64,000 nucleotides of DNA, taken from contig QPGO01000092.1 in the NCBI GenBank assembly GCA_008632985.1, positions 124,001-188,000 on the forward strand. Reading direction: 5' to 3'. Shown piece after piece: positions 1 through 64,000 of the stretch; position 1 is the stretch's first letter, and the number at the start of each line of letters is the position of its first letter. The notes beneath the pieces are model-generated. The model was not told where the DNA came from, ran no database searches, and saw nothing but the letters and a program-made list of their open reading frames with translations. Origin of the DNA: Psammoneis japonica (taxonomy: Eukaryota). Made by a program: the position numbers and the translations under genes.

Positions 1-517
1 CAACAGACAATGGCATTGTTGCCATGAAGCCCAAACTGATCCTGTGAGAACAACAACATCACCATGAAACTGCCACACAGTTTTTCACCATGCTGGCAGC
101 TCCCAAAAGTCTGCCCTTTTGAAATGCAGCTTCTGCACAATTTTTGCACTGGTGCATCTCATGAGCCATGGGCTTTTTTACATGATTTTGTGTGTGGAAT
201 TTGTGCAATGGAAATGACGCCAAACATCTCATGAGCCAGCAGCTTTTTTGGGATTTGTTGTGCACACAATGCACCAGATTCTTGCACGCAGATGTAAAGG
301 CAGAAGAGACAAACAAACATGCTGGGAGCTTCTGTGAGATTCTACGCAATTGGGCAGACTTTTGCAGTGAGCAGACTTTTGGGAGCTGCCAGCATGAGAT
401 CGCCTGCCCTTGTTTCCCGCAAAACTCATTGGTCAACAGCAATGCTGGTCATCAGAACGTTTGCGAACATGATTCAAATTTAACTTCATTTTGACAATGC
501 ATTGTGCTTGATGTTTG

Positions 518-1818
518 TCAATGAACACCACCTTGTTTGCTTTGCCACTTTGCAAAGCTCATCAATGAACACCACTTCACTTCTTTGCCGTTGGCCTTTC
601 TGCATTGTTGACGATGTGCTCTGCTCCCTTGCCAGATCAGTGTGGCATCTCGACTGTCCTTGCTTTCTTCTCCATCTTCTTTGTCATCATTCTGCCTTTC
701 CTTTTCCATGTTTTCTTCCTCACTGTCCTTGTCTTTGCCAGAAAGCTCTGTCATTGCTTGTGTTTGCATCTCCAACTCTGCTGGTTTTCTCTTTGTTTTT
801 GCTCCCTTGCCCTTTCCATCACTCAGCCTCTTTTTTCCTTTGCTGCACCATGTGTTGAACTGCTCACCTGGGTGACTTGCATGCCCTGTCTTCCTTCACC
901 TCTGCAAGCAGGTCATTGAATCTTTTGGTTCCTTCATCCTTCCAAGAGTCATGCTGTCATGCTGAGTCTGTGCATGGGGGCACCGGCTTCACATCCTTCT
1001 CCTCTTCTTCATTTCCTTCTTGAATGTTCCCATCCTTCATGGCCTTGTGCTCCCAAATCTTCCAGCAGTTTTCCATCTTCAACAGTCCCAGAGCCTTGTT
1101 GCTTGCCAAAGTCAGCTCTGAAGCCTTGGCGTTTCCTGACTCCACCATCTTTCTCCACACTGCAGTGCTCTGTGTGAACTTTAGAACCTTGTCACAGAAC
1201 CATGTGCATGCTTCCTTGTTCACCCGCTTTTCACTCACAATGGTCTCCACTGTCTCTTCTTCCCAAGTTGCCAGGAATGGTTCTTCAGTTAATGCAGCTT
1301 GCTTCTTGTTCTTCTTTTTGTTCTGGTGTTTTCTTGCAGCTTTCTTTTGTTGCTTGCAGATTCCCTTGGCTTCCTGTTCTGTCAATGCCGCTGCAGTGAA
1401 TGAGCATTTCGACAGCTGCGCTGCAGCCAACACCTCCTTTTCCATGATCCCCGCAGCACTCACCTCTTGTTGCACTCTTCGTCATTGTCCAGGTGACAGT
1501 GTTCCTCTTTGTGTTTGTTGCATTGAGGGTGCACTTTTTCACCCAGTCTTCCCACAATCCTGCACAGTCTCACTTGCTGAACCTGCTCTTGGCTGTGTTT
1601 TTCCATGTCAGCCATGACACCTTGCCTCCACTCACCAGGTCTGCCTTGACAAGGAATTTTGCCCTTGGGAACAGTTCTTTCCAAGCCACCTCCTCAACCT
1701 CTCTCTTCAGAGATTGGTGATCTCCAGCAGCTCCCACTCTCAACAATGCTGCTGCTGACCTTGGGCTGTTTGGCTGCTCTTCAGCAGCCCCCTCCTTCCT
1801 TTTCTTTTTCTTTGGCAT
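518..1818 (-). pseudogene. Decayed accessory ORF of the outer Plavaka-type element (homolog of 10251-11530)
   Basis: LFPRAKFL / RNTV / ACTWFCDKVL / ALGLLKMENCWKIW match LFPQVKFL / RNTV / ACKWFCDHIL / ALVPLAMENHWQVW of the inner copy. Putative 73-bp intron at 1391-1463 (GTGAGT...CAG). Several stop codons. Confidence 0.75.
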
Positions 1819-2339
1819 GACACAAATGTTGCAGACTGCAATCTGTTGTCAAAATGTGTGGCAGCAATCATGCACAGCTCATTCTGATGTGGATGATTGC
1901 CGTTGCAATGTGAGGAGATGCTCTTGCCAATGCTTGTGATCCTTCAACTGCTGCCACAAACAATGAAAACAACCAAAATTGGGGTTGTGCATGTTTTCCA
2001 ATTAATCTGTCATTGTTGGTGTCATTTGGTGTGTGCCCAGTGATCAAATTTCCTTTTCAAAAAATGTCAATTGCTGTTGTTTGATGTTTTTAAGTTGCAA
2101 ATTTGTCATTGAAACATGTGTCTGAAACACACCAAAGTGCATTTGTCAATGTTTGTGCCTGTGACAGTTCTTGAAATTGGAGTGAACTGACTTTTTTTTT
2201 TGCACCAATTTTGTGTCTTGTTTTCCAGCATTCACCCACTTTGCATGACCAAACCAAACCAGGTTGTGATTCTGCCTCAGCACCAACATGCAATGCAAAA
2301 CTTGCCCCAGCTGCAATGCAGACAATTTGCTGGGCAAGC

Positions 2340-4411
2340 AGGTTCTTGAGCAAGGGGCAGTTGCCTGGCCGTGTTGCAAATGATCCTTCATGTGCATGCT
2401 CAAACACTTTGACCACATTCCACAGTGCCGTTCCATCAGGCCCACTTGCAAATTGGCCAGCTCAATGCACAGAAAGAACACCACCCCACTTTTGCACCCC
2501 AGTGCTGTTGTGAAGGTTGTTGGTTGAAATTCTCTTTTGGGAATGTCCGCGCACCAGGCAGAGAATCAGAGGAGCAGCTGGATGTTTCTTGGTCATCCAA
2601 TGAATCATCTCCTCCCAGATTGAGGTGACCCCAATGTGGAGCATCTGTTGCCAATGTCTGACTGGGGCATGCTGCTGTTGAACAATGCTCTTTTGATGCA
2701 GTGTGGTCATCACCCTTCAACGACAACATTTCTCCACTTGTGCCATTGTGCGACAATGAGGAACACCGTTCCATGTCATTGGAGATGTGCAATGACATTG
2801 CTGGTTTCACAAAAAGACATCATAGAAGCACCTTCAAGCTTGGTGTGCAAATGCCTCATTGCAGTGAACCAACGGCCACTCTGTCTGAATCCTTTCCCGC
2901 TCCATTGTGCAAGATGATTCCTGTCAACCTTGAAAAACCGCAGAGCAGAGTGAGAAAATGGTGTCTGTCCCACTTGTTGGACACTTGCACTTGGGTGGAT
3001 CAAAGCAACCTTGTGGATCTTGCTGATCCTTTGAGAAAGCATGTGGCAAAGGGCAACAACAACAAATGTGTTTTGGCTGTCAAGTGGCACCAAAATGCAT
3101 GCCAGGCTGGAGTGACGGATCCTCAAAAACAGCTCCTGGGATGTTTGACAGTTTGCATGGACAAGACAGGCAAAACAGCTTCCATGGGATCTTCTTGCAG
3201 AGAGACAGTCACAGTCACCTTGGCACATGTCGCCTTCAAAGAATGGCACAACAAGGCACAGTGGCAAGTGCTTGGGCACATTCCCAACTTGGAGAAACTG
3301 CCCATGCAAGTCGGAGAAGGGCCAAAGCCTCCGTGACTGCCACAAGGTGTTGAAGACAATGCTTCAGTCGCTGATTGACATTGTGGACCATGGTGGATTC
3401 AGGTGTCATGTGAGAAGGGGCAACAAGATCCAAAGCCTTCATGTGATCCTCACCACAATCCTGGTCAATGGGGATGCAAAAAGCGGTGACTGCCTGGTTG
3501 GCCGCTGTGGAGCAAAGAATTGTTGCCAGCGGTGTTCTGGGTTTTGCACGGTGGGGCAAAATGACCCAGCAATCCTTGGAAGGATTGCAAGCTTGTCCAT
3601 GCTGGAGACCTGTTGCTCATTTGGGGCAAGGCCAATGACTGTGCTCTCAATGACAAAGAGAGGATCCACTGGGCAGGAACAACAACTGCGCTGCATGAAG
3701 CATCACAACGTTTCTGCCAACTGCTTGCTTCATGCTGACTTCAGAGAGCAACCGTTGGGGCAACCCTTTCCACTGCTGGCAACATGATGCACCTGTTTGA
3801 AAACAGAGCTCTAAAAAGAGAGATTGGTGTTTTTGTAGACAGCATGGCCAATTGTGTGAAAAGCAAGGTCAATCAAATTGTGGAAAAAATGTTCAGCAGC
3901 CACAGACCCACTTGCAAATCTGTGTTTTTGTGCACCAATTTCAAAGGAGGTGCAACCTCACTTGCCTTCCTCAACTCCCACCACTGAATGGGCATGGCCT
4001 TTGTCTTTCATCTGTTGCTTCTGACAAAGGAGGGTAAAAATGTCACCCCCTCAGATGCACTGTGCACCAGTGCACCAAGCTTCTCAAAGATTTGCTTGCG
4101 TTCCATGCATGGTGCAAATTGGGAAAACCACCAGGAGGCAGAAACAATCTAAACAAGATCAGCAAGAAGATTTGGTTGCTCACATCATGCATGGTCCATT
4201 TCTCCCCCCAGGCATGAAGGAGCTGGGTGAAAGGTGCAAAAGCTGCACAAACTGCTTCACCTGCCAACATTCCTGCATTTTTTCTGCCATGCCATGAACT
4301 TTGATGATGGGCTGGGGATTTTTTCAAACTCCCATCGGCAACAGCACAACAATGCAGCTTTTCAGTGTTTCTCAGCCAGGCTGCATCACACATGGAAGAC
4401 CAAATGACGGC
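2340..4411 (+). pseudogene. Outer Plavaka-type transposase, N-terminal part (frameshifted, interrupted by insertion)
   Basis: Motifs MDKTG, LGHIPNLEK, GDAKSGDCLVGRCG, MMHLFEN, TNFKGGATSLAFLNSHH, QKLHKLLHLP, AMNFD and HMEDQM are colinear with 6523-9798. Start is approximate. Confidence 0.85.
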
Positions 4412-4671
4412 GCATCAGAGTGAACGACATCGCAACGTCTGCACACATGACAAAAATGTGTTGCCACATTGTAAAACCCACTCATCTGCATATGATGGTT
4501 TTTGTCATTTAGCCGATTGTCAATCTCCTGCTGTTCTTCATGTTTGAACACAGGTGCTTTTTAATTTTTGTGCTCAGCCTTTTTCACAACTGCTGACAAT
4601 CTTTAACAACAAGCCAAACATTGCAATTGCATGCAATGAAATTTTCATCATGTAAAGTGTGCGCTGATCAT

Positions 4672-5259
4672 TCAATCAATGACTGTGCTCCAATTGGCCT
4701 GTTCGTCCGCATCATCCTCTTCATTCCATGTGTCTTGTCCGCTCTCTTGCAAGATTTCAAATGTGTGTGCCGCTGCCGCATTGGATGTTTCCTCGTCACC
4801 GTTCCAAAAAAGCCACACTGCATTTCTTGCATTTGGGTGAACATCATCGAGCGGAAGAGGTCCCTCGAAGTGCAGAATCGCATCGCTGCTCCCCTCTTGA
4901 TGTCGTGTCATCTGCTTCTTTTTCTCTTTCTTCATTTTTCCCGTCCCATTTTTCTCTTCCTTCTTTGTCTTGGCGCTGCCTGTTTTCACCGTCTCCGGCG
5001 TCTTTCCATCCAAATCCTTCTTTTTCATCGATCCCGTCACCGTCGCCTTCATGGTGTGTCACTTTGTTTTGGATCCATGTTTCTGACTTCTCTCTGTGCT
5101 GTCCCCATTTCCAAATGTTTCTTTGTGATTGTTTGCATGCGTCACTTGAAGGCACCCACGTGTTCTTCACGTGCCTTAACGCGCATGCAGCAATCCATGT
5201 TGTTTTCCAGCACATGCACCCTTTCTCCTGATGCTGTTCTGCACAACATTTTCTTCCAT
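4672..5259 (-). pseudogene. Inner element ORF1, Lys-rich, unknown function
   Basis: 126-aa open segment 4672-5052 (basic region then acidic tail, no Tyr). The upstream part is broken or spliced. Divergent from ORF2. Confidence 0.4.
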
Positions 5260-5313
5260 CAATTCTGCACTCCGCACTGCCCTTTCCCGGCACAATCTCA
5301 TGCAGGATTTCTC

Positions 5314-5394
5314 TGGGAGAAGTCACATGCGCGTCTGGCAGGTTTTTGTGTGTGAAACTCCAAATCCCACCAGGCGCGCATGTGACTTCTCCCA
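5314..5394. repeat. 25-bp inverted repeat with 31-bp spacer between divergent ORFs
   Basis: TGGGAGAAGTCACATGCGCGTCTGG (5314-5338) versus CCAGGCGCGCATGTGACTTCTCCCA (5370-5394): 24/25 reverse-complement match. Confidence 0.9.
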
Positions 5395-5510
5395 CGCACC
5401 ACTCTGGCATGTTTCCATGGAAACCAGAATTTTGTGACTGACGCACGACCAATCTGGTGAATGCAATGGCGGACCCACGACCACAACAATCAGAGCATTA
5501 GAAGAAAACC

Positions 5511-6500
5511 ATGTCAGATGAACTCCGTCCATCCGCTGCTGAGGATTTCCGTCGCCGGATGATGGAGACAGTTGATGGTTTTGTTCACGCTGACGCTGCT
5601 CGTTGTTCAGAGGAACAGAGAGCAAAGGATGCAAAGGCTGCTGTGTCAAGATCGGTGGAAGCAATGGCAGAAGCCCGTTGTGCCGTTGTGGCTGCAATGA
5701 CCGCACTTGACAGTGCTTTGTTAAATCCAGCAACAACCACTCGCGAATTTAAGCACATCTGTGCGCAGGTGATTAAGTCATCGATCGAGACACACTGTTC
5801 AGACAACAACTGTGTTGTTGCAGTGGAAAATTGCAGCAAAGTGGAAATGAGTTTCCAATGCTTTCTTCACGGTGACGCATTTGACGCAAACGAATTGGGG
5901 CTCCCAATCTCCGTTGCGGGACATCAAAAATCAGAATTGAGGCTGCACATGCTGCACAGCTGTGACTCGACGTTGCTTCTGAGAAGCCTCAGGGCAAATT
6001 CTGACACAGACGCCAACAGAGCAGTGGAGAGGGAGCAATCTGCGATCAACAGCATCAACAAATCCATCCACCGCCGTGCCGTGCCACTCCTTCGAAGGCG
6101 ACATCTAACACAGCCGCTGCACATCCTGAAGGCTGCAATCACGTTGCTCCACGGGGCCCTCGACGATTTGAGAAGGAAAGACGTTGCCTTGCAGCAACAG
6201 TGGCAAGCTTTGTGTGATCTGTGGCCAGGCACAGATCAAATGCGGGGAGGGACATGGACCGCGATCTGGGCCATGGACGAAGAAGCCGTGGCAAGAGAAA
6301 GGGTCCTGCAGCTGGCATTGCAAATCGAGGCACAACTGGTGGCTGTCAACCAGCCTGACCACAGCGCCAACTTTCAGCAGGCGATTGTGGCTGCCAGGGA
6401 ACATTTCATGGTGCAGGATGACCAAATGGACCGTGCAAGTGGACACTGCATAGAATCTGTGAGGAAGCAATTGCTCCAAAAATGCACACACTGTGAGTGA
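5511..6500 (+). CDS. Inner element ORF2, 329 aa, helical-looking, unknown function, hypermutated
   Basis: Uninterrupted ATG-started ORF with no Tyr in 329 aa. Converges on the transposase stop with a 22-bp gap. Confidence 0.6.
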   Translation: MSDELRPSAAEDFRRRMMETVDGFVHADAARCSEEQRAKDAKAAVSRSVEAMAEARCAVVAAMTALDSALLNPATTTREFKHICAQVIKSSIETHCSDNNCVVAVENCSKVEMSFQCFLHGDAFDANELGLPISVAGHQKSELRLHMLHSCDSTLLLRSLRANSDTDANRAVEREQSAINSINKSIHRRAVPLLRRRHLTQPLHILKAAITLLHGALDDLRRKDVALQQQWQALCDLWPGTDQMRGGTWTAIWAMDEEAVARERVLQLALQIEAQLVAVNQPDHSANFQQAIVAAREHFMVQDDQMDRASGHCIESVRKQLLQKCTHCE

Positions 6501-6522
6501 ATGACAGATTGATGCGCACATC

Positions 6523-9500
6523 CTATTTTAGAAACAAATCTGACCAACACTTCCTTCTGTCCTGTGCAGCCCAAACAAATGGGGCCTTTTCTTGCGCTTC
6601 TGCCACTCCTGGACATTCTTCATGAACCAAAACATTGTCCCCAATTGCTTCGACAGGGACAACACGTAACTCAGGTGAGCACTGAGTCTTCTCAGGCGTT
6701 GAAAGCCAGTTGTTTTGTTTGTGATCAAGCTGCCAGCGACCAACCAAGTCTGTGTGCTGATGCCGTTGCCTCACAGTTCTCTGGTCAGCTTGACAAGCAG
6801 TTGGATGGACAACTGCAAAAATCGATCCTGTGCACTCCTGTTCAAAGAAACACAGCAAACGGGAGGGAAACTGTTGATCGCCCTTTCGTGTGCCAAAGGT
6901 CACACAGGCAAAGTCATGCCATGGTCCTTCGCTTTTGAAATCGGGGTGCGCACGGCACGTGTCCCTCCTGCTTGCATTGCAAAACTCTGTCTTGCAAGTC
7001 AGGTGTGCATTTTCACTGTCTTCACCAACACAATCCTCCCACTTTTCCAACATGAAGTTTGGCAACACAGGACGAACTTGGCAATGAGCATGCTTGCTGT
7101 TCCACTCAAACGTCACAGCGCCAATCCCTCGGTTGTAGGTGAGAGTGAATGTGCTTCCTCCCAGCGTGTGATTGTCCGTCCTGACTCTTGATGATTCCTT
7201 TTTCCCAGTTGGCAAAATCCAACTGTCAGCTGAAATTGCGGCGTTGAGCCTCATTTGGTCCTCCATGCGCGACACGACCTGCTTCAGAAAACTGTCGAGG
7301 TTGCGTTGTTGTGCGGCAGATGACGGCAGCTTGAAAAAGTCTTTCAAGAGACATTCCCCCAAGCCTGCGTCAAAGTTCATCGCATGTCGGCAACAACAAA
7401 GAAACACTGGGAGATGGAGTGTTTCATGAAGCTTTTGAAGCTTCCACCCACATCCTTCTGTTCACGGGATGAATTGCACCATCCGGTCTATGAGGAGACG
7501 GATTTTCTCGTTTATTTTCTGAACAGATGAGCCGGGAGTTGCACTTGTGATGGGTGGATTGCCCAGCCTGCACCATGCGTGGAAGACAAGAAGGTCCTCA
7601 AGCAATTGAGTGAATTGCCGGACGCTGCAGTTGAGTCTTTTTCCCTTGTGTTTTTTCTTTTTTTGGTTGTCGTCACCATCCTCAGCCTCACTCTCCTCTT
7701 TCTCATCCTCATTTTCGTCCCAGTCACCCTCTTTGGACTCCTTCGACCTTTCATCGTCAGAGTCATCCAAGTGCTCACTGGGTTGGCAGCAACTCTCAAA
7801 GTTTGCTTTGGGCATCTTGCGATTCTCTGGAACAATGGGTTCGTCTGCGTCCTCATCAAGGAAGCATGACTCACATGCGTTTCGTCCCTCGCTGGTCAAC
7901 AGGAGAAGGTAGAAAACAAAAGCCATTCCAGCCCAGTGGTGAGAGTTGAGGAAGGCAAGTGACGTTGCTCCTCCTTTGAAGTTTGTTCGCAAAAAGGATG
8001 CTTTGCAAGTTGACCGGTGATTGCTGAAAATCCTTTCCACCATGCTGTCCACCTCACTTGCGACCACAGGTGTCATGCTGTCTACAAATGAATTGATTGC
8101 CCTTTTCAAGGTGCCATTTTCAAAGAGATGCATCATGTCACTTGCTGTCGCAAGGGCAACACCGCATGGTTGTGCACCAAAGTCTGCCTCAAAAAGACAG
8201 TTGGCAGGTGCGTTGTGTTGCTTGAGGCAATGCAAGATGCCCAACCAGTGCTTCCTTTCTTGGTCTGATCTGTTGTCGTCGTTGGCCTCAGTTTGCACTT
8301 GGTGGAGATCCAGTCCTTGGACAAACTCGCATTCAATCCATGGGTCGTCCAGTTTGTTGAAGCCAGTTGGGCAAAAACGACAGCAACGTTGACGACAGTT
8401 GTGACCTCCGCATCGTCCGACGAGACAGTCGCCGCTTTTTGCATCTCCTGTGATGAGAACGATCAGTGGGATTGCGTGGAGGTGTCGCATCTCATCCCCT
8501 CGTCGCACGCATGTTTTCATGCCTCCTTTTCTCATGACTTCCAAAAGTGGCTCCAAAATGACACGCAAGCACGTGTGGCAGTCTCTTGACGAGCGTCCCT
8601 TCTCCGCCTTGCGATTGTTTGAGAGATTCTTTGCTGCAGATGACGACATCTTTTCCAAATCCGGGAGACAACCAAGAGGTTTCCAGACACTCTTGTCCGA
8701 CCATTTGTTGAAGGCAACATGCGCAGAGGTCATGATCACTGGTTCTCCGCAATGTGATCCCATCCCTTGTGTCCTGCCAGTCTTGTCGAGGTGAATGACA
8801 TTGCACTCAAGAAATTGTTTCTCTGGGTCAGTTGTCCATTCTTCGTAACTGCGCCTGCACCACTCACCCACCAAAAGGCACTTGTCATCTGGTCCCTTCG
8901 CTTTGCACTTCCCAAAAGGATTGTCTGGATCGGCCACATTCTCTCTGCTGCACCACAGGTGAGGATCGAGTGAAAACTGTTCCCAAACCTTTGTGAAATC
9001 CCATCTTGGCACTGACACTCGTTTTGGCAAACCGGTTTTGAAATTTTTGGTTTCTAGAGTGACAGGAATAGACTCGCTGGGTGGAAGAGGGAAATGCTTG
9101 GTTAAGGTGTGCATCAACTCTTTTCTCCTTGGCAGAACTGTGCCAAGCTCAATGTTGCTGTTGCCAGTGTGCCTCTCAATGAAATCAACAATGCAGTCGC
9201 ACAATTCCAGGGGAGCACCACGTGTGTCCATGAGCTTCTTGCACAACTCTGCGCAAGCTCCGTCAAGATTTGTCAAAGAGGGAGTAGAAGCCAAGGCCTC
9301 TTCTGCAGGAGCGTCACACCTGCTCCCCAAACGTTGATCCTCATCGTCAATGTCCTCTTCCTCCTCCATTGTCACGTCCAACACTGCAGCAAAGGATTGA
9401 CCACCGCCAACATCCAAATCGTTCATTGCCAAAAGCTCAACTCCTTGCATGCTGTGGTTTGATGAAATGGAGGACATGTCGTCCATTCTGTGCGGCGCGT

Positions 9501-9798
9501 CATCCGGGGAGGGGAGCAAGGGGCTGCTGCTCGGATCACTCGTTGAAGATCTTGGGAATCTGCCACGAGTTGATCGCCTGGGACAGGATTCATCATCATC
9601 AGAGGACAAAAAGGAAGAACCGCCGCTTTCTTCAGGTGGCCCCTCTGTTGTGGCAGGAATGTCACTTTGATCTGGGATCAGATCTTGGGTTTGCAACTCT
9701 TGGGCAACTGAGCAACACGTCGGTGAGCATCTCCAATGGCAGGCTGTTCGCAAAAAACTTTGGCCACAACCGGGACAGAGAAGAGGGTTTCCGTCCAT
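6523..9798 (-). pseudogene. Plavaka-type transposase, about 1090 codons, one in-frame TGA at 7462-7464
   Basis: ORFs 7462-9798 and 6523-7407 are in one frame (FIP*TEGCGWKLQKLHETLHLP; TGA probably from CGA). N-terminal CxxC...H...C finger, HLDKTG, GEPVIMT, GDAKSGD, CRFC, DMMHLFENG, NFDAG.GE, RAHPDF...PWHD. Family recognised from motifs only, no search run. Confidence 0.8.
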
Positions 9799-10250
9799 TG
9801 TAAATCAGACAACATTGACAGGGCCTTCATCAAGACTCATGCTCGTCGTCCTTGTCTTGTGGATGAGAAGGGAAAAAAAGAACAACACGCAAAAAATGGC
9901 AGGAAATTGGCAAACATTACATTGTCTTCCAGATTGGGATGATTCTTGTGGGCATGACGCATCTGCATTTTGATTTTTTATCTGGCATCCACAGTGAACA
10001 TTGCACTTTTTATTTGCCATCAAAATGCAGGATGTTGTCTCCATTGAAACGCAATGACAGCCAAGTCAAAAAGCAAGTTGGGCCATTCGTTGTTGCACAC
10101 AAATGTGTTTTCAAATTTCAGTGTTGCTGACAACAATTCGTGCAATGTCACAGAGAAAAATGGAGTGCCTGGCTGTCTCAACACGACCCAAACGACGGTT
10201 GCACTGTCAAACAGTGCCACTCCTCTCATTGTTGCCGTGAAAAGATCAAG

Positions 10251-11530
10251 ATGTCGTCTCCAGCACAACCGGCAAAGAAGCGAAAGAAAAATGAGACTGC
10301 CAAGCCAATGAGCCCGAGACTTCAGGCAGTGTTGAAGAGAACAGGTGTGCAGGCAGCACATGGTGCATTGAAATCAGAAGCAGAGAAGGTGGCTAGAAAT
10401 GATCTCTTTCCACAGGTGAAGTTTCTGAGTCCATCTGAATTGGCAAGCAATGGGAGCGTCTCAATGTTTGTCAAGAAACAGATTGCTGGTGGCAACATGG
10501 ACACTTCAAATTGGTCAGGAGCTTGGGAGAAATGGGCAAAAAAGGCGGCAAAAAGGCAAATTGACAATTGCAGAAATACGGTGTGTTTGGCTGTTGGGGC
10601 GGAGGCAATGGCACGCAAGTCAAGTGACCAATGTGTGTGATTCGAGAGTTGCGCGCATCTCACAAGAAGATGATGGCGATGCTTTGTCCACATGGGCATT
10701 GTCACTGAGGAAGAGGGAAAGGAAAAAGAAAAGAAACTCAAGGCATCAGACAGGAGGAAAAAGAGGAAAAAGTCAAGCCGTGACAAGAATGAAGAGAATG
10801 ACATCCCGTTTGTGCCGACATGGGATCCGTTCAGCCTGGGCACTGTCACCGGCGGCAAACGAAGGAACAAGCAGGCATGCAAGTGGTTCTGTGATCACAT
10901 CCTGCCTCAAACCAAGCAAAAGCAGGCATGGAGTGGTGCCATCAAAACTGGGAATGCACAGGTCTCACAGTTGCCCACGGTCGGTGATGAAGCTTTGGTG
11001 CCATTGGCCATGGAGAATCATTGGCAGGTGTGGGCATGCAGGAACAAGGAGGAGGCGGTGGAAGAATTGGGTGAGGAAATGGAGCCCAAAGAAACAAGGC
11101 CTGCCCCTCGGCACACGAAGCCAAAGAAACAATGAGTGTCTTGGGGAGACAACGGAATCAATTGGTTCAACGATTTGTGCAAAGAGGTGATGAAAGACAG
11201 AGACTCCAAGGAGGGCAAGGAGTTTGAAAAGTGACATGCAGAGATCAAGAAAAGCGAGTGCGAGAAGTCCGGAGAAGCAAAAAAGAAGAAAAAGAAAGCA
11301 CCGGCTGGTGACACGGACAAGGTGAAGGCAATGAACAGCCTGATGGTGGAGAGCAGCAGGGACGACAACAGTGACAACGATGAGCAGGAGGAAGGCGCAA
11401 AAGGAAAAACGGACGACGGAGGAGACAAGTCCGATGGAGACGAGTCTGATGATGATCGTTGGCTTGGTTTGAGAGAGTTGCAGCAAGAAAATGTGCGCAC
11501 AGTTTGCACAGCACTCGGTCATTGCACTGC
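10251..11530 (+). pseudogene. Inner element ORF4 (accessory), with an inferred destroyed intron at 10615-10695
   Basis: MSSPAQPAKKRKK...LFPQVKFL...EALVPLAMENHW...WGDNGINWFNDLCKEV, with internal TGA stops. Homologous to 518-1818 and divergent from the transposase in both elements. End is approximate. Confidence 0.75.
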
Positions 11531-11847
11531 AGACGCAACAAGGGATTGACTTGACCGATGAAATGCTTTTCTCGTTTAAAATGATGTTTGCGAAAATCAA
11601 CAAACCAAGGATTGTGTGGAAAAGCAATCATGCATTGGCATGTGGCAACAAGGTGGAGGCAGACACAGCGATGTGGACACAGTGAAAAACAGCACACACA
11701 ATTCTTAACAAGTTGTTGCAATGTTGGCACAGCAAACTTGCAACCAGAGGTTGGCCTTTCATTGCATGACAACAATGTTTTGCAACATTTTGATGAATTG
11801 TCATCATGCAAATCTACACATTTTTAACATTTCATGCACTCTGATGC

Positions 11848-12587
11848 GCGCCAAGAGCCATCTTGGCTGACCCACAGACTTTATCTAAGTTGGAAAAAAG
11901 AGACATTCCACGTGAGATGGCACAACACAGACTTGGCAGGAGCACTTTTACATTTCAGTGCAGTGATGCAAACAAGGCAGTTTCCTTCCTTTGGCCAGGG
12001 AAGCAAAAACATTGTCAGGTTCACCCTGTCTTGTTGAAATTTGCAGGGAAAAAACGGAGGGACCATGTTGGCAACACAGAGACTTTCTCCAACACACTTC
12101 TGTGCAAAACTGAGTGTTGCAACAAAAACGGAGTTGACACTTGCAGAGCATGTCCTGACTGCAACAGCAAAGGCCGATGCGCGACTGGGCAAATGTCAAC
12201 TTCGGGACTCACCACGGCAATTTGTTCTTCTCATTGTGGCTGCATTGTTTTTTTTTAAAACAAAAGTGATGGTGAGTTGTTTGCAATTGTCCACCCTTGC
12301 ATGCACCAGATGGACAAGCGTTTGATTGTGGAACACATGCAACACACCAACCTTCTTGTCAGTTGGTGGCAACTGGACCAAGTGAAAAACCATGATTTGT
12401 CCACGGGGCTGAGAAAGCCATGTGCTCTCCCAAAATGTTCTTGGTGCCCATCAACACCATTGGAGACAAGCTGCTGGCATGTGAAGAGCAGCTGGGAATT
12501 GTGGAGTCACACAAAGAAATGAAGCATGTGTGGGCAGTTCAAGACCAGAGAAAGACATGGGCAGACAAGTTTCACAACAGCGCATGA
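11848..12587 (+). pseudogene. Outer Plavaka-type transposase, C-terminal part
   Basis: HRLGRSTFTF, KHCQVHPVL, CKTECCN, DTCRACPD and VWAVQDQRKTWADKF match HTLGGSTFTL, AHCQVRPVL, CKTEFCN, DTCRAHPD and VWAAQDRRKCWSDLF of the inner copy. Confidence 0.85.
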
Positions 12588-13916
12588 ATGGAAATTTTGT
12601 TCATCTGTGATTGGAAACTGGAATGGCACTCAAAATGTCAGCGAAGGGGAAAGCAAGGCTGTTGCATTGAGACATGCTTCAGATTGTGTCACTCACCTGG
12701 TTTGATGAGTGGGATCTGCACACTGTGTTGACACTGTCTGCTGTTTCATCAAAAAATGGGACAGCTGTTTGCACACCTCCCAACCTGGTGTTCTTCTCTC
12801 AAAGGACAAGAATTTCATTGGCTTTGTTGGATCAATCAGTGGCAACTCCTTGACAAAAGTCAGGACTGCACTCCTGTCTGTCTTGGGACAAAATTCCCAG
12901 ATTTCTTGTTCTGTCACTCTCAAGCAATGCTCTTCCTGATTGGATGGTTTTCCAAGCCATTCTCCCCTCACCTGCTCTCCGATTTCATGGGAGGCCTGGC
13001 AAATTGCAGCTTCTGCAGTCGCCATTGCCTTGTTCACACCCAGGCAGGGCATGGGCAAAACTTTTGATGCAATCCAAGTTTTGGACCACTTGTGTCAGGG
13101 ACCACAGGTTGCAGGGGACAATGATGCAGCATCTCTGAAACTGTCGATGCAGCAGAGAAAACATCATCCCTTGCAGATTCTCATGGAAAAAGCATTCACC
13201 AAACATTGCACATTGCCACTCCCCTTTCTGCACCCAGCAATGATCCATGCCAATTTGAGTGAAGCCACTCAACACATTTTGTGAAATCCTTTGCAGAGAC
13301 GCTGCAATTCAAGTGGCGTGTTTTGCTGCCATCCGGCAAAGAAACTGCCCATGCCCCCCAACCAATGCACTGGAGAAGAGGTCCTTCACCACTGTGCTCC
13401 TGGCCTCATCTCTTTGCTGCTGAATGGAAACCACTGACTTGACACCACAGTCCAAACAAAGCTTGTCCAAAGAAAGCTCTCCTGCATTGAAAGGTCTTGT
13501 CATGCCAAGCCAAAGTGCATTCACACCACCATCCTCACCAGGGAAATTACAGCACGGGGGAGAAAACTCTGTGATCAGACAGCTCCATTTGTGCAATGTG
13601 AGCCTCATTTGAAATTTGAAGTGAGCAACCAAAACTTGCAAGAAAGTTGCACCCACAAAGTTGTAGTGTCAAAGTCATCCAGGCTTGAAAGAACTGGTGG
13701 CTCAACAACACTGTCAAGAGACGCGTTCCCCTCTTCATCATCAACAATTGACGATGCTTCAGACGGATCTAATTCTGACCTGATTTGGCTGTGACTGTGG
13801 CTTTGCCCTTGTCTGCTTTCTCCATGTTGACTGTCTCTTGCTCTTCATTTTCTACCATCAAGGGACAGTGGGCAGAGAAGTCAGAGGCAGAACATGCCAA
13901 CTTGGACACAGTGCTG

Positions 13917-14128
13917 TCTTCATCACTGGCAGACTCCTCCAACAATGAGTGCAATTTGTTGCCAGCTTCAAATCTGGCGGGAACGGAGGCAGATGTGTCA
14001 AAGGTGAAACACTGCTCTTTCTCAACCAACTCTGAAATGCACTCATCTTCATCACTGGCAGATTCCTCCAACAATGAGTGCAATTCGTTGTCAGCTGCAA
14101 GTCCGGCAGGAATGGAGGCAGACATGTC
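13917..14128. repeat. 83-bp direct repeat, two copies 129 bp apart
   Basis: TCTTCATCACTGGCAGA(C/T)TCCTCCAACAATGAGTGCAATT... at 13917-13999 and 14046-14128. Encodes N(E/K)LHSLLEESASDED twice on the minus strand. Confidence 0.9.
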
Positions 14129-15160
14129 CGAGTTGTGACCTTGCCCTTTCTCTGTGGCATCTGCAGTTGTGCACTCCTTGTGCAGGGTGAGATCAGAGTC
14201 AACACACTCCAACATTTGATGCTCATTGGTGCCATGGCCCTTGCAAAGATGCAACCAGACAGAGAGAAAGTGAAAAGGTCTTGACCAGAAAATGGACCGT
14301 GGAACATGTGATTGAACATGCCAGTGCAACGATTGCACTCAGATTCACACAGCTGGCGCTCCATTCCATTGCCACCAAGATCTCCAGTCCTGGTCTCTGA
14401 TGTCATGCAATCATGCATGAGAGGCCATTCTTCCAGCTTTGCATGCTTCAGTTGTTGCTCAGCTCTGGAATTGAAAACTGGACACACCATGTTGTTGAGA
14501 CAAGGATGGTCCTTCACTGCAATGCCAGCAAGTGCCAGACATTGCAACACTGACATGAGACAAATTTCATTAAAATCAGCACCCCGTTTGGCCCAAACAT
14601 GGCAAGCATCCTTGCACCATTGCTCCACAAGATTTGCACAGAACTCATCTTTGTCCACATTGTTGTTCATCCAAAGCAGCATTGCATGAATTTTGTCCAC
14701 CACATTGCATCTGCCAGGTCATTGGCTTTTTTGATGCAGTTGGGGTCCATGAAGACCTCAGAGAACTTGCTGTGCATCAAGTTGGCAGGGCTGATCTGCC
14801 CAACCTGTGGGTTGCCAAACAACACACCAAACTCATCCATCATGAATTGATGGAAGAGAACAAATGGATCTTTGCCTGCACAGCAAAGGTTGGGCAAGTG
14901 CTTGTCCCCGACATGGCAGAATTGGTGGCAGCAAGTGGGACAACCCACCAGAGTTGCAAGACAAATGACCCATTTTGGGTCAGGCCCAGATCTGCAAATG
15001 ACATTCTTGAACTGGCAAAGCATGGTGGCTGGAGCTGACAAGTGAAAGTCTCCAAGAGGGAAGGAAGGGAATTTCAAATGGTCCATGTGCACGTTGGGAA
15101 GTCCAGTGTCACCACCTCCGCCTGTCACAACATCATCCCACAGCCTGCTGTCATCATCCA

Positions 15161-15180
15161 GAGAGAGAGAGAGAGAGAGA
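15161..15180. repeat. (GA)10 microsatellite
   Basis: Directly visible in the sequence. Confidence 0.95.
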
Positions 15181-18100
15181 TGCTTGAACATCTTTGCAGA
15201 CAGTGCAAAGTCAGGATGGGAGTGATCATCATGCTGCAGGTCAAAGTCTTGAAGTGGCTGGGAAGTCTGGCACAGCTCAATTGCGGTGCATCTGAGTCAG
15301 CATTGGCTTCATGCTGCACTTGTCATCACAGCAGTGACCAATGGCAGTTCTGCTGTTGCTGACTGCCTTGAATGACCAAATGTCACTGAGTGCATCCATG
15401 ATGAAGAAACAACTGGCAGCAGTCTTCCTGTGGCTGTTGACACCAGGTGCAGCTGTTGCTGTCATGATGTCCCTCACAAAATTGACCGGGAGAGATGCAC
15501 AGTCCCTGCATTGTGACATCCTTGCATTGGAAGCAGAGGCAACCAACTCTTCACCCAAGACTTTCAAACACTCCTTGTGCTGAAGGGACCAGTTGGAGGG
15601 TGGGGGGACTCAGTTTTCTGAGCTCCACCTCATTTTTGCAAAGCTGAATTGAGTTGAGAACATCCGCAACCCCATGGCCTTCATCTTGGCAGAAACATGT
15701 TTGTTGAAGTTGTCATTGGGCTCAAATGCATCAAGACTGTGTGTGGCAATGGGCTCAGCTGACTTGACAGATCCAGGCTCCCTCAGATGACACTTCCGTC
15801 CAGCACAGCCAAACTTGATCCTTCTTCAGTGTCCAGCAAACTCAACAGCAACAGATCCATCATGCTTGAGATTGGACTTGCCCTTCAACAAAATGAAAAG
15901 CAAAAGGGTGGGGATGCAGACACAAAGACCACCAAAGTGAGCTTGGTGCAATGCACTGGCTTGTCTGGCAACCAACACTTCCTCAGAGCAGCAACCCAGC
16001 TGAGGTGGGCAATCAACGCAGACCCTGGAGCCTGCGGTGGGATTGCTCAAGGAGCTTTTGTTGGAAAACTTGTGCCAGTTTTGTCTGAAGTTGTCTGTGA
16101 GGTAAAAGTCAGTGGCGGAGTGGTGCAGCACACACTCAATGTTGGTTGCATTGTCAATGATGTGCAGGTGTGAGACATGGGCAAACACTTCCTCTGTGGC
16201 AACAGCACGACACTTGGACGGGTCAAAGCATTGATGCATTGTTGACTTGTCCAGCCATGACATGTCATCGAGGTCTGTTGGAGGAGAGGCAAGATCAAGC
16301 CATTTGCAGAAACATCAGCATGGGTCATGCATCCTTTTGAGGGAGACCCTGGGGAGGGAGAAGAGGGTTTGGCCAGAGCCGTGGTTTCCAACAAGGTGGG
16401 GATGTTGGCGGCAAGGGTGCGGTGCACCCCCCTGGATGACGACACATTCCCGGATGCCAAAGGAGCTGCTGGGTGGGAGCAAGAAACAGTCGTGACCTTC
16501 TTTCGACGGACAGTCAAAGAAGGCTCTTGTGGAGAAAATAAAGTCAACAAGGAAAAAGACACATGAGACAACGATGACACATGACAGCAGTGCAGGTGCA
16601 GGGATGTGCTCACTGGCATCATGCAAGCAGGTCCCATCTTTGCGTGTCCTTCTTCTAATTTTACGTCCAGTTTTAGATTTGTTTTCTTGCTTGTGATCAT
16701 CTTCCAAGCAGCTGGCCCTCTGACCACGCATTCTGCAACAAAGCATTGTGAGCTGCTTGGAGCACCAGGGTCATGTGCTGGGTTGCTCTTCAGGACAGTG
16801 CTTCCTGAATTCACATTGCAACATGGCATCAATTTTGGCTTTGCAAGCCCATTGATGGGCAGCAGCATCACCTTCCACAATTGCCAAGTCCTCAATGTCA
16901 CAAAGATTGTTTCCAAGAAACCCCTTGACTTTGTCCTCCTCAGAACCTGCTGCACTCGACTTGCATGTGACAAGAAATCTGTTGGCAAATGTGCGCCACT
17001 CTTTTTGAGTGTTGACCTGACAAAAGATCTGCATGAACCAACAGCTGGTGTCCTTGGGCTTGTGCTGGACACAGTGCATGACCATTTTGGTGACAAAGCA
17101 TGCACCATGAAGGTCATGTGCTTGGTCATCAATCAATTCTTGGAGACTTTTGCACTTAAAAAAAATGGAAACAAGGCTCGCCAGTGACAGGATCATTGAG
17201 GTCATCGCTGGCAATGACATGGTGCACAAACTTGACCATTGCCTTTGTGTTGTGGCAAAGGTCACAATGTTGCTCCTCTTCTTTTTTGTCTCTCCAGGCA
17301 ATGTGGAGAAAAAGAGAGCATCCTCCAAATTTTGATGTCAAAGAATGCAGCTGCCTTTTTTCTTTCGGGGGATTTCTTTGTCAACCAACCACGAGTCATG
17401 ACATGGGACCAGATGCCAGGATGTCTGAGAGATTGCCTCACAATGTTGTTGGCGCAGATGAAATGATCTGTGTCATCAAAATCAACATCATCAGGAAATT
17501 GGAATGAGGGATTGGGGTTGACCTTGTCTGCGGATGGGGCAAAGTCATTGGAACGGCACACGCACAGGTCAATTTGATTTCGAGGAGAGGGTGTGCTGTT
17601 GTGAAATGTGCAGAAAATTGCGCATGTGGAAAAAATGCTAAAAACACAGCAGGCAACCATGCACAGAAATTCTGAAAGAGGTCAGAAAAAATGGGGGAAG
17701 TGCGTGATGACTTGGGCATGGATGACATGCCAGCAAGTGCAGTGATGCACACAGTGGGTGGAGAAAATAAAAACCACGTTCAAATGCAAAGCATGAAAAG
17801 AAAAGAGATTTCATTGTCACAAGTCATGGGGAACTTTGCAAAGGCAATTGATTGAGTGTCAAACTCATTTGATGAAAACAACGTCAATTGAATTCTCTGA
17901 CAATGCTCCTCACGAAACTTGCACTTCAAATGCGCTGTGAAAAATTCTTTCACATGTGATGTTTGAGTTGAAAAGAACAACAAAAATGCTGTTCAATGTC
18001 ACAAATGTTGACAATGAAAGCAAAAACTGCAATGTTGCAGCCTCTGATGTGGCTTGCAGGGAGATCCATGTTGCGTTTGTTGACCCAGCAGGTTGTGGCC

Positions 18101-21100
18101 TTGTGCTGCACTGCATTTTTCTGTGTTGTGAGCCCATTTTGACTTGCCTGGCTTTTGTGATCTGACAGAGCCTGTGCCAAGTTTCCACTCCTGCAAGGAT
18201 CATTTTCACAAAACCATGACATTTTTTGGCTGCAGGACATTGCTGGCAGCCTTCCTTGAGCTGTGGGAACAACTTTCTGGGCACCTTCACAGTGGTGACT
18301 TGCAAGGGAGGAAAGAGTGCCATTGGTGCAATCATCAAGATCCAAGCTGTGCTTTTCAGGCACACCCTCATCTGCCAGCAGAGAGGCCACAAAGTGTGCC
18401 TGAGCGGCATTTGCAGCACCTCAACTTCTCTTGTCTGGACCCATCTTTTGACAATGAATCAGCCCAAGGATTGTGCTCCTGAGCTGTCATTGCAGAGGTG
18501 CTGTGTTCTCCAAAACCTCCCCTTCTCACCAGAAATGAGAGACCCACAATGTCCCATCTGTTTTGTGTCACTTTACAAAAAGTTCCCAACTCCAAGGGTG
18601 GAGCAACAACTCTGCTTCTTGTCTGCCATGACAGCCAGATGCTCTGAGCCACAAGGATCAACTTGCTCCCAAGGCTTCTTGTCAGCAAGAAACAACCACT
18701 GTGCTGTTTGATGCAGTGTGCAGCATGTGCTTCAACCACCCTCTTGGCATGCAACACAGCTGTGCAGATCCACTTTTCTGTCAAAGCACACATCTCCTCA
18801 CCTCCAGCAGCTCTGCCTGCCATTGTGGCTTGGCTGGCTGTTGTCACAAATCTTGTTGATGCCCTGAAACACAACTCTGCAGCATCGAAGTTGCCCCCAA
18901 CACCTCTGTGACTCTTCAACCACTGAGACACCATCAGCATCCCCAACATCCAAGAAGTGTCTGCTCAACCCACATGCACTGCTCTCCATCCACAAATGTT
19001 TTGATCACAAGGTTGTGGGCAAAGCAACAATTTTTCTGAGTTTGTCTGCTCTGTTTGATGCCAGCAACATCATTGCTTGGATGGGACAGTTCACACCACA
19101 TGCTCAACTTGCCAGTGGATCTCTTTTTGCAACAAATCCAGCCCCAACACACTGGACCACCCCATCTGCAAAATGCACACTGTGCTCCTTCTGCTCCTCT
19201 GTTCTTGTGGTCTCTTTGATGCCTCATTTGCTGTCCCTCATGCTTCTGCCCAGGCTCTTTAACTGCTTGCTTGGTTTGAAAGCTTTGTGCTCCACAAACC
19301 AAGCTCATGTCATCATTGTTCACCACGCGGCACTTGCCAGTTGTTAGCCTCAACTTCCAGCAGCATGCCATGGTGGCAGATGGGATTTGCTGTTGGCGGC
19401 AACAACCCTTGAGATGATCTGGCAGCTTGCAGCAATTTGGGCAAAATTGAGCAAAAATTCAAAAATGATGTTTGTCAAAATGTCAATTCACCTGCACAAA
19501 TGTCAACTGGATGTCTGCAGAGAGACACCACAGTTTGCGTTTGTTGGCACACAGCCTCTGATGACAACAGCAATGGAGATGTGCTTTTGTCCCAGGTGAG
19601 AAATGCACGCATGGAGAGGCCGGGCATTGTGCCCACTTTTCTTTTCTTTCATCATTGTGCATTTTGTGTGAACAAATCTGATGGATTTCCTCCAATTTTC
19701 TTGTGTGGCTGCTTTCTCCAGATCTGGCTGCTTTGAAGTATCAGCCATTGCTCTCTTTGCCTGGAGGGCATGGACAACAAACGGAAAGTTTTCATTTGGG
19801 GGCAACCGCCCCATTTTGGCTGGCACAAGAAAATGGCGGGAAGAAGCTGCACACAATGGCTGCTTTTGCTGCAGCTTTGAGCCTGTTTTTCTCTTTCTTC
19901 CATTGCGCACCTGAAAGTTTTCACAACCAATGCCCACCATGCCAAAAAAAGCAGTGCTCTGGCCAGCTCCATTGTTTTCATGAGAGAAAAGCTGGGGGGT
20001 CTGACTTTGCATGTGTGCTTTTTTGCAAAGTCTTGGCCATCTCAAAGACCAAAGATCAGCAAATTTGCAAACCTGTGTGGGAGCCTCTGCTGAAGCCACA
20101 ACATCAACAAAGTTTGGCAGCTGTGGAGCAATCAAGTGATTTGAAAGGCAGGGGCAGAGGCAACAGCAAAACAAACTGTTGACAAAATTTTGGCTCTGGA
20201 GTGACAACAAGTTGTGACTTGGAACAAAAGAGGCAGAACAAAGCATCTCTGTGTGGCACTTGGATGTTGCTGTCATCATCACCCTGCTTTGTTGTGGTGT
20301 TGAGCACACTGTTGTTTTTGCACCCAGGCTTCTCTCAGCTGCCATTGTGTGCCCTCAAATCTGGGCAGCACCGCTCTTTTGTCCGTGCCAAAATCTCCAG
20401 TGTGTGTGTGTGCTTGTGAGACCTGCCATCAAATCAAAGGTGCTGTCCACAGCAACTTAAGGTGCAGACATGACAGAGTGCAAAGAACATGCCAGTGTGT
20501 CCAAAAACACATGTTGTCATTTCCATCTTGCAAAACAAGAGTTGACTGTCATGCAGCTGGAGAAACAGAAACAGCAGCAGCGCAGCACCATTTTTTCCAT
20601 GTGCACAGCTTGTGGCTCAAGAGAAACCTTGCAACTTGTCCAAAAGGGGTGAAAGCACATCTTCTGGAGACAGCAAGGAGCCCCCTCAGCTCAAAAAGTT
20701 TTGCACAAAAACCACATGGCTTGGCAGCCATGGAAAGTCTGGAGAGAGCAGCTGCCACTTTTGAAGATGGCACACTCTGCCATGTCACAACCCTGGATGT
20801 CATGGCAAAAGAATGGCAAAGCCAGAGAGGTCACCAAAATGACAGAAATGACAAAAAAGCTGGCATGTGTTGCTTCGAGCTGTGCTTTGTTGCTGGGCAC
20901 AAGCAAGCACACCTCATTTTGATATGAAAAAGTTTCTCTCAGAGCAGCATCGTCAAATGGGCCATGTCGCTGGATTGTTCTTCTCACATTGTGCCACAGT
21001 GAGTTGCTGTGAAATTGCTCTCCAAATGCACCTCCACAAACCTCTGACAAATGGCCGTCTGCACTTGCTTTGCAAGGCTGAAGTTGAGCCCTTCGATCCA

Positions 21101-21798
21101 GCCGCGCTGTCGGCTCTGCCTGTGTGTTTTGTCATCAACAGCATGCCAAGAAGATGAGCCTGTTCTTGTCAACATGTGCAGCCTTTGAACACAACACCAG
21201 ATCCAGTCAGGAGCAAATGTGGCTTTCCCTCATGCTTTCAATGTGGGCTCAATTTTGTGACACGAATGCAACCCAGCCCTCACTGGCACGTGCGTGCGCG
21301 GCATTGGTGTGGTGGCTTTTCGAAATTTCATCATCTGCAGCTGGCGGATTTCTCCTGTGTCCGTTGGATCGTCGACAGGTAGGCGGCGCGGGTGAAGCTG
21401 ACGCACTCTCACATTATTGGTTTCCCTAAGTAATTTCATGTGTTTGATGTCCAACAGCTGGCAGTTTGTTATCCTCAGTATTCGTTACTGTTTGTTGTCA
21501 TGAAACCAATGTTTAGAATTCCCAAAACGGGGTGTGAATTCTCAACGGCAGATGGACAACGCAAAAATTCTGCGATTGGCGAATTCGGAGTATGCTGATC
21601 AAAATCGTGTAGAATTGTACGCAGTTATCATACGGAGGTTTCGTGTGTCATCAGATTGACTCACCGAACAAATCCACTTCTGGAAGTATTTTTTCGATGA
21701 TCCAATCTGCATTCATTCATTCATCGCGTTGTTGTGCGACCAACATTAGTTGGCCATTCTTCGTTGAAAGTGATATATGAAGGAAGAAGCATAAGGCC

Positions 21799-22547
21799 AT
21801 GTGCTCACCTTCGACTGTACCAAGAAAGCAAAACAGGTCAAAAATATCGGAACAAAACTGTTGTGCTCGGAAGAGCATGTCAGGACCTCAGGAAAGAACA
21901 AATACAAATTCGAATGACAAGATCTGCAGCGGTTCTGTGCGTAACCCACCGCAGCCAGTCTCATCTAAAAATCGGGCAAGAATTCATGCTCGTGTGAGAT
22001 CCAGGGCTGATGACGCTTCTCAAATTCGTCGTCGATATTTGCACTGCCTCGGCATTCATCAAGATCCGACCACAAAAGCGGGATCGAAAAGGCCCATATC
22101 ATCGGCTCGATCTAGCCCAGTCGCTGTGAAGGAGCCCCTCAAGGTTTACAAACAGAACGGCTCGAAGGCTGATGAAGAAACAGTTTCCACATCAACTTCC
22201 TGCGATTCTTTCGCTTCTTCGCTTCATCGTCTTCCGAATCCAGAGCTCGACGTGTTTCCTTTGACGAGACGGTACAAGTTCGTTCGATTCCCTTAATGAG
22301 CGAATGCTCCGAACGAATGAGAAAGCAGCTTTGGGTGGATCGCGTAGAAGCTGAACTCATTGCTCACCGTAACGCAATGGAATTTGCCGCCGAGGGATGG
22401 GATTGGAGAAATGCGACTGAAGAAGAGAGCATGTACTGGATTCAGGGGAATCTCGTTCATCCCATTCACTTCAATCAGCGGTGCAATTTACAACGACAGT
22501 TTTTCCTTGTCATGTCGGCACAGGCACAGGCACAGTCTACTCTTTAA
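21799..22547 (+). CDS. Hypothetical protein with one frameshift near 22220
   Basis: The first frame reads ...STSTSCDSFASS; the second continues SSESRARRVSFDETVQVRSIP...RNAMEFAAEGWDWRNATEE...HPIH. Normal TA/CG content. Confidence 0.65.
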
Positions 22548-22984
22548 AGAAGCCGCATGAACAAAGTCCTACTCACAATAAGCAATTTTGAAATACCGGT
22601 TGAGACAATGCATGTCTCGTTGTACAAAATTTTATTTTTAGACTTCTTATATGCATATTATTTACTCGTCTTGTCATGATTTACCACTACTTTGACTTGC
22701 GACTAACGAATACGCCTTCTCGGCGGTAGGACCTTGGGAGGGATTATTCAAGGTTGCTTGGGCTGTCCTACATGAATTTGATCTCCGGACTCAGGATAAC
22801 GGAGGAATGAAATCTAATTAGCAACCATTCTAAATGTTTGTAGCGGATACCAAGAGATGACATGTTTATGGTGACGAATGAGTTACCAAAGTCCACTTTA
22901 GCTCTGGGTAACTTAAAAAAGGCACGCCTCAGAATTTAGAAGGACAGGATAGAGAAGAACATAAAGAACCCACCCCAACCACAA

Positions 22985-23266
22985 CTATATTGTGCTAGTC
23001 TGAACAATATGAATATGCTGGTCATCACGTGCCACAACATATCGAAAGGAGGAAAAGGCCACAGTCATTCGTTGAAATCCCTTTTCTTTCAGCGTTCCAA
23101 CTTCCACCAGCATCTTGAACAGAGTCGATGCATTTTCTGGAGAAATCTGCTCACCACCTTGAACTATTTGACCTTTCAGATCCAACACGACCGAGCCAAT
23201 TTGTCCAGGAACAGGCGAGGCTTCGAGATCGACCTTGGGAAGCGGCGGCTCAGGAGCGCCGTCCAT
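22985..23266 (-). CDS. LAMTOR4: Ragulator subunit LAMTOR4-like protein
   Basis: 93 aa. VPGQIGSVVL...FQRMTVAF...YVV...IHIV resembles the LAMTOR4 roadblock pattern. Confidence 0.7.
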   Translation of the reverse strand: MDGAPEPPLPKVDLEASPVPGQIGSVVLDLKGQIVQGGEQISPENASTLFKMLVEVGTLKEKGFQRMTVAFSSFRYVVARDDQHIHIVQTSTI

Positions 23267-23503
23267 GATGATAGGTAGCTGTGTGTTTTGCCGTTGTTAA
23301 ATCAAGAGACCTCGGATGATTTAAGGACGAAGCACTTGTGTCTTACTTGAGTACAATTCGCACTTGTATAAGCGTACTACGCGTATTCTCCTCTTTCTCT
23401 TTGTGCTTATGGATGTCACTGTGCTCCCTCAAGCCACGCAACTACCTAAACGCAGAACTGAGGGCGAACAGTACAGCCAACACAGATAGAGACGGACAGC
23501 AAC

Positions 23504-24048
23504 NNNNNNNNNNNNNNNNNNNNNNNNNNNNNNNNNNNNNNNNNNNNNNNNNNNNNNNNNNNNNNNNNNNNNNNNNNNNNNNNNNNNNNNNNNNNNNNNN
23601 NNNNNNNNNNNNNNNNNNNNNNNNNNNNNNNNNNNNNNNNNNNNNNNNNNNNNNNNNNNNNNNNNNNNNNNNNNNNNNNNNNNNNNNNNNNNNNNNNNNN
23701 NNNNNNNNNNNNNNNNNNNNNNNNNNNNNNNNNNNNNNNNNNNNNNNNNNNNNNNNNNNNNNNNNNNNNNNNNNNNNNNNNNNNNNNNNNNNNNNNNNNN
23801 NNNNNNNNNNNNNNNNNNNNNNNNNNNNNNNNNNNNNNNNNNNNNNNNNNNNNNNNNNNNNNNNNNNNNNNNNNNNNNNNNNNNNNNNNNNNNNNNNNNN
23901 NNNNNNNNNNNNNNNNNNNNNNNNNNNNNNNNNNNNNNNNNNNNNNNNNNNNNNNNNNNNNNNNNNNNNNNNNNNNNNNNNNNNNNNNNNNNNNNNNNNN
24001 NNNNNNNNNNNNNNNNNNNNNNNNNNNNNNNNNNNNNNNNNNNNNNNN
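23504..24048. other. Assembly gap (545 N)
   Basis: Run of N. Confidence 1.
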
Positions 24049-24340
24049 GAGGGGCCAAGAAACTTCAATCTCGCGCTCGAGTGGTGTGCCTCAGTTAAGA
24101 TAGGAGAAGAGGGGGCAGGCAGACCTGGAGGAGGGCGAGAGGAAGCTTGAGGGACGGTGACGTCCACTGCAATGTAGTGATGGCGGGAGGGAGCGGAAAG
24201 GGAGGCGGGAGGGGGGATTGAAATGCCGACATCGGCGGGACGGAGAAGCGGGCGGGTGGGGAGTAGGTTGGTGGGTTCAAGATGAACGTTATTGGGGGAT
24301 CGACAGAACTCTGCAAGAGGACCCAAAGTTTGGGCTAGGT
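24049..24340 (-). mobile_element. 5'-truncated non-LTR retrotransposon fragment (restriction-like endonuclease region) running into the gap
   Basis: LGPL...VHLEP...RPADVG...YIAVDVTVP...H...R.KF is homologous to 51480-52530. TA and CG are retained. Confidence 0.7.
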
Positions 24341-24866
24341 CTGCTCTTCAAAAAGTGAGCAGGTCTGCACTTCCAAAGTTCTACGTTGGCGAACTACTGA
24401 TTAGAACGTATGTAGAATAACTATGATACCATCCGTATTCTTTCGCTGCACTACTTTTTTCATAGTAAATTATATCTATCCATCCATTTAGGTTTTAATT
24501 ACTTAATTAAATGACGTCATCATTGAATCAACATAAATATCGATGAATACAGAAAAATTTCCTTGATTTGCCGTGTTCCGCATCGGTCTGAAGTCACGTG
24601 GCTTTCGTACGAGAGGTTACGTAGCGAAAATGTGAGGGCGAATAAGCGGCCAGCGCAAACTCACCGCTGCGTAGGATCTACTGGGGTTTTATACGAAGGA
24701 GCTTTTGTATGTAACTTCTTCACGGTCAAACTACTCTCACAAACCAGCAGCAAAGGAGACAGCGAAGCAACTTGCAGCGGCGCTGGTGCTATAACCAAAC
24801 ACTCCCCTTTCTTCGTTTTTCGCATCAAATTACCGTCGTATTTATTGTATATATTATAGGTGCATC

Positions 24867-27800
24867 ATGAGGAGGCTGCGAAACTCCAATACAGGCCGTA
24901 GTACTCGAGGTTCATCGTCTTTGGATAACGATGACCGTGGCTCACGCAATGATGCATCCCGGCGAGGAGAACGTGCAGCACCGCCTCTTTCATCATCGCG
25001 ACTACGAAGAGGACGAAGTCGTACGGGACTCCCGCTATCATCGAAACGGAAAGAAACAGCGGCAGACAGTGACGATGAGAAAAAAGAACCTCCTACCGCC
25101 GAGACACCCGATTCAATTAATTCGGAGCCTCCCCCAAAACCAGAGAAAGACCCCAAGCAAGACAATTCAGAGCCACAGGCGGATAAAAATGGCGCTAAGA
25201 ATCAAGGTGAGGATGTTGAAAAAGACGCTGACCAAAATGAAAAAGACGCCGACCAAAACGAAAAAGAAGAGCCAGCATCACATCGTCGATCTGGATCTTC
25301 CGGGTCGGACGCTACGCTACAGGCAATCGTGAATGGTGTGCTCGTTACCGTCACCGTGACAGTGGGTACCAAGGACTCCAACGAAGATTCACCCTCAACC
25401 ACAGGTTTATCCACAAGGGCTCGTTCACGCCGCGGACGCGGTTTAAGTTCCGATGATAGCGCAGACAGACCCAGCAGCCGTGCGAGCTCGTTGACCCGTA
25501 GCGTGCTTGGAAACGACGGTAACCAATTTTATTGCAATGTCTGTAAGGGCTTTGGTGATGTCGTTTGCTGTGATGGGTGCCCACGCGTTTACCATCCAAC
25601 TTGCATCCCTCTCGAAGATCCGTCCAGGAAGTCGCTGGACAACGATGATGACCCGTGGTTTTGTCCCGATTGCATGCCCAAGACGGAAAAGGGTATCTCA
25701 AGTTCATCTCGAAGGTCAAGATCAAGCAGCTATGAGCGTCACGCACTAAAACGAAAGTGCAATGAATGTCAAGAGCCCGCCGGTGACATCCCCATGGAGC
25801 CTTGTGACATTTGTGGGGTGTATTTGCACCACCCATCGTGCGATGGGGAAGAAGTAAATGGGGATGCCGGTACCGTGGTCCCACTGTGCTCCAACTGCCG
25901 AGCTGAAGCAGTCGTCGCCGGGGAAGAAACAGAAAGAATTGAAAACCCTCGAAAGAAGCGCAAGCTGAGCCACCAAGACGATTTTCCCGGCAGAATGGGC
26001 CAAGACGGCGCGGAAGATGACTCGTCCTCCCATGAAGGCCAGTCAGCCCGAAAACGAAGTCGGTCGATAGATACAATTTCTGAAGACGAAGACGATTCAT
26101 CTGAAGATGATCACGATGACGACGATGACCAAGAAGATGAAGAAGACGAATACGACGCTGGAGACCAGGGTGTCAAGAGAAAACGAGGAAGGCCGCGTCT
26201 AACATTGCAGGAAAAGAACCAACGGGCAGCCGAGAAAGCTGATCTGGATCGACGTACGAGGAAGTTGAAGCGCAAGCAATCCAGGAAGAAAAAGAAGAAG
26301 AAGAAAAAGAAAGCGCGTCGCCATGATAAAGAAGCTAGCCGACATGGCAGTCCGCGTAGCTCCCCGACCAACGGCAGTTTGATACCAATGTCACCGCCGC
26401 GTCGATCGTACCATGGCTTAGTCAGAGCAACGCCTGCCTTCTTTTACTTCTTATCGGACAATCGGCTAAAAATCGAAAGAGTGCTATCCAGGAAGAAGCC
26501 AGTCTTTAACCGCCTACCAAAAGGGTTGGAGAGGACTGAAATGATCGCCAAGGAAGGTGCCATTTGGTGGGTCAAGGCTCGACAAAGCGAACAGCAGCGG
26601 TATATGAAAATGTCAATGCGTGACTTCGAAGAGCAGGTCATTGCCTGGAAAGAAGAAAAGAACATCAAGGAAATGATTGAGTCCGAGGGTCAAGATGGTG
26701 GACCGGACGTCGAAATTGGTTCGACTGACGAGGTCAACAATGCTTCTTCGCTACCTGAAGATGATCTCGTGACATACAATAATTACCAGAGATTGTACCA
26801 TGCAACGTCTGTAGGTAGCAAGCCCTTCGCTACTGAACCTGGAGAAAGTAACAACAGAGTGCTATTGGAACTGCTTCAAGATATGAGGTTTCACCCTCTT
26901 CCAATGTTTAATGCCGGTCGCACTGAAGTCGAGGATGATCAGGAGGCGCAGTCCAAAATGACAATTCCTTTTTTTGATGTACACGGGCCTGTCTCCACAA
27001 GCGTTGGTGACGAATGCCTCGGATGCGCTAGAGGGTGGAACCATTTTTGTCCGGTTATGCAGCGAAGGCTACCTGCTGTAGAGCATCGTGCGAGACTGCA
27101 ACCGCCACTAAGCTCACTCATGGCGACTCGAATTGGACTTGGACTGCAACAGGATATAGTCGATGTTAAGAAGGGCGCATTAGCGTCTGAAGAAGATGCC
27201 GAAGTTTTTAGCGTTCGGGAAACGCATGAAGCAATGCTGGCTAAGAGCTTGCCCCAGGTTCGAAACAATTTCCTAACTCAACCCAGTGCCCGAGCAGACG
27301 ACATTGTCCAGTTTATTGAGGAAGCAGTAGCTATGAAGATACCAGAACCACCGCCTCCTCGTAAACCCGGGGGGCTCGCCGAGTCCGCGAGGAAGTCCAT
27401 TCTTGCCCGGGGGGCTTTACCGACAAGAGGTCGTACCGGGAAGAGGTCTCTCGCAAGCGAGACCGTTGGCGGAGGGCGCGTCTTGAACAAATGCGGACGT
27501 TGCCGCACCATTATCGAGACAGAAACGGGATGCGTTCAGTGTCGAAGGGCTCAGCTTGTTATCAATATGTCTAAGCGACAGCCCTCTTCTTCGAAACGAG
27601 ATTCGGGAGCTGGCGGCGGTAAAGAAGGATATCTTACTGTGCAAACAACAATGGTTGGACGTCTCAACGTCAAGGAAAGCAACTTTGAAAAACAAAGCGT
27701 GGAGACCGAGCCGTAAGCAACGCTATGACTGGCATGAGATGGGCGCCGACCTCTGTCCTTCCGCCTCAAGAGTTTAGAGTTCCGAGGCCCAATCCAGTCA

Positions 27801-29773
27801 TTGAAATTGCGTCTTCTGATGAAGAAAGTGACGCCGATTCGGCGAATGAGCAAGAGAAGGTTGGTCCATCAGACTCTGAAGATTCGAGAGGTAACGAGAA
27901 GGGAGACATCAAAGAAGTCTCTCCCGAAACTGAACCTGCCGGCAGCGGGATGGCACAAGAAGAAAGGTTGGGAACAACGTCGATGAAAGAAGAGGAAGAA
28001 GAACGTGAAGAACAGAAGTCGTCCGTAAGGTCGCTGCCAACTCGTTCGACAAGGCAGCGCACAAGTGCTCGACTTGGGTTGACGGATTCTGCAAGCGCAG
28101 TTAGTGCTACTGATGGGTGGGATCCCATAGATCGGCAGACCTTGGCAAAAGCTCACCAAGAGGAAGCCACCGAGATTCACAAACGATGCATTGGGATTGC
28201 GTCAAGTGGGATTCTTCTTGCCATGATGAGGAGAGATCCTCTGTGGTTATTTGCGGAACCTGTACCAGCTAGTGTTGTCGGCTATTCCTTGATTGTCAAG
28301 GAGCCGATCGATTTCGGGAAAATTCGAAAGAAGGTTCTTGGATGGAAATACTCTAGCTTTGGAGCATTCATTTCCGACGCACGTCTGTTGTGTACCAATG
28401 CTCTAGCATATAACCCACCTGGTTCCATTTATTCCAAAACCGCGAGAGAGCTCTATGATGTGTTGGAAGTAATGCAGAAACGAGCAACCAATTGGATTGG
28501 GGCAATTCGAGATGCACACGCTTCGTCCTTTGCGTGGAAGGGCCCAGGAGGCGGGCGCTCCGATGACAGTGACGACGACAGCAATTCTAGCGAAGTCAAA
28601 TACGATCCTTTCAAGGAATTGCGAAAAAGCTGGCCGGAGGCCGTCGAAATGTATGAAAATGGTGACTGGGCGCGTCGTCAAATTGATGCTGACTTTATGA
28701 GAACCAGAGAGAATGAATTTGCCTATTACGGCAGCCTCGCTATCCGACGTGCGGCCGTCGCCGCTGGAGCTTCTTTGGCTCATTATACCGATCAGAGCGG
28801 TTTTCACAATTGTGTGGTTCGGCGTAATCATCTTGACGACGAGGGCTTGCGCCAACAGATCGACAGGCGTGTCGCTCGATTAGGAAATCCTGTACAGCTC
28901 AAGGACATGCCCACCTGGAGAGAAGAAGTGATCATTCGTATCTTGCGTCGTGTACAGAGCCGACGTGTGGAGGGTCGCATTGCTTCCGAGAATGGATGTG
29001 CCAAGTGTGATCCAATTAGCATCGAGCCCGAAACCAAAATGGCAATGACCGCTGAATCTCTTCGGTGGGGTCGCAACAAGAAGAAGGGCGAACTCGACAC
29101 TGTGCCACGAATGGATAAATCTCGACTGGCACTTAGCACGGGTCTCGCCAGTGCTAAAGCTCGTGAACGCCTCGAAGAGACGGACAAACGAGACGACAAG
29201 AAAAAGGTACCTGGCGAAGTGAGTGACATTTCCGTGAGTGTCCGCGGCAGTAGTATCCATGGATGGGGTCTATTCGCCGATCAACCATTCAAGAGTGGAG
29301 AGATTGTTGCTGAGTATGTTGGAGAGTACATTGGCAATGCTGTGGCGGATGCGCGAGAGAAAATGTATCAAGAACAACGCATTCAAGAGTACAAGTTCCG
29401 TGTCGACGAGAATCTTGTGATTGATGCCACCATGCGGGGTGGACACGGACGGTACATTAACCACAACTGCAATCCCAACTGCGTGGCCAAAATCGTAGAA
29501 GGCGAAGCACCCAACAAGCATCTCAAACGAGTCCTCATTATTAGTCAGCGGGACATTCAAGCACGCGAGGAGATCACCTACGACTACCAGTTCCCCTTGG
29601 AACTTGATTTGGACGAGCGAATTCCGTGTAATTGCGGATCTATGGAGTGCCGTGGGTTTATGAATTGGGACTTGCCTGAGAAGGGATCCAAAAATCGCAT
29701 CGACAGGACCCAAAAACGCGGTGGAAATATGCGAGATCGAATTCGCCGACTAGGTCGTCCACTCAAGAAGTAA
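24867..29773 (+). CDS. SET1/Trithorax-type histone lysine methyltransferase with PHD, AT-hook, HMG-like, bromodomain, SET and post-SET, about 1635 aa
   Basis: PHD CNVC...CCDGCPRVYHPTC...WFCPDC; KRKRGRPR; bromodomain LFAEPVP...PIDF...NALAYN; SET IHGWGLFA...EYVGE...RYINHNCNPNC...EEITYDY; CNCGSMECRG. The two ORFs join with a single 1-bp frameshift near 27700 (GDRAVSNAMTG). Confidence 0.9.
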
Positions 29774-30389
29774 AATGCAACGAAAAAATATACAAAGCGT
29801 AGAGTCTAGGACGTACACAGGTCGAATATTGGAAGAATTGTAAATACTGAGAACTAAAGACCACTGTCTAAAGAATCGTGCACGCCCTCTAAAGGCTCTC
29901 CAAAGACAAAGTTAGGTTGTAGGCCCTAGAATGATCCGTTCTCCTGCTTCTCTGCTCGCTACAAGTATCGGTAGAGCTCACGGCTTGCCCCCGTCTCTTC
30001 AGTTTCAAGTTGTCTTTTTTGATGTGCTCTCTCGCACTCAACCTCGCGGTTGTTGAGCTCAGTTGAACCTCGTACATCCGGGTAGCGTTATGTAGCGATC
30101 AGTATTATTCCTACATACGTAATATCTCAGTACTTTATTTACTTCTCACGAAATGCGCGCAAAGATATTTGGGATTGCTGTGGTCGACCTCGCACGTTGA
30201 TACTTGATACTGTATACGATTATTCTTGTGAACGTTCTGAGACAAACTGAACGTTGGCATCATTGCGTTCTTCTTGTCGATAGTACTGGGAGTGTCGACT
30301 CTAGAGTATCCTGCTAGAGTTGCTGGGAATTGACGTGTTCGAATTAAACGAACGTTTTTGCGCCGTTCTTGTTCTCGGAGCTTGTCACC

Positions 30390-33192
30390 ATGATGCAACA
30401 CTGGCTTTCATCGCAGAGAGGGAGCGTTGACCGTGTTTCAAAGTCTTCTTCTTTCAAGAATGCTCTTGTATCGATACCGGTGCATCCAAAATTAATCGAT
30501 GGAGTGACTGTCATCCGAGTGTTTGCAAACGGAAAAACAGAACTCAATTTCTTGACACTTAGCGATGATAAGTTCACCGTGTTCATAACGGCCTCCAAGG
30601 TTGAGGGAGGAAGCAATTCGAGCAAAAGCAGTTCCCTCTTGAAGCCTCTTAGTTTGTTTCGCAGCCGATCGACGGGTGAATACAGCGACGACCTTGCGGT
30701 GGATATCGGGTCGATTGACCGTGTTCAGCGCGGACAAGTGGTACGAACCAAAATTCTCTCTATTCGTTCTACATTTATTGCTTGCACTTACCTTCGACCT
30801 GTTCATTTTGTAAGACTCATCAATTCGAGTTGGCGCGCAAACGTTCTGTGGACAGCGATAATGTCAGCAGCGCCAGTTCTGTGAATGCGTCCGTCGGTGG
30901 TACCTCTGAACTTAGTCCGAAACGATCATTTTCAATATTTCTTAGTTCAGGTCAAACGATAGATTTAATGACTGTGGATACGAGACGAGATGAAATCGCC
31001 GATGCACTGGATCGGGTCATTCGGGCTTATCAACAAGCAAAGACCTTGGTGGCCACAAATGTGTTGTTGCTGCGTTATGTCTGGCTGGATGTAGACACGG
31101 ACAAGTCAAATACAATCAATGCGACAGAGATTGGGCTAGTCTTGGAACGGATCAACTTTTATATGAAAAAGAGCAAAGTAAACGAGGAGTACAAGCGCTT
31201 CGCCAAAATCATTGGACTCGATCGAAGTACCATTAAGAATGTTGGTTTGACATTTGAACAGACGTGTACCTTTCTGCACAAGATCAAGCGTGACACATGG
31301 CAAGTCAAGCCCGTGAATCTGATTTGGAATGATTGTTTTGGGGAATTCATGAACAATGGCAAGGTACGAACGACTGTGTCCGCTCGAAGCTTTCTAGACA
31401 ACTTTCTGCATAAAAAGCAAAAGGAAGTCAATGTTACCATTGATCAGGTGAAACAATTATTTGAGCGGTTGAATCAAATGGAAATGGAGCACGTTGCTGA
31501 TGCTCGTGGAGGGGACAATGATCCGTACAGAATCGACAAGAATAGATTTGAGGCTTACTTGATTGGAAAAGAAAACGATGCTTTTGATCCACAAAAAGCG
31601 AGGTATGACAAGAGATTAATGACAAAGCCTCTCTCTGAGTATTGGGTGAACTCTAGTCACAACACGTACTTGACCGGGCATCAGTTCACGTCCCATTCCA
31701 GTGTTGAAATGTACATTAACAGTCTGTACCGCGGGTGTCGATGTTTGGAACTTGACATTTGGGACGGAGAGCTGGATCCGATGACGAAACGACCAATTCC
31801 AATAGTATGGCATGGGTAAGACAATCTATCTGTTCCCGCATACTTCGTGACTCGACTCGGCTTAAGACTTGTGTATCTGACGTTGCATCCTGTTTCGTTT
31901 CTCAAAAGACGCACCATGACGACCAAGATTCGCTTTGTGGATATTATCAAATCAATCAAAGTGTTTTTGAATTTCAATCCGGCTGCCTTTCCGATTATTC
32001 TATCCTTTGAAAATCATTGTAGTATTCCCTATCAGGAAGTGATGGCAGAAGACATGGTGCGGGTATTGGGAGATCGCCTTTATGTTCCGACAGAGCAATC
32101 GTTGTTTGGCCGACTGCCTACGCCAAGGGAGTAAGTGAATTGCAAAAAAGCGCCCCCTGTTGTGTTTTGCCTTGACTGAAATTTTCACCACGACGATCAA
32201 ACTCTTCTCCGTTTAGACTGAGGGGTATGGTAGTGATAAAAGGCAGACGGCCGGATGGGGCGGTGGACGATGAAGATATCACGCAATACGACAGTGACGA
32301 TGATGCGTCAGATCAAGCATACATTATGGCGGGAGAACGAACTCCGCCATCGACACCTACTGCCTCTGTCAAACACCACGGAGTTTGCCCACAAATGGCT
32401 CGTCTCACGCTCTTTCACGGAAATAGGCACAAGAACTGGGAGAAAAGCATTCAGAGTCCAACAAATCACATGCACTCTTTTAGCGAATCCAAAGTGCGCA
32501 GTTTGATTCGGCAAAATCGAGATCAATTGTGGACAATATACAACCAAACCCACTTTACCAGAACCTACCCCGCTGGTTCAAGGATGGATTCAAGTAACTA
32601 CAGTCCAATGTTGGCTTGGTCTGTTGGGTCTCAACTAGTGGCGCTGAACTTTCAAACCTCTGATCCTTTTTTGCGGCTGAACGACGGGCGGTTTCGAGAG
32701 AATGGCGGGTGCGGTTATGTGCTGAAACCTTCGGCCTTGATGATCAAGGAGGAATTCACGCAATTGTCGCCAGTCAAGTTGTCAGTGCAAGTTCTTAGCG
32801 GATCGTGTCTTCCCAAGCCTAAGGGAGAACTCAGGGGCGAATGCATTAGTCCTTATGTTCAGGTTTCTGTCTACGATATTGTTGGCGAGGAAAAGGATAC
32901 GGTCGTGTCTTTCAACACTCCCGTTGTACAGTACAATGGTTTCTTTCCTATTTGGAATCATGAGAAGTTCCTGTTTCTTGTCGAAAACGGTGCTGTGGCA
33001 ATGCTGCAGCTAACCGTCTTTGACAGCACGAGGAATGATTTCGTGGCGAGTGCATCGATCCCAATTTCTTGTTTGCGCCCTGGTTATCGGAGTGTGCAGC
33101 TATTTGATGAACGCAACACGAGAAAGGGTCCCTTTGACTTTGCGTCCTTGCTAATTGAGGTGAAGTTGAGAAAGTACATTGCAGAGATATAG
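30390..33192 (+). CDS. Phosphoinositide phospholipase C (PH-like, EF-hand, X, Y, C2)
   Basis: Exons 30390-30740, 30815-31815, 31909-32130, 32217-33192 with in-phase GT-AG introns. SSHNTYL, GCRCLELDIWDG, ILSFENHC, RTYPAGSRMDSSNY, ALNFQT, LRPGYRSV. Confidence 0.95.
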
Positions 33193-33235
33193 AACTAATT
33201 GCAACTACAAGTATCTAACGTTGCTTGAAATAGGA

Positions 33236-35532
33236 TCAATAACGTCGCAAACCACAAGCCTTGTCAGCACTCTTTTTCTTTTTCCCGCGGCGTTCGCGTC
33301 CCTTCGCGGCGTTCGGATTACGTCGTCCAAACCAACCTTGATGTCGTCCCTCTTGAACACATCTGCATGGCAGCCCACATTCGAAGCAAGGTCACTGCCA
33401 AACATGGATTGAGCTGCACTTCTTGCTTTTCCGCCTGATCTCTTCTTTACCTTTTGATTCCATGCACCTGTAAGCAACTGATCCTCTCGTAATAGCAAGT
33501 CGCCCTGAAATCGATTGTTCTGAAAAACAAAAGCGAGTACAACTTGTCAGCCAAGACTTTTAAAAGGTACACACAACGAAATCCAACACGAACTCACAGA
33601 TCCCGGTTTCGGCAGCGAGTATTTCGTTCCACGCAAGTTGTGCTTGTACTTTTCGACAAGTGCAACCGTAAGCGTCCGGTTTTGCCGTCAACACTGGCTG
33701 CAATGCGCTGCATCATATCACTACCACATCGAGCACAAAAAGACGTTTCATGTTGGTATTGGGGTCATTGCCATCGGCATATACTGTGAAGCAGGCACCA
33801 CAACGCATGACCCATGACTTGAGCTTCCGAACCTTCATACCGTCGACAGACAAGAGTTCCAAGTTCATTTGCAAAATCACATTCTGCATGGCAAAGTCAG
33901 TCGTAGCGCAAGCAGCACGCTGGCACATGGGTGGACCTTGAGGCTGCTTTAAAGCTGCATTGTTGCTGTGCCCACGGGACGATGGGTCCAATATTCCGTC
34001 AGACTTCATTTTGCGAATATCCTTGACGGATGTAATCCATCCTTCTCCGTCGTCTTCTACTTGAGCGGTCTGGCCCGAAAAAGCCATGCCACCAATGATG
34101 CGAGATTGTGAGACGTCTGTGTGGTTGCATTTTCATCGTCATCGGTGGTAATGTCAGGAGTCACAGTCTCCACCCCAGACGTGTAGTAGGCCTCCTCTTC
34201 CGTCTTGTTCTTGGATCGTGCCTTGGGCTTGACAACGTCGCCGTACTTTCGAAATGAATTGTACAGCTTGCCAGAGTTGGTACGCGGTTCAAGTGCCTTG
34301 GCTTTCCTCTTTTCTGCTTGTTCCTTTGCAAGAATAGCAGCAGTCTTCTTCTCTATGCCTTGGTCTTCGCCCTCCTCCTCGTCGTCGCTCGCTTCGTAGG
34401 GGACTTGCATGGCAGCAGCCAAGCTGGGAAAGTCCGAAACTAGCTCCTCCTCCAGAGAAGACCCCGTGGTCTGTCCAGGAATGAGAGTCGTCACCTCTGT
34501 CGTGTGATCAGGATTTCTGCGTTCTTCAACTTGCTCGGGGTCCAAAATGTACACATCACACTCCTCGTCGCTCACGTCTCTATCACTGTCGGCGTATCGT
34601 TCGTCGTCCGAGGATGTACTCATGTCTTCTTCTGCGTCACTGAACTGACCCTCTACAACATTGTCTATGCCCGTTTGGGGAGAGATACTATCAGAACGAC
34701 TATTCCCAATGTTCATTGACCCAAAGTTTGCGTTCAAAACTGCGTCAGCAACCTTTGCTTCACTTTCTTCTTTGGCTTGTGGGGGTTGCGAACTAGCTGC
34801 CGATGGATTCACAAGCATGGCCCACGACTTGGGAGCGTTGGATTGGGTGACACTTTGCTGTTCTGCGGAGGTTGTGCTTCCGTCCGCATCCGTTGTAGTT
34901 GCGTCGTTTGTGTCTAGAGGTATAGAAGGCGGGGACTGAAAGTAAGCTGCATTCTCGTTAGCAGCCGCTGCTCCGTCTTCGGACGATTCCTGTGGATTCT
35001 GATCACTCACAGGTTCAGTATTTGAATCCGTCTGTTTTGGTTTCAGAGACTCGATTCTACCAACGCCCAGGGTCTTCTTGGGCTGAGTCCGTACGTGGTC
35101 CATGTCTCCGTTGTTTGCTTCGCACTCCAAATCATACAAAAGACCCAACACTTGTAGATCGACACTGCTTAAACTGGCATAATCACCCGTCTGTCTCGCA
35201 AAATCCACCATGGCTTGAATACCCTTGGGCGACGGCTCTCTCGTCTTGAGGTCAAACGGAAGCTGCGTCAAGTGTTGTCGCGCATGGGCATCACGAATTT
35301 CATCAATCACGGCCGGCACCGTCACATACGACTGCGCACGGTTTCGTAGGGACGTCATTCCAGTCAAACGAATGATTGGACCCGAATCCAGAACAAGGTA
35401 CTTGTATCTATCATCATTGGCATCCGAGGAAACATTGCTTGCCGTGCTACTGCTTGTTAATGTTGGTGCTGCAGCTTCGGACGGTGTTTCCAGAGAAGAA
35501 CTCGGTTCGTTCGAATCGTCAGCCGTCGACAT
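33236..35532 (-). CDS. NOB1: NOB1 20S pre-rRNA endonuclease (PIN domain + zinc ribbon)
   Basis: LVLDSGPII, EIRD, TGDYASLSSVDL, GWIT, TTDFAMQNVILQM, RCGACF, FCARCG, GRRNPN. Intron 33520-33597. Four apparent frameshifts near 34105, 33740, 33650 and 33330. Confidence 0.92.
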
Positions 35533-36016
35533 CTTTCTATGCAACAGATCAAAATCGAAGTGAATCACTTCTGCGGCGTCGACTATTCCCTGTAATGTCA
35601 CTGGCTTTGATTCTTCAGCTGCCCTTTCCCAGCTTGCGTTGTTGTTCTTCTTGTCGTTTTGTTGTTTTGTTGGCGGCAGTTTTTGCAAAAAAGGAAGACA
35701 AAAAGACGTGGTTGGTCGCGAAGTGAGACGGACGAAGGACAGAAAACTCGGTCGAAGCAAGACGGAGTTAGATAGAACCCCCATACCGTATATGAAAATA
35801 TTTGAGCTTGTATGTGAACATTTCATGCAGTCCCGTGCAAGACTGAATTGGTGGCGGGAGAACAAAACGAACGCTTCGTCTCATTTTTTCAATCGCGTTT
35901 TGATTGGGCAAGCAGTTTGGCAAAAACTGCACGGAGACAAGGTTTCGTTAGCCGTCATTGATAGCTCAAATCAAAGTTGGTTCTTTTACTCACAATTGCA
36001 CTTATTTTGGGTCAAA

Positions 36017-36734
36017 ATGCATCTGCCCTCAGAGCACGAGAACCGAGAAGGTCTTCATGAAACTCCTTCCAGCATGGTGACATTAGTTGCGCAACCACTT
36101 CATGCTGAAATGGTGTGTAGCACGCCGTCCAAAGATGTATGCATCGAGAAGAAATTTGACAATCGCGGAAGAATCACAGAGATCCATGTCCTTCCTGAAA
36201 ACAAGGCATCTCTGTCGAGTATCTTGTCGCAAGAGAATAATTTCAACAGTTCTGACCTCTCCAACACCCTAACAAGACTCTGTTCGTTTGGATGCTCCAA
36301 CATTGTGCACCTTCCACCCGAAATTGGCCGCCTCTACAGACTCGAGCACCTGGATCTGGGAAAATGCCAGAACCTCAAGACGATTTGTCCAGAAATTGGT
36401 CAGTTACGTTGTTTGAAGGCATTGGAGCTGCATCACTGCAACAAGCTAGAATCGTTGCCACCCGAAATCGGTAACCTGGAAAGCCTCGAGGAGTTGAATC
36501 TCATGGGCTGCGAGAAACTGAAACGAATACCAAACACTATTGAAGGACTATCAAAGCTAAAGGAGTTGGACATTCGATTCTGTACCCAGACTCACAGTTC
36601 TACCGATTGAAATCGGCAGCCTTGGCGATCAGAAACTCGAGTACCTCAACACTTATGGTTGTTCCAGTCTAGTAGTTCCACCGCCCGAATTAAAGTTTGA
36701 TGAAGAGATAATTTCGTTCATGAGAGATTTATAG
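36017..36734 (+). CDS. Leucine-rich repeat protein
   Basis: Repeats of LPPEIGxLxxLExLxLxxCxxL. A frameshift near 36586 continues as LTVLPIEIGSLG. The C-terminus is uncertain because the frame stays open past the TAG to about 36890. Confidence 0.75.
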
Positions 36735-37030
36735 CATTTACGGATGACGAGTCTTTCCAATCCGAACGACAAGTCAGAGTCGCCCAACGACACGCGACAG
36801 GTTGTGCGCTCGCCGAGAAACTCTACCAGAAAAGGAAAAAGACACTCTCGTCGCTCTATTGTGTTGGTCGAGCCGATGCGAGCAGAATGATTCATGAATA
36901 CTAGCAATGGACGTTGAACAAAGGGACCGTCAAATAAGAAAATAGATTTTATTTGACAAACACACAGATTATATGCGTACTCCTTTCAGCCGATCACATG
37001 TATCTTTTCATTTATCCATCAAGAAACCCT

Positions 37031-38199
37031 CTATTCGTTTGTTGCCAAAACCTTTTGGTCTTCTTCAATGACCTCTGTTGTTAGCGTAATGTTCCCCATC
37101 TGCTCTACGAGGTTCGTCAAGGCCGTGACAAAGGTTTCGGATTCGTCCGTGTGTGTTTCCCAAACGACTGCGCGGTCATGCTGCAAGCGATACAATTTTG
37201 CTAAATCTTCGTGGACCACCATGGGGATACCATAGGCAACGGCTTGAACAATGCTTCCTGTTAGCTTTTTGTGGCTTGAGGATTTGTCAAAGTAATCTCG
37301 TGTATTTTTGGTATCCAACAGCGGCAAGAGCACGTCACAATTCGAAGCAACCGTGTGCTGAAATTCAACAAAATCCTTGATGCTCTCATGGGTGGTGATC
37401 TCATCATAATCCTTTAATGCGTCTGGAAATTCACCCTTACCAAAGAGATTAATCTTGATGAGTTTCGTAGCTTCGCCTTCTGGAAGGGATTTCAAAAAGT
37501 CAACCAAAAAGCCAAAGTTTCGGCGACCGCCTGACCCAATTACGCAAAGACTCAGTGGCAGCTTTGCTGTCAAAGTAGCCCTTCTAGAAGTGGATGGAGT
37601 AGGAAGAACCGAAGGAAAGATGTAACGTTCATGATGAGGACTCAACCAAAAGGCTCTTGGATTGTCCTCCATGTCATCACAACGCTCGTGAAAAACACAA
37701 ATCGTGTCTTTTTCTCGCTTCATCATGGCCTTGTACTCGTCTGTGCAATAGCAAGAAGCCTCGACCGTGGCATCGTACTCGGTCTTGACTTGGTCGCTGT
37801 AGGTTTTAGAAACGAGCTTGACACTGGAAGCAGTCCTTGTTTCTCCGTTGGCATTGTAGTTCTTGTTTACCATCTCGTCATTAAAGTACTTCTCCCAAGA
37901 CATTCCCTGGCTACTGTAACGAAGGATAAAGTCAAAGACAATGTTGCTGCGGTCACATTCGTTTGAAAGAGGAAGTAATTCAACAGGAAATAGAGCCAAA
38001 AGGACTCGAGAATCTCCGTATGAAAGTTGACCTTATAGTTGGAAACGAGCACCTTGCATGCGTCAGGTTCCTCTTTGACATCAACGTTGGAGAGTGCTCG
38101 AGGAGTCCGTTCAATACCTCTGTGCATTCGTAAAAGCATCAGAATGGACAGGAACGACAGTCCTGTAACTAGTACTTGCAGAGCGCCAAAGTTCTTCAT
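37031..38199 (-). CDS. Membrane-anchored protein, possibly glycosyltransferase-like
   Basis: N-terminal hydrophobic anchor (38199 start). One frameshift near 38000 in a T run joins HTEILES to ALFPVELLP. C-terminal KLTGSIVQAVAYGIPMVV is GT-B-like (inference). Confidence 0.65.
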
Positions 38200-38543
38200 G
38201 GTTGATCAATGAAATCACGACCAATGTAGGATGTTGTTGTTTGTTTTTGTTTTGTGGCGGTTGAAGAAGCTCAAAATTTCGAAAACTCTTTATTGTTCTC
38301 ATGATCCTAGTATCTTTTCGAGACTGAGTCTCCGTTGAACCATGTGTTTCCTATCCAACATAAAATCACTATAGTTGAAAAAGAGTTATATTGTATCCAT
38401 ATTAGTTCAATACCTGGTACCGGTATTCGATCGAGAGGATCACGTCTGTCCGACCCTCCGTCCTCATCATCAGCGCGTCTCATTTTTTTTCTCGCAGTAC
38501 ACAGTACATGTAATCAATCTCGAACACAACTCGACGCAACAAC

Positions 38544-41500
38544 ATGGTATCCAGTGACGCCGCTGTGCCCGTGACGGCCATTGCCATGAAGCTATTGGAC
38601 CTTCGGCTCAAGCCATCAGGTGCCATTATCGTATCGATGGTGGGCGAATTCACGGCAACGTCAAAACAAGAGATTGCTGTCCTTCGTGCCGGTGGCACCA
38701 TTGAACTGTACCAAATGGGCAAGGGCGAGGAAACAATGCTAAAGCTCATAACCCGAATGGAAACCCGATCCGTGTTGCGAAGTTGTGCCGTGGTGCGATT
38801 GAGTGGAGGGAAACGAGATTTATTGGCGGTGGGAGCCGATGGGGGTGCTGTCAGTGTGATTGATTTCGAGGGAGGTCGGGGACAGGTGGTGCACTGCATG
38901 ACGTTTGGGAAAACAGGTATGTTTCTTACTCTCTAGTTATCTATTGAATTTCGATCGAAAAATGAATGAAAAAGTGGATTCTGATGCACCTCCTGTTCCT
39001 TCTTGCTTTATTTGCTGGCCCAATTTCATTGGATGGAGCATATCGTGTGGTTATGTGCGCATAAGTTTTTGTTCTGCCTTTCTGAGTCTCACGTCTTGTT
39101 GACAATCCACCACCGTTTTCCAATTGCTAGGATGCCGCAGGGACACACCGGGTCAATATCTTGCATCCGATCCCAAGGGCCGAGCCGTCATGATTCTTCG
39201 GTGGAAAAGAGAAAGTTGGTCTACGTGTTGAATCGCGACGCTTCTGGCAAGTCCACAATTGCTTCGCCTCTGGAAGCCCATCGATCACGAACCATCACCT
39301 TTGACACTATTGGGCTGGACAATGGCTACGATAATCCCATTTTTGCCACCCTTGAACTCCAGTATCCCGATACGGAGGATCTCATCAATGGAGATGTAGA
39401 CAGTACTCCGCCAGAAAAGCAATTGGCCTACTATGAATTGGATTTGGGTTTGAATCATGTTAGTCGGCGCTGGGCAACCACCGCCCACCGCACGGCGTGT
39501 TGCCTCGCTGCTTTGCCCGGAGGAGGCGACGGTCCGAGTGGAGTCTTGGTGGGGGGAGAGGATTGGATCGAGTATCTTCATGAAACGCTAGGTGCAGACG
39601 CCATGGAGACGGATTCCAAGCAAGCGAAAAAGATTATTTGTGCCGTGCCCCGCCGAGAACTCCACCCACCAGACAAGGGCATACTCATTACAAAGATTAC
39701 CGTTCATCGTCAAAAGAAATCAAAATTCTTTGCCTTGGCACAGACTGAACTCGGCGATGTATACAAGGTTACCGTGCAGCTGGATCCGTCGGATAAGACT
39801 AAAGTCGTTGGAATGACTGTCGCTCTGCTAGACACGTTGCCCGTGGCCAATGCTCTGAATGTCAGCAAGCTGGGAATGCTCTTTGTAGCTGCCGAATTTG
39901 GGGATCATGCGCTCTATCAGTTTGAACGGATTGACCTGCCAGAGGCGCCTACTTGTACAAGTGAAGAGAGTCGAGAAGCGTTCTTGAAATCGGCAGAGAA
40001 AACCGAAGTAGCATTCTTCAATACCGAGAATGCCAACGCTGTGGCTTGCAAGTTTTCTCCAACCATGTTGAAGAACTTGAGAAAGATTTACACCATGGAC
40101 AACGCCTCTCCCACAACAGGAGTCATGGTGGGCGAGTTGGCGGGCAACGAAGTGAGTCCTCAAGTGTACACGCTCAATGGCAGAGGCCCACGAAGTTCAC
40201 TACGCGTTCTTCGACACGGAGCATCGGTAACGGAATTGGCAGTCAGCGATCTTCCCGGAACACCCGGTGGTATCTTTACAATCTCCAACAACAACGAGGA
40301 TGCGTCAAAGGATAACAATGATCGCTACATTGTTGTGAGCTTTGCAGATGCCACATTGGTCTTGTCGGTAGGCGAGACAGTGGAGGAAGTTGGAAAAGAG
40401 TCTCTCTTTCTCACCAACGCGCCGACGCTTGCGTGTTCCGCTCTTGGAAACGATGGTGGAATGGTCCAAGTGCATCCAGCGGGTGTTCGGCATATTCACC
40501 GAGGGCAGGCGAAACAGTGGCATTGTCCCGGTCTCAAACGAATCGAGTGTGCCAGTGCCAATCAAAGCCAAGTCATTGTTGCTTTGGCTGGTGGCGAAGT
40601 GATTTACTTTGAAATTGATCCCGTGAGTGGTAACCTCAAGGAAGGTGCCGCGAGGGACATGGGCGCCGATGTCTGCTGTCTTGACGTTGGAACTATCCCT
40701 CCAGGACGTAGCCGTAGTCTCTTTGCTGCTGTGGGCTGTCGTGATTCCACCGTGAGGATTGTGAGTTTGGAGCCTGGTCTGCTTCTTCAACAAAGAAGCA
40801 GCACTGTTCTCAATACCCGACCCCATTCTGTAGCTTTGCAACTCATGGGCGTTACTGATGCCTCGGACGCTTCGCAAGCTGACACTGTTTTGACTATTGG
40901 TCTGGATGATGGTAGTTCCCAACGAGCAAACGTTGACCCTGTAACTGGAGGAATCGGGACAAGTCCGACGAGGCGATTTTTGGGTGCACGTCCCGTGGCA
41001 GTGTCGCGGATTAGCCTGGAATCAAGCTCAGCCACGCTACTGCTGTCGTCTCGTCCATGGATTAGTCGATTGGACGCCACCTCGGGGAAGCACATTATGG
41101 CACCTCTGTCATACGCCCCACTAGATCACGGGTGTGCCTTTAGTTCCGATGCAATTCCCGAGGGTATTGTAGCGACCGCCGGTACAACCTTGAGAATCTT
41201 GTCTGTGGATGCCGTCGGCATTAGCGGCGGTGAAGACGAATCTTTCAATACCAACAAGGTGGATTTGAGGTACACGCCTCGTCAAATGACACTACTGTCC
41301 ACTGGCGGAGGCACTACAGAGCAGCCTCGAAAGCTAGTATTGGCGGTGGTTGAGAGCGACTACAATGACTATGGTCTGGAGGAAAAGTCGGCAATGGGTT
41401 TTGACGCCTCAGGTGGTGGGGCCGGCGTCAAGAAGGAAAAGGAGAAGGGCGACGATGGAGATGGAATGGATATGGACGAAGACAGTGATGAAGAGGAGGA

Positions 41501-42775
41501 CAAGAAAGAGGAAAAAGAAGACGACGAAGAAGAGGATGACGAAGAGAAGGAAGCCCGAGCTACTCCTATTCGTGGGCCGATTCCTCCAGGGCCGGGACAT
41601 TGGGGATCTTGTGTCCGCCTCTTGGATCCGTCAGACTCTTGCTCCACGTTGGATTGCGTCGAAATGAGTCGCAACGAAGCTGCACTGTGTTGTACTTCCG
41701 TCCGTTTTCATTCTCGAGGTGGCGAGTCTTTGCTCGCTGTGGGAACAGTGACGGGCATGACTGTGCAGCCTCTCAAACAGACGGCGAGCCACGTTGTGCT
41801 CTACCGCGTTATCAACGGCGAGCGTCTGCAACTTCTCCATAGGACCGCCGTCGATGATGGACCTGTCTTGGCGCTGGCCCATTTCCAGGGGAGACTGCTC
41901 GTCGGAGTCGGCAAGACACTGAAATTTTACGAAATGGGAAAGCGACAGCTGCTGAAGAAGTGTGAACTGCGAGGATTGCCCAACATGGTCAAGACACTTC
42001 AAGCCTCAGGTGATAGGTGAGTGAAGGCCGTATTGCGTTTGATACTGAATGCCTTTGCATCTTGCTAACTCGGTCCGTAATACGGGCCTGTAATTGTTCT
42101 TTTGTTTTGGCGCTATACAGGGCGTTTGTGGGAGACATGTTACAGTCCATGCAGATTATTCGATATGATGCCGCTGTCAATCGTCTTACGCTACTGGCCC
42201 ACGATCCATTCCCTCGTCCCGTAGTGTCGCAAGAGCTTCTGGACTGGAACACGGTTGCGGTTGGTGACAAGTTTGGCAACATTTGTATTTTGCGATTGCC
42301 GCGGGGTGCCGAAGCTAGTGCTGCCGCCGCTGATGTGACGGGAACGCGAGCTCTCTGGGACTCTACTCGCGAAGACTCGACTCCACGGCTGGAAACTCTT
42401 TGTCAGTATCATGTTGGAGAGGTTGTGACCTCCATGACCCGCGCTTCTCTGGTTGCGGGCGGAGCCGAATCGCTTATTTACGTGACTGTCACCGGTCGGG
42501 TAGGAGCTTTGGTGCCCTTCAGCTCTCGCGATGATGTAGAATTTTATACCCAACTCGAGGGTTGTCTTCGCACTGATGCTACAAGACCCACTGGCCGTGA
42601 TCCGACGTCTTACAGGTCATATTGCGCTCCCGTAAAGCACGTCGTTGACGGCGACTTGTGTGATGCCTTCAATTCTCTGTCTCATGAAGAGCAAACCAAG
42701 ATTGCGGAACGTTTGGACCGAAGCGTTGGAGAAGTCATGAAGAAGCTCGAAGACACAAGAAACGCTTTGCTTTAG
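38544..42775 (+). CDS. SF3B3: Splicing factor 3B subunit 3
   Basis: Exons 38544-38916, 39131-42016, 42121-42775. TFGKTGCRR, PGQYLASDPKGRA, SPLEAH, YYELDLGLNHV, GDKFGN, PVKHVVDGDLC. One missing base near 39196. Confidence 0.96.
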
Positions 42776-42844
42776 AATAGTTATGGTCTAACTTCAATTA
42801 AAGAATGATAGTGACTCTAGCTGCTTCTAGAGTATAAGCGCTTA

Positions 42845-45500
42845 TCAATCTATGTAGGGAGGTGAATTGCCCATCCAATTGATGTGAGACGAGGGCCACT
42901 TCGTTCTGATAACATCTTCCAAATCTCCTGCAGACCCACCGGCAGGCTGACCCGACGACGAATGATTGCTTTGGGACAAGGCAATGCTGTGCCCGACAGC
43001 TTCCTCTGCCGTCAGCCGTGTGACGCAGAATGGTGTAAGCGTTCCACCGCGGAGTCCGTTGTAATGAAAGAGAGAAAACGTATTTCCAAACTGTTCAAAT
43101 TCCATCGATTGCGGTTGCGGCGTCGAAGGAGGGGCACGTGCACCTGCAACTTCTGGTACCGCGTCGACATTGATTGCAGAATGAGCACTATCTCCTTTTG
43201 GCTCATATTCGGCTTGTAGCAGGCGTGCGTACTCCTCATCCGTCATGGTGCCGCCGGCAGCGACTGCATCAATATCCATGGGACTTGAAGGGCGGCCACT
43301 CACCGCGTCAGAAGACGAAACAGTGGCGGCATCGCTGCCACCTCCAGTGTTGTTCCATTCAGCTTGTAGTTTCCTCGCCAGTTCTTCGTCACTTTCAACG
43401 ACAGATTTGGTACTATGCTGGCTAGCTTTTGTCAGTGCTTCGGCAGCAAAAGCTGCGGCTACTCCTCCTCCTCCTCCTCCTTGGTCTTCTCCCGCTCCCG
43501 TCGTAATGAGCAATGGCGGCATGTCATTGTCAGAAACGGTACTTTTGCCGTCATCACCCTGCAAGACACTTTGAATAGTAGCACCCGTCATTAATCGACT
43601 GGCGGCCTTCCAGAAATCATCCCACAAAATGATACCCGCACCGCCCACTTCGAGAGTGGCTGCCAAAGTTTGAACGGCATTGGGTTCCACCTTGATGTCG
43701 AGTGATTGCAAAACTTGCCCCAGCGACCCTGTGGCGATAAATCCATTTTCTTCTCCACCCTCCACAGCCTTGAACGCTCTTCGACATGTTTCTAACAATA
43801 CGTCACTTTTCGATTCAACTAGACACGTGGCATCCCCGAATAAAACTGTAAAGTGACTTGTCGATCCAACCACCCAAATTGGAAAGGTTGGGGATTTGTA
43901 GTAGCCACCTACTTCGCAGTATCGCATTGCCTCAAGCTGTGATAGATAGCCTACTGCAGGACGGTACTGTACACCGCGGCAAGTCAGAGCCCCCGATGGC
44001 GTCAGTGTATTGTCAAAGACATTGCTCACGGCCTGACCCGTCAAGAGAAGATTCATTAGTTCTTGTGAACAATGACCAAATTGAGAAGTCAGCCGTGTGC
44101 CGGACGGATCGTCCATGTCTCTGTGTATTTCATCGTTTCCTCGTGAAGCCACGAGGCTCATGACGAGCAAAATTACACCACCGGGACGACGAAAACAGTC
44201 CAAGGGAGAAAGCAACGATGAATTCATCTTCACGTCGTCTTGGCTGCTGCCATGCAACAAAAAGTCTGAAACCGCAAGAGCCAATTGGATAATTCGGTCT
44301 TGTCGTGATTCAGCAGTCGACTTCTTTTGGCGCTTGGCATTGCGGTTGGTGTCTTCCGAGGCAGAAACTGTGAATATTTGCAATTTGTTGTTTTCCAGTG
44401 TTGCCGCAGCACTACTACTAGACGATGACCAAGGTTCCAAGTCTTCCCATGTCAAACCCTCTTGCGAATTACCGTCTCTAATACATTTTGGCAATACAAT
44501 TTGTACACTGCTTTGATTGGAATCATTGCTGTTGGTGTCGGATGTGTCCGAAGGACCAATAACGGCAGCTCTGGCAATAATGATTGCAATCGCCATGGCC
44601 AATCCTTTTGCAATGAGTGCATCGGTAATTTGCGGTTCCTCAACAATAGCAGCAGGCTTTTTGTCGTCGTCTGAACTTGTATCAATCGATGTAGGATATT
44701 CCAAAACGTCAGGCCTATTTTGATTCCATCCAAACAAGAGCAGTCTCAAGAGCTCAGCTTCTGAGAGTATAATAAGGAAAGGATTTACACGCAAAAAACG
44801 TGGTAAGCCATAAGTGCAATCAGCAATTAGAGACACACTCCCCATCACAACACCATCAAAACACAAACTCACGAACAGCCGCCAACACGCCACAGGGCCC
44901 ACCGTGCGCTTGTACCAATCCCCACGGTCCGTGGTTGGATCCTACAATTTGCAATGGCGTTCGGACTCGGGTAACTTCCGGTTGTTCCTCGTCTAACTGA
45001 CGCGTTTCAATGCCCTGTCCTACCCATCGCAATTTGTCATTGTCGGTCGTCATGACACTATCCCACATGATGGAATGAAACGAAGGAATATCCGTATAAT
45101 CCAAACAACTCGTCTGATATGCTCTGTTGTTGTTGTTGTCTTCGGGTTCTGCTTGCATGTTATCGTCATCATCGGCTTGAGCGTCGCTGTCTTGAATTAA
45201 GGACAGCGCCAAGGCGGCTTGAAGATCAGCATCTTCATCATCTTGAAGTGCAGCAGTGTCCATCTTTTGTTCCACTACGGGCGGAGAACTCATGGCAACA
45301 ACAGTAGGGGGTGGCGGTGCTGGAGTTGGCACTACTGCTGCTGCCGGAGGAGGAGGAGTAGCCATGGTATGACTAATGTTGCGTTCTAACGCCGCCAGTC
45401 GACGTTGTCGTATTTCATTGGCACTGACGGGTACGGCACTTCCACCAAGGCTATGACCGGCACGATTGGGAGAGTTGGGAGCATCATTCTGATCATACAT
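42845..45500 (-). CDS. MINDY3/4 (FAM188)-type deubiquitinase with UIM/MIU motifs
   Basis: Exons 45500-44873 and 44760-42845. Catalytic QAHGGPCGVLAAVQAE, GHCSQELMNLLLTGQAVSNVFD, WVVGSTSHFTVLF. DADLQAALALSL, DEELARKLQAE, DEEYARLLQAE. Confidence 0.9.
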
Positions 45501-45965
45501 GGTGGTTGTATAAGGTCAGCAACACTTTCAATGGCGTTCTTACTGTGTTGGATGCGAAAAGCGATACAGTAAAAGATGGGATTTGAGAAACACTCCTCAT
45601 CTTTTGTAAGGAAGATCTAAGTGTAAATTCCAAAGAAACAGATTGAGCTTTGACCGATGAAGAGTACTTTAAAAAATATTCTCCGGGTCTTTACTACATG
45701 CCATTTGTACGTAGACTCTACGTACGCACGCATCCGTTGAGCGATTTCGTCCGCCTGACCTTCCCACCGACGGCAACATTCCAATGCAAACAACACACAA
45801 AAACATGCAACGCAACAAAGCTGGTGCAGTCGAAGAAGCAAACAGAAGCAGGAATAACAATCGCATAAGGATTATCGTCGCTGCAACGGACTTATTCTTC
45901 TTCTATAGTTGTATCTCAGAGCCTTGGGTACAAGTACCTGATACTTACTTCCAAAAAACAAAATA

Positions 45966-46913
45966 ATGTCTTCAGAAGGCAAGGCCAAGTCGTACTTTAA
46001 AAAGGCCCGTGAGTGGGCCTATCCGCTTCGCACGTCGTCTGCCTTTTTGGAAAAGGGTGTCTTGACTCCGGAAGAATTTGTGCGAGCCGGTGATGAATTG
46101 GTATTCAAGTGTCCGACGTGGAGTTGGGAGGGATCCAGTAGCAGCAAACAAAAGTCGTCTCACTTGCCCCCCGACAAGCAGTACTTGGTAACACGCAACG
46201 TGCCGTGTCCCAATCGTGTGTCCACCATGGAACAACAACAAAGCATGACGACCTTTTCTCTAAATGATGATGGTGATGGTAACACGGAAGAAGACTGGTT
46301 GGTGTCGCACATTACAACAAAGATGGAAGAAACAAATCTAGAAGATGAATTTGATATTTTAGACGAACAGGGTGATGTAGTGGAAAAGGTCAAACCTGCA
46401 GAAACGACTCAACAAGACGATGATGACGAGGATGAATATGCGGATATGGATGATTTTGAAGACGACAATGTCTTACAGGACGATGTTGCCACGGCGGCGG
46501 TTGTGAAGGACGACACGACGAATGACAATCTCGTCAAGGTGAGGACTTATGATTTGAGCATTACCTACGACAAGTACTACCAAACTCCTCGACTCTGGAT
46601 GATGGGTTATGCAGACGACCGACAACCGCTCACGGGAGCACAAATGATGGATGATGTCATGTCGGATTATGCCAATCGTACCGTCACGATTGAGAGTCAC
46701 CCGTACATTGCCGGTCCTCACGCCAGCATTCATCCCTGTCAGCATGCCAAGGTTATGAAGACAATTGTCAAGAATTTAATGAAGAACGAAGAACAAGACA
46801 AGGGACCCGCGGTGGAAATGTATCTTTTCATCTTTCTCAAGTTTGTCAGTTCCATCATTCCAACCATCAATTATGATTTCACCATGGAAGTTACGGCCAG
46901 TACGCAAAAGTGA
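45966..46913 (+). CDS. ATG3: Autophagy E2-like enzyme ATG3
   Basis: GVLTPEEFVRAGD, CPTWSW, RTYDLSITYDKYYQTPR, ASIHPCQHA, FLKF...IPTINYDFT. Confidence 0.97.
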   Translation: MSSEGKAKSYFKKAREWAYPLRTSSAFLEKGVLTPEEFVRAGDELVFKCPTWSWEGSSSSKQKSSHLPPDKQYLVTRNVPCPNRVSTMEQQQSMTTFSLNDDGDGNTEEDWLVSHITTKMEETNLEDEFDILDEQGDVVEKVKPAETTQQDDDDEDEYADMDDFEDDNVLQDDVATAAVVKDDTTNDNLVKVRTYDLSITYDKYYQTPRLWMMGYADDRQPLTGAQMMDDVMSDYANRTVTIESHPYIAGPHASIHPCQHAKVMKTIVKNLMKNEEQDKGPAVEMYLFIFLKFVSSIIPTINYDFTMEVTASTQK

Positions 46914-47079
46914 TGAGTAATGTGGCTTGTTGTGCGCTGGTGCTTACAAGCAGTGTGAATTATACCTTTTTCTGTCGGGGGTGGTGTCTAGTGTTATACG
47001 GTAGAGTCTGTTTTGTTCGCTTGTTTCCAACTGCCTAGCTACTTACATAGGACTTTATTGTCGAACTGTTCCTGCTTAA

Positions 47080-49990
47080 TCCTTGCTCATCAACTCGGTG
47101 TCGGTTGATGCAGATGCATTGTCACCGACAGGATTCCATAGACTGCACATTGAAGGCACAAAAGTCTGCACATTTTGGAAAATGGCATTCAAGGAAAATG
47201 TCCAACCATGCTACCCCATGCCACTGACCACTTTGAATGACAAGCCAGTCCTTGCAAAGCTGCTCTCTTAATGCTGTTTACATGCAAGTGAAGTCCTGAA
47301 CAGGCATTTTGCTGTCAATGAGGCAAGTGCTCTGGAGGAATCCTGTTGATGAGACCCATGGTTGTTGTCAGTTGATGAAGGTGGCATTGTCACTGACAGG
47401 ATTCCATGGACTGCACATTGAAGGCACCAAAGTCTGCACATTTTGGAAAATGGCATTTGAGGAAAATGTCCAACCATGCTCCCCCATGCCACTGACCACT
47501 TTGAATGGCAAGCCAGTCATTGCAAAGCTGCTCTCTTAATGCTGTTTACATGCAAGTGAAGTCCTGAACAGGCATTTTGCTGTCAATGAGGCAAGTGCTG
47601 CAGAGGAATCCTGTCAATGAAACCTGCAGCACAGAGGAAGATGAGGAAAGTTGACAATGCATGCATCACCACCTTGTGTGTGGAGGGCAGCCCTTCTCGC
47701 TCCTCCTCTCTGCACTCTTCTTGTGCCTCAGCAATGATTCAGCCACACTCATGCTGAGTTGCATGTGCTGGAACTTTGTTGGCATTTCAAAAACAGTGGG
47801 TTCTGACAAAGGTGGCAAGTGCAGCAAGAAGATGAGCAAAAGCCCGCACTCTGACCATCTGCCAAGCTTTGTCACAAAGGGGTTGGGTGCTCTTCAAAAC
47901 ATGCTTGGCTTTGGCTGCAACAACTCCAACTCTTCTTTTGCAATCGTGATGAGAGAAGGTTGATTTGAGGTTGTTTTTTGCTCAGTGTCACAGCTTTGCT
48001 TGTTTTAGAAAAAGGTGAGACCCAGTGAAGCTTGCTTGCTTGTTTTAAGGTGAAAAGCAGAACTGGCCAATTGGGCCCTCCCTGCACATGTTGCTGGCAC
48101 TTTGCACAATGCACAGGGTGTCAAACAGAGAGTGCAAAAGTGCTGCTTTCATTGCCCTGTGTCTGTTGTGCTGTGTGCTGTTGTCTGTTGTGCAGGCAGC
48201 TGACTGGAGTCAAGGAAAGCAAATGCAAATGACAATGACAGCCGCCTGGGCCCACAACACAGACACTCATGAAGGCAGCACAGCAATGCAGTGCAGGATG
48301 GGGACTGGGGAGCACCTCAGGCAGCATTGATCATCATCCCCACTTTGACAAAGCTGATGGCCAAGTTCTGGAGTTGTGCAAGGAGACAGGAGTGACTGCT
48401 TTGCTTGATCCCAGTTGACTCATTGAATTTGTCAAAACAGCAGGAAAACCAATGCCGCCATGTCAACTGCTGGTGCCACAAGTGCTTGTTTTTCTGTGAG
48501 GAGGGAAATCACCATGGTGACTGGAAAGTTCACCATGCTCATTGTTGCTGTGAGTTGCATTTGTTGTGACTGTGTCACAAGAGTGCCCCAGCCCTGGTCA
48601 GACAATGCTCTAAATTTTGGCCAGAATGCTTGCAAGCAGCTCAACAAAGAACAGTGATTGGTGTGTTCTGAGACTGCAAGTCATTGCACCAACATCTGAG
48701 TTTCCAGAACAGAAAATTTTGGATGTTGAGCTTGAAGAAAAACTGTTTCAGCAGCAAAGCCCAAATGGCGTCCCATGTCCATTTTTGCATTCACATGTGA
48801 CAGCATGCACTTCATGTGACTCATTTTCCATTTTCCCAGGTGGTGAGGCTGGGCTTTTGCTGAGTCACAATTTTGGCTTGTTTTGGTGAAAAGCCTGCAC
48901 AAAGTGTTTGATCTCCAGTCGGTTGCTCCTGGATTTGCAGCATGTCTGACAAGTCCACTGTTGTGCCACAATTGAAACTTAGAACAGAGGAAAAGAGGAG
49001 TCATCTTGACCATGGACATTTGTTGTGGGGCATCATGAAGCTTTTGATGCACGCATGTTGAGTTGACAATGCACCTGTGCTTTGCACAAGGTGCAATGGG
49101 CAAACATCATTCATTCAAATTGAATCTCACAGAGGCCCTTTTGTGGCAGGTTGGCAATGCTGGTCTGATGCACATTGAGTGGTTCTCCAGCCTGAGAGCA
49201 CACAAAGAAGAGACTTTTCTCTAGATCATGCAGATGAAAGCAATCAGCTGCATTGCACTTTGAGCATTTCAATGAACAACATTGAAGCAAAGATGATTTC
49301 TGTCAGGCCAATGCCCAGCATGCTTTCCTTGAATGGACAGACACATCATTTGAACAATGCTGGCTGGAGCTGTGGTGAACCAGGTCTTTGATGGCTTTGA
49401 TTTGCAGCCTTGGTGGACCACCATCCTTTGTTCTAATTGTGTTTTGTGATTTTGACATCTGAAATTCCAGCACACACATGACTTGCTGTTGTTGATTGCC
49501 CTTCCTCTCTTGATCACATGGTTGCAAACAGAAGGACATGGCCCTGCAGCACTGCTTGAGCAAATCCACTGTGTCATTGTCTGATGCAGCACAACATCAG
49601 AGGAAGATGCACACATGACATGGCAGCAATGGACCAATTTTTCTTTTGCTCTTGGCAGTGTCTAGTGTGTTTCCTCTTTGGCACTGCATCGTTTCAACTG
49701 TCATGCTGCCAAAGGAGGAGGCCTCTTCGCAGCCAAAACAACAGGCCAAGCACAATGAGAGGATGTTTGTGGTGTCCAGCTCAATGTGGTTGAGCCTGTT
49801 TTGTTTGCTGATTCCATCTACCCAGTGAACAGAGGATTTTTTTGTCGTTTTGTTGCTGGTTGATCTTTGCTCATCTCTTCATCTGCTGATGCAGCCATTG
49901 TTGTCATCGACAGGATTCCAAAGACTGCAGTGAAGCTGAAAAAGATGCGATGAATTTTCTCAAAAATCTTTTGAAACATCCCTCGCAAAT
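47080..49990. mobile_element. TpA/CpG-depleted decayed repeat block 2, class not identified
   Basis: Sharp compositional change on both sides. The motif TCAYYRACAGGATTCC occurs at 47122, 47390 and about 49904, and inverted at 47337 and about 47605. No recognisable protein. Confidence 0.6.
47100..47625. repeat. 268-bp tandem duplication, each unit bounded by a 16-bp inverted motif
   Basis: GCATTGTCAC at 47116 and 47384. The units are nearly identical; TCACCGACAGGATTCC...GGAATCCTGTTGATGA bounds unit 1. Confidence 0.9.
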
Positions 49991-50345
49991 GTGATTATTT
50001 ATCTTTTGCAGATGGCAGCTGCTGTGTCACTTGAAATGGACCTGTGTATTGTGGTTCTTTTTTTGCAATCGCGGCAACAAAGATTGATTGCAGGGCGCTT
50101 CCAAGCGCAAACAACAGCAGTCTATGTCGATTGTTCAGACGCATCTCAAGTCTATGGGTAGGGAGAAAAATATCCAAGTACTCCGTGTCTTGGAAGGATA
50201 AGAAGGCAGGTGCAGGGCTTGGAAGAAGACATCCTAGTTATATTGCAGAGGCATCAATCCCTTGCTAGTTTGATTTTAAGGTGAAGAAAGGCTCTTGGAA
50301 CGAATTGAGAACGTTAAATTTGTTAAAAGGTGCAAACTTTGCGTA

Positions 50346-51260
50346 CTATAACTGAGTTCCTTCTTTCTGACCTGCTATGATGGCGTCCATGGCGTCAACA
50401 AGTGCTTGACATTTTCGGCTATTGAGTGCGTCCGGGTGCGGTGATGTGAATTGACCATTGTCGTTATCATAGTATTTTCCAGATGCATTGGCAAATTCCT
50501 CAGAAGTTGCCGCACGACAAATAATGTCTGCGCCAGTATTGGCATCACGACCGTCGCTTCCATAGGCCTCCTTTACCATTTTTGTCGCCAAAAAAGAGGC
50601 TGGGTTTACAGCCACAACAACCGGACCCCCCTTTAACGATTTAGCCAGCGCATGCGACCACATTGCAATTCCCAATTTGCTCTCGGCATAAGCAGCATTA
50701 TCTGACAAGGATTGATGACCCATGAAGGCGTTGAGATTGACCGGTGCTTGGGCTGCGGAGGATAAATTAACAACGCGTCCACTCGATTCAATAATTGGTA
50801 ACAATAGCTTTGTCAAGTGGTAAGGAGCAATGGTGTTGACAACGAAACGAACATCATACCCATCATCTGTGGTTGTCTTTGGCACCATGAAGACTCCGGC
50901 ATTGTTGATGAGGACATCAAGCTTGTCGTGCTTGTCTCGTACAGCTTTTGCGAGTGCTTCAACTTCTTTCAGACGAGATAGATCGGCCACGTAACTCTCC
51001 ACGGTCCCAGCACAGGTTCCTTGAGACGTAACTTCGTTTTCCGCTTTCTTCAGCTTCTTCTTGCTTCGTCCATGCAGCAGAACATTATGGCCTTGAGCTA
51101 CGAGTTTCTTTGCAGCCAATAATCCAATACCATCGGTAGAACCAGTCACGAGAATTGTTTTTTGCGCCATGTTGGGAGAAAGGGCTTGAGTAGAAGCAGG
51201 TCGGAGACAAAAGAAAAGAATAATCGAAAAAGGCAGGCACCGCAACTGATTTAAGTGCAT
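50346..51260 (-). CDS. Short-chain dehydrogenase/reductase
   Basis: LVTGSTDGIG, DLS, LINNAG, NLSS, YAESK. Possible N-terminal signal; an alternative start is at 51170. Confidence 0.92.
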   Translation of the reverse strand: MHLNQLRCLPFSIILFFCLRPASTQALSPNMAQKTILVTGSTDGIGLLAAKKLVAQGHNVLLHGRSKKKLKKAENEVTSQGTCAGTVESYVADLSRLKEVEALAKAVRDKHDKLDVLINNAGVFMVPKTTTDDGYDVRFVVNTIAPYHLTKLLLPIIESSGRVVNLSSAAQAPVNLNAFMGHQSLSDNAAYAESKLGIAMWSHALAKSLKGGPVVVAVNPASFLATKMVKEAYGSDGRDANTGADIICRAATSEEFANASGKYYDNDNGQFTSPHPDALNSRKCQALVDAMDAIIAGQKEGTQL

Positions 51261-51479
51261 AGGTTGGCGACGCTGTTGTGGCTCTTGCTGCTGCTAGTAG
51301 TAGCTAGTGTCGGGGTCGCGTCGCCAGTGAGGTTGAAGGTGACAAGGGGCCTTCGCGATCTTATGTGAATTGAAATTGTGAGACGAAGATTCCAAGATGA
51401 TGGTGTCAAAAGAGGCGCGCAGACCCACACGTAGGAATCATTTAGAACAACATCGAAAAGGCCAAAAAAGGAAATTCCG

Positions 51480-52530
51480 ACCTGCTCCAACACGATTGCC
51501 CACATGCGGCCACACTCGCCCAGGCCCTTGCGGAGACCACGCCTTCGCATGCTCCAAAATGATGCATAAGGGCCCGCTGTCAAATCACATTCGCGACACC
51601 ATTTGCACCATCATCGAAACACTGGGCCCCCTTTGCTGTCCACGCCTTTCCTGCCAACAAGTCTGCCTCGGTCCTGCTGGCCTGTCAGCCGACCACCCTC
51701 CAAATCGCCCTGCCAATGTTGGTGTTCAACTCATCCCTGGTTCTGCACCACCAAATGCCCCATCCACTCACCAATTTTTGGCCATTGACATCACTGTCCT
51801 GCCAGCTCCCCTGCCTCTCCTGCACCTGGTTTGCCTGCCCCTGAAAATCCATGATCAAACAAGGCTCGCCTCAGCAGCACACGGGACAAGCTTCTTGATC
51901 GTTCTGCGTCATCCGCCAGCAGCTCTGACATCATTGACACTGTCAATCAAACTGGACTGCTCCTCCTCCCTTTCACATTTGATCATCTTGGTGGAATCGG
52001 ACATCATTTCCACATCTTCTTCTTCGGCACTTCCGCCACAACATCTTCCTCCATCCTGCCCCCCCCCCCCTCAAACCACCCTGGACAAGCCCATCTTCCC
52101 TTTCCAACTCTCAAGCATCCTTCTCTGCCTTCAACAACTCACTGCTGACACCTTCCAACCTCCTCAACCACTCCAATGCAGCCGGGAAACCACTTTTGCC
52201 GGACCGCTTTGGCTCTTCTTGTCACACTGCAACCCCTCAACTTTGGACCTTTCAAATCCTCAGCCTCAACTTTGGCTTTGCTCTCTCCAACCATCTCTCC
52301 ACATGCCAAGATCTTCTTCTTTGCCACCCCACAATTGCCAACAACCCCTCTTCTTGGCCGTCTCTCCACACTTTGGGCCCAACCTTTTTCTCTCCATCCC
52401 CAAGCGCGCTCCGAGCAGCAACCTTCCCACCACATGTTTCTCCAGATCCATCCCTTCCAATGCCACAGACCTCCACAACTTCTAAAATCCTGCAGCACCA
52501 ATCAATTGCACTCTTTGCAATGACAAAAAA
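51480..52530 (+). mobile_element. Decayed 3' fragment of a non-LTR retrotransposon with restriction-like endonuclease (CRE-like)
   Basis: C...PCGDHAFAC...SNHIRD zinc knuckle, RPANVG...LAIDITV, and in another frame LLPFTFDHLGGIG and PSTWTFQILSLN. A-rich end near 52525. TA depleted. Confidence 0.75.
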
Positions 52531-52539
52531 TTAAAAACC

Positions 52540-54830
52540 AGTGTGCATCGTCAATCCTTGCCAAGGCCCAACTGATGCCATGCTTCCACATGTTGTTGCA
52601 AAACCTCCATTTTTTGCCAAAATTCATTTCCAACTGACCAACGTCACACTGACATCATGCAAAGTTCCTGACAACTTTTGGGGTCACAAACAGAGAGTCA
52701 CATCAGGAGGAGCAGCTGCAGAGCTGTCGCCAAAATTTGTCCCTCGTGCTTTCCAGTGCAACACAGGCAAAAAGCCAGCTCCACGAAATGTCAGCTGCAT
52801 TTTCAAGCACCCAACACCATGCACAAAGCACACCTGTTGCATTCTTGCAAGACATTGTTTTAAAGAGCAGGAGACCAACAATTCTCATGTCTTGCACACT
52901 TTGTGTCTCCACTGGCAGGGGTCAAAATCTGGTCAAAACTTTAAAAAAATTGAGTTGAGTTGGTCGCACGGGATTCAAGACTCTTGACTGGGGGCACGAT
53001 GGAGAGAAATTGACCCTTTCTCATCACTGAGATGGATGACAACATCAACACAAAACCCATTGTGTGGCAACATTTGACTTTGCAGTTTGTTGTTGACCTT
53101 GTGAAAACCACTGAGTTTGCATCTTTCATGCTGGAACCAACACTGATGCACCATGAAAACTCATGGCAAGTCATGCTTTTGAGTTTTCAGATTTGACATT
53201 TTTCATCTCTGCAGCCAATCTAGAGCAGATTCACTCAAGAAAGAGAGAACTTTTGTTTGCCAAATTTGTTGTTCTATGAGATGCAGCACCAACGCACAGC
53301 TTTGTCGACATGGCTCTCAACTGCTTTTTCCTTGAACCATGCATCTGGAATTCATTGTCAACAAAATCTCTCAAACATTTTTTTTTCTGAATTGAAAATG
53401 TCACGATGGAACAATTGCAGTTGCTTCCTGAAAGTCTAAAGGTTCTTTGGAGCCAAGCACTTGTCAGTGCATGAGAGCCCTCCTTGCGCAGCATCCCTTG
53501 CTTGGGTGATCATGATGGGCCAGAGCTGCTCTTCAGTCTTGCTTGAGCCACCTCATTCTCAGTTGCCACTGGACCAATCTCCTCAGGAGCCAAAACTTGC
53601 TTGTGCCACCAACACCGCATTTGGATTTTTCAGCCTTGTTGTTGCCACTGGCTTGCTCAGTGGGCACCAAAAAGAATGTGGTGTGTGGTTGGTGGATGCA
53701 GAGTTGGCACAAACTGTGGCATTGAAAAAGACCAAGTTGGCACCTTTGTCAGCAAGTTGCCACAAAGCAAAAACAATCAAGAGAGAACACTTAGACTCCT
53801 CTCAAAGAGACCCTGATTGGCAAGTGTGCTTTTGCAAAAACAAAGATTCAGGTGCCTGTTGAAGCAACACAACAGCAGCCATCATCGGTGCAAGATTCAA
53901 TTGCTTTCCCCATGTTGTCACCACAGTGATGGTCTGTGTGCTCATCAGGAGCACAACTGCCACACCAGGTTGGAGTTCATTGGAGGGTCTGACAGCACCC
54001 CAGCTGCAACAGTGCCACAAAATCCTGAAGTCCAGGTGCCAGCACAGCAAAGTCATTGCCTGTCTTTGCAACAGTCAAAACTTTGAATTGCCACACCAGA
54101 ACAGCTGTTTTTGTTGTCCAAAAAGGAAGCAAACACAGCACACAGCATCAAAGTAAAACAGAAAACAAGTTGAAGAAAGTTTGAGCATAAAACCCCTCTG
54201 CTCTGGCAGTGGCACATGATGCATCAACAAGAAGCAACATCCAACATCTGTTGCAACACTGAACAAGTGCTTTGATCAAGCCACGGTGAACAGAGCAAGC
54301 TGCGACAATGGAAAGTCGAACAAAGGCAAAGCATCATGCTGTGACCAAGTCCATCTCTTTGAGCATGGTGCCAAGAACAGTGTCTCCACAGATCATCTTG
54401 ACAAATCGATGACCTGTTGCACAACAAGAAGAAAAGGAAATCGATTGTTCCATTGTCTCATGATCTGTGGGGGGTTGGTGTGGTTCAAATGTGTCTCCTT
54501 GTTGTGGGGTGTCTGCTGTTGCCTGTGGCACATGCACCACCATCACGGGCAGAGTGGCTTTCCTGTCCACAACAGCTTCCACCAACCAACAATTTGAACA
54601 GGGTGGTTTGGAGATGGAGTTGGTTGGATTGAAAACAGAGTTGGTGCCATGTTAGAAAGAGCTGTCCACAATTCGCGGCACACTTGCGGGTCCACCTGGC
54701 ATGGCACACTCTCTCGGAGAGCGTCCTCGTCATGATTCTACCGGCAGTTACAAGCCTCACGACTCTTCCAGAAGAGGGCTCCCGAATCGGTGTGGGAACA
54801 GGGTCCTCAGTTTTTTCATGTGCGCATCAG
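52540..54830. mobile_element. TpA/CpG-depleted decayed repeat, class not identified
   Basis: Same compositional signature as blocks 1 and 2. No recognisable domain. Confidence 0.5.
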
Positions 54831-55149
54831 TAGAAAGGAGCTGACTGTAGAGTGTGCGCAGTCAATCTTTGCCATCACAGAGATCCAAAATCCCAAAATT
54901 ACATGTACTCCCCACCGTAATGCCGGAAAGCGCAAAATCATTACCTCCTGGTTGTACTTGTAGTCAAATATTTGAATTGCTGCAGAACAGCTGTTACTCT
55001 ATCCAAAAAGTAGCGACTAGCGTCGGAATCTAACGGGAAAGAACTACAAGAACTTTGAATGTAAGACTAGCGCGTTTGCAGTCTTCCCATAAGCGACATA
55101 CCGTGCATTAATCAAATTAACTGTAATGACCAGAATAATCTCTATTGCC

Positions 55150-55743
55150 TCAGTCTCTGGGGCTTGGAGCTCCATTATCTTCGGCCTTCTGCTCAATGAA
55201 TGGAAGGAACTTGCCATTGAACGTGATAACAACACGCTTTTCACCTTGCTTTCCGGTAGTTGTACCAACGTCAAGGTAGAAATCGATTGCGCTCATGATT
55301 CCGTCACCACACTGCTCATTAATTATATGCTTGATAGCTTGGCCGTAATGTGTGATAGCTTCGTACGTACGATAAACATTCGGCTCCTTAAGAATGTCGT
55401 CATCAAAGCTTCTCATGGGAAAATCGGTTTGCATAGACTTGACGTCATCGGGTTTCAAACCGGGCAGCGCCTCTTGCAATTTCATGGCTGTTGATTCCGA
55501 TAGTTTGGTTTGCCCCAAAAGTAATTGCGCGGCATATGCATTCGTAACGCCTAGTTCAGATGCCAGCTCATCATAAGATTTGCCAGAAGCCGCCTTGACT
55601 GCCAAGACTCGTTCCACTCGTTCGGCAAGCTTGTTACTGCTAAAAGAACGCCCCGGTTGGTAGCAAGAGACGAGTCTTCTAGGGGAGGAGAGCACGTGAC
55701 GAATCGCCGTTGTCGCCATTATAACAGTGATGATGTTTCTCAT
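55150..55743 (-). CDS. cynS: Cyanate hydratase (cyanase)
   Basis: EPNVYRTYEA...YGQAIKHIINEQCGDGIMSAIDF...RVVITFNGKFLP. Start at 55743 or 55719; Arg/Ser-rich N-terminal extension. Confidence 0.95.
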   Translation of the reverse strand: MRNIITVIMATTAIRHVLSSPRRLVSCYQPGRSFSSNKLAERVERVLAVKAASGKSYDELASELGVTNAYAAQLLLGQTKLSESTAMKLQEALPGLKPDDVKSMQTDFPMRSFDDDILKEPNVYRTYEAITHYGQAIKHIINEQCGDGIMSAIDFYLDVGTTTGKQGEKRVVITFNGKFLPFIEQKAEDNGAPSPRD

Positions 55744-56123
55744 GCTGGATTCCGAAAAAGATATCTGCGAGGAACGACGAAGATCGCAAAAAGAGCCCAA
55801 AGATCGTTTTCGTGACACCGCGCGCCTCGCGCACCTGGAACTTAGCGCAAGTAGACTAGCCGGTCACACAAATCCATCCTTGTCGTGAAGGCTTAGCCTA
55901 CTCAGGACGGCAATGTTAGCTGGATTAGAGAATGACGAATTTCCGACAGCTTCATGCTCGCTCTTCGCTCTCCTTAGGTTCCTATCACGGTCACTGAGTC
56001 GAATTCGCGGTGTTCGGAGTGGGGAACCAACTCAACTCACAAAATAAAGTTCTAGTTGGTCCTTAGCAGCTGCCCTAAATCTAAAAGGACACACCTTCAA
56101 GTTTCAATGCACATGAACCTGCT

Positions 56124-56681
56124 TTAACTGGGCACGAAATGGGGATTGGCATCTCGTATTTCCTGCGGCATATTTCGCACCCAGCATCCCTTGTCTTCCA
56201 CATAATCATCGCATGCTACAACATCATATTCATATGTCGTGACGGGAGTCAAATCATACTTTTCTTCTCCATACAACGCATCACTCTTGTCGGCCGCTTG
56301 CGCTTCGGCCCTCTTTGTCTCGGCCTTGTGTTCACGCCACATTCGTTCAATTTCTTTCTTGCGATCTTCATTGTTGCGAATCGTTCGAATGTTGACATGA
56401 ATGGTTGGATTTCCTTCCGAGGGTTCAAAGGTTGGACTGTCCGTCATGTGTGGCTGTTCGTGTTTGGATTCTACAAAATGGTACGCGGCGCAATTCGTAA
56501 CACGTGCGCAGTCGACGCAGATGCACATTCTAAGAACATTGCTTCTTTTCGATTTTGAAAGCAGTCTCGCTGGACTCTGAACAAACGCTGAGGAGCTATC
56601 AAGCACCAGAGATGTAAAGAGTAACAGGAACGACGCCAATGAACTTGTGGAAAGCATGGGAGAACGGCGGTGGTGCGGCAT
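56124..56681 (-). CDS. ycf34: Nucleus-encoded Ycf34-family protein with bipartite plastid presequence
   Basis: MCICVDC...C.AYHFVE.KH.QPH...F.P...P.IHVNI...EYDVVAC. Hydrophobic signal followed by SSAFV. Start may be 56657. Confidence 0.85.
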   Translation of the reverse strand: MPHHRRSPMLSTSSLASFLLLFTSLVLDSSSAFVQSPARLLSKSKRSNVLRMCICVDCARVTNCAAYHFVESKHEQPHMTDSPTFEPSEGNPTIHVNIRTIRNNEDRKKEIERMWREHKAETKRAEAQAADKSDALYGEEKYDLTPVTTYEYDVVACDDYVEDKGCWVRNMPQEIRDANPHFVPS

Positions 56682-57123
56682 TTCGAACTCCGTTTTGCAA
56701 CAAGGCTCTTCTCACGAAGATGAATGCGCCCATGGGCGAGCGATATTTTTCGAAAATTCAACCTGACGTCATTACGCGCGTGCGAGTTCATGATTCAAAT
56801 GCAAGATATCTCTATGAATAAAGATATAAATTGTTTGTAAAGAATTTCAATGCGTTGATTTTCACAAACATATTACGCTTTGTATACAAACATTCGTTTA
56901 CTATCACGATTTTTGATTATAATACCCATGGCTCCGACAAAAATGCGCGCCAAACTCTTTTCTGATGGGACTCGATGCGGTGCAACACACTTTGAATTTC
57001 ATTCTGTGTTTACGCAGTTTTAATTCTCCGAGAAGGTAACGATGAGTTTGAGGGTTTGTTGGTTGAAGTTACGGTTGTGAAGAGCAAAGTCTGCAGTGTT
57101 ACTTTCAGCAGCGGCATTCGACA

Positions 57124-57921
57124 ATGGTTGGCCCACTTCTCCATCTCCGTCTTTCTGGATTCTTCTGTCCATGGCTCGAGGACGGCAACGAGCATGAAAG
57201 TCGCGTTGCGGCGTTTTCTCTTCAGTCAATTCCGATACGTTTGTACACAAAGGTTCGAAAACGACAAAGAAGTGAAGAGGGTGCCATGGGAGACTTCGTT
57301 ACAGGCCTTTTGGGGGATGAGTCGACCGTCTATGTTCCTGCAAACGCAACTTTAAGTGTGATTGACACACCGTTGGGACCCGCTGTTGAAATTTCATCGT
57401 CCGAGATAATTCAACACGGAGAGTGTCAGTTCAAAGACGATGCTTCGACCAATAGCATAAAGCAGTCTGAATGGTGTCATGCGAATGATTGCGCAACGGC
57501 AAATGGAGAACAAGCAAATCGAATACTGATCCCTCTCGAGAAGATTGAAACAGCAGCAAGGGGGAATGGCTGGGAGGGTATTGGCACTGGGAGATGTGAT
57601 TGTGATGTAAAGATTTATGGTCCTCCGACAGAGGATCAGCTGATTGGGTCTGGAAAGAAACTGCTACAGTTTGATGTGTTGGGACAAGAATCTTCATTTC
57701 ATCGTTTGGGACCAGATGATCTGATTGCACATTTAAACATTATGCTGAATTGGAATCGCGCCCGGCTAGCTAAGGAACAAGAGCGATTTTCATTCTGTGC
57801 TGGTTGCGGCCCTTGGCTGGCCGCAGCGAACGATTACCATGATGATGAGATTGAGAAAAGCATACCACAAGAAGAAAGATTCACGCACTCGCGTCACGGG
57901 GCGCAAGTGGCTTCGGTATGA
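57124..57921 (+). CDS. Hypothetical protein, paralog A
   Basis: 265-aa ORF. FFCPWLED, GDFVTGL.GDESTVYVP, GIGTGRCDCDVK and LLQFDVLGQ are shared with 62113-62960. Confidence 0.75.
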   Translation: MVGPLLHLRLSGFFCPWLEDGNEHESRVAAFSLQSIPIRLYTKVRKRQRSEEGAMGDFVTGLLGDESTVYVPANATLSVIDTPLGPAVEISSSEIIQHGECQFKDDASTNSIKQSEWCHANDCATANGEQANRILIPLEKIETAARGNGWEGIGTGRCDCDVKIYGPPTEDQLIGSGKKLLQFDVLGQESSFHRLGPDDLIAHLNIMLNWNRARLAKEQERFSFCAGCGPWLAAANDYHDDEIEKSIPQEERFTHSRHGAQVASV

Positions 57922-58140
57922 GAGGGCAAGGATTGAAGCTTGGTAGACTGATTGCCTCTCACTCGAAGGAAATCAGTATCGGTATTCCACAATTCATTGC
58001 GTAACTGTTTCACAAGTTTCATAGCTCTCTGGTGATCCTAGAGAGGATCCGTATACGTTTCTTTAGCTAATAGGTATTGATATGCAACTCTTCTTCTGAT
58101 CGTTAAATCTTGCCAGTGTTCGTCTCCCCTGTCACGCCAG

Positions 58141-61053
58141 CTACAAGGTGAAGCATGTAAGGCCCTCGTATCCCCATTTGTTGAATGTTTTCACTTTTGT
58201 CGCCTTCAACGTCGTTGGGTCGACCTTGATGAATAGGCGTGGATCCCGCCGCAGTGCGTAAAGGAAACCGCCCGGTCCAAATTTGAAATCATTAATCGGT
58301 ATCTTGACACTTTTATGTATAACCCAAAGATTTTCTTGGATAAGAGCGCCTGTGGTTGCATTGTACTTTGCAAGATCTCCGCTATTCTTGGTCCAAAGGG
58401 TCGATGAAGGCTTGTGGTATGCAATAAACTCTCTGCTCTGACGATACTCCGGATCTACCAAAAAGTCAAAATCCAATGGAGGGCTTGTTGCATTCATTGT
58501 CACGATTCCGATCCATTGGGCGGCATCTGTCGGTCGCCAGGCCCCGTATAGCGTATCACCCACAAACTCCAAGTCCCACATTGACCCAGCCGGGAACTCA
58601 TATGAAGAAACTTGCTTGAATGTTGATGGATCAAAGCCAATCAATCTTCTGTCTTCGCAACATTCAGAAGCGTAAATGATGCTGTTCTTGGAATCATATG
58701 CAACCGCACTAAACCCAAGGGCATGTGGAGATACCAGCTCCAGATTGACGAGATACTGTCTATTTCCAGTGTTTGGATCGATAAGTGTCATGTCATAATC
58801 CCCGCATCCGCAAGTGCTCCTGACGGAAAGCAGAACGTTGCCACATTCCCCTTCTACTTCCCCTATGGAGGTCTTCGAAACGTGCTTCATGACTTTGTTC
58901 AAATCGGTCGAGATTCCTAGGATCTTGCCCAACTTGCTACGCATGCACTTTCGAAACAGCGCTTGTCTCTCGGAGGGAGCGCTATCGTCATGATTGGAAC
59001 AAGTACGAAGAAGATTCAGCATTGCCTCGTTCAATGAGCAACCCGGATCGTCGTGGATCATGACATTCTTCACACCTGGCACATCATGATGCAAGACAGA
59101 TATGTCTTTGCTCAAATCTGTAAAGGGACATCTGTCGCAAGCATCGGGGATGCCATCTCCATCTCGATCACGGGAAAAGATTTTGATCTTGTAGGGTATC
59201 GGTGAGTCATCCAAAGCCACGCCGTCACCTCGAAACACCTCAATGGTGTATTCTCCAGAGTACGGAAGCTGTCTTATTTTCATCCGAGCAGGATCGAGAC
59301 CGGTACTCCCATCCGGACAATTCCTAGAAGTTTCGACACCTTGGTGATGGGCAATGTATTCTAGATTCTTGCCTCTTCCGCTGCCATAGTAAAGAACAAT
59401 GGTGAGGGGATCGCCATTACAATTTCCCGTTCGCTCTATTAAGAACTCGGCGGTTCTGCCAGCATGGAGAACCGCTTTCCAGCGTTGGTGGGACTTTGTT
59501 AGTTTTCTCTTTCTCGCTCTTCTCGAACAATCTAGGGTTCCGGTATAACCTAGACTACCTTTACTGTCAGTCTATGCACACGTGAAGGACAATATAACAA
59601 GTGTGAAATGAAAGAACTTAATCCAACAGACGGCAAAACCGAGAAAAGCTCACCTGGATTTCAAATTCAGACTTTACGCTATCCATATTTGCGGGGCCTT
59701 TTCCACCGAGCTGGACCGTGTACAACCCTGTGAAAGGAACCCTTCCTATTTTCAGCTGAGCTCCTCGCGAGGCGTTCTCCTGGCTACAGTGGATAGGATT
59801 CATGTTCCCGCTCACCCGTCTAACCAGTTTGAGGTCATTGCGTGAAACACCGCCTGTGTACAGGTTGATGTATAGTTCTTTGTCTGGACATATTTCGAAA
59901 TGGTTGAAAACAATCTTTAGACTCCATCCGGCATGAAGAAAAACACTGTACCACCCTTTCTTTCCTCTGGGGACCAATGAATGATAGTAGTTCGTGAGCT
60001 GTCCTCCATTGATGGCCAATTCCTTATTGTATTGAATGGCACTCGAATGAACGTAATCGTTCTAGTTCCAACCAGGAATAAGGAAATACGAGGAAGAGAG
60101 AAAACAAAGCAAATATGTTGAGTTGCGGATTGCATGAGGAGAATGATTTGAGGCCGGAAAACTTAAGCCAAGCACTACTGTCGCCTTACCTCCATCAACA
60201 AAACATACGAAAAATCGTGCACTTCAAACTCGGTTTTCTTGGAGATGATGATCACGTATTCTGCGTCATACGGAAGGCTTTGTACTGTCAATTCTGTCCC
60301 TGGATCCGTCGCATAGTCGGAGCAAAAGCGGTATCCATGATCGAAGTCCTGTACCTCCTTGACCAGTCGCTCATCAACATTGCCGTTGCCATAATTGATT
60401 CTGCGGTACAAACCAATGTCGATTGCATATTCGTCGCACCGACTGCTTCGTGCACGACGTGCGATGACTTTCAAATTCGTTCCTTGCTTCAAAGTATATG
60501 TACTATATCGATCATCCGAAGCAGCGTTAAATCGGTAGTACGGTTTTCCGTTCTCAAGCGTAGTCTCGAATATTGAAAGTTTTCGCTCTTTGTTCAAAGC
60601 CACATCGGAACTCTGATTCAACAGAATGGAAGATTCATGAGGAACACGTTTGAGATAAACCCAATACTTCTAGTTTCCTGCCTACTTACATTTATGAGCG
60701 TCTCTCGAGGCAAAATGCTTGTAATTGCTTCTCTTTGATGCGCGTTGTGTTTTGGGACTGAGTTCTTGGATCGGGAACACAAGAAAACACGTGACTACAT
60801 TGAGAGGGTAACTCTTTCGATGGTTCATGAAAAACTACAATGATTGAATTCGCTTACAGGTTTTGTTTTCTCCTCCCTGCTGTAGCTGTTGAAAATGACA
60901 GCGTTGCTGCAAAACATGCACGACAGTGAAAAAGCGGGATGGGGAACGTCAAAATGTGTCGAGGTCAACAAGGTGCTATAACGGATGTCATTGCTATCGT
61001 TTACCTGGGAGAAGGGCAAAGACGCAAGTAAATGCCTTGGTTTTGCATCTCAT
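58141..61053 (-). CDS. Multi-exon, probably secreted modular protein: three repeated domains, TSP3-like Ca-binding motif, propeller-like C-terminus
   Basis: Signal-like MRCKTKAFTCVFALLP/ATLSFSTATA. Exons about 60612-60190, 60061-59654 and 59571-58141 join in phase 0. DRDGDGIPDACDRCP. The small 5' exons are not fully resolved. Confidence 0.65.
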
Positions 61054-62112
61054 GTTCAACTTTAGTTTCGTTTATCACGTTGTCAATTTTGAGAGAGAAA
61101 AGAGAAGAACCTCAAGTCTGTAGACGTATGGTTTGTGAAGAATCCCAACGCGAAATCTGAACAAGAGAAACAAAGACATCAAAAATACTGTTAGTCGACA
61201 CGGTCGTCATAAGCCACAACAACAACGAAAAATCATAATTCTGACAACTTGATCGCATCAAGCGTAGTATTATTTACCTGTCTCTATATTCTTACCTTCG
61301 TAGACAGGACGGTCGTTCGTGTATGAACGGGTCCGTTCATCGCAGCAGCCATCATGGTTGTTGTGCGATCGGAGCGGAGAAAGAAAAATGGGGAGCTTGT
61401 GACGTGGCACGTTCGAGCTCCCAAAACGCCGAATTTACCGTGAAAATTATATTTACGGGAGAGAATTTACGACGACCGACACCTGTCGTCGTAATTTGCT
61501 GATAATTACGGCTGTAAATTGAAGGATGGAAAACAGACGTGCGATTTTTCTTGTACGAGAGTTTCTACAGGAATTTTGTGTAGAACGAAATTATATTTAT
61601 TTTACGGCCGAAATTATCGGGGTGGGAACGTGCCTGAGAGAAAGAAGAATTGTTTCATCGGGGGAAAATCAAAATGCGAACAGTCGTGTCAGCCTCTGGC
61701 TATTGTTAAGTAATTATTGTGAGCCTAATTGAGAAATGACCAAGATGAATGACATTTTTCATAGAATAATTCATACATGGTTTAATCCAATGTGTATGTG
61801 CGTACTCCTACTTCAATTTAATTAAAAAATTTAAATATTCATGAACTCACAAGCGGTACATGAAACATCCGTTGAATTTCTAATTATATTTATTCAAAAC
61901 GAATAACCAATTAAATATCATTTAACCAGAGCTCACAAATTCATACAGTACGTACCGTTAGCAAGATCGATGCATACATGCATGTGCAATCTAACAAAAG
62001 CGCGCCAATCCAAAAAATGGGACTCGATGAAAACAAATTTGGAGCAGTCGATAGTATGGTTGCCACAAAGCCTTCAAAAGTATTGTTGGATGAACAGTGT
62101 GTCGTTGACGCG

Positions 62113-62960
62113 ATGATTGGTCCTCTGCTCCATTTCCATCTTTCTCGATTCTTCTGTCCTTGGCTCGAGGACGACAACGAGAATAAAAATCGCGTCGTCA
62201 CGTTCTCTTACAGTCGATTCCAATCTGTTGGTATAGAAAGGTTCGTAGAAGAAGTAAATTTGGTGTAGTGGGAGACTTCGTCACAGGCCTTGTCGGTGAT
62301 GAATCGACAGTCTATGTTCCCGTCCCGGCAACTCTGAGCGTGATTGACTCGCCATTGGGACCCGCTGTCGAGGTTGTGTCATCTGGAATGAAACAACAGA
62401 AAGATGTTCAGTTTGAAGATGATGCTTCGGATGTTGTCGTGCAGCCTGAACGGTGTGACGAGACTGATTTCACCACGAAGAACGTAGGAGAAGAGCAACA
62501 GCTCGTAAGCAGGCTGCAAGTCCCTCTCGCCAAGATTGATGCGGTCGTCAGGGGAAACGGCTGCGATGGGATCGGCACCGGAAGATGCGATTGTGATGTT
62601 AAGGTCTTTGGTCCTCCTTCAAAAGATCAGCTGATTGGGTTTGGAAAGAACCTGCTCCAATTCGATGTGTTGGGACAAGGCATTTCTTCTCATCGCTTGT
62701 CTCCCGACGATCTGATTTCAAACCTAAACACAATGGTCAAAAGGAATCGTACCCGGCAAGCTAAAAAACAAGATGAAGAGTCAGTTTCATTCTGTGCTGA
62801 TTCCTGCGGTCCTAGTCTGTTGCAGGCTGCGCTAGACTGTTGCCTTGATGACGCGAGTGAGAGCAGCATTCCGCAAGAGGTGATAATCACGCAACGGCAG
62901 GAGCCATCAAATAATCAAGCACCTTCGATTGAGAAAGGAAAGGGACAACAAGAATCATAA
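62113..62960 (+). CDS. Hypothetical protein, paralog B (one frameshift near 62208)
   Basis: MIGPLLHFHLSRFFCPWLED, then after a 1-bp shift LQSIPICWYRKVR...GDFVTGL; colinear with paralog A. Confidence 0.7.
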
Positions 62961-63746
62961 AGGGGTAAAAGGGTGAGCAGCATCGGAGATCAATGGCGTT
63001 CACACAACAAAGTGAAATGCACGTGTTTCGAAGGGTTCGATTCAGAGTATAGATTTTGCATTCAATGTAGCCACTGTTAGTAGATTATAAATGACTCACT
63101 CCGTCCTACAAATCGCGAACTTGCTGTAGACGACGTGCTCATGTGTATTCGTCGTCTTCATGCCGGTACAATCTCTCAGCTCTGCACGGGGCGGAAAAAG
63201 AATGCACGAACCCGTTTGGTCCAAACCCGAAACACCATGGATCAGTAGGTATGTTGACACTATATCTGCAGTCCACTCAATGTATTGGATCAGGGAACCC
63301 TTCGTGGCTTTTGCACATAGTGACATCGCTTGTATGGTAGTCGTCGTCAGGCGAGTTGATGTATGATAGCCTTCTTGTGATTTTGCGAGCTCGCCGCTCT
63401 CTCAATAATCTAAAATGATGGGTTCATTACACCTCTTGGTTTCTCATCTTCAGACGAGCAGTGTGGCATGGTATCAACTTTCTAGGCAAAACAGGCTGCA
63501 ACCAGCTCTACAAGTACGAAGTACGTACATGGAGGCTGCACGTGGATAGCCATGGTCATGGATAACACTTTTTGTACGACAAAATAAGCTGTTCACCGCA
63601 TAAGAAAAGGCTTGCAGGTCAAGATACGACAGTTTCTGGTGTCATGAACGAATCAACGCCACAACGATCTGAAGTAAACAACATGACGTAAATAACTGCG
63701 AGAGTCCAAGCCACTCCGACTTGAAACACTTGACTGTTTATTCTCT

Positions 63747-64000
63747 CTAGATATCATCGAAATCAATACCAATATCATCATTGTCATCATCTCCCGTCAT
63801 GGCCATATCGACTGCTGTCTCATTAATACGCGCCGTTTCTGGCAGTTCTCCGTATTGTTTGAGATTACGAGCTTCATCTGCCGTGTACTTGTGTATAATA
63901 TCCACCTTTTCGTCTTGGAAATCTCTCTTTCCCACCAAGACAATGTCTCCGGCTGTAATCCAAACCTTTTTCCTCATTTTTCCACGGATATGTCCGAGCC
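63747..64000 (-). CDS. EIF1A: Translation initiation factor eIF1A, 3' part (5' end outside the window)
   Basis: [45 protein letters not shown], followed by an acidic tail. Confidence 0.96.

Follow-up and report, generated by a model that had tools for sequence, protein, structure and literature searches.

What kind of process can erase the dinucleotide TpA from transposon-derived DNA while the genes next to it keep a normal composition? The question is raised by the 64-kb stretch of DNA analysed here (the window), in which a two-state segmentation delimits three low-TA blocks with sharp edges (Table 1). The blocks hold 94 TA in 27,390 bp, the remainder 1,389 in 36,002 bp. This corresponds to 3.4-3.7 TA per kb in the blocks versus 36-44 per kb elsewhere, in the neighbouring genes, and to observed/expected ratios (o/e) of 0.04-0.07 versus 0.54-0.59 in genic parts. 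TG and CA are correspondingly abundant (o/e 1.54-1.88 versus 1.11-1.18). The G+C content is alike inside and outside the blocks (0.481 and 0.475), because conversions of TA to TG/CA and of CG to TG/CA cancel each other. A previous inspection of the letters alone (the sequence-only reading) had reported TA to be nearly absent across about 21 kb, with abundant TG/CA, and its estimates by eye were close: 13 TA are found in 1-4400 (about 12 had been given) and 34 in 4401-11800 (35-40). The return of TA, placed by it at about 21413, occurs with the first TAs at 21380 and 21415, followed by normal density. The two smaller blocks, the depletion of CpG and the unchanged G+C had been overlooked. The length of the main block, 21.4 kb, is a minimum, as it continues past the left end of the window. 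A further low-TA segment (23488-24095) was rejected as a block, since it merely reflects a run of 545 N (23504-24048).

Table 1. Features of the TA-depleted blocks and of the transposons nested in the main block (o/e, observed/expected).
Feature	Position	Strand	Remarks
Main TA-depleted block	1..21379	.	72 TA, 3.4/kb; TG/CA o/e about 1.8; nested transposon remnants and unannotated DNA
Outer Plavaka-like element (older), 5' part of decayed transposase gene	2629..4469	+	cut by inner element
Inner element, high-copy Plavaka-like DNA transposon	4410..11849	-	about 7.4 kb; within the transposase gene of the outer element
Left arm of terminal inverted repeat	4410..4430	+	13 identical bases, then 5 of 8; local alignment of both ends
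Inner-element transposase reading frame	6526..9804	-	1093 codons
Codon CAC (His)	8791..8793	-	Tyr in 39 of 43 homologues
Right arm of terminal inverted repeat	11829..11849	-	run X1 single-copy contig begins at 11819 (11849 minus 30)
Outer transposase gene, 3' part	11920..12572	+	resumes past inner element; tblastn best E 8e-29, residues 355-532 of P0005
Second TA-depleted block	47280..49995	.	10 TA, 3.7/kb; CpG 5.2/kb; no recognisable gene
Short-chain dehydrogenase gene	49996..51443	-	normal TA (40.7/kb); between two depleted blocks
Third TA-depleted block	51444..54738	.	12 TA, 3.6/kb

The depletion is extreme and sharply confined. TA/(TG+CA) is 0.013 in the blocks versus 0.268 in genes, the tetramer GTAC does not occur in them (0 versus about 94 expected), and TAA/TAG trinucleotides are reduced to 2.6 per kb, versus 16.6 per kb outside. 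TA loss is equal in non-coding DNA and in all six frames. The dehydrogenase gene that separates the second and third blocks shows how sharply the process is confined. Host genes in the window look diatom-like. A frame of 327 aa in the third block is related to a TE-like fragment (24051-24347, minus strand) which is itself not TA-depleted.

The TA-free sequence is real. Over 9,476 nt of TA-free single-copy DNA, only 2 substitutions separate the assembly from separately assembled contigs of the public run X1 (word depth about 60), although this run is one sample of unrecorded library type and platform, may be the source of the assembly itself and so does not provide independent support. That a modified base at TA was miscalled during sequencing or assembly is thus very unlikely, even if the only runs with this sequence share that uncertain origin. 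Each site carries a fixed TG or CA, inherited across many family copies that have private changes of their own; miscalls would instead vary with the strand that is read. Homologues almost devoid of Tyr are known from further public data sets, and the same mutational spectrum has been obtained by Illumina NovaSeq from the alga Bigelowiella natans (Mettrop et al., bioRxiv 10.64898/2026.01.13.699255). To judge by its scaffold gap of 545 N, the assembly was probably built from short reads.

The direction of the change became evident from protein comparisons. The closest relative of the inner transposase, P0005 (61% identity over 572 aa), has 18 Tyr residues in the aligned region, and the window has Cys at 10 of these, His at 3, Tyr at 2 and others at 3, so that Cys and His account for 13 of 18. 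Tyr is retained at 2 of 18 positions, versus 348 of 548 for the other residues (Fisher p 9e-6), and makes up 0.3% of a 780-aa part of the protein compared to a median of 2.9% in homologues. At eight columns with a Tyr majority among 45 homologues, the inner copy has Cys 4, His 2, Arg 1 and Tyr 1. The outer copy, whose 5' part was identified by tblastn with 150 homologues (229 HSPs, best E 1e-63), has kept Tyr at none of 8 Tyr-majority sites (His 3, Cys 3, Trp 1, Arg 1); it also shows Arg replaced by Gln, Cys, Trp or His at 8 of 18 sites. Where both copies can be compared at the same ancestral Tyr, the inner/outer residues are Cys/His at 4 sites, His/Cys at 1, Cys/Cys at 3 and His/His at 1. Three of 150 public homologues (P0080, P0107 and P0111) have a single Tyr each, and they too carry Cys or His at the conserved Tyr columns, in differing combinations. 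The Cys:His ratio varies between elements (10:3, 3:3, 4:4, 6:1, 1:7), so that no simple strand rule applies. Both strands have thus been struck, with an outcome that is stochastic per site and independent between copies.

Could the lack of TA be a native or selected property, for example an escape from a TA-reading nuclease or a matter of RNA stability? The inner transposase frame is long and contains a single in-frame TGA (7462-7464; Arg in all 5 aligned homologues), which could suggest a working Tyr-free protein, as could the full-length, nearly Tyr-free P0080 (1290 aa) and P0111 (1200 aa). We give this explanation hardly any credence. At positions where 39 of 43 homologues conserve Tyr there is Cys or His, the products of mutation, and not the conservative Phe; TA is as absent from non-coding DNA as from each of the six frames; and the open frame does not testify to selection, since changes of TA to TG or CA cannot create in-frame stops. 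None of 20 metagenomic relatives is TA-poor (TA o/e 0.42-0.78), and scarcity of Tyr and TA is not a trait of the transposase family.

The mass balance leads to the same result. Lost TA plus lost CG and gained TG plus CA amount to 84/79, 55/52, 83/82, 87/89 and 77/67 per kb in five sub-blocks, with host genes or distant relatives serving as proxies for the ancestral composition. The TA deficit is thus a product of mutation and not of native composition. A second process, CpG decay, is superimposed: CpG o/e is 0.18-0.19 in the outer parts of the main block and 0.09-0.28 in the two small blocks, and the loss affects all ten NCGN contexts (0.12-0.34). Such methylation-driven decay is familiar from silenced transposons, but it cannot remove TA, and its footprint does not coincide with that of TA loss. 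In the inner element a TA o/e of 0.07 goes along with a CpG o/e of 0.62, and at the block edges (21.0-21.4 kb and 51.4-52.0 kb) TA is scarce while CpG o/e is 0.55-0.64.

TA loss depends on the neighbouring base. In an additive two-strand model, the relative rates by the base 3' of A are T 2.2, C 1.9, G 1.0 and A 0.4-0.5 (likelihood-ratio chi-square 94 or 86, 3 df, depending on which of two references is chosen), and the old blocks and the inner element, each taken alone, give the same ranking. The site preference is T-A-Y > T-A-G > T-A-A or, equivalently, a purine 5' of TA is favoured.

The ends of the inner element were set by its inverted repeat and by the points where single-copy contigs stop (4466 and 11819). 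The element belongs to a high-copy family, and the run X1 data show that it was amplified after losing its TAs. Most of the losses are common to its many copies and hence predate amplification. The sequence-only reading had considered that equally TA-free family members would speak against hypermutation; the copies do largely share their TA losses, which dates these losses before amplification, but their mutational origin still stands. There are, however, TA changes private to individual copies. At site 8793 the other family copies mostly have TAC (Tyr; depth 1536 of 1692), so the TA to CA change in the CAC codon is private to the copy in the window and acted in place, and a TG/CA doublet occurs within the family at 8971-8972. 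For the inner element, the evidence of in-place action consists of very few sites.

A rival view is that the composition was purely inherited: the elements would have been mutated once, either in master copies, prior to their entry into this genome or otherwise in the distant past, with nothing TA-specific acting in this genome now. It agrees with the TG/CA states shared by most sites of the family and with only 152 variable places among family copies in 20 kb, where several hundred would be expected if about 250 ancestral TAs had been resolved independently in each copy; it also agrees with the 28 best-supported private differences inside the element, of which 2-3 involve TA while 15 represent CpG decay (CG to CA/TG). 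We nevertheless consider it improbable, as it fails to explain the private changes at 8793 and 8971-8972 and the situation at the second block. There, the members of a tandem pair (47099-47356 and 47366-47624) differ within 259 nt by three TG/CA doublets and one TA/TG, and a repeat just outside the block (46981-47147) retains 10 TAs which its partner at the block end (49769-49929) has lost. In addition, elements of differing age and family lie together with single-copy DNA within one sharply bounded TA-free zone. In the old blocks, where about one-fifth of CpG is left, back-mutation from the abundant TG/CA should have restored many TAs unless their removal continues.

The same repeats bear on how the DNA is selected. 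The hypermutation had been proposed to be restricted to repeats, and this is not supported: single-copy stretches (11.8-15.5 kb and 18.2-21.3 kb; depth 65-130 versus 53-60 in the flank at 21.5-23.5 kb, run X1) lack TA to the same extent as the high-copy inner element, and the duplicate outside the second block was spared. Region, and not homology, thus seems to determine what is targeted.

We thus consider it highly probable that transposon-derived blocks in this diatom-like nuclear genome have undergone near-saturating T:A to C:G transitions at TpA, aimed at regions, with CpG to TpG/CpA decay on top. TA would become TG if one strand is struck and CA if the other is. The target would be silenced or foreign DNA, with edges sharp to roughly 100 bp, and not sequence duplicates, and chromatin state or methylation may provide the mark. 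As TpA conversion would never create in-frame stops, it would leave long open but crippled reading frames. Direction, dinucleotide specificity, action on both strands, regional confinement, repeated independent occurrence and flank preference can all be read from the blocks, and all of this evidence is the footprint of past mutation, with no de novo events observed.

Repeat-induced point mutation (RIP) of Neurospora and other fungi also produces transitions in a dinucleotide context on mobile DNA and is likewise diagnosed by dinucleotide indices. RIP changes C to T, creates TpA, lowers G+C, gives rise to stop codons and requires duplicated sequence. The process found here runs in the opposite direction (TpA is destroyed, G+C is unchanged, TAA/TAG vanish) and strikes single-copy DNA. 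Direction, Tyr replacement by Cys/His and mass balance thus bear out the earlier statement that the TA loss is accounted for neither by RIP nor by 5mC decay, and the inferred change of TpA to TpG/CpA on both strands in transposon-derived DNA was well founded. ADAR and APOBEC of animals also riddle parasitic nucleic acids with transitions, by enzymatic deamination. Their substrates are RNA or the single-stranded intermediates of reverse transcription, one strand is marked, and ADARs are metazoan proteins; in the blocks, both strands were changed, in a cut-and-paste DNA transposon as well as in single-copy DNA. The order of 3' neighbours (T, C > G > A) is also not the one known for ADAR. ADARs prefer a 5' U, and the properties of RIP are likewise taken up in the discussion of the Bigelowiella preprint (10.64898/2026.01.13.699255).

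The likeliest agent, with a chance that we judge to be about even, would be an enzyme: a polynucleotide adenine deaminase, similar in type to ADAT2/TadA, that works on DNA and converts A via inosine to G. In the tRNA adenine deaminases ADAT2/ADAT3 and TadA the target A follows T/U, as it does here, and in tRNA, A34 follows the invariant U33. To our knowledge this is the only enzyme class that yields A to I to G changes in a T-A context. No deaminase gene is found within the 64-kb window. The same regional process might instead rest on thymine, if a modified T (e.g. oxidised or hypermodified) at TpA in silenced DNA mispairs with G and is changed to C. TA is self-complementary, so that A to G and T to C on opposite strands are indistinguishable from sequence, the flank preference can equally be written as T with a purine before it, and the heterogeneous Cys:His ratios favour neither description. 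We know of no thymine modification with near-complete T to C conversion, and the need for a T in front of the A is in keeping with polynucleotide adenine deaminases, which makes thymine chemistry unlikely. Adenine deamination is also what the authors of the preprint prefer, by inference as here, and they name an ADAT2 homologue (10.64898/2026.01.13.699255); DNA editing by amphioxus BjADAT2 is cited there.

The hypermutation could serve genome defence, but TA loss did not stop the spread of the inner family, which is hard to reconcile with an effective defence. It might instead be a by-product of replication or repair of silenced chromatin, through a polymerase or repair bias at TpA. Consistent with this, the hypermutated family reached high copy number without evident protection, TA loss and CpG decay, the latter a generic sign of DNA that is methylated and silenced, occur together, and single-copy DNA is struck as hard as repeats. 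The extreme motif specificity and the sharp edges beside normal genes resemble a motif-reading enzyme more than a diffuse fidelity defect, and the activity in B. natans is episodic and unequal between lines (10.64898/2026.01.13.699255). We therefore see a by-product as possible but doubtful.

That no pathway of this kind had been described, as the sequence-only reading assumed, is out of date. In the literature searched, T:A to C:G hypermutation at TpA has been reported once, in the 2026 preprint on this unrelated alga, and no report was found for diatoms. According to the preprint, integrated viral DNA of B. natans mutation-accumulation lines undergoes TpA to TpG/CpA hypermutation; of the 231 de novo mutations in two viral regions, all except 1 were A to G or T to C and lay without exception at TpA, and DDE and reverse-transcriptase domains are enriched among TpA-depleted coding sequences (10.64898/2026.01.13.699255). 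The signature measured directly there matches ours: T:A to C:G changes only at TpA, on both strands and only in foreign DNA with normal rates in the adjoining DNA, single-copy DNA as a target, and TpA-depleted, CpA+TpG-enriched clusters as the long-term footprint. The hosts differ (a diatom-like stramenopile here, a chlorarachniophyte there), as do the targets (DNA transposons, one of them high-copy, versus integrated viral DNA), and rates were measured in the B. natans lines while the process is known here from its footprint alone. The CpG overlay and the 3'-neighbour preference are described here, whereas the words CpG, context and flanking do not occur in the main text of the preprint. Finally, more than 21 kb are depleted here almost to saturation (o/e 0.04-0.07), compared to a Rho of 0.45 in the B. 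natans NCLDV region.

The dinucleotide TA has almost vanished from a large part of the window. Its observed/expected ratio (o/e), determined in 2-kb and 500-bp windows, is 0.00-0.18 over 1-21,000 compared to 0.27-0.94 in the genes at 24-46 kb. Two-state segmentation assigned three blocks to low-TA DNA (see the table), while the normal DNA of the window has 36-44 TA per kb. In total, there are 94 TAs in 27,390 bp of low-TA DNA but 1,389 in the remaining 36,002 bp. A preceding sequence-only reading had described block 1 correctly. Its by-eye counts were close to the true numbers (13 TAs in 1-4400 and 34 in 4401-11800), TA returns at the right edge of the block as it had said (at 21380 and 21415), and its description of the depletion stands in the sliding-window composition check, which covered the window only. 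However, it had missed blocks 2 and 3, the loss of CpG and the unchanged G+C content. The process is limited to foreign or mobile DNA, as the depleted segments carry transposase remnants while the adjoining host genes are normal in composition. A dehydrogenase gene with 40.7 TA per kb separates two of the depleted segments, and the segment edges are sharp.

Features of the window. Positions are in nucleotides; host genes are listed by name.
Feature	Position	Strand	Basis or remark
Depleted block 1	1-21379		two-state segmentation; 72 TA, 3.4 per kb
Depleted block 2	47280-49995		two-state segmentation; 3.7 TA per kb
Depleted block 3	51444-54738		two-state segmentation; 3.6 TA per kb
Inner-element transposase, 780-aa and 312-aa frames	6526-9804	-	weak Pfam Plavaka match
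Inner-element terminal inverted repeat	4410-4430 and 11829-11849		arms at both ends
Outer-element transposase, same gene kind, more decayed	2629-4469, resumes 11920-12572	+	tblastn, 150 best homologues
Host genes: PHD, bromodomain+SET, PI-PLC, NOB1-type PIN, LRR, SF3B3, MINDY, ATG3, short-chain dehydrogenase, cyanase			ordinary

CpG is likewise depleted (o/e 0.18-0.19 in the outer parts of block 1, 0.62 in the inner element), and G+C is unaltered (0.481 in the depleted DNA vs. 0.475). With the genic DNA of the window as reference, the lost TA plus lost CG per kb are balanced by the gained TG plus CA in every one of five sub-blocks (84 vs. 79, 55 vs. 52, 83 vs. 82, 87 vs. 89, and 77 vs. 67), and thus the TA deficit is a conversion rather than a mere absence. 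Fungal RIP changes C to T, creates TpA and lowers G+C; it requires a duplicated sequence and mutates both copies. In contrast to RIP, the depleted blocks have lost TpA, at constant G+C, and RIP is rejected on these grounds. The codons TAA and TAG have dropped from 16.6 to 2.6 per kb, with TGA stable at about 20-24 per kb. As TAA and TAG have vanished, the number of stop-to-stop frames of at least 150 aa is doubled (38 in block 1 vs. 19 in an equal length of genes). Gene finders will predict spurious Tyr-free proteins in such blocks.

The best-preserved coding region is that of the inner element. Its protein matches the Plavaka transposase family (Pfam PF18759) with 21.1 bits (E 2e-4), under the cut-off of 26.3 bits. 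A full HMMER scan (phmmer against 1.84 billion representatives) returned 909 homologues, two of which (P0080 and P0089) carry a precomputed PF18759 match, while a word-indexed protein search with the mutated transposase gave no match. Proteins of such blocks, lacking Tyr, slip past word-based homology searches. Judging from tblastn matches of the older transposase, which break off and resume on either side of it, this younger element (about 4410-11849) is inserted in the transposase gene of the older, outer element. No credible Pfam family was found in 35 frames of at least 130 aa from the outer parts of block 1 and from blocks 2 and 3, with one DUF match below threshold, and a repeat finder detected little at the DNA level within the window.

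Since TA is present in both Tyr codons, tyrosine is a built-in tracer of TA loss. Tyr makes up 0.3% of the 780-aa frame and Cys 5.0%, compared to homologue medians of 2.9% and 2.2%. In an alignment of 45 homologues, Tyr is the majority residue in eight columns; at these, the window protein carries Cys (4), His (2), Arg (1) and Tyr (1), and other conserved residues are mostly retained. The closest relative, P0005, is 61% identical over 572 aa and has 18 Tyr in the aligned part, at which the window protein shows Cys (10), His (3), Tyr (2) and others (3). Only 2 of 18 Tyr are thus retained, compared to 348 of the 548 remaining residues (p 9e-6), and Tyr>Cys is the commonest replacement, level with Glu>Asp (10 each). 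At eight Tyr-majority sites, the outer copy reads His (3), Cys (3), Trp (1) and Arg (1). It also shows the CpG signature, with Arg replaced by Gln, Cys, Trp or His at 8 of 18 sites. In the inner transposase the sole in-frame stop is a TGA (7462-7464) where all five aligned homologues have Arg, consistent with derivation from CGA. A change of TA to TG or CA cannot create in-frame stops, and so the long open frame is no sign of function.

Native avoidance of TA by this type of transposon was considered as sole explanation and is rejected. When metagenomes were queried with an alignment of seven sequences, the genes encoding relatives had a TA o/e of 0.42-0.78 at all 20 of the 20 loci retrieved; a scan with a single transposase protein had confirmed no relative. 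Going by the sequences of these relatives, TA poverty is foreign to the transposase family and not a family trait. The mass balance and the Tyr replacements bear out the sequence-only reading in its view that the pattern reflects mutation and not native composition.

Both strands are affected, as had also been proposed: sense-strand A>G yields Cys and antisense-strand A>G yields His, and the two outcomes are interleaved along the inner transposase gene. This interleaving argues against ADAR-like editing of one strand. Editing via an RNA intermediate is rejected as well, given that the element carries terminal inverted repeats and is of the Plavaka-like type of DNA transposon. Ancestral Tyr sites shared by the inner and outer copies now read, in this order, Cys/His (4), His/Cys (1), Cys/Cys (3) and His/His (1). 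Three of the 150 listed best homologues, P0080, P0107 and P0111, have one Tyr each in 1127-1290 aa. At conserved Tyr columns, P0080 has His (4) and Cys (4) among 14, P0107 has Cys (6) and His (1) among 9, and P0111 has His (7) and Cys (1) among 14, with combinations that vary column by column. These Tyr-poor homologues probably stem from hypermutation of the same kind in further genomes or metagenomes, so that the process would also have occurred in other public data. The source of P0080 is an ENA metagenome contig, and a protein search with P0080 returned only itself and P0089.

At the DNA level, the two copies of a 259 nt tandem pair in block 2 (93% alike) have TG opposite CA in three doublets and TA opposite TG at one site. 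Just outside block 2, segment 46981-47147 retains 10 TAs that have been lost from its repeat inside the block (49769-49929). Such sparing of one copy is not expected from RIP, and neither is the mutation of single-copy stretches.

A 99-aa frame (24051-24347, minus strand) beside a run of Ns (23504-24048) is related to a 327-aa frame of block 3 (42% identity over 65 aa, E 2e-9). This mobile-element-like fragment lies in normal-TA DNA and seems to have escaped the process; at the nucleotide level it has 4 TAs, and the sequences are too diverged to inform on TA. The scaffold gap may conceal the rest of the element that carries this fragment.

Copy number and family variation were assessed with contigs from public sequencing runs. 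A single sample contains the stretch and may be the source of the assembly itself (its library type is not on record); no RNA data set containing it is listed. The comparison relies on run X1; run X2 was used only over 21689-23491, and missing cover over the blocks is given no weight. Separately built X1 contigs with a word depth of about 55-65 show only 2 substitutions over 9,476 nt of TA-free single-copy DNA. Miscalled modified bases are rejected as sole explanation. Single-copy TA-free stretches (depth 65-130, compared to 53-60 in the flank at 21.5-23.5 kb, counting only copies that are at least 90% alike) are as strongly depleted as the inner element. The restriction to repeats postulated in the sequence-only reading is thus not supported, as single-copy stretches are affected and the repeat copy just outside block 2 is spared.

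For the inner element, summed X1 depth, which is not a strict copy number, is 5,270-24,200, with the ends above the middle. Such depths indicate a DNA-transposon family of high copy number, in the order of a hundred. In one contig (depth 889), position 6787 is followed by three other letters and then by 9815; this contig is an internal-deletion derivative without most of the transposase gene, and such derivatives are typical of non-autonomous DNA transposons. There are 152 variable places over 20 kb of the window compared to run X1, among them 126 transitions. We examined 40 of these, 28 of which are within the inner element. In 15 of the 28, a family CG corresponds to CA or TG in the window; this is CpG decay private to this copy. 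One has TG in the window and TA in the family (8793), and another is a TG<>CA doublet (8971-8972). Position 8793 is the first base of codon 8791-8793 (minus strand), where Tyr is found in 39 of 43 homologues; most family copies have TAC while the window copy has CAC. If about 250 ancestral TAs had been resolved independently in each copy, several hundred variable places would be expected, and so most TA losses preceded the amplification of the family and few occurred afterwards. The sequence-only reading had named equally TA-free active, expressed family members as a finding that would refute its proposal. Taken literally, the shared losses come close to this, but they date the mutation rather than refute it.

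In run X1, small insertions of about half depth are found at 21327-22520 (TCA behind 21327, TA behind 21349) and differences in the flank are denser than in the block, which is probably allelic variation in a diploid. Two single-copy differences from the run, at 14569 (CA in the window, CG in X1) and at 21502, just outside block 1 (TG in the window, TA in X1), are too few for an interpretation.

The surviving TAs are not distributed evenly over sequence contexts. Survival is 0.55 for TTAA, 0.24 for CTAA/TTAG, 0.13 for GTAA/TTAC and 0.012 for ATAC/GTAT, and for GTAC it is 0 of about 94 expected. In the four-parameter model that we fitted, every TA is exposed to mutation on both strands, and the base 3′ of the A determines the rate for the strand in question. 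The model fits all ten classes with relative rates of 2.2 (T), 1.9 (C), 1.0 (G) and 0.4-0.5 (A). Its likelihood-ratio chi-square versus a uniform rate is 94 with host genes and 86 with the 20 relatives as reference (3 df), where the ancestral frequencies are proxies and residual TAs may include new mutations. The same ranking recurs when the old blocks and the inner element are analysed separately, and thus the flank preference is T-A-Y > T-A-G > T-A-A. Survival alone does not distinguish an A followed by Y from a T preceded by R, and outcome ratios are too heterogeneous to do so (Cys:His of 10:3, 3:3, 4:4, 6:1 and 1:7 among copies and homologues). A hand tally of Cys outcomes at Tyr codons (7 of 11 after purine, 5 of 7 after pyrimidine) is not informative.

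CpG loss affects all ten NCGN contexts (0.12-0.34 in the old parts), and its decay is ongoing in the inner copy, as seen from private changes of CG to CA or TG. Diatom transposons are CpG-methylated, and the loss fits methylation-driven decay of silenced transposons as a second process. Decay driven by 5mC is thus present, but as sole cause it is rejected since it does not account for the loss of TA. At two block edges (21000-21380 and 51444-52000) the DNA is TA-poor with only mildly reduced CpG (o/e 0.64 and 0.55). As the footprints are not coextensive, we treat TA removal and CpG decay as two processes, the former being the faster. It is conceivable that one enzyme acts on both A and C, and ADAT2 enzymes which do so are cited in the bioRxiv preprint 10.64898/2026.01.13.699255.

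To our knowledge, A:T>G:C mutation of invading DNA by its host had not been described for any eukaryote before 2026. The sole report is for one rhizarian alga, Bigelowiella natans (Mettrop et al., bioRxiv 10.64898/2026.01.13.699255). According to the main text of this preprint, 231 of 302 nuclear single-nucleotide mutations in mutation-accumulation lines fall in integrated giant-virus and virophage regions, and all but one of the 231 are A>G or T>C, every one at TpA. The TpA mutation rate in viral regions is about 6e-7 per site per generation; the de novo rate is about 1000-fold over background and episodic between lines. The preprint also describes 124 clusters of TpA-poor windows and 324 predicted CDS that are depleted in TpA and in which DDE and reverse-transcriptase domains are over-represented; it proposes an ADAT2 homologue as the enzyme. 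The words CpG, context, flanking and stramenopile are absent from that main text. The depleted blocks share with this system the A>G or T>C changes on TpA that yield TpG or CpA (Tyr>Cys/His, private TAC>CAC), the targeting of foreign or mobile DNA next to normal host genes, and an action that is independent of copy number and includes single-copy DNA. The host, by contrast, is diatom-like and distinct from B. natans, judged from SF3B3, for which all seven organism-named matches among 120 listed are from diatoms (63-69% identity; best other match 80%). The depleted blocks are thus a new case of a process lately described in another supergroup, and the statement in the sequence-only reading that no described pathway acts in this way is superseded by the B. 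natans preprint (10.64898/2026.01.13.699255). Among the literature searched, most of it outside subscription journals, no report of a change from TpA to TpG or CpA was found for diatoms, and from 2018 on this preprint alone reports TpA depletion.

The data establish a T:A>C:G conversion that is TpA-specific, affects both strands, is confined to regions, flank-sensitive and independent of copy number, and that has recurrently affected the DNA of mobile elements, in at least two lineages. The conversion would be the work of an enzyme that recognises a T-A(-Y) motif. The most likely candidate seems to be a DNA-acting polynucleotide adenine deaminase, since the adenine that such enzymes target in tRNA always follows U33. 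The enzyme may be recruited by the silenced state of the DNA. TA removal appears to persist in old blocks, as TA/(TG+CA) is only 0.013 although enough time has passed for CpG to drop to a fifth.

It is doubtful that the process provides an effective genome defence, as the mutated family was amplified nonetheless. Of 36 residual TAs in the inner element, 9 are found in the terminal 2 x 250 bp (4410-4660 and 11600-11849), which corresponds to 18 per kb in the termini vs. 3.9 per kb inside (Poisson p 2e-4 in a post-hoc test). This could represent selection for transposase-binding termini in crippled copies mobilised in trans. A more far-reaching reading, which we put forward only tentatively and consider rather unlikely to hold in full, is that chromatin-targeted 5′-T-A-Y-3′ adenine deamination is common to distant SAR lineages (Rhizaria and stramenopiles) as an ancient defence that mirrors RIP. 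The Plavaka-like family would then have been exhausted of targets, being almost free of TA and of Tyr and keeping TAs only near its termini, and yet have amplified, either mobilised in trans or with a Tyr-free transposase that still works. If true, this would be the outcome of an arms race in which saturation amounts to immunity.

The finding of a further instance, much closer to saturation, in a diatom-like stramenopile suggests that this process is common among marine protists. Saturation, flank preference, copy-number independence, the overlay of CpG decay and amplification after mutation are details added beyond the B. natans report. A natural sequence-specific DNA adenine editor would be of interest to genome-defence biology and to base-editing technology. 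Some diatom species are genetically tractable, so that the enzyme could be sought by knock-out.

Apart from the depleted blocks, the window contains a paralogous gene pair (57124-57887 and 62113-62893; 71% DNA identity) without a Pfam family. Between the two paralogues lies a 476-aa frame (58144-59571, minus strand), which is also without a Pfam family.

Follow-up and report, generated by a model that had tools for sequence, protein, structure and literature searches.

Why does a transposase frame of more than 1,000 codons contain almost no tyrosine, and why do two copies of the same transposon show Cys in one and His in the other at aligned sites? We addressed these questions in a 64-kb stretch of diatom DNA (hereafter called the window), which harbours an inner copy of a Plavaka-like transposon nested in an older, outer copy (Table 1). 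The inner transposase frame (9804..6523, minus strand) comprises 1,094 codons, namely 1,092 sense codons, an in-frame TGA at codon 781 and a terminal TAG. The initial annotation had counted 3 Tyr in approximately 1,090 codons, and we reproduced this number, the three codons all being TAC. Tyr represents 1.6-3.5% of the residues in 12 relatives (2.6-3.5% in 11 of them), and approximately 30 Tyr are therefore expected in this frame. The 329-residue ORF2 had been described as devoid of Tyr, and none was found. It belongs to no Pfam family and has no counterpart in the outer copy, and it is uncertain whether it represents a real gene.

The outer-copy protein match stops at approximately position 4406 and restarts at approximately 11857-11920, bracketing the inner element. 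Candidate inverted repeats of 21 nt, which are 86% complementary and perfectly so over their outer 13 nt, are located at this interruption point. No clear target-site duplication was found at the candidate ends of the inner element, and the second ORFs of the transposon matched no Pfam family. The alignments with relatives P0001, P0009 and P0011 run through the in-frame stop (9330..6532 and 8226..6526), and hence the part of the frame downstream of it was rejected as a separate gene. Arg occupies the column of the stop in eight of nine distant homologs and in P0011; judged from these proteins, the TGA arose when a CpG transition hit a CGA (Arg) codon. Against the Pfam Plavaka profile (PF18759; cutoff 26.3 bits), the inner transposase scores only 21.1 bits (E = 2e-4). 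Among the 36 relatives collected with phmmer and tested against this profile, 29 match at E <= 1e-3, 25 of them above the cutoff. As assessed with profiles, membership of the Plavaka group thus holds only by transitive homology.

Table 1. Features of the window, in order of position.
Feature	Position	Strand	Description or basis
TA desert 1	1..21379		72 TA in 21.4 kb; open at window start
Outer-copy counterpart of second ORF	978..1815	-	32-40% amino-acid identity with the second ORF region of the inner element
Outer-copy transposase, part 1, frameshifted	2731..4409	+	tblastn, composition
Inner element, ~7.4 kb	4410..11849		nested in older copy
Candidate left terminal inverted repeat	4410..4430		pairs with 11829-11849
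ORF2, 329 residues, 0 Tyr	5511..6500	+	putative gene
Transposase, C-terminal part	6523..7461	-	312 codons and terminal TAG; 1 Tyr
In-frame TGA (codon 781) splitting transposase	7462..7464	-	homolog column
Transposase, N-terminal part	7465..9798	-	778 codons from Met; 2 Tyr; ORF, colinear homologs
Second ORF region, two frames (10131-10640 and 10674-11135)	10131..11135	+	divergent orientation; no Tyr
Candidate right terminal inverted repeat	11829..11849		pairs with 4410..4430
Outer-copy transposase, part 2, downstream of nested insertion	11850..12572	+	tblastn
TA desert 2	47280..49995		10 TA in 2.7 kb; CpG o/e 0.04-0.24
TA desert 3	51444..54738		12 TA in 3.3 kb

Ancestral residues at the Cys and His columns

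The ancestral state was judged column by column against intact homologs, an approach chosen as non-circular. All peptide pairs quoted in the initial annotation were found, namely, with the inner copy first, FGKCKAK (-8916) and LRKHVAK (+3031) at aligned column 300, EWCRRSY (-8865) and KWHQNAC (+3082) at columns 316/320, IHLDKTG (-8796) and VCMDKTG (+3151) at column 338, LGCLPDL (-8676) and LGHIPNL (+3271) at column 379, and KTCVRRG (-8517) and RCHVRRG (+3401) at column 432. At these columns the homologs carry Tyr and not Arg, Cys or His (9/10 at 300, 10/10 at 316, 10/10 at 338, 6/10 at 379 and 7/11 at 432). The accessory-ORF peptides PRHT (+11106) and PPCT (-980) are also present, and the reported combination of Tyr in the inner and Cys in the outer copy occurs at column 320 as well as at column 890.

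At the 22 Tyr-consensus columns, the inner copy has seven Cys, three His, four Phe and two Tyr residues. Cys or His is thus found at 10/22 of these columns versus 22/469 other conserved columns (Fisher odds ratio 17, p = 1.2e-7), and the 12 homologs individually retain Tyr at 50-92% of the Tyr-consensus columns. Similarly, 13 of 18 Tyr residues of P0011, the closest Tyr-bearing relative (61% identity), correspond to Cys (10) or His (3) in the window. The choice between Cys and His is discordant between inner and outer copies at five columns and concordant at two. These opposite choices uphold the proposed conversion of TAY codons to TGY or CAY, and comparison of the aligned copies shows that their TA changes arose independently. 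As an account of the locus this conversion is too narrow, however, because TA is lost everywhere.

One might argue that CpG decay alone generated the Cys/His pairs from Arg CGY codons, the Tyr shortage being incidental. In keeping with this, CpG o/e is 0.32 in the TA-poor regions described below, the in-frame stop represents a CGA to TGA change, and the outer copy has Cys (6), His (5), Gln (5) and Trp (2) where the inner copy has Arg. Outer-copy Arg codons thus do feed Cys and His through CpG decay. For the inner copy, by contrast, CpG decay alone is refuted by the 36 Arg-consensus columns, which yield Arg 23 times, Cys once and His never. The presence of Tyr in homologs at the quoted columns, the 123 CG left versus 14 TA in the inner coding sequence, and a metagenome relative (L013) with a CpG o/e of 0.25 yet a normal TA o/e of 0.52 leave this explanation with next to no credibility. 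In the composition bins of the inner element, TA o/e is approximately 0.03-0.18 and CpG o/e approximately 0.4-0.8, i.e. most CpG is retained and approximately 90% of TA is gone. The first part of the outer-copy transposase, with a CpG o/e of 0.2-0.3, has no Tyr in its aligned codons.

Extent, edges and flank preference of the TA deserts

A two-state segmentation of the window delimited three TA deserts, the first of which contains 8.8 kb of other DNA in addition to both transposon copies. TA o/e drops to 0.05 in the deserts from 0.56 in the host genes alongside, and TA is normal in the host genes that separate the three deserts. A host SF3B3 ORF is present in the window, and the host was placed among the diatoms from named hits. 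In the deserts, TG and CA reach 1.74 and 1.71, CG o/e is 0.32, and the remaining 12 dinucleotides shift by at most 0.2. The combined density loss of TA and CG (0.0749) compares with a gain of 0.0717 for TG and CA, and the GC content is 0.481 versus 0.475 in the comparison DNA. The change is thus specific in its target and goes from TA to TG or CA.

TA is depleted in every codon phase and in non-coding DNA. It occurs 4, 7 and 3 times at codon positions 1-2, 2-3 and at codon boundaries, respectively, in the inner transposase, the corresponding figures being 17, 18 and 42 in a 907-codon host ORF. TAA, TAG and TGA number 36, 16 and 495 in block 1 versus 160, 171 and 448 in genes. The tyrosine shortage is real, but it is a side effect of the TA-wide loss and not the result of a loss aimed at tyrosine. 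Desert edges are sharp, within tens of bases, and coincide with the ends of blocks, not of genes.

Searches of Pfam with the 55 ORFs that the deserts contain besides the two transposase frames yielded no credible family; the sole match, DUF6851, was rejected (E = 0.0064, 17.3 bits versus a cutoff of 27). A 361-residue ORF of desert 1 (16050-17132, minus strand) has no homolog at E <= 1e-3. In total, approximately 15 kb of desert DNA beyond the Plavaka-like transposon matched no family and was not recognised as mobile. In the direct repeats around desert 2 (46960-47160 and 49748-49945), approximately four of roughly nine TAs of the left copy oppose TG or CA, but at 73% identity the repeats align too loosely for this to carry weight.

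The loss depends on the flanking bases. A/G-TA-T/C is almost erased in the deserts and TTAA is mostly spared, a pattern well described by a multiplicative flank model (LRT chi-square 99-107 on 3 df; fit chi-square 5-6.5 on 6 df). Part of the surviving TAs may have arisen by fresh TG/CA to TA mutation and would then not mark refractory sites. The TG/CA outcome is strand-symmetric, both strands being equally affected, and Cys and His are interleaved along the inner and outer copies. Runs tests on the order of TG and CA revealed no strand-coordinated runs in five desert segments (z = +0.4 to +1.8). Two Tyr-free relatives appeared one-sided at 8-10 deep columns: P0240, with His only, lost this bias when compared with a closer relative (Cys 11, His 11), and P0236, with Cys only at first, remains moderately Cys-biased.

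These patterns bear on A-to-I hyperediting of RNA by an ADAR-like enzyme, with the changes fixed via an RNA intermediate. ADAR prefers a 3' G, and the preference 3' of the adenine here is for a pyrimidine over G, or its mirror. The strand-coordinated clusters of ADAR-type hyperediting are absent from all five segments, both strands are hit, and DNA that does not look transcribed is equally affected. In addition, we are dealing with a DNA transposon, and candidate inverted repeats lie at its ends. The 5' U preference that is reported to characterise ADAR and fungal ADAT-type mRNA editing (10.64898/2026.01.13.699255; PMC11156358) does fit, but we regard RNA hyperediting as highly improbable.

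Family copies and proposed explanation

Might the deserts be generated by base calling, with TG/CA written wherever silenced DNA carries a modified TA (or 5mC in its CG)? A strand-symmetric outcome is compatible with this, and in single-copy desert the window differs from sequencing run X1, which probably stems from the sample behind the assembly, chiefly by homopolymer insertions of one base, as expected of a long-read assembly. However, X1 contigs of up to 4,076 bp (library type unrecorded) copy desert stretches of 0.6-4.1 kb with 0-1 mismatches at a k-mer depth of approximately 55-66, and since they reproduce the deserts, these are not an assembly quirk. Moreover, public predicted proteins include the Tyr-free, full-length relatives P0209, P0240 and P0236, possibly from the same organism. 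An artefact is therefore very unlikely. Neither is TA depletion a trait of the transposon family at large, as 13/13 related metagenome loci have normal TA (o/e 0.50-0.66), with 25.8-40 TA/kb versus 3.0-5.6 here.

The summed contig depth of the inner element is 4,858-18,850 versus approximately 55-100 in most other bins, and that of the inner family corresponds to 70-290 times the single-copy depth. Most copies of this family carry identical TG/CA outcomes, with 149 variable places in 20 kb among contigs, and in 19 of 35 typed differences the window copy has CA or TG where the family majority has CG. As the outcomes are shared, TA loss is not seen happening copy by copy in the inner family; it seems to predate amplification.

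It could in principle have been gradual in an active lineage under selection for TA avoidance, e.g. as an escape from a TA-recognising host factor. The TA-poor state common to most contigs and the CpG-type nature of the 19 typed places are consistent with this, as are a frame open except for one CpG-derived stop, the conservative replacement of four conserved Tyr with Phe and the retention of two, and a match of 62% at non-Tyr conserved columns, near the 66% of P0011. Nevertheless, dead, frameshifted, single-copy DNA (the outer copy and other desert) is depleted as much or more, the depletion extends to non-coding parts and all codon phases, Cys or His, not Phe, replaced 10 of the 22 conserved Tyr, and the edges do not fall at genes. 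We thus consider adaptive avoidance unlikely.

Our preferred explanation, which we deem likely, is that a region-restricted process acting only at TpA and converting A:T to G:C stripped two nested, strongly diverged Plavaka-like copies and the surrounding repeat-like blocks in this diatom. TpA would become TpG or CpA according to which strand's adenine is hit. The process would approach saturation, favour purine-TA-pyrimidine sites and largely spare TTAA, affect both strands, leaving no long tracts coordinated by strand, and end within tens of bases of block edges. Tyr would give Cys or His because every Tyr codon is TAY, and the reading frame would stay open because TAA and TAG are destroyed too and no new stop is possible. 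A second, slower process, the CpG to TpG/CpA decay of methylated transposon DNA, would act on the same blocks and account for the one in-frame stop of the inner transposase. The inner family would have been stripped first and multiplied afterwards. By analogy with the proposal made for Bigelowiella natans, we infer that the agent of this change, whose direction, TA specificity, edges and flank rule are shown by the sequence, may be a TadA/ADAT-type enzyme of the host that deaminates adenine in DNA and is directed against silenced foreign sequence; no recognisable deaminase is encoded within the 64-kb window.

It is conceivable, if rather doubtful, that this diatom has a TA-directed adenine-deamination defence in common with chlorarachniophytes, and that the stripped, Tyr-free transposase was active, the element then multiplying. 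Such a trait might be old within the SAR supergroup. The transposon would have survived stripping because the mutagen cannot create stop codons, and it would have multiplied because no target was left for the defence.

Comparison with known systems

Cytosine-targeted hypermutation is well established as a genome defence (RIP, APOBEC). Fungal RIP changes C to T, mainly at CpA, enriches TpA and creates stop codons. The deserts resemble its products in their region-restricted, dinucleotide-specific transitions on repeated or mobile DNA and in their sharp compositional blocks. The polarity is opposite, however, as TpA is destroyed and GC content is not lowered, which does not fit RIP; since no stop can be created here, unlike in RIP, frames stay open.

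In Phaeodactylum, transposons are subject to DNMT5a-dependent 5mC methylation (PMC9998398). The CpG-decay signature of the deserts, including the family CG sites replaced in the window copy, is like 5mC-driven decay in its CG to TG/CA changes, its CGA to TGA stop and the Arg to Cys, His, Gln or Trp replacements of the outer copy. Unlike that process, TA is also removed, which CpG decay cannot do. A-to-I conversion read as A to G, with a 5' U/T neighbour, is shared with ADAT2/ADAT3 (TadA-type) and ADAR, whose established substrates are RNA, whereas the changes here are in DNA.

The adenine/TpA counterpart of cytosine hypermutation is so far represented by one preprint on one alga, and finding it again, at saturation and in a diatom, would establish that it is no curiosity of one lineage. 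The signature can be sought elsewhere as TA deserts with TG/CA excess, open frames in six phases and tyrosine-free proteins, and the flank rule is a constraint that any candidate enzyme must reproduce. Stripped elements escape profile searches, as exemplified by the Plavaka-like transposase of this locus, and long spurious ORFs are to be expected from gene finders in TA deserts.

Our literature search found TpA loss in diatom transposons undescribed and the signature only in that preprint. Its authors measured de novo TpA to TpG/CpA hypermutation in viral DNA integrated into the B. natans genome, found DDE transposase and reverse-transcriptase domains over-represented among low-TpA coding sequences, and proposed an ADAT2 homolog as a candidate enzyme (Mettrop et al., bioRxiv 10.64898/2026.01.13.699255). 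Both cases involve exclusively A:T to G:C changes at TpA, giving TpG or CpA. In B. natans the changes are confined to discrete regions of foreign origin; the three deserts here are discrete too and consist in part of a Plavaka-like transposon. The present host is a diatom (stramenopile) and not a chlorarachniophyte (rhizarian), and the target is a DNA transposon instead of integrated viral DNA. The mutation rate was measured de novo in B. natans, whereas the diatom signature is read from sequence composition. Depletion is near-saturated here (o/e 0.05) compared with a Rho of 0.45 reported for the B. natans NCLDV region, and CpG decay affects the same blocks, the term 'CpG' being absent from the preprint text available. 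The host lineage, the saturation, the flank rule and a high-depth, TA-free family sharing the stripped state are new here.

Tyrosine loss in the inner transposase

The initial annotation had described a transposase with three Tyr in about 1,090 codons and a second ORF of 329 residues devoid of Tyr, and both observations hold. The transposase of the inner Plavaka-like element occupies a single frame of 1,094 codons (9804..6523, - strand) whose three Tyr codons are all TAC, and the second ORF corresponds to 5511..6500 (+ strand, 0 Tyr). Twelve homologous public proteins contain 1.6-3.5% Tyr, 11 of them 2.6-3.5%, and therefore about 30 Tyr are expected in the inner transposase. The segment 9330 to 6532 aligns colinearly with homologs of 1,130-1,280 residues without a break at the in-frame TGA (see table below), showing that the 780- and 312-codon frames form one transposase. 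The stop column harbours Arg in 8 of 9 distant homologs and in P0011, the closest Tyr-bearing relative, and the break therefore stems from a CGA to TGA transition at a CpG. The protein scores 21.1 bits with the Pfam Plavaka profile, below the cutoff of 26.3. A search of 1.84 billion representatives yielded 909 relatives at E ≤ 1e-3; among 36 tested, 29 match Plavaka, 25 of them above the cutoff.

A second copy is interrupted exactly at the positions of a candidate terminal inverted repeat, indicating that an older relative hosts the 7.4-kb inner element as a nested insertion. The inner element contains a further inverted repeat downstream of its transposase (38 nt, 5-nt loop, 84% complementary; 5314-5394).

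Features of the nested copies and TA-poor blocks (window coordinates)
Feature	Position	Strand	Remarks
In-frame TGA	codon 781, 7462-7464	-	within frame 9804..6523
Terminal TAG	end of frame 9804..6523	-	
Outer (second) copy	~2731-4409 and 11850-12572	+	frameshifted; protein 37-50% identical to inner
Inverted repeat, 21 nt (13 nt perfect)	4410-4430 / 11829-11849		exactly at outer-copy interruption
Divergently oriented upstream ORF, inner copy	10131-11135	+	32-40% identity to outer counterpart
Divergently oriented upstream ORF, outer copy	1815-978	-	counterpart of inner 10131-11135
Desert 1	1-21379		72 TA
Desert 2	47280-49995		10 TA
Desert 3	51444-54738		12 TA

We aligned the read-through protein (X for the stop) with 12 homologs and retained the 520 columns with at least 60% agreement among at least six distant homologs. 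At the 22 Tyr-consensus columns, the window protein has Cys (7), Phe (4), His (3), Tyr (2), Lys (2) and one each of Glu, Trp, Val and Arg. Cys or His thus occupies 10 of these 22 columns, versus 22 of the 469 columns whose consensus is other than Tyr, Cys or His (odds ratio 17, p = 1.2e-7). The alternative, in which homologs carry Arg, Cys or His at these positions, is countered by their Tyr; moreover, 36 Arg-consensus columns retain Arg in 23 cases, with Cys in one and His in none. The proposed origin of the Cys and His residues from Tyr (TAY to TGY or CAY) is thus upheld. Scored alike one by one, the homologs keep Tyr at 50-92% of Tyr-consensus columns and have Cys or His at 0-2. In P0011 (61% identity over 572 residues), 18 Tyr face Cys (10), His (3), Tyr (2) or other residues (3) of the window protein, Tyr to Cys being the joint commonest substitution.

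The outer copy has no Tyr among 808 aligned codons, and its residues at Tyr-consensus columns are His, His, Cys, Cys, His, Cys, His, Cys, Cys, Cys and His. All inner/outer peptide pairs quoted earlier were located where implied. The choice between Cys and His differs between the copies at five columns (300, 316, 338, 379, 432) and matches at two (409, 745), and these differences indicate that the two lineages were converted independently. Inner Tyr facing outer Cys, reported at one site, occurs at columns 320 and 890.

The best 150 of the 909 relatives include three full-length proteins (P0209, P0240 and P0236; 1,127-1,290 residues) with one Tyr each and with Cys or His at their relatives' Tyr positions. 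In P0240, Cys (11) and His (11) take the place of 22 of the 26 Tyr present in P0247, a relative of 48% identity. As the three are only 25-29% identical to the window copy, other subfamilies have been stripped too.

TA as the lost unit

Tyrosine loss is real and was correctly interpreted, yet it represents a single symptom of a wider stripping of TpA that is not directed at tyrosine: the lost unit is the dinucleotide TA. The inner coding sequence has 4, 7 and 3 TA at codon positions 1-2, 2-3 and codon boundaries, respectively, versus 17, 18 and 42 in a host ORF of 907 codons. None of 50 conserved codons that are still A-initial is preceded by a T-ending codon, versus 3 of 10 A-to-G first-position replacements (p = 0.0035).

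Two-state segmentation of the window delineated three deserts, with sharp edges resolved to tens of bases and a normal host gene of 1.4 kb between deserts 2 and 3. In the deserts (27,390 bases), observed/expected (o/e) ratios are 0.05 for TA, 0.32 for CG, 1.74 for TG and 1.71 for CA, versus 0.56, 1.01, 1.17 and 1.13 in the rest of the window (36,002 bases). The other twelve dinucleotides shift by at most 0.2 and GC is unchanged, and the TA + CG density lost (0.0749) equals the TG + CA density gained (0.0717). TAA and TAG are almost absent (36 and 16, versus 160 and 171), hence the long ORFs in all six frames.

Desert 2 is flanked by 73%-identical direct repeats (46981-47147 / 49769-49929) with 11 TA in the left copy, just outside the desert, and 1 in the right; the whole may represent an element bounded by direct repeats at its termini. 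A 259-bp tandem duplication (47099-47356 / 47366-47624, 93% identity) sits at the left edge of desert 2. Desert 3 shows strong strand asymmetry at 52001-52500 (TG 21 versus CA 63), absent from the other deserts, and a GC skew of -0.39 over 52001-53000. To the right of desert 1, TA and CpG are normal from 21380 to a 545-N scaffold gap (~23488-24032). Two paralogous host ORFs (57067-57921 / 62187-62960) have normal TA contents, so duplication at their 71% nucleotide identity does not attract the process.

TA loss is not a trait of the transposon family: all 13 related metagenome loci have TA o/e of 0.50-0.66, and their coding sequences contain 25.8-40 TA per kb, versus 3.0-5.6 in the window copies. 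An artefact is also an unlikely source, as contigs of the public run X1 reproduce the single-copy desert in pieces of 601, 573, 4,076, 655, 1,696 and 2,057 bases with 0-1 mismatches, one-base homopolymer gaps aside; we say only unlikely because X1 is probably the assembly's own sample, with its library type unrecorded.

Flank preference, CpG decay and timing

Surviving TA sites are non-random: deserts contain 25 TTAA versus 59 in a slightly larger background, and 1 versus 85 ATAT, 2 versus 193 ATAC and 0 versus 115 GTAC. With the 13 intact relatives as reference, as with host DNA, the data fit a multiplicative model that gives each flank its own survival factor (chi-square 5.0-6.5, 6 df), and this model outperforms uniform loss (LRT 99-107, 3 df). 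The factors are 0.72-0.77 for 5'-T/3'-A, 0.35-0.37 for 5'-C/3'-G, 0.13-0.14 for 5'-G/3'-C and 0.11-0.12 for 5'-A/3'-T; positions -2 and +1 are indistinguishable since the site is palindromic. TG and CA occur at equal frequency, in an order without runs (z = +0.4 to +1.8); the process strikes both strands, without long single-strand tracts.

TA loss is separable from CpG decay and far ahead of it in the inner element. CpG o/e is ~0.4-0.8 there, confirming that this copy keeps many CG, versus 0.04-0.47 (most bins ≤0.35) in the outer copy and remainder of desert 1, with TA equally low in both. Inner Arg faces outer Cys (6), His (5), Gln (5) and Trp (2), the decay products of CGN. The metagenome relative L013 (CpG o/e 0.25, TG/CA raised, TA normal at 0.52) shows that, in another host, CpG has decayed with no accompanying loss of TA. 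The CpG component is ordinary, since diatom transposons are known to carry CpG methylation (PMC9998398).

Over the inner element, contig depths sum to 4,858-18,850, peaking at its ends, versus ~55-100 in most other bins, and 5,112 contigs show a similarity of at least 90%. We read this as a family of ~70-290 single-copy equivalents, including non-autonomous members, summed depth not being copy number. One X1 joint (6787 to 9815, ATG between; depth 889) represents an internally deleted derivative without almost the whole transposase. Variable places at ≥10% of depth number 149 in 20 kb. Among 35 typed, 19 have CA/TG in the window and CG in the family, so CpG decay is a later layer, private to copies; four have window TG and family TA, two of which are second halves of window-TG/family-CA doublets (5172/5173, 8971/8972). 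As the flank model predicts a per-site TG/CA bias of at most ~86:14, independent stripping would have left most of the ~250 ancestral TA sites polymorphic; the scarcity of TA differences argues that the family consensus was TA-poor before multiplication.

TA to TG/CA changes cannot create stop codons, and the window protein matches the consensus at 62% of conserved non-Tyr columns, near the 66% of P0011, so that, judging from sequence, the stripped element may stay functional. The most daring interpretation compatible with the data, as distinct from a result, is that a tyrosine-free transposon kept its mobility after stripping and gained immunity.

Host and known precedent

Exons of the flanking genes are long and uninterrupted. 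The best named matches of the SF3B3 ORF are the diatoms Chaetoceros, Cylindrotheca, Nitzschia, Mayamaea, Cyclotella and Thalassiosira (62-68% identity; best unnamed match 80%). A full-text literature search returned one description only of a TpA-loss signature, in Bigelowiella natans (Mettrop et al., bioRxiv 10.64898/2026.01.13.699255). In that preprint, whose text mentions neither diatoms nor CpG, all but one of the 231 de novo mutations seen in two regions of integrated viral DNA (230) are A to G/T to C at TpA, domains of transposases and reverse transcriptases are over-represented among low-TpA coding sequences, and an ADAT2-like deaminase is proposed. By analogy, we infer what lies past the mutational signature (enzyme, targeting and present activity). 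Transposon blocks of a diatom undergo a TpA-stripping process, which adds a second host lineage to a form of hypermutation first described this year (2026).

Follow-up and report, generated by a model that had tools for sequence, protein, structure and literature searches.

Probable remnant of a spliceosomal intron, altered at both ends by TpA-directed transitions, in a TA-depleted transposon of the diatom Psammoneis japonica

The window analysed here is the whole stretch of 64,000 nucleotides taken from contig QPGO01000092.1 of Psammoneis japonica (positions 124,001 to 188,000, forward strand), and it combines host genes with transposon DNA. On the host side, the SF3B3 ORF at 38985–42020 has diatoms as all seven of its seven named relatives (63–68% identity; best unnamed match 80%), and on this ground an origin of the DNA from Bigelowiella natans was rejected. 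The host genes, spread over 24100–46900, are diatom-like. The SF3B3 intron (42018–42121) reads GTGAGT...CTAAC...TACAG with homology on both sides, and to judge from this gene the host splices canonical introns. A plausible further host intron (44872–44761) was proposed by a noisy ORF-bridging script, which missed the verified SF3B3 intron and was used for no other host intron. An assembly gap of 545 N (23503–24047) separates the host genes from a large transposon island.

The transposon DNA is distinguished by its lack of the dinucleotide TA. TA-poor blocks lie at 1–21.3 kb, 47–50 kb and 51.5–54.5 kb, where the observed/expected ratio (o/e) of TA is 0.0–0.2 and that of CA and TG is 1.3–2.0; the host DNA of the window has a TA o/e of 0.3–0.9 and a CG o/e of about 1. 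Between positions 1 and 21,379 only 72 TA are left, versus about 1,450 expected from base composition, and two of them are in the inner accessory gene (10251–11135). The blocks are sharp-edged and confined to transposon DNA, and the TA loss does not spread into neighbouring host DNA. The large island consists of nested elements, with the following main features:

1–21300, no strand: transposon island stripped of TA (TA o/e 0.0–0.2; CA and TG o/e 1.3–2.0)
4410–11849, no strand: inner transposon copy of about 7.44 kb, bounded by its termini, a break in homology and a step of CG o/e to 0.5–0.8
6523–9798, minus strand: inner Plavaka-like transposase gene, 1,093 codons, interrupted by a single premature TGA at 7464–7462
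2785–4409, plus strand: 5′ part of the outer transposase, with several frame changes (tblastn)
11850–12572, plus strand: 3′ part of the outer transposase, in which 11920–12572 is matched by P0006 (355–569) and P0002 (944–1151)

Homology to the outer transposase breaks off at 4421 and restarts at 11920, and the inner element is delimited by inverted termini of 21 nt (4410–4430 and 11829–11849). The inner element is thus inserted, in opposite orientation, into the transposase gene of an older and distantly related element. Each element consists of a transposase gene plus a divergently oriented accessory gene. Between the outer and inner copies, the accessory proteins are 30–37% and the transposases 37–50% identical, and the DNA can be aligned in the transposase core only (70%). 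The 780-codon ORF 9804–7465 on the minus strand matches the Plavaka profile (PF18759) with 21.1 bits (E 2e-4), below the curated cut-off of 26.3 bits. A full HMMER search of a protein library returned 909 relatives at E ≤ 1e-3 (best 1e-129, 40% identity); when 12 relatives were compared with the Plavaka profile, 6 passed the cut-off, 3 fell below it and 3 gave no match. The relative P0006 (571 aa) is 62% identical to the inner transposase over 566 residues. Since its alignment crosses the stop at 7464–7462 (X opposite Arg) and reaches the shared C-terminus at 6526, the inner transposase gene extends from 9798 to 6523 and carries a premature TGA. By protein similarity, the inner transposase is clearly related to members of the Plavaka family.

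The related transposase, the two divergent genes and the short inverted-repeat termini are all reminiscent of Plavaka and CACTA-like (EnSpm-type) elements. Unlike these, the window copy has a Pfam score under the cut-off, an accessory protein outside any family and termini that read GCGCATCAGAGTG... and not CACTA, although these ends may have been changed by the loss of TA. Even at E 10, no Pfam family matches the accessory protein, which also has no look-alike in the Atlas and gave an AlphaFold model with a mean pLDDT of 48.9. Word-index protein searches returned nothing for the inner exon-2 ORF and the inner transposase. As for DNA of relatives, an exact 27-base pattern found nothing in metagenome contigs, and neither did a search with P0006 in metagenome contigs or genome contigs. 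We identified no target duplication for the inner element, and a search for its terminal repeat in other places, meant to delimit the outer element, gave matches no better than chance. Past the end of its transposase gene, at 5314–5394, the inner element carries an 81-nt near-perfect hairpin with GC-rich arms of 25 nt. The subterminal parts of this element keep more TA than its genes, with 6 in about 230 nt on the left (4430–4660) and 4 near the right end (11577–11825); either these parts are hit less often, or their TA were kept by selection during the activity of the lineage.

The accessory genes of the two elements can be compared codon by codon, and their features are the following:

957–1818, minus strand: outer accessory gene, with an in-frame TGA at 1572–1570
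1391–1463, minus strand: intron of the outer accessory gene, GTGAGT...CAG, 73 nt, phase 1
10251–10614, plus strand: exon 1 of the inner accessory gene, from the ATG at 10251, 121 codons plus one base, open
10615–10695, plus strand: probable remnant of a phase-1 intron, 81 nt, matching the outer intron in codon and phase
10615–10620, plus strand: donor hexamer GCAAGT, probably derived from GTAAGT through T>C at 10616
10638–10640, plus strand: first in-frame TGA if the segment is unspliced (ORF 10131–10640; product of 129 codons)
10689–10695, plus strand: CACATGG where the acceptor is expected, its TGG (10693–10695) probably derived from TAG
10696–11135, plus strand: exon 2 of the inner accessory gene, open up to its TGA stop

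In the outer gene, the donor GTGAGT occupies 1463–1458 of the minus strand and the intron ends with ...CTGCAG at 1391. Outer and inner copies share the same layout, in which ten complete codons lie between the motif RNTV and the split codon, so that the phase is 1 in both. The split codon is g|cg (A), followed by A-L-T-E, in the outer copy and c|gc (R), followed by I-V-T-E, in the inner one. The initial annotation had described the two segments in this way, with GTGAGT...CAG in one and GCAAGT...CATGG at the same codon position in the other, and our reading of the sequence agrees with it in every detail. The alignment is free of gaps on both sides: 82 residues separate the LK motif from the donor in both exon-1 translations (counted by hand), and the exon-2 translations, beginning with the residue next to the acceptor, run ungapped over 140 columns, with 33% identity and 47 invariant columns. 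That the two proteins share only about 30–37% identity counts against the comparison. The outer 73-nt segment shifts the reading frame, whereas the inner 81-nt segment keeps it; the latter contains two in-frame TGA (10638–10640 and 10671–10673), and cutting out 10615–10695 restores a continuous, homologous frame. As a splice pair, the inner copy reads GC...GG, i.e., a GCAAGT donor is present and GG stands at the acceptor, so that neither GT nor GC is paired with AG, while the outer homologue reads GT...AG. The sole in-frame AG beyond the second TGA is at 10712–10713 (read by hand); we rejected it as a cryptic acceptor, its use removing the conserved IVTEE.

Further copies of the inner family were found in the DNA run X1, which derives from the same organism and contains 0.66 of the sampled words. 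Alignment of its contigs to 10250–11135 at ≥80% likeness gave 624 short matching contigs, whereas the runs X2 and X3 gave none. Their summed depth is 1,756–37,392 per bin and exceeds 10,000 in 26 of the 30 bins, compared with 30–50 for single long records, which implies hundreds of copy-equivalents of the family. Both sites of the segment could be followed in these copies. At position 10616, seven contigs have T (GTAAGT), accounting for 3,144 of a depth of 15,281 (about 21%), and the remaining 79% or so is C (GCAAGT); the variants listed for 10617 in the X1 contigs include no G. At least two contigs have a CAG acceptor whose last letter is 10695; the loose ends of both read ...GTCTGTGCA, also quoted as ...GGTGATGCTTTGTCTGTGCA, before G10695. 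Because the X1 variant table skips about 31 letters at contig ends, the missing rows for 10689–10694 carry no weight, and the count of CAG acceptors is a minimum based on the two loose-end contigs and not a share of the family. The CACATG of the window and the TGTGCA of the X1 contigs are six consecutive transitions apart, and CACATGG and TGTGCAG would fit alternative TA>CA and TA>TG resolutions of an ancestral TATATAG. At 10674 and 10677 the window departs from nearly every other copy, which makes the window copy a minority type in this neighbourhood. Among the 624 matching contigs, none fuses 10614 directly to 10696. Some X1 copies have lost 73, 110 or 115 nt from the accessory gene (10295–10369 and 10744–10865); the losses of 110 and 115 nt sit in its Lys/Glu-rich low-complexity part, and no deletion matches the intron.

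The direction of the TA loss can be read from the proteins. Tyrosine makes up 0.3%, 0%, 0% and 0% of the residues in four sets of transposon ORFs, versus 2.0% in 3,988 host residues, and histidine and cysteine are raised in the transposases. Opposite the 18 tyrosines of P0006 the window has Cys 10 times, His 3 times, Tyr twice and another residue 3 times. When eight relatives are pooled, Cys (57), His (23), Phe (21) and Tyr (12) stand opposite their tyrosines, with the rest scattered, and at 32 positions with Tyr in the relatives the window has Cys (13), His (5), Phe (4), Tyr (3) or another residue (7). Most of the best-conserved tyrosines are changed in the window transposase. As Tyr to Cys or His corresponds to TAY>TGY or TAY>CAY, TA is the ancestral state, and this confirms, apart from the splice sites, that the direction is A:T>G:C at TpA. 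TAA and TAG are nearly gone as well, leaving TGA as the only common stop in the transposon DNA. Owing to the scarcity of TAA and TAG, 62 stop-to-stop ORFs of at least 120 aa are found on both strands of positions 1–22000; most of them must be spurious and constitute a trap for gene callers.

The few surviving TA also suggest in which context the changes occur. With host counts standing in, roughly, for the ancestral composition of the transposons, the transposon/host ratio of surviving TA is 0.49 for TTAA and 0.21 for CTAA/TTAG, and lowest for ATAT (0.024), ATAC/GTAT (0.011) and GTAC (0.00; 0 of 224 host-scale counts). The target A thus appears to be struck most before C or T and least before A. 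On the bottom strand GTAAGT presents TAC, so that this bias predicts GCAAGT rather than GTGAGT as its product; in agreement with the prediction, the hexamer counts in transposon DNA are 47 for GCAAGT, 13 for GTGAGT and 1 for GTAAGT. A point against GTAAGT as the ancestral donor is its scarcity even in host DNA (4 versus 18 GTGAGT; 64 kb, both strands). Likewise, the bias would make Tyr>Cys commoner than Tyr>His, as observed. For the acceptor, the favoured product of ATAG would be ACAG, a working acceptor, which makes the TGG of the window the less favoured outcome.

Taken together, we infer from the states of the two sites in this and other copies, from the positional homology and from the direction of change that the segment was formerly spliced. 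With a probability of about 0.7, 10615–10695 represents what is left of a genuine phase-1 spliceosomal intron, both ends of which were changed by the process acting at TpA. According to this reading, a TpA-targeted A:T>G:C hypermutation, turning TA into TG or CA depending on the strand, would have taken about 95% of the TA from all transposon DNA of the window, with CpG decay as an additional and slower process; the mutator would be an enzyme, with a DNA-directed adenine deaminase as the likeliest candidate. It would have converted an ancestral GTAAGT donor to GCAAGT and an ancestral TAG acceptor, within TATATAG, to TGG. The donor change would be the outcome favoured by the context, common to most copies of the family, and a GC-type donor may still work; the acceptor change would abolish the AG, and an unspliced transcript would terminate at the TGA at 10638–10640.

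How far the two sites are lost is a separate matter. The initial annotation held that both had apparently been destroyed, and this can be maintained for the acceptor, where AG is replaced by TGG. The donor is probably weakened and not clearly destroyed, so that the acceptor alone appears clearly dead in this copy. Indeed, GCAAGT is the classic hexamer of GC donors and also the state of the family majority, which together argue that the donor may still function. At about 79% of the depth, moreover, the donor change is not private to the window copy, and the family still reached high copy number. The proposed ancestry of the sites, GTAAGT and TAG changed by TA>CA and TA>TG, is largely borne out by the T at 10616, the CAG copies and the replacement of Tyr by Cys or His. 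On the other hand, to reason from the need for an AG at the acceptor is to presuppose that the intron is real. Finally, the loss of splicing as a way to inactivate the element agrees with the dead acceptor but would not be the sole defect, the transposase having a premature TGA and lost conserved tyrosines.

The foremost alternative, possible although clearly less probable than the reading above, is that the working intron of the family is of the GC–AG type (GCAAGT...CAG), with an inherited and functional GC donor, and that the one splice lesion of this copy is the change of TAG or CAG to TGG. C at 10616 prevails over hundreds of copy-equivalents, no G appears in the variant list for 10617, the hexamer is the usual one for such donors, and contigs with a CAG acceptor exist; the GCAAGT donor also stands at a position conserved with a GT–AG intron. 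In the human, about 1% of introns have GC donors (PMC3167603). However, the exon ends with ...CAC and not AG before the GC, which makes for a weak GC donor, and the context bias of the mutator can by itself explain the dominance of GCAAGT, with neither selection nor shared descent. In addition, the donor and acceptor states of the other copies were read one site at a time; unlike known GC–AG introns, the inner copy has no AG at its acceptor and is known here from DNA alone.

CpG decay deserves separate consideration, as CG>CA/TG yields the same alternative pairs as TA>CA/TG and several of the variant places in X1 are CG versus TG or CA. The CG o/e is 0.04–0.3 in the outer, older DNA (1–4409 and 11850–21300) and 0.5–0.8 in the nested inner element (4410–11849), so that CpG is depleted in the latter and strongly so in the former. 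TA is equally low in both elements while CG is higher in the younger one, which indicates that TA loss is completed faster than CpG decay; the two are separate processes, which run at different rates in the same DNA. Could CpG decay have made both splice sites, through GCGAGT>GCAAGT and CGG>TGG, with no TA-specific change? This is very unlikely, because the variant at 10616 is T and not G, GCGAGT and CGG are no splice signals, and the inner element has a TA o/e below 0.1 yet retains at least roughly half of its expected CpG. Given that CA and TG can arise from CpG too, the TA ancestry of the acceptor block rests on the requirement for AG together with the T at 10616.

It is more improbable still that the inner family never had an intron and that its 81 nt represent degraded coding sequence or spacer, resembling splice signals by chance. 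The length is divisible by three, as coding sequence would be; however, the segment contains the two in-frame TGA, plus a third in most copies (those where 10677 is T), and matches a canonical intron of the outer element exactly in position and phase. In the TA-poor transposon DNA of the window, G[CT][AG]AGT is found at 66 of 54,605 strand positions (0.0012 each) and [CT][AG]G at 2,843 (0.052), so that the probability of meeting donor-like and acceptor-like strings by chance at the two exactly homologous places is about 6e-5; other copies, moreover, carry GTAAGT and CAG. Least probable of all is the reverse direction, with CA and TG ancestral and the T at 10616 produced by C>T as in fungal RIP: variant counts among copies give no direction alone, but transposon ORFs nearly devoid of Tyr, with Cys and His opposite the tyrosines of intact relatives, the near absence of TAA and TAG beside the common TGA, and a depletion of the TA that RIP enriches all speak against it.

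Fungal RIP is nevertheless an instructive comparison. RIP changes C to T at CpA, and so creates TpA, AT-rich DNA and many TAA and TAG stops. The similarity lies in transition hypermutation confined to repeats and transposons, in the dinucleotide context and in transposon genes riddled with defects. Chemistry and outcome are the opposite: A>G changes at TpA eliminate TA along with the TAA and TAG stops, so that both strands keep long open frames; in the window TA is lost, not gained, and the GC content stays at about 0.47–0.51. Regarding the enzyme, TadA/ADAT2-3 and ADAR normally act on RNA, and the target context of TadA is U33-A34-C35 of the anticodon loop. In both groups T or U precedes the target A, and the T-A-C/T preference seen here resembles the TadA context, whereas here DNA is affected and the enzyme is hypothetical. 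An enzyme akin to the tRNA adenosine deaminases, redirected to DNA, would therefore be a candidate.

The closest parallel is found in the chlorarachniophyte Bigelowiella natans, where hypermutation of A:T>G:C exclusively at TpA, affecting integrated viral and other foreign DNA, was measured in mutation-accumulation lines (Mettrop et al., 10.64898/2026.01.13.699255). That preprint reports that 231 of 302 new nuclear mutations fell in two viral inserts, describes 124 TpA-poor clusters genome-wide and proposes an ADAT2-like deaminase (10.64898/2026.01.13.699255). As far as that account goes, the signatures agree: changes are restricted to TpA>TpG and TpA>CpA, TA falls as CA and TG rise, and the clusters are limited to foreign or repeat DNA. 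The loss of TA with gain of CA and TG, the confinement to repeats and the A:T>G:C direction are likewise all found in the window. The TpA-poor genes of B. natans are reported to be enriched in transposase and reverse-transcriptase domains, and the targets here are transposons too. There are also differences. The present host is a diatom, i.e., a stramenopile; its targets are DNA transposons near saturation (TA o/e 0.0–0.1), as against 0.45 given for the giant-virus insert of B. natans; CpG depletion accompanies the TA loss here, while the main text of the preprint mentions neither CpG nor introns; and the process was measured there in living lines and is read here from sequence patterns alone. 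Among the literature that we found, TpA-specific hypermutation is in print only for B. natans (the 2026 preprint), and no paper dealt with TpA hypermutation in diatoms or with its effect on splice sites. This suggests that what is new here is a TpA-loss signature in a diatom, outside the sole published lineage.

We raise only tentatively, as a doubtful generalization, that diatoms possess a TpA-targeted A-to-G DNA hypermutation which marks transposons as it does the viral inserts of Bigelowiella, so that at least two SAR lineages would share it. All TA-bearing signals would then be built-in targets, namely GTAAGT donors, TAG acceptors, CTAAC branch points and TAA and TAG stops. The bias toward the usable GCAAGT could let high-copy families persist as GC–AG, TGA-only, tyrosine-free elements. 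If the reading preferred above holds, the process would be no curiosity of one chlorarachniophyte but would act in a major and partly transformable group of algae, where the enzyme and its targeting would become testable. Splice signals would report both the direction and the consequence of the changes independently of protein homology: GTAAGT to GCAAGT would be tolerable and to GTGAGT harmless, whereas TAG to CAG would be harmless and to TGG lethal for the site. The loss of TAA, TAG and all Tyr codons would give long false ORFs on both strands that mislead gene callers, and the nested pair would show TA loss finishing before CpG decay.

Some minor observations concern the rest of the window. 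A Pfam search of 63 further ORFs from the TA-poor blocks gave only one host dehydrogenase and one weak GRAM match. Two of the TA-stripped blocks flank a short-chain dehydrogenase gene (50349–51293, minus strand) whose TA and CG contents are normal. The TA-poor block at 47–50 kb is bracketed by direct repeats (46981–47147 and 49769–49929), 2.8 kb apart and 73% alike, which resemble terminal repeats of another element; at its left end (47116–47624) a 268-nt unit is duplicated in tandem, with 93–94% likeness. Finally, a direct duplication of 0.8 kb (57124–57887 and 62113–62893), whose copies are 5 kb apart and 71% alike, has normal TA, and not every repeated sequence in the window is TA-depleted.
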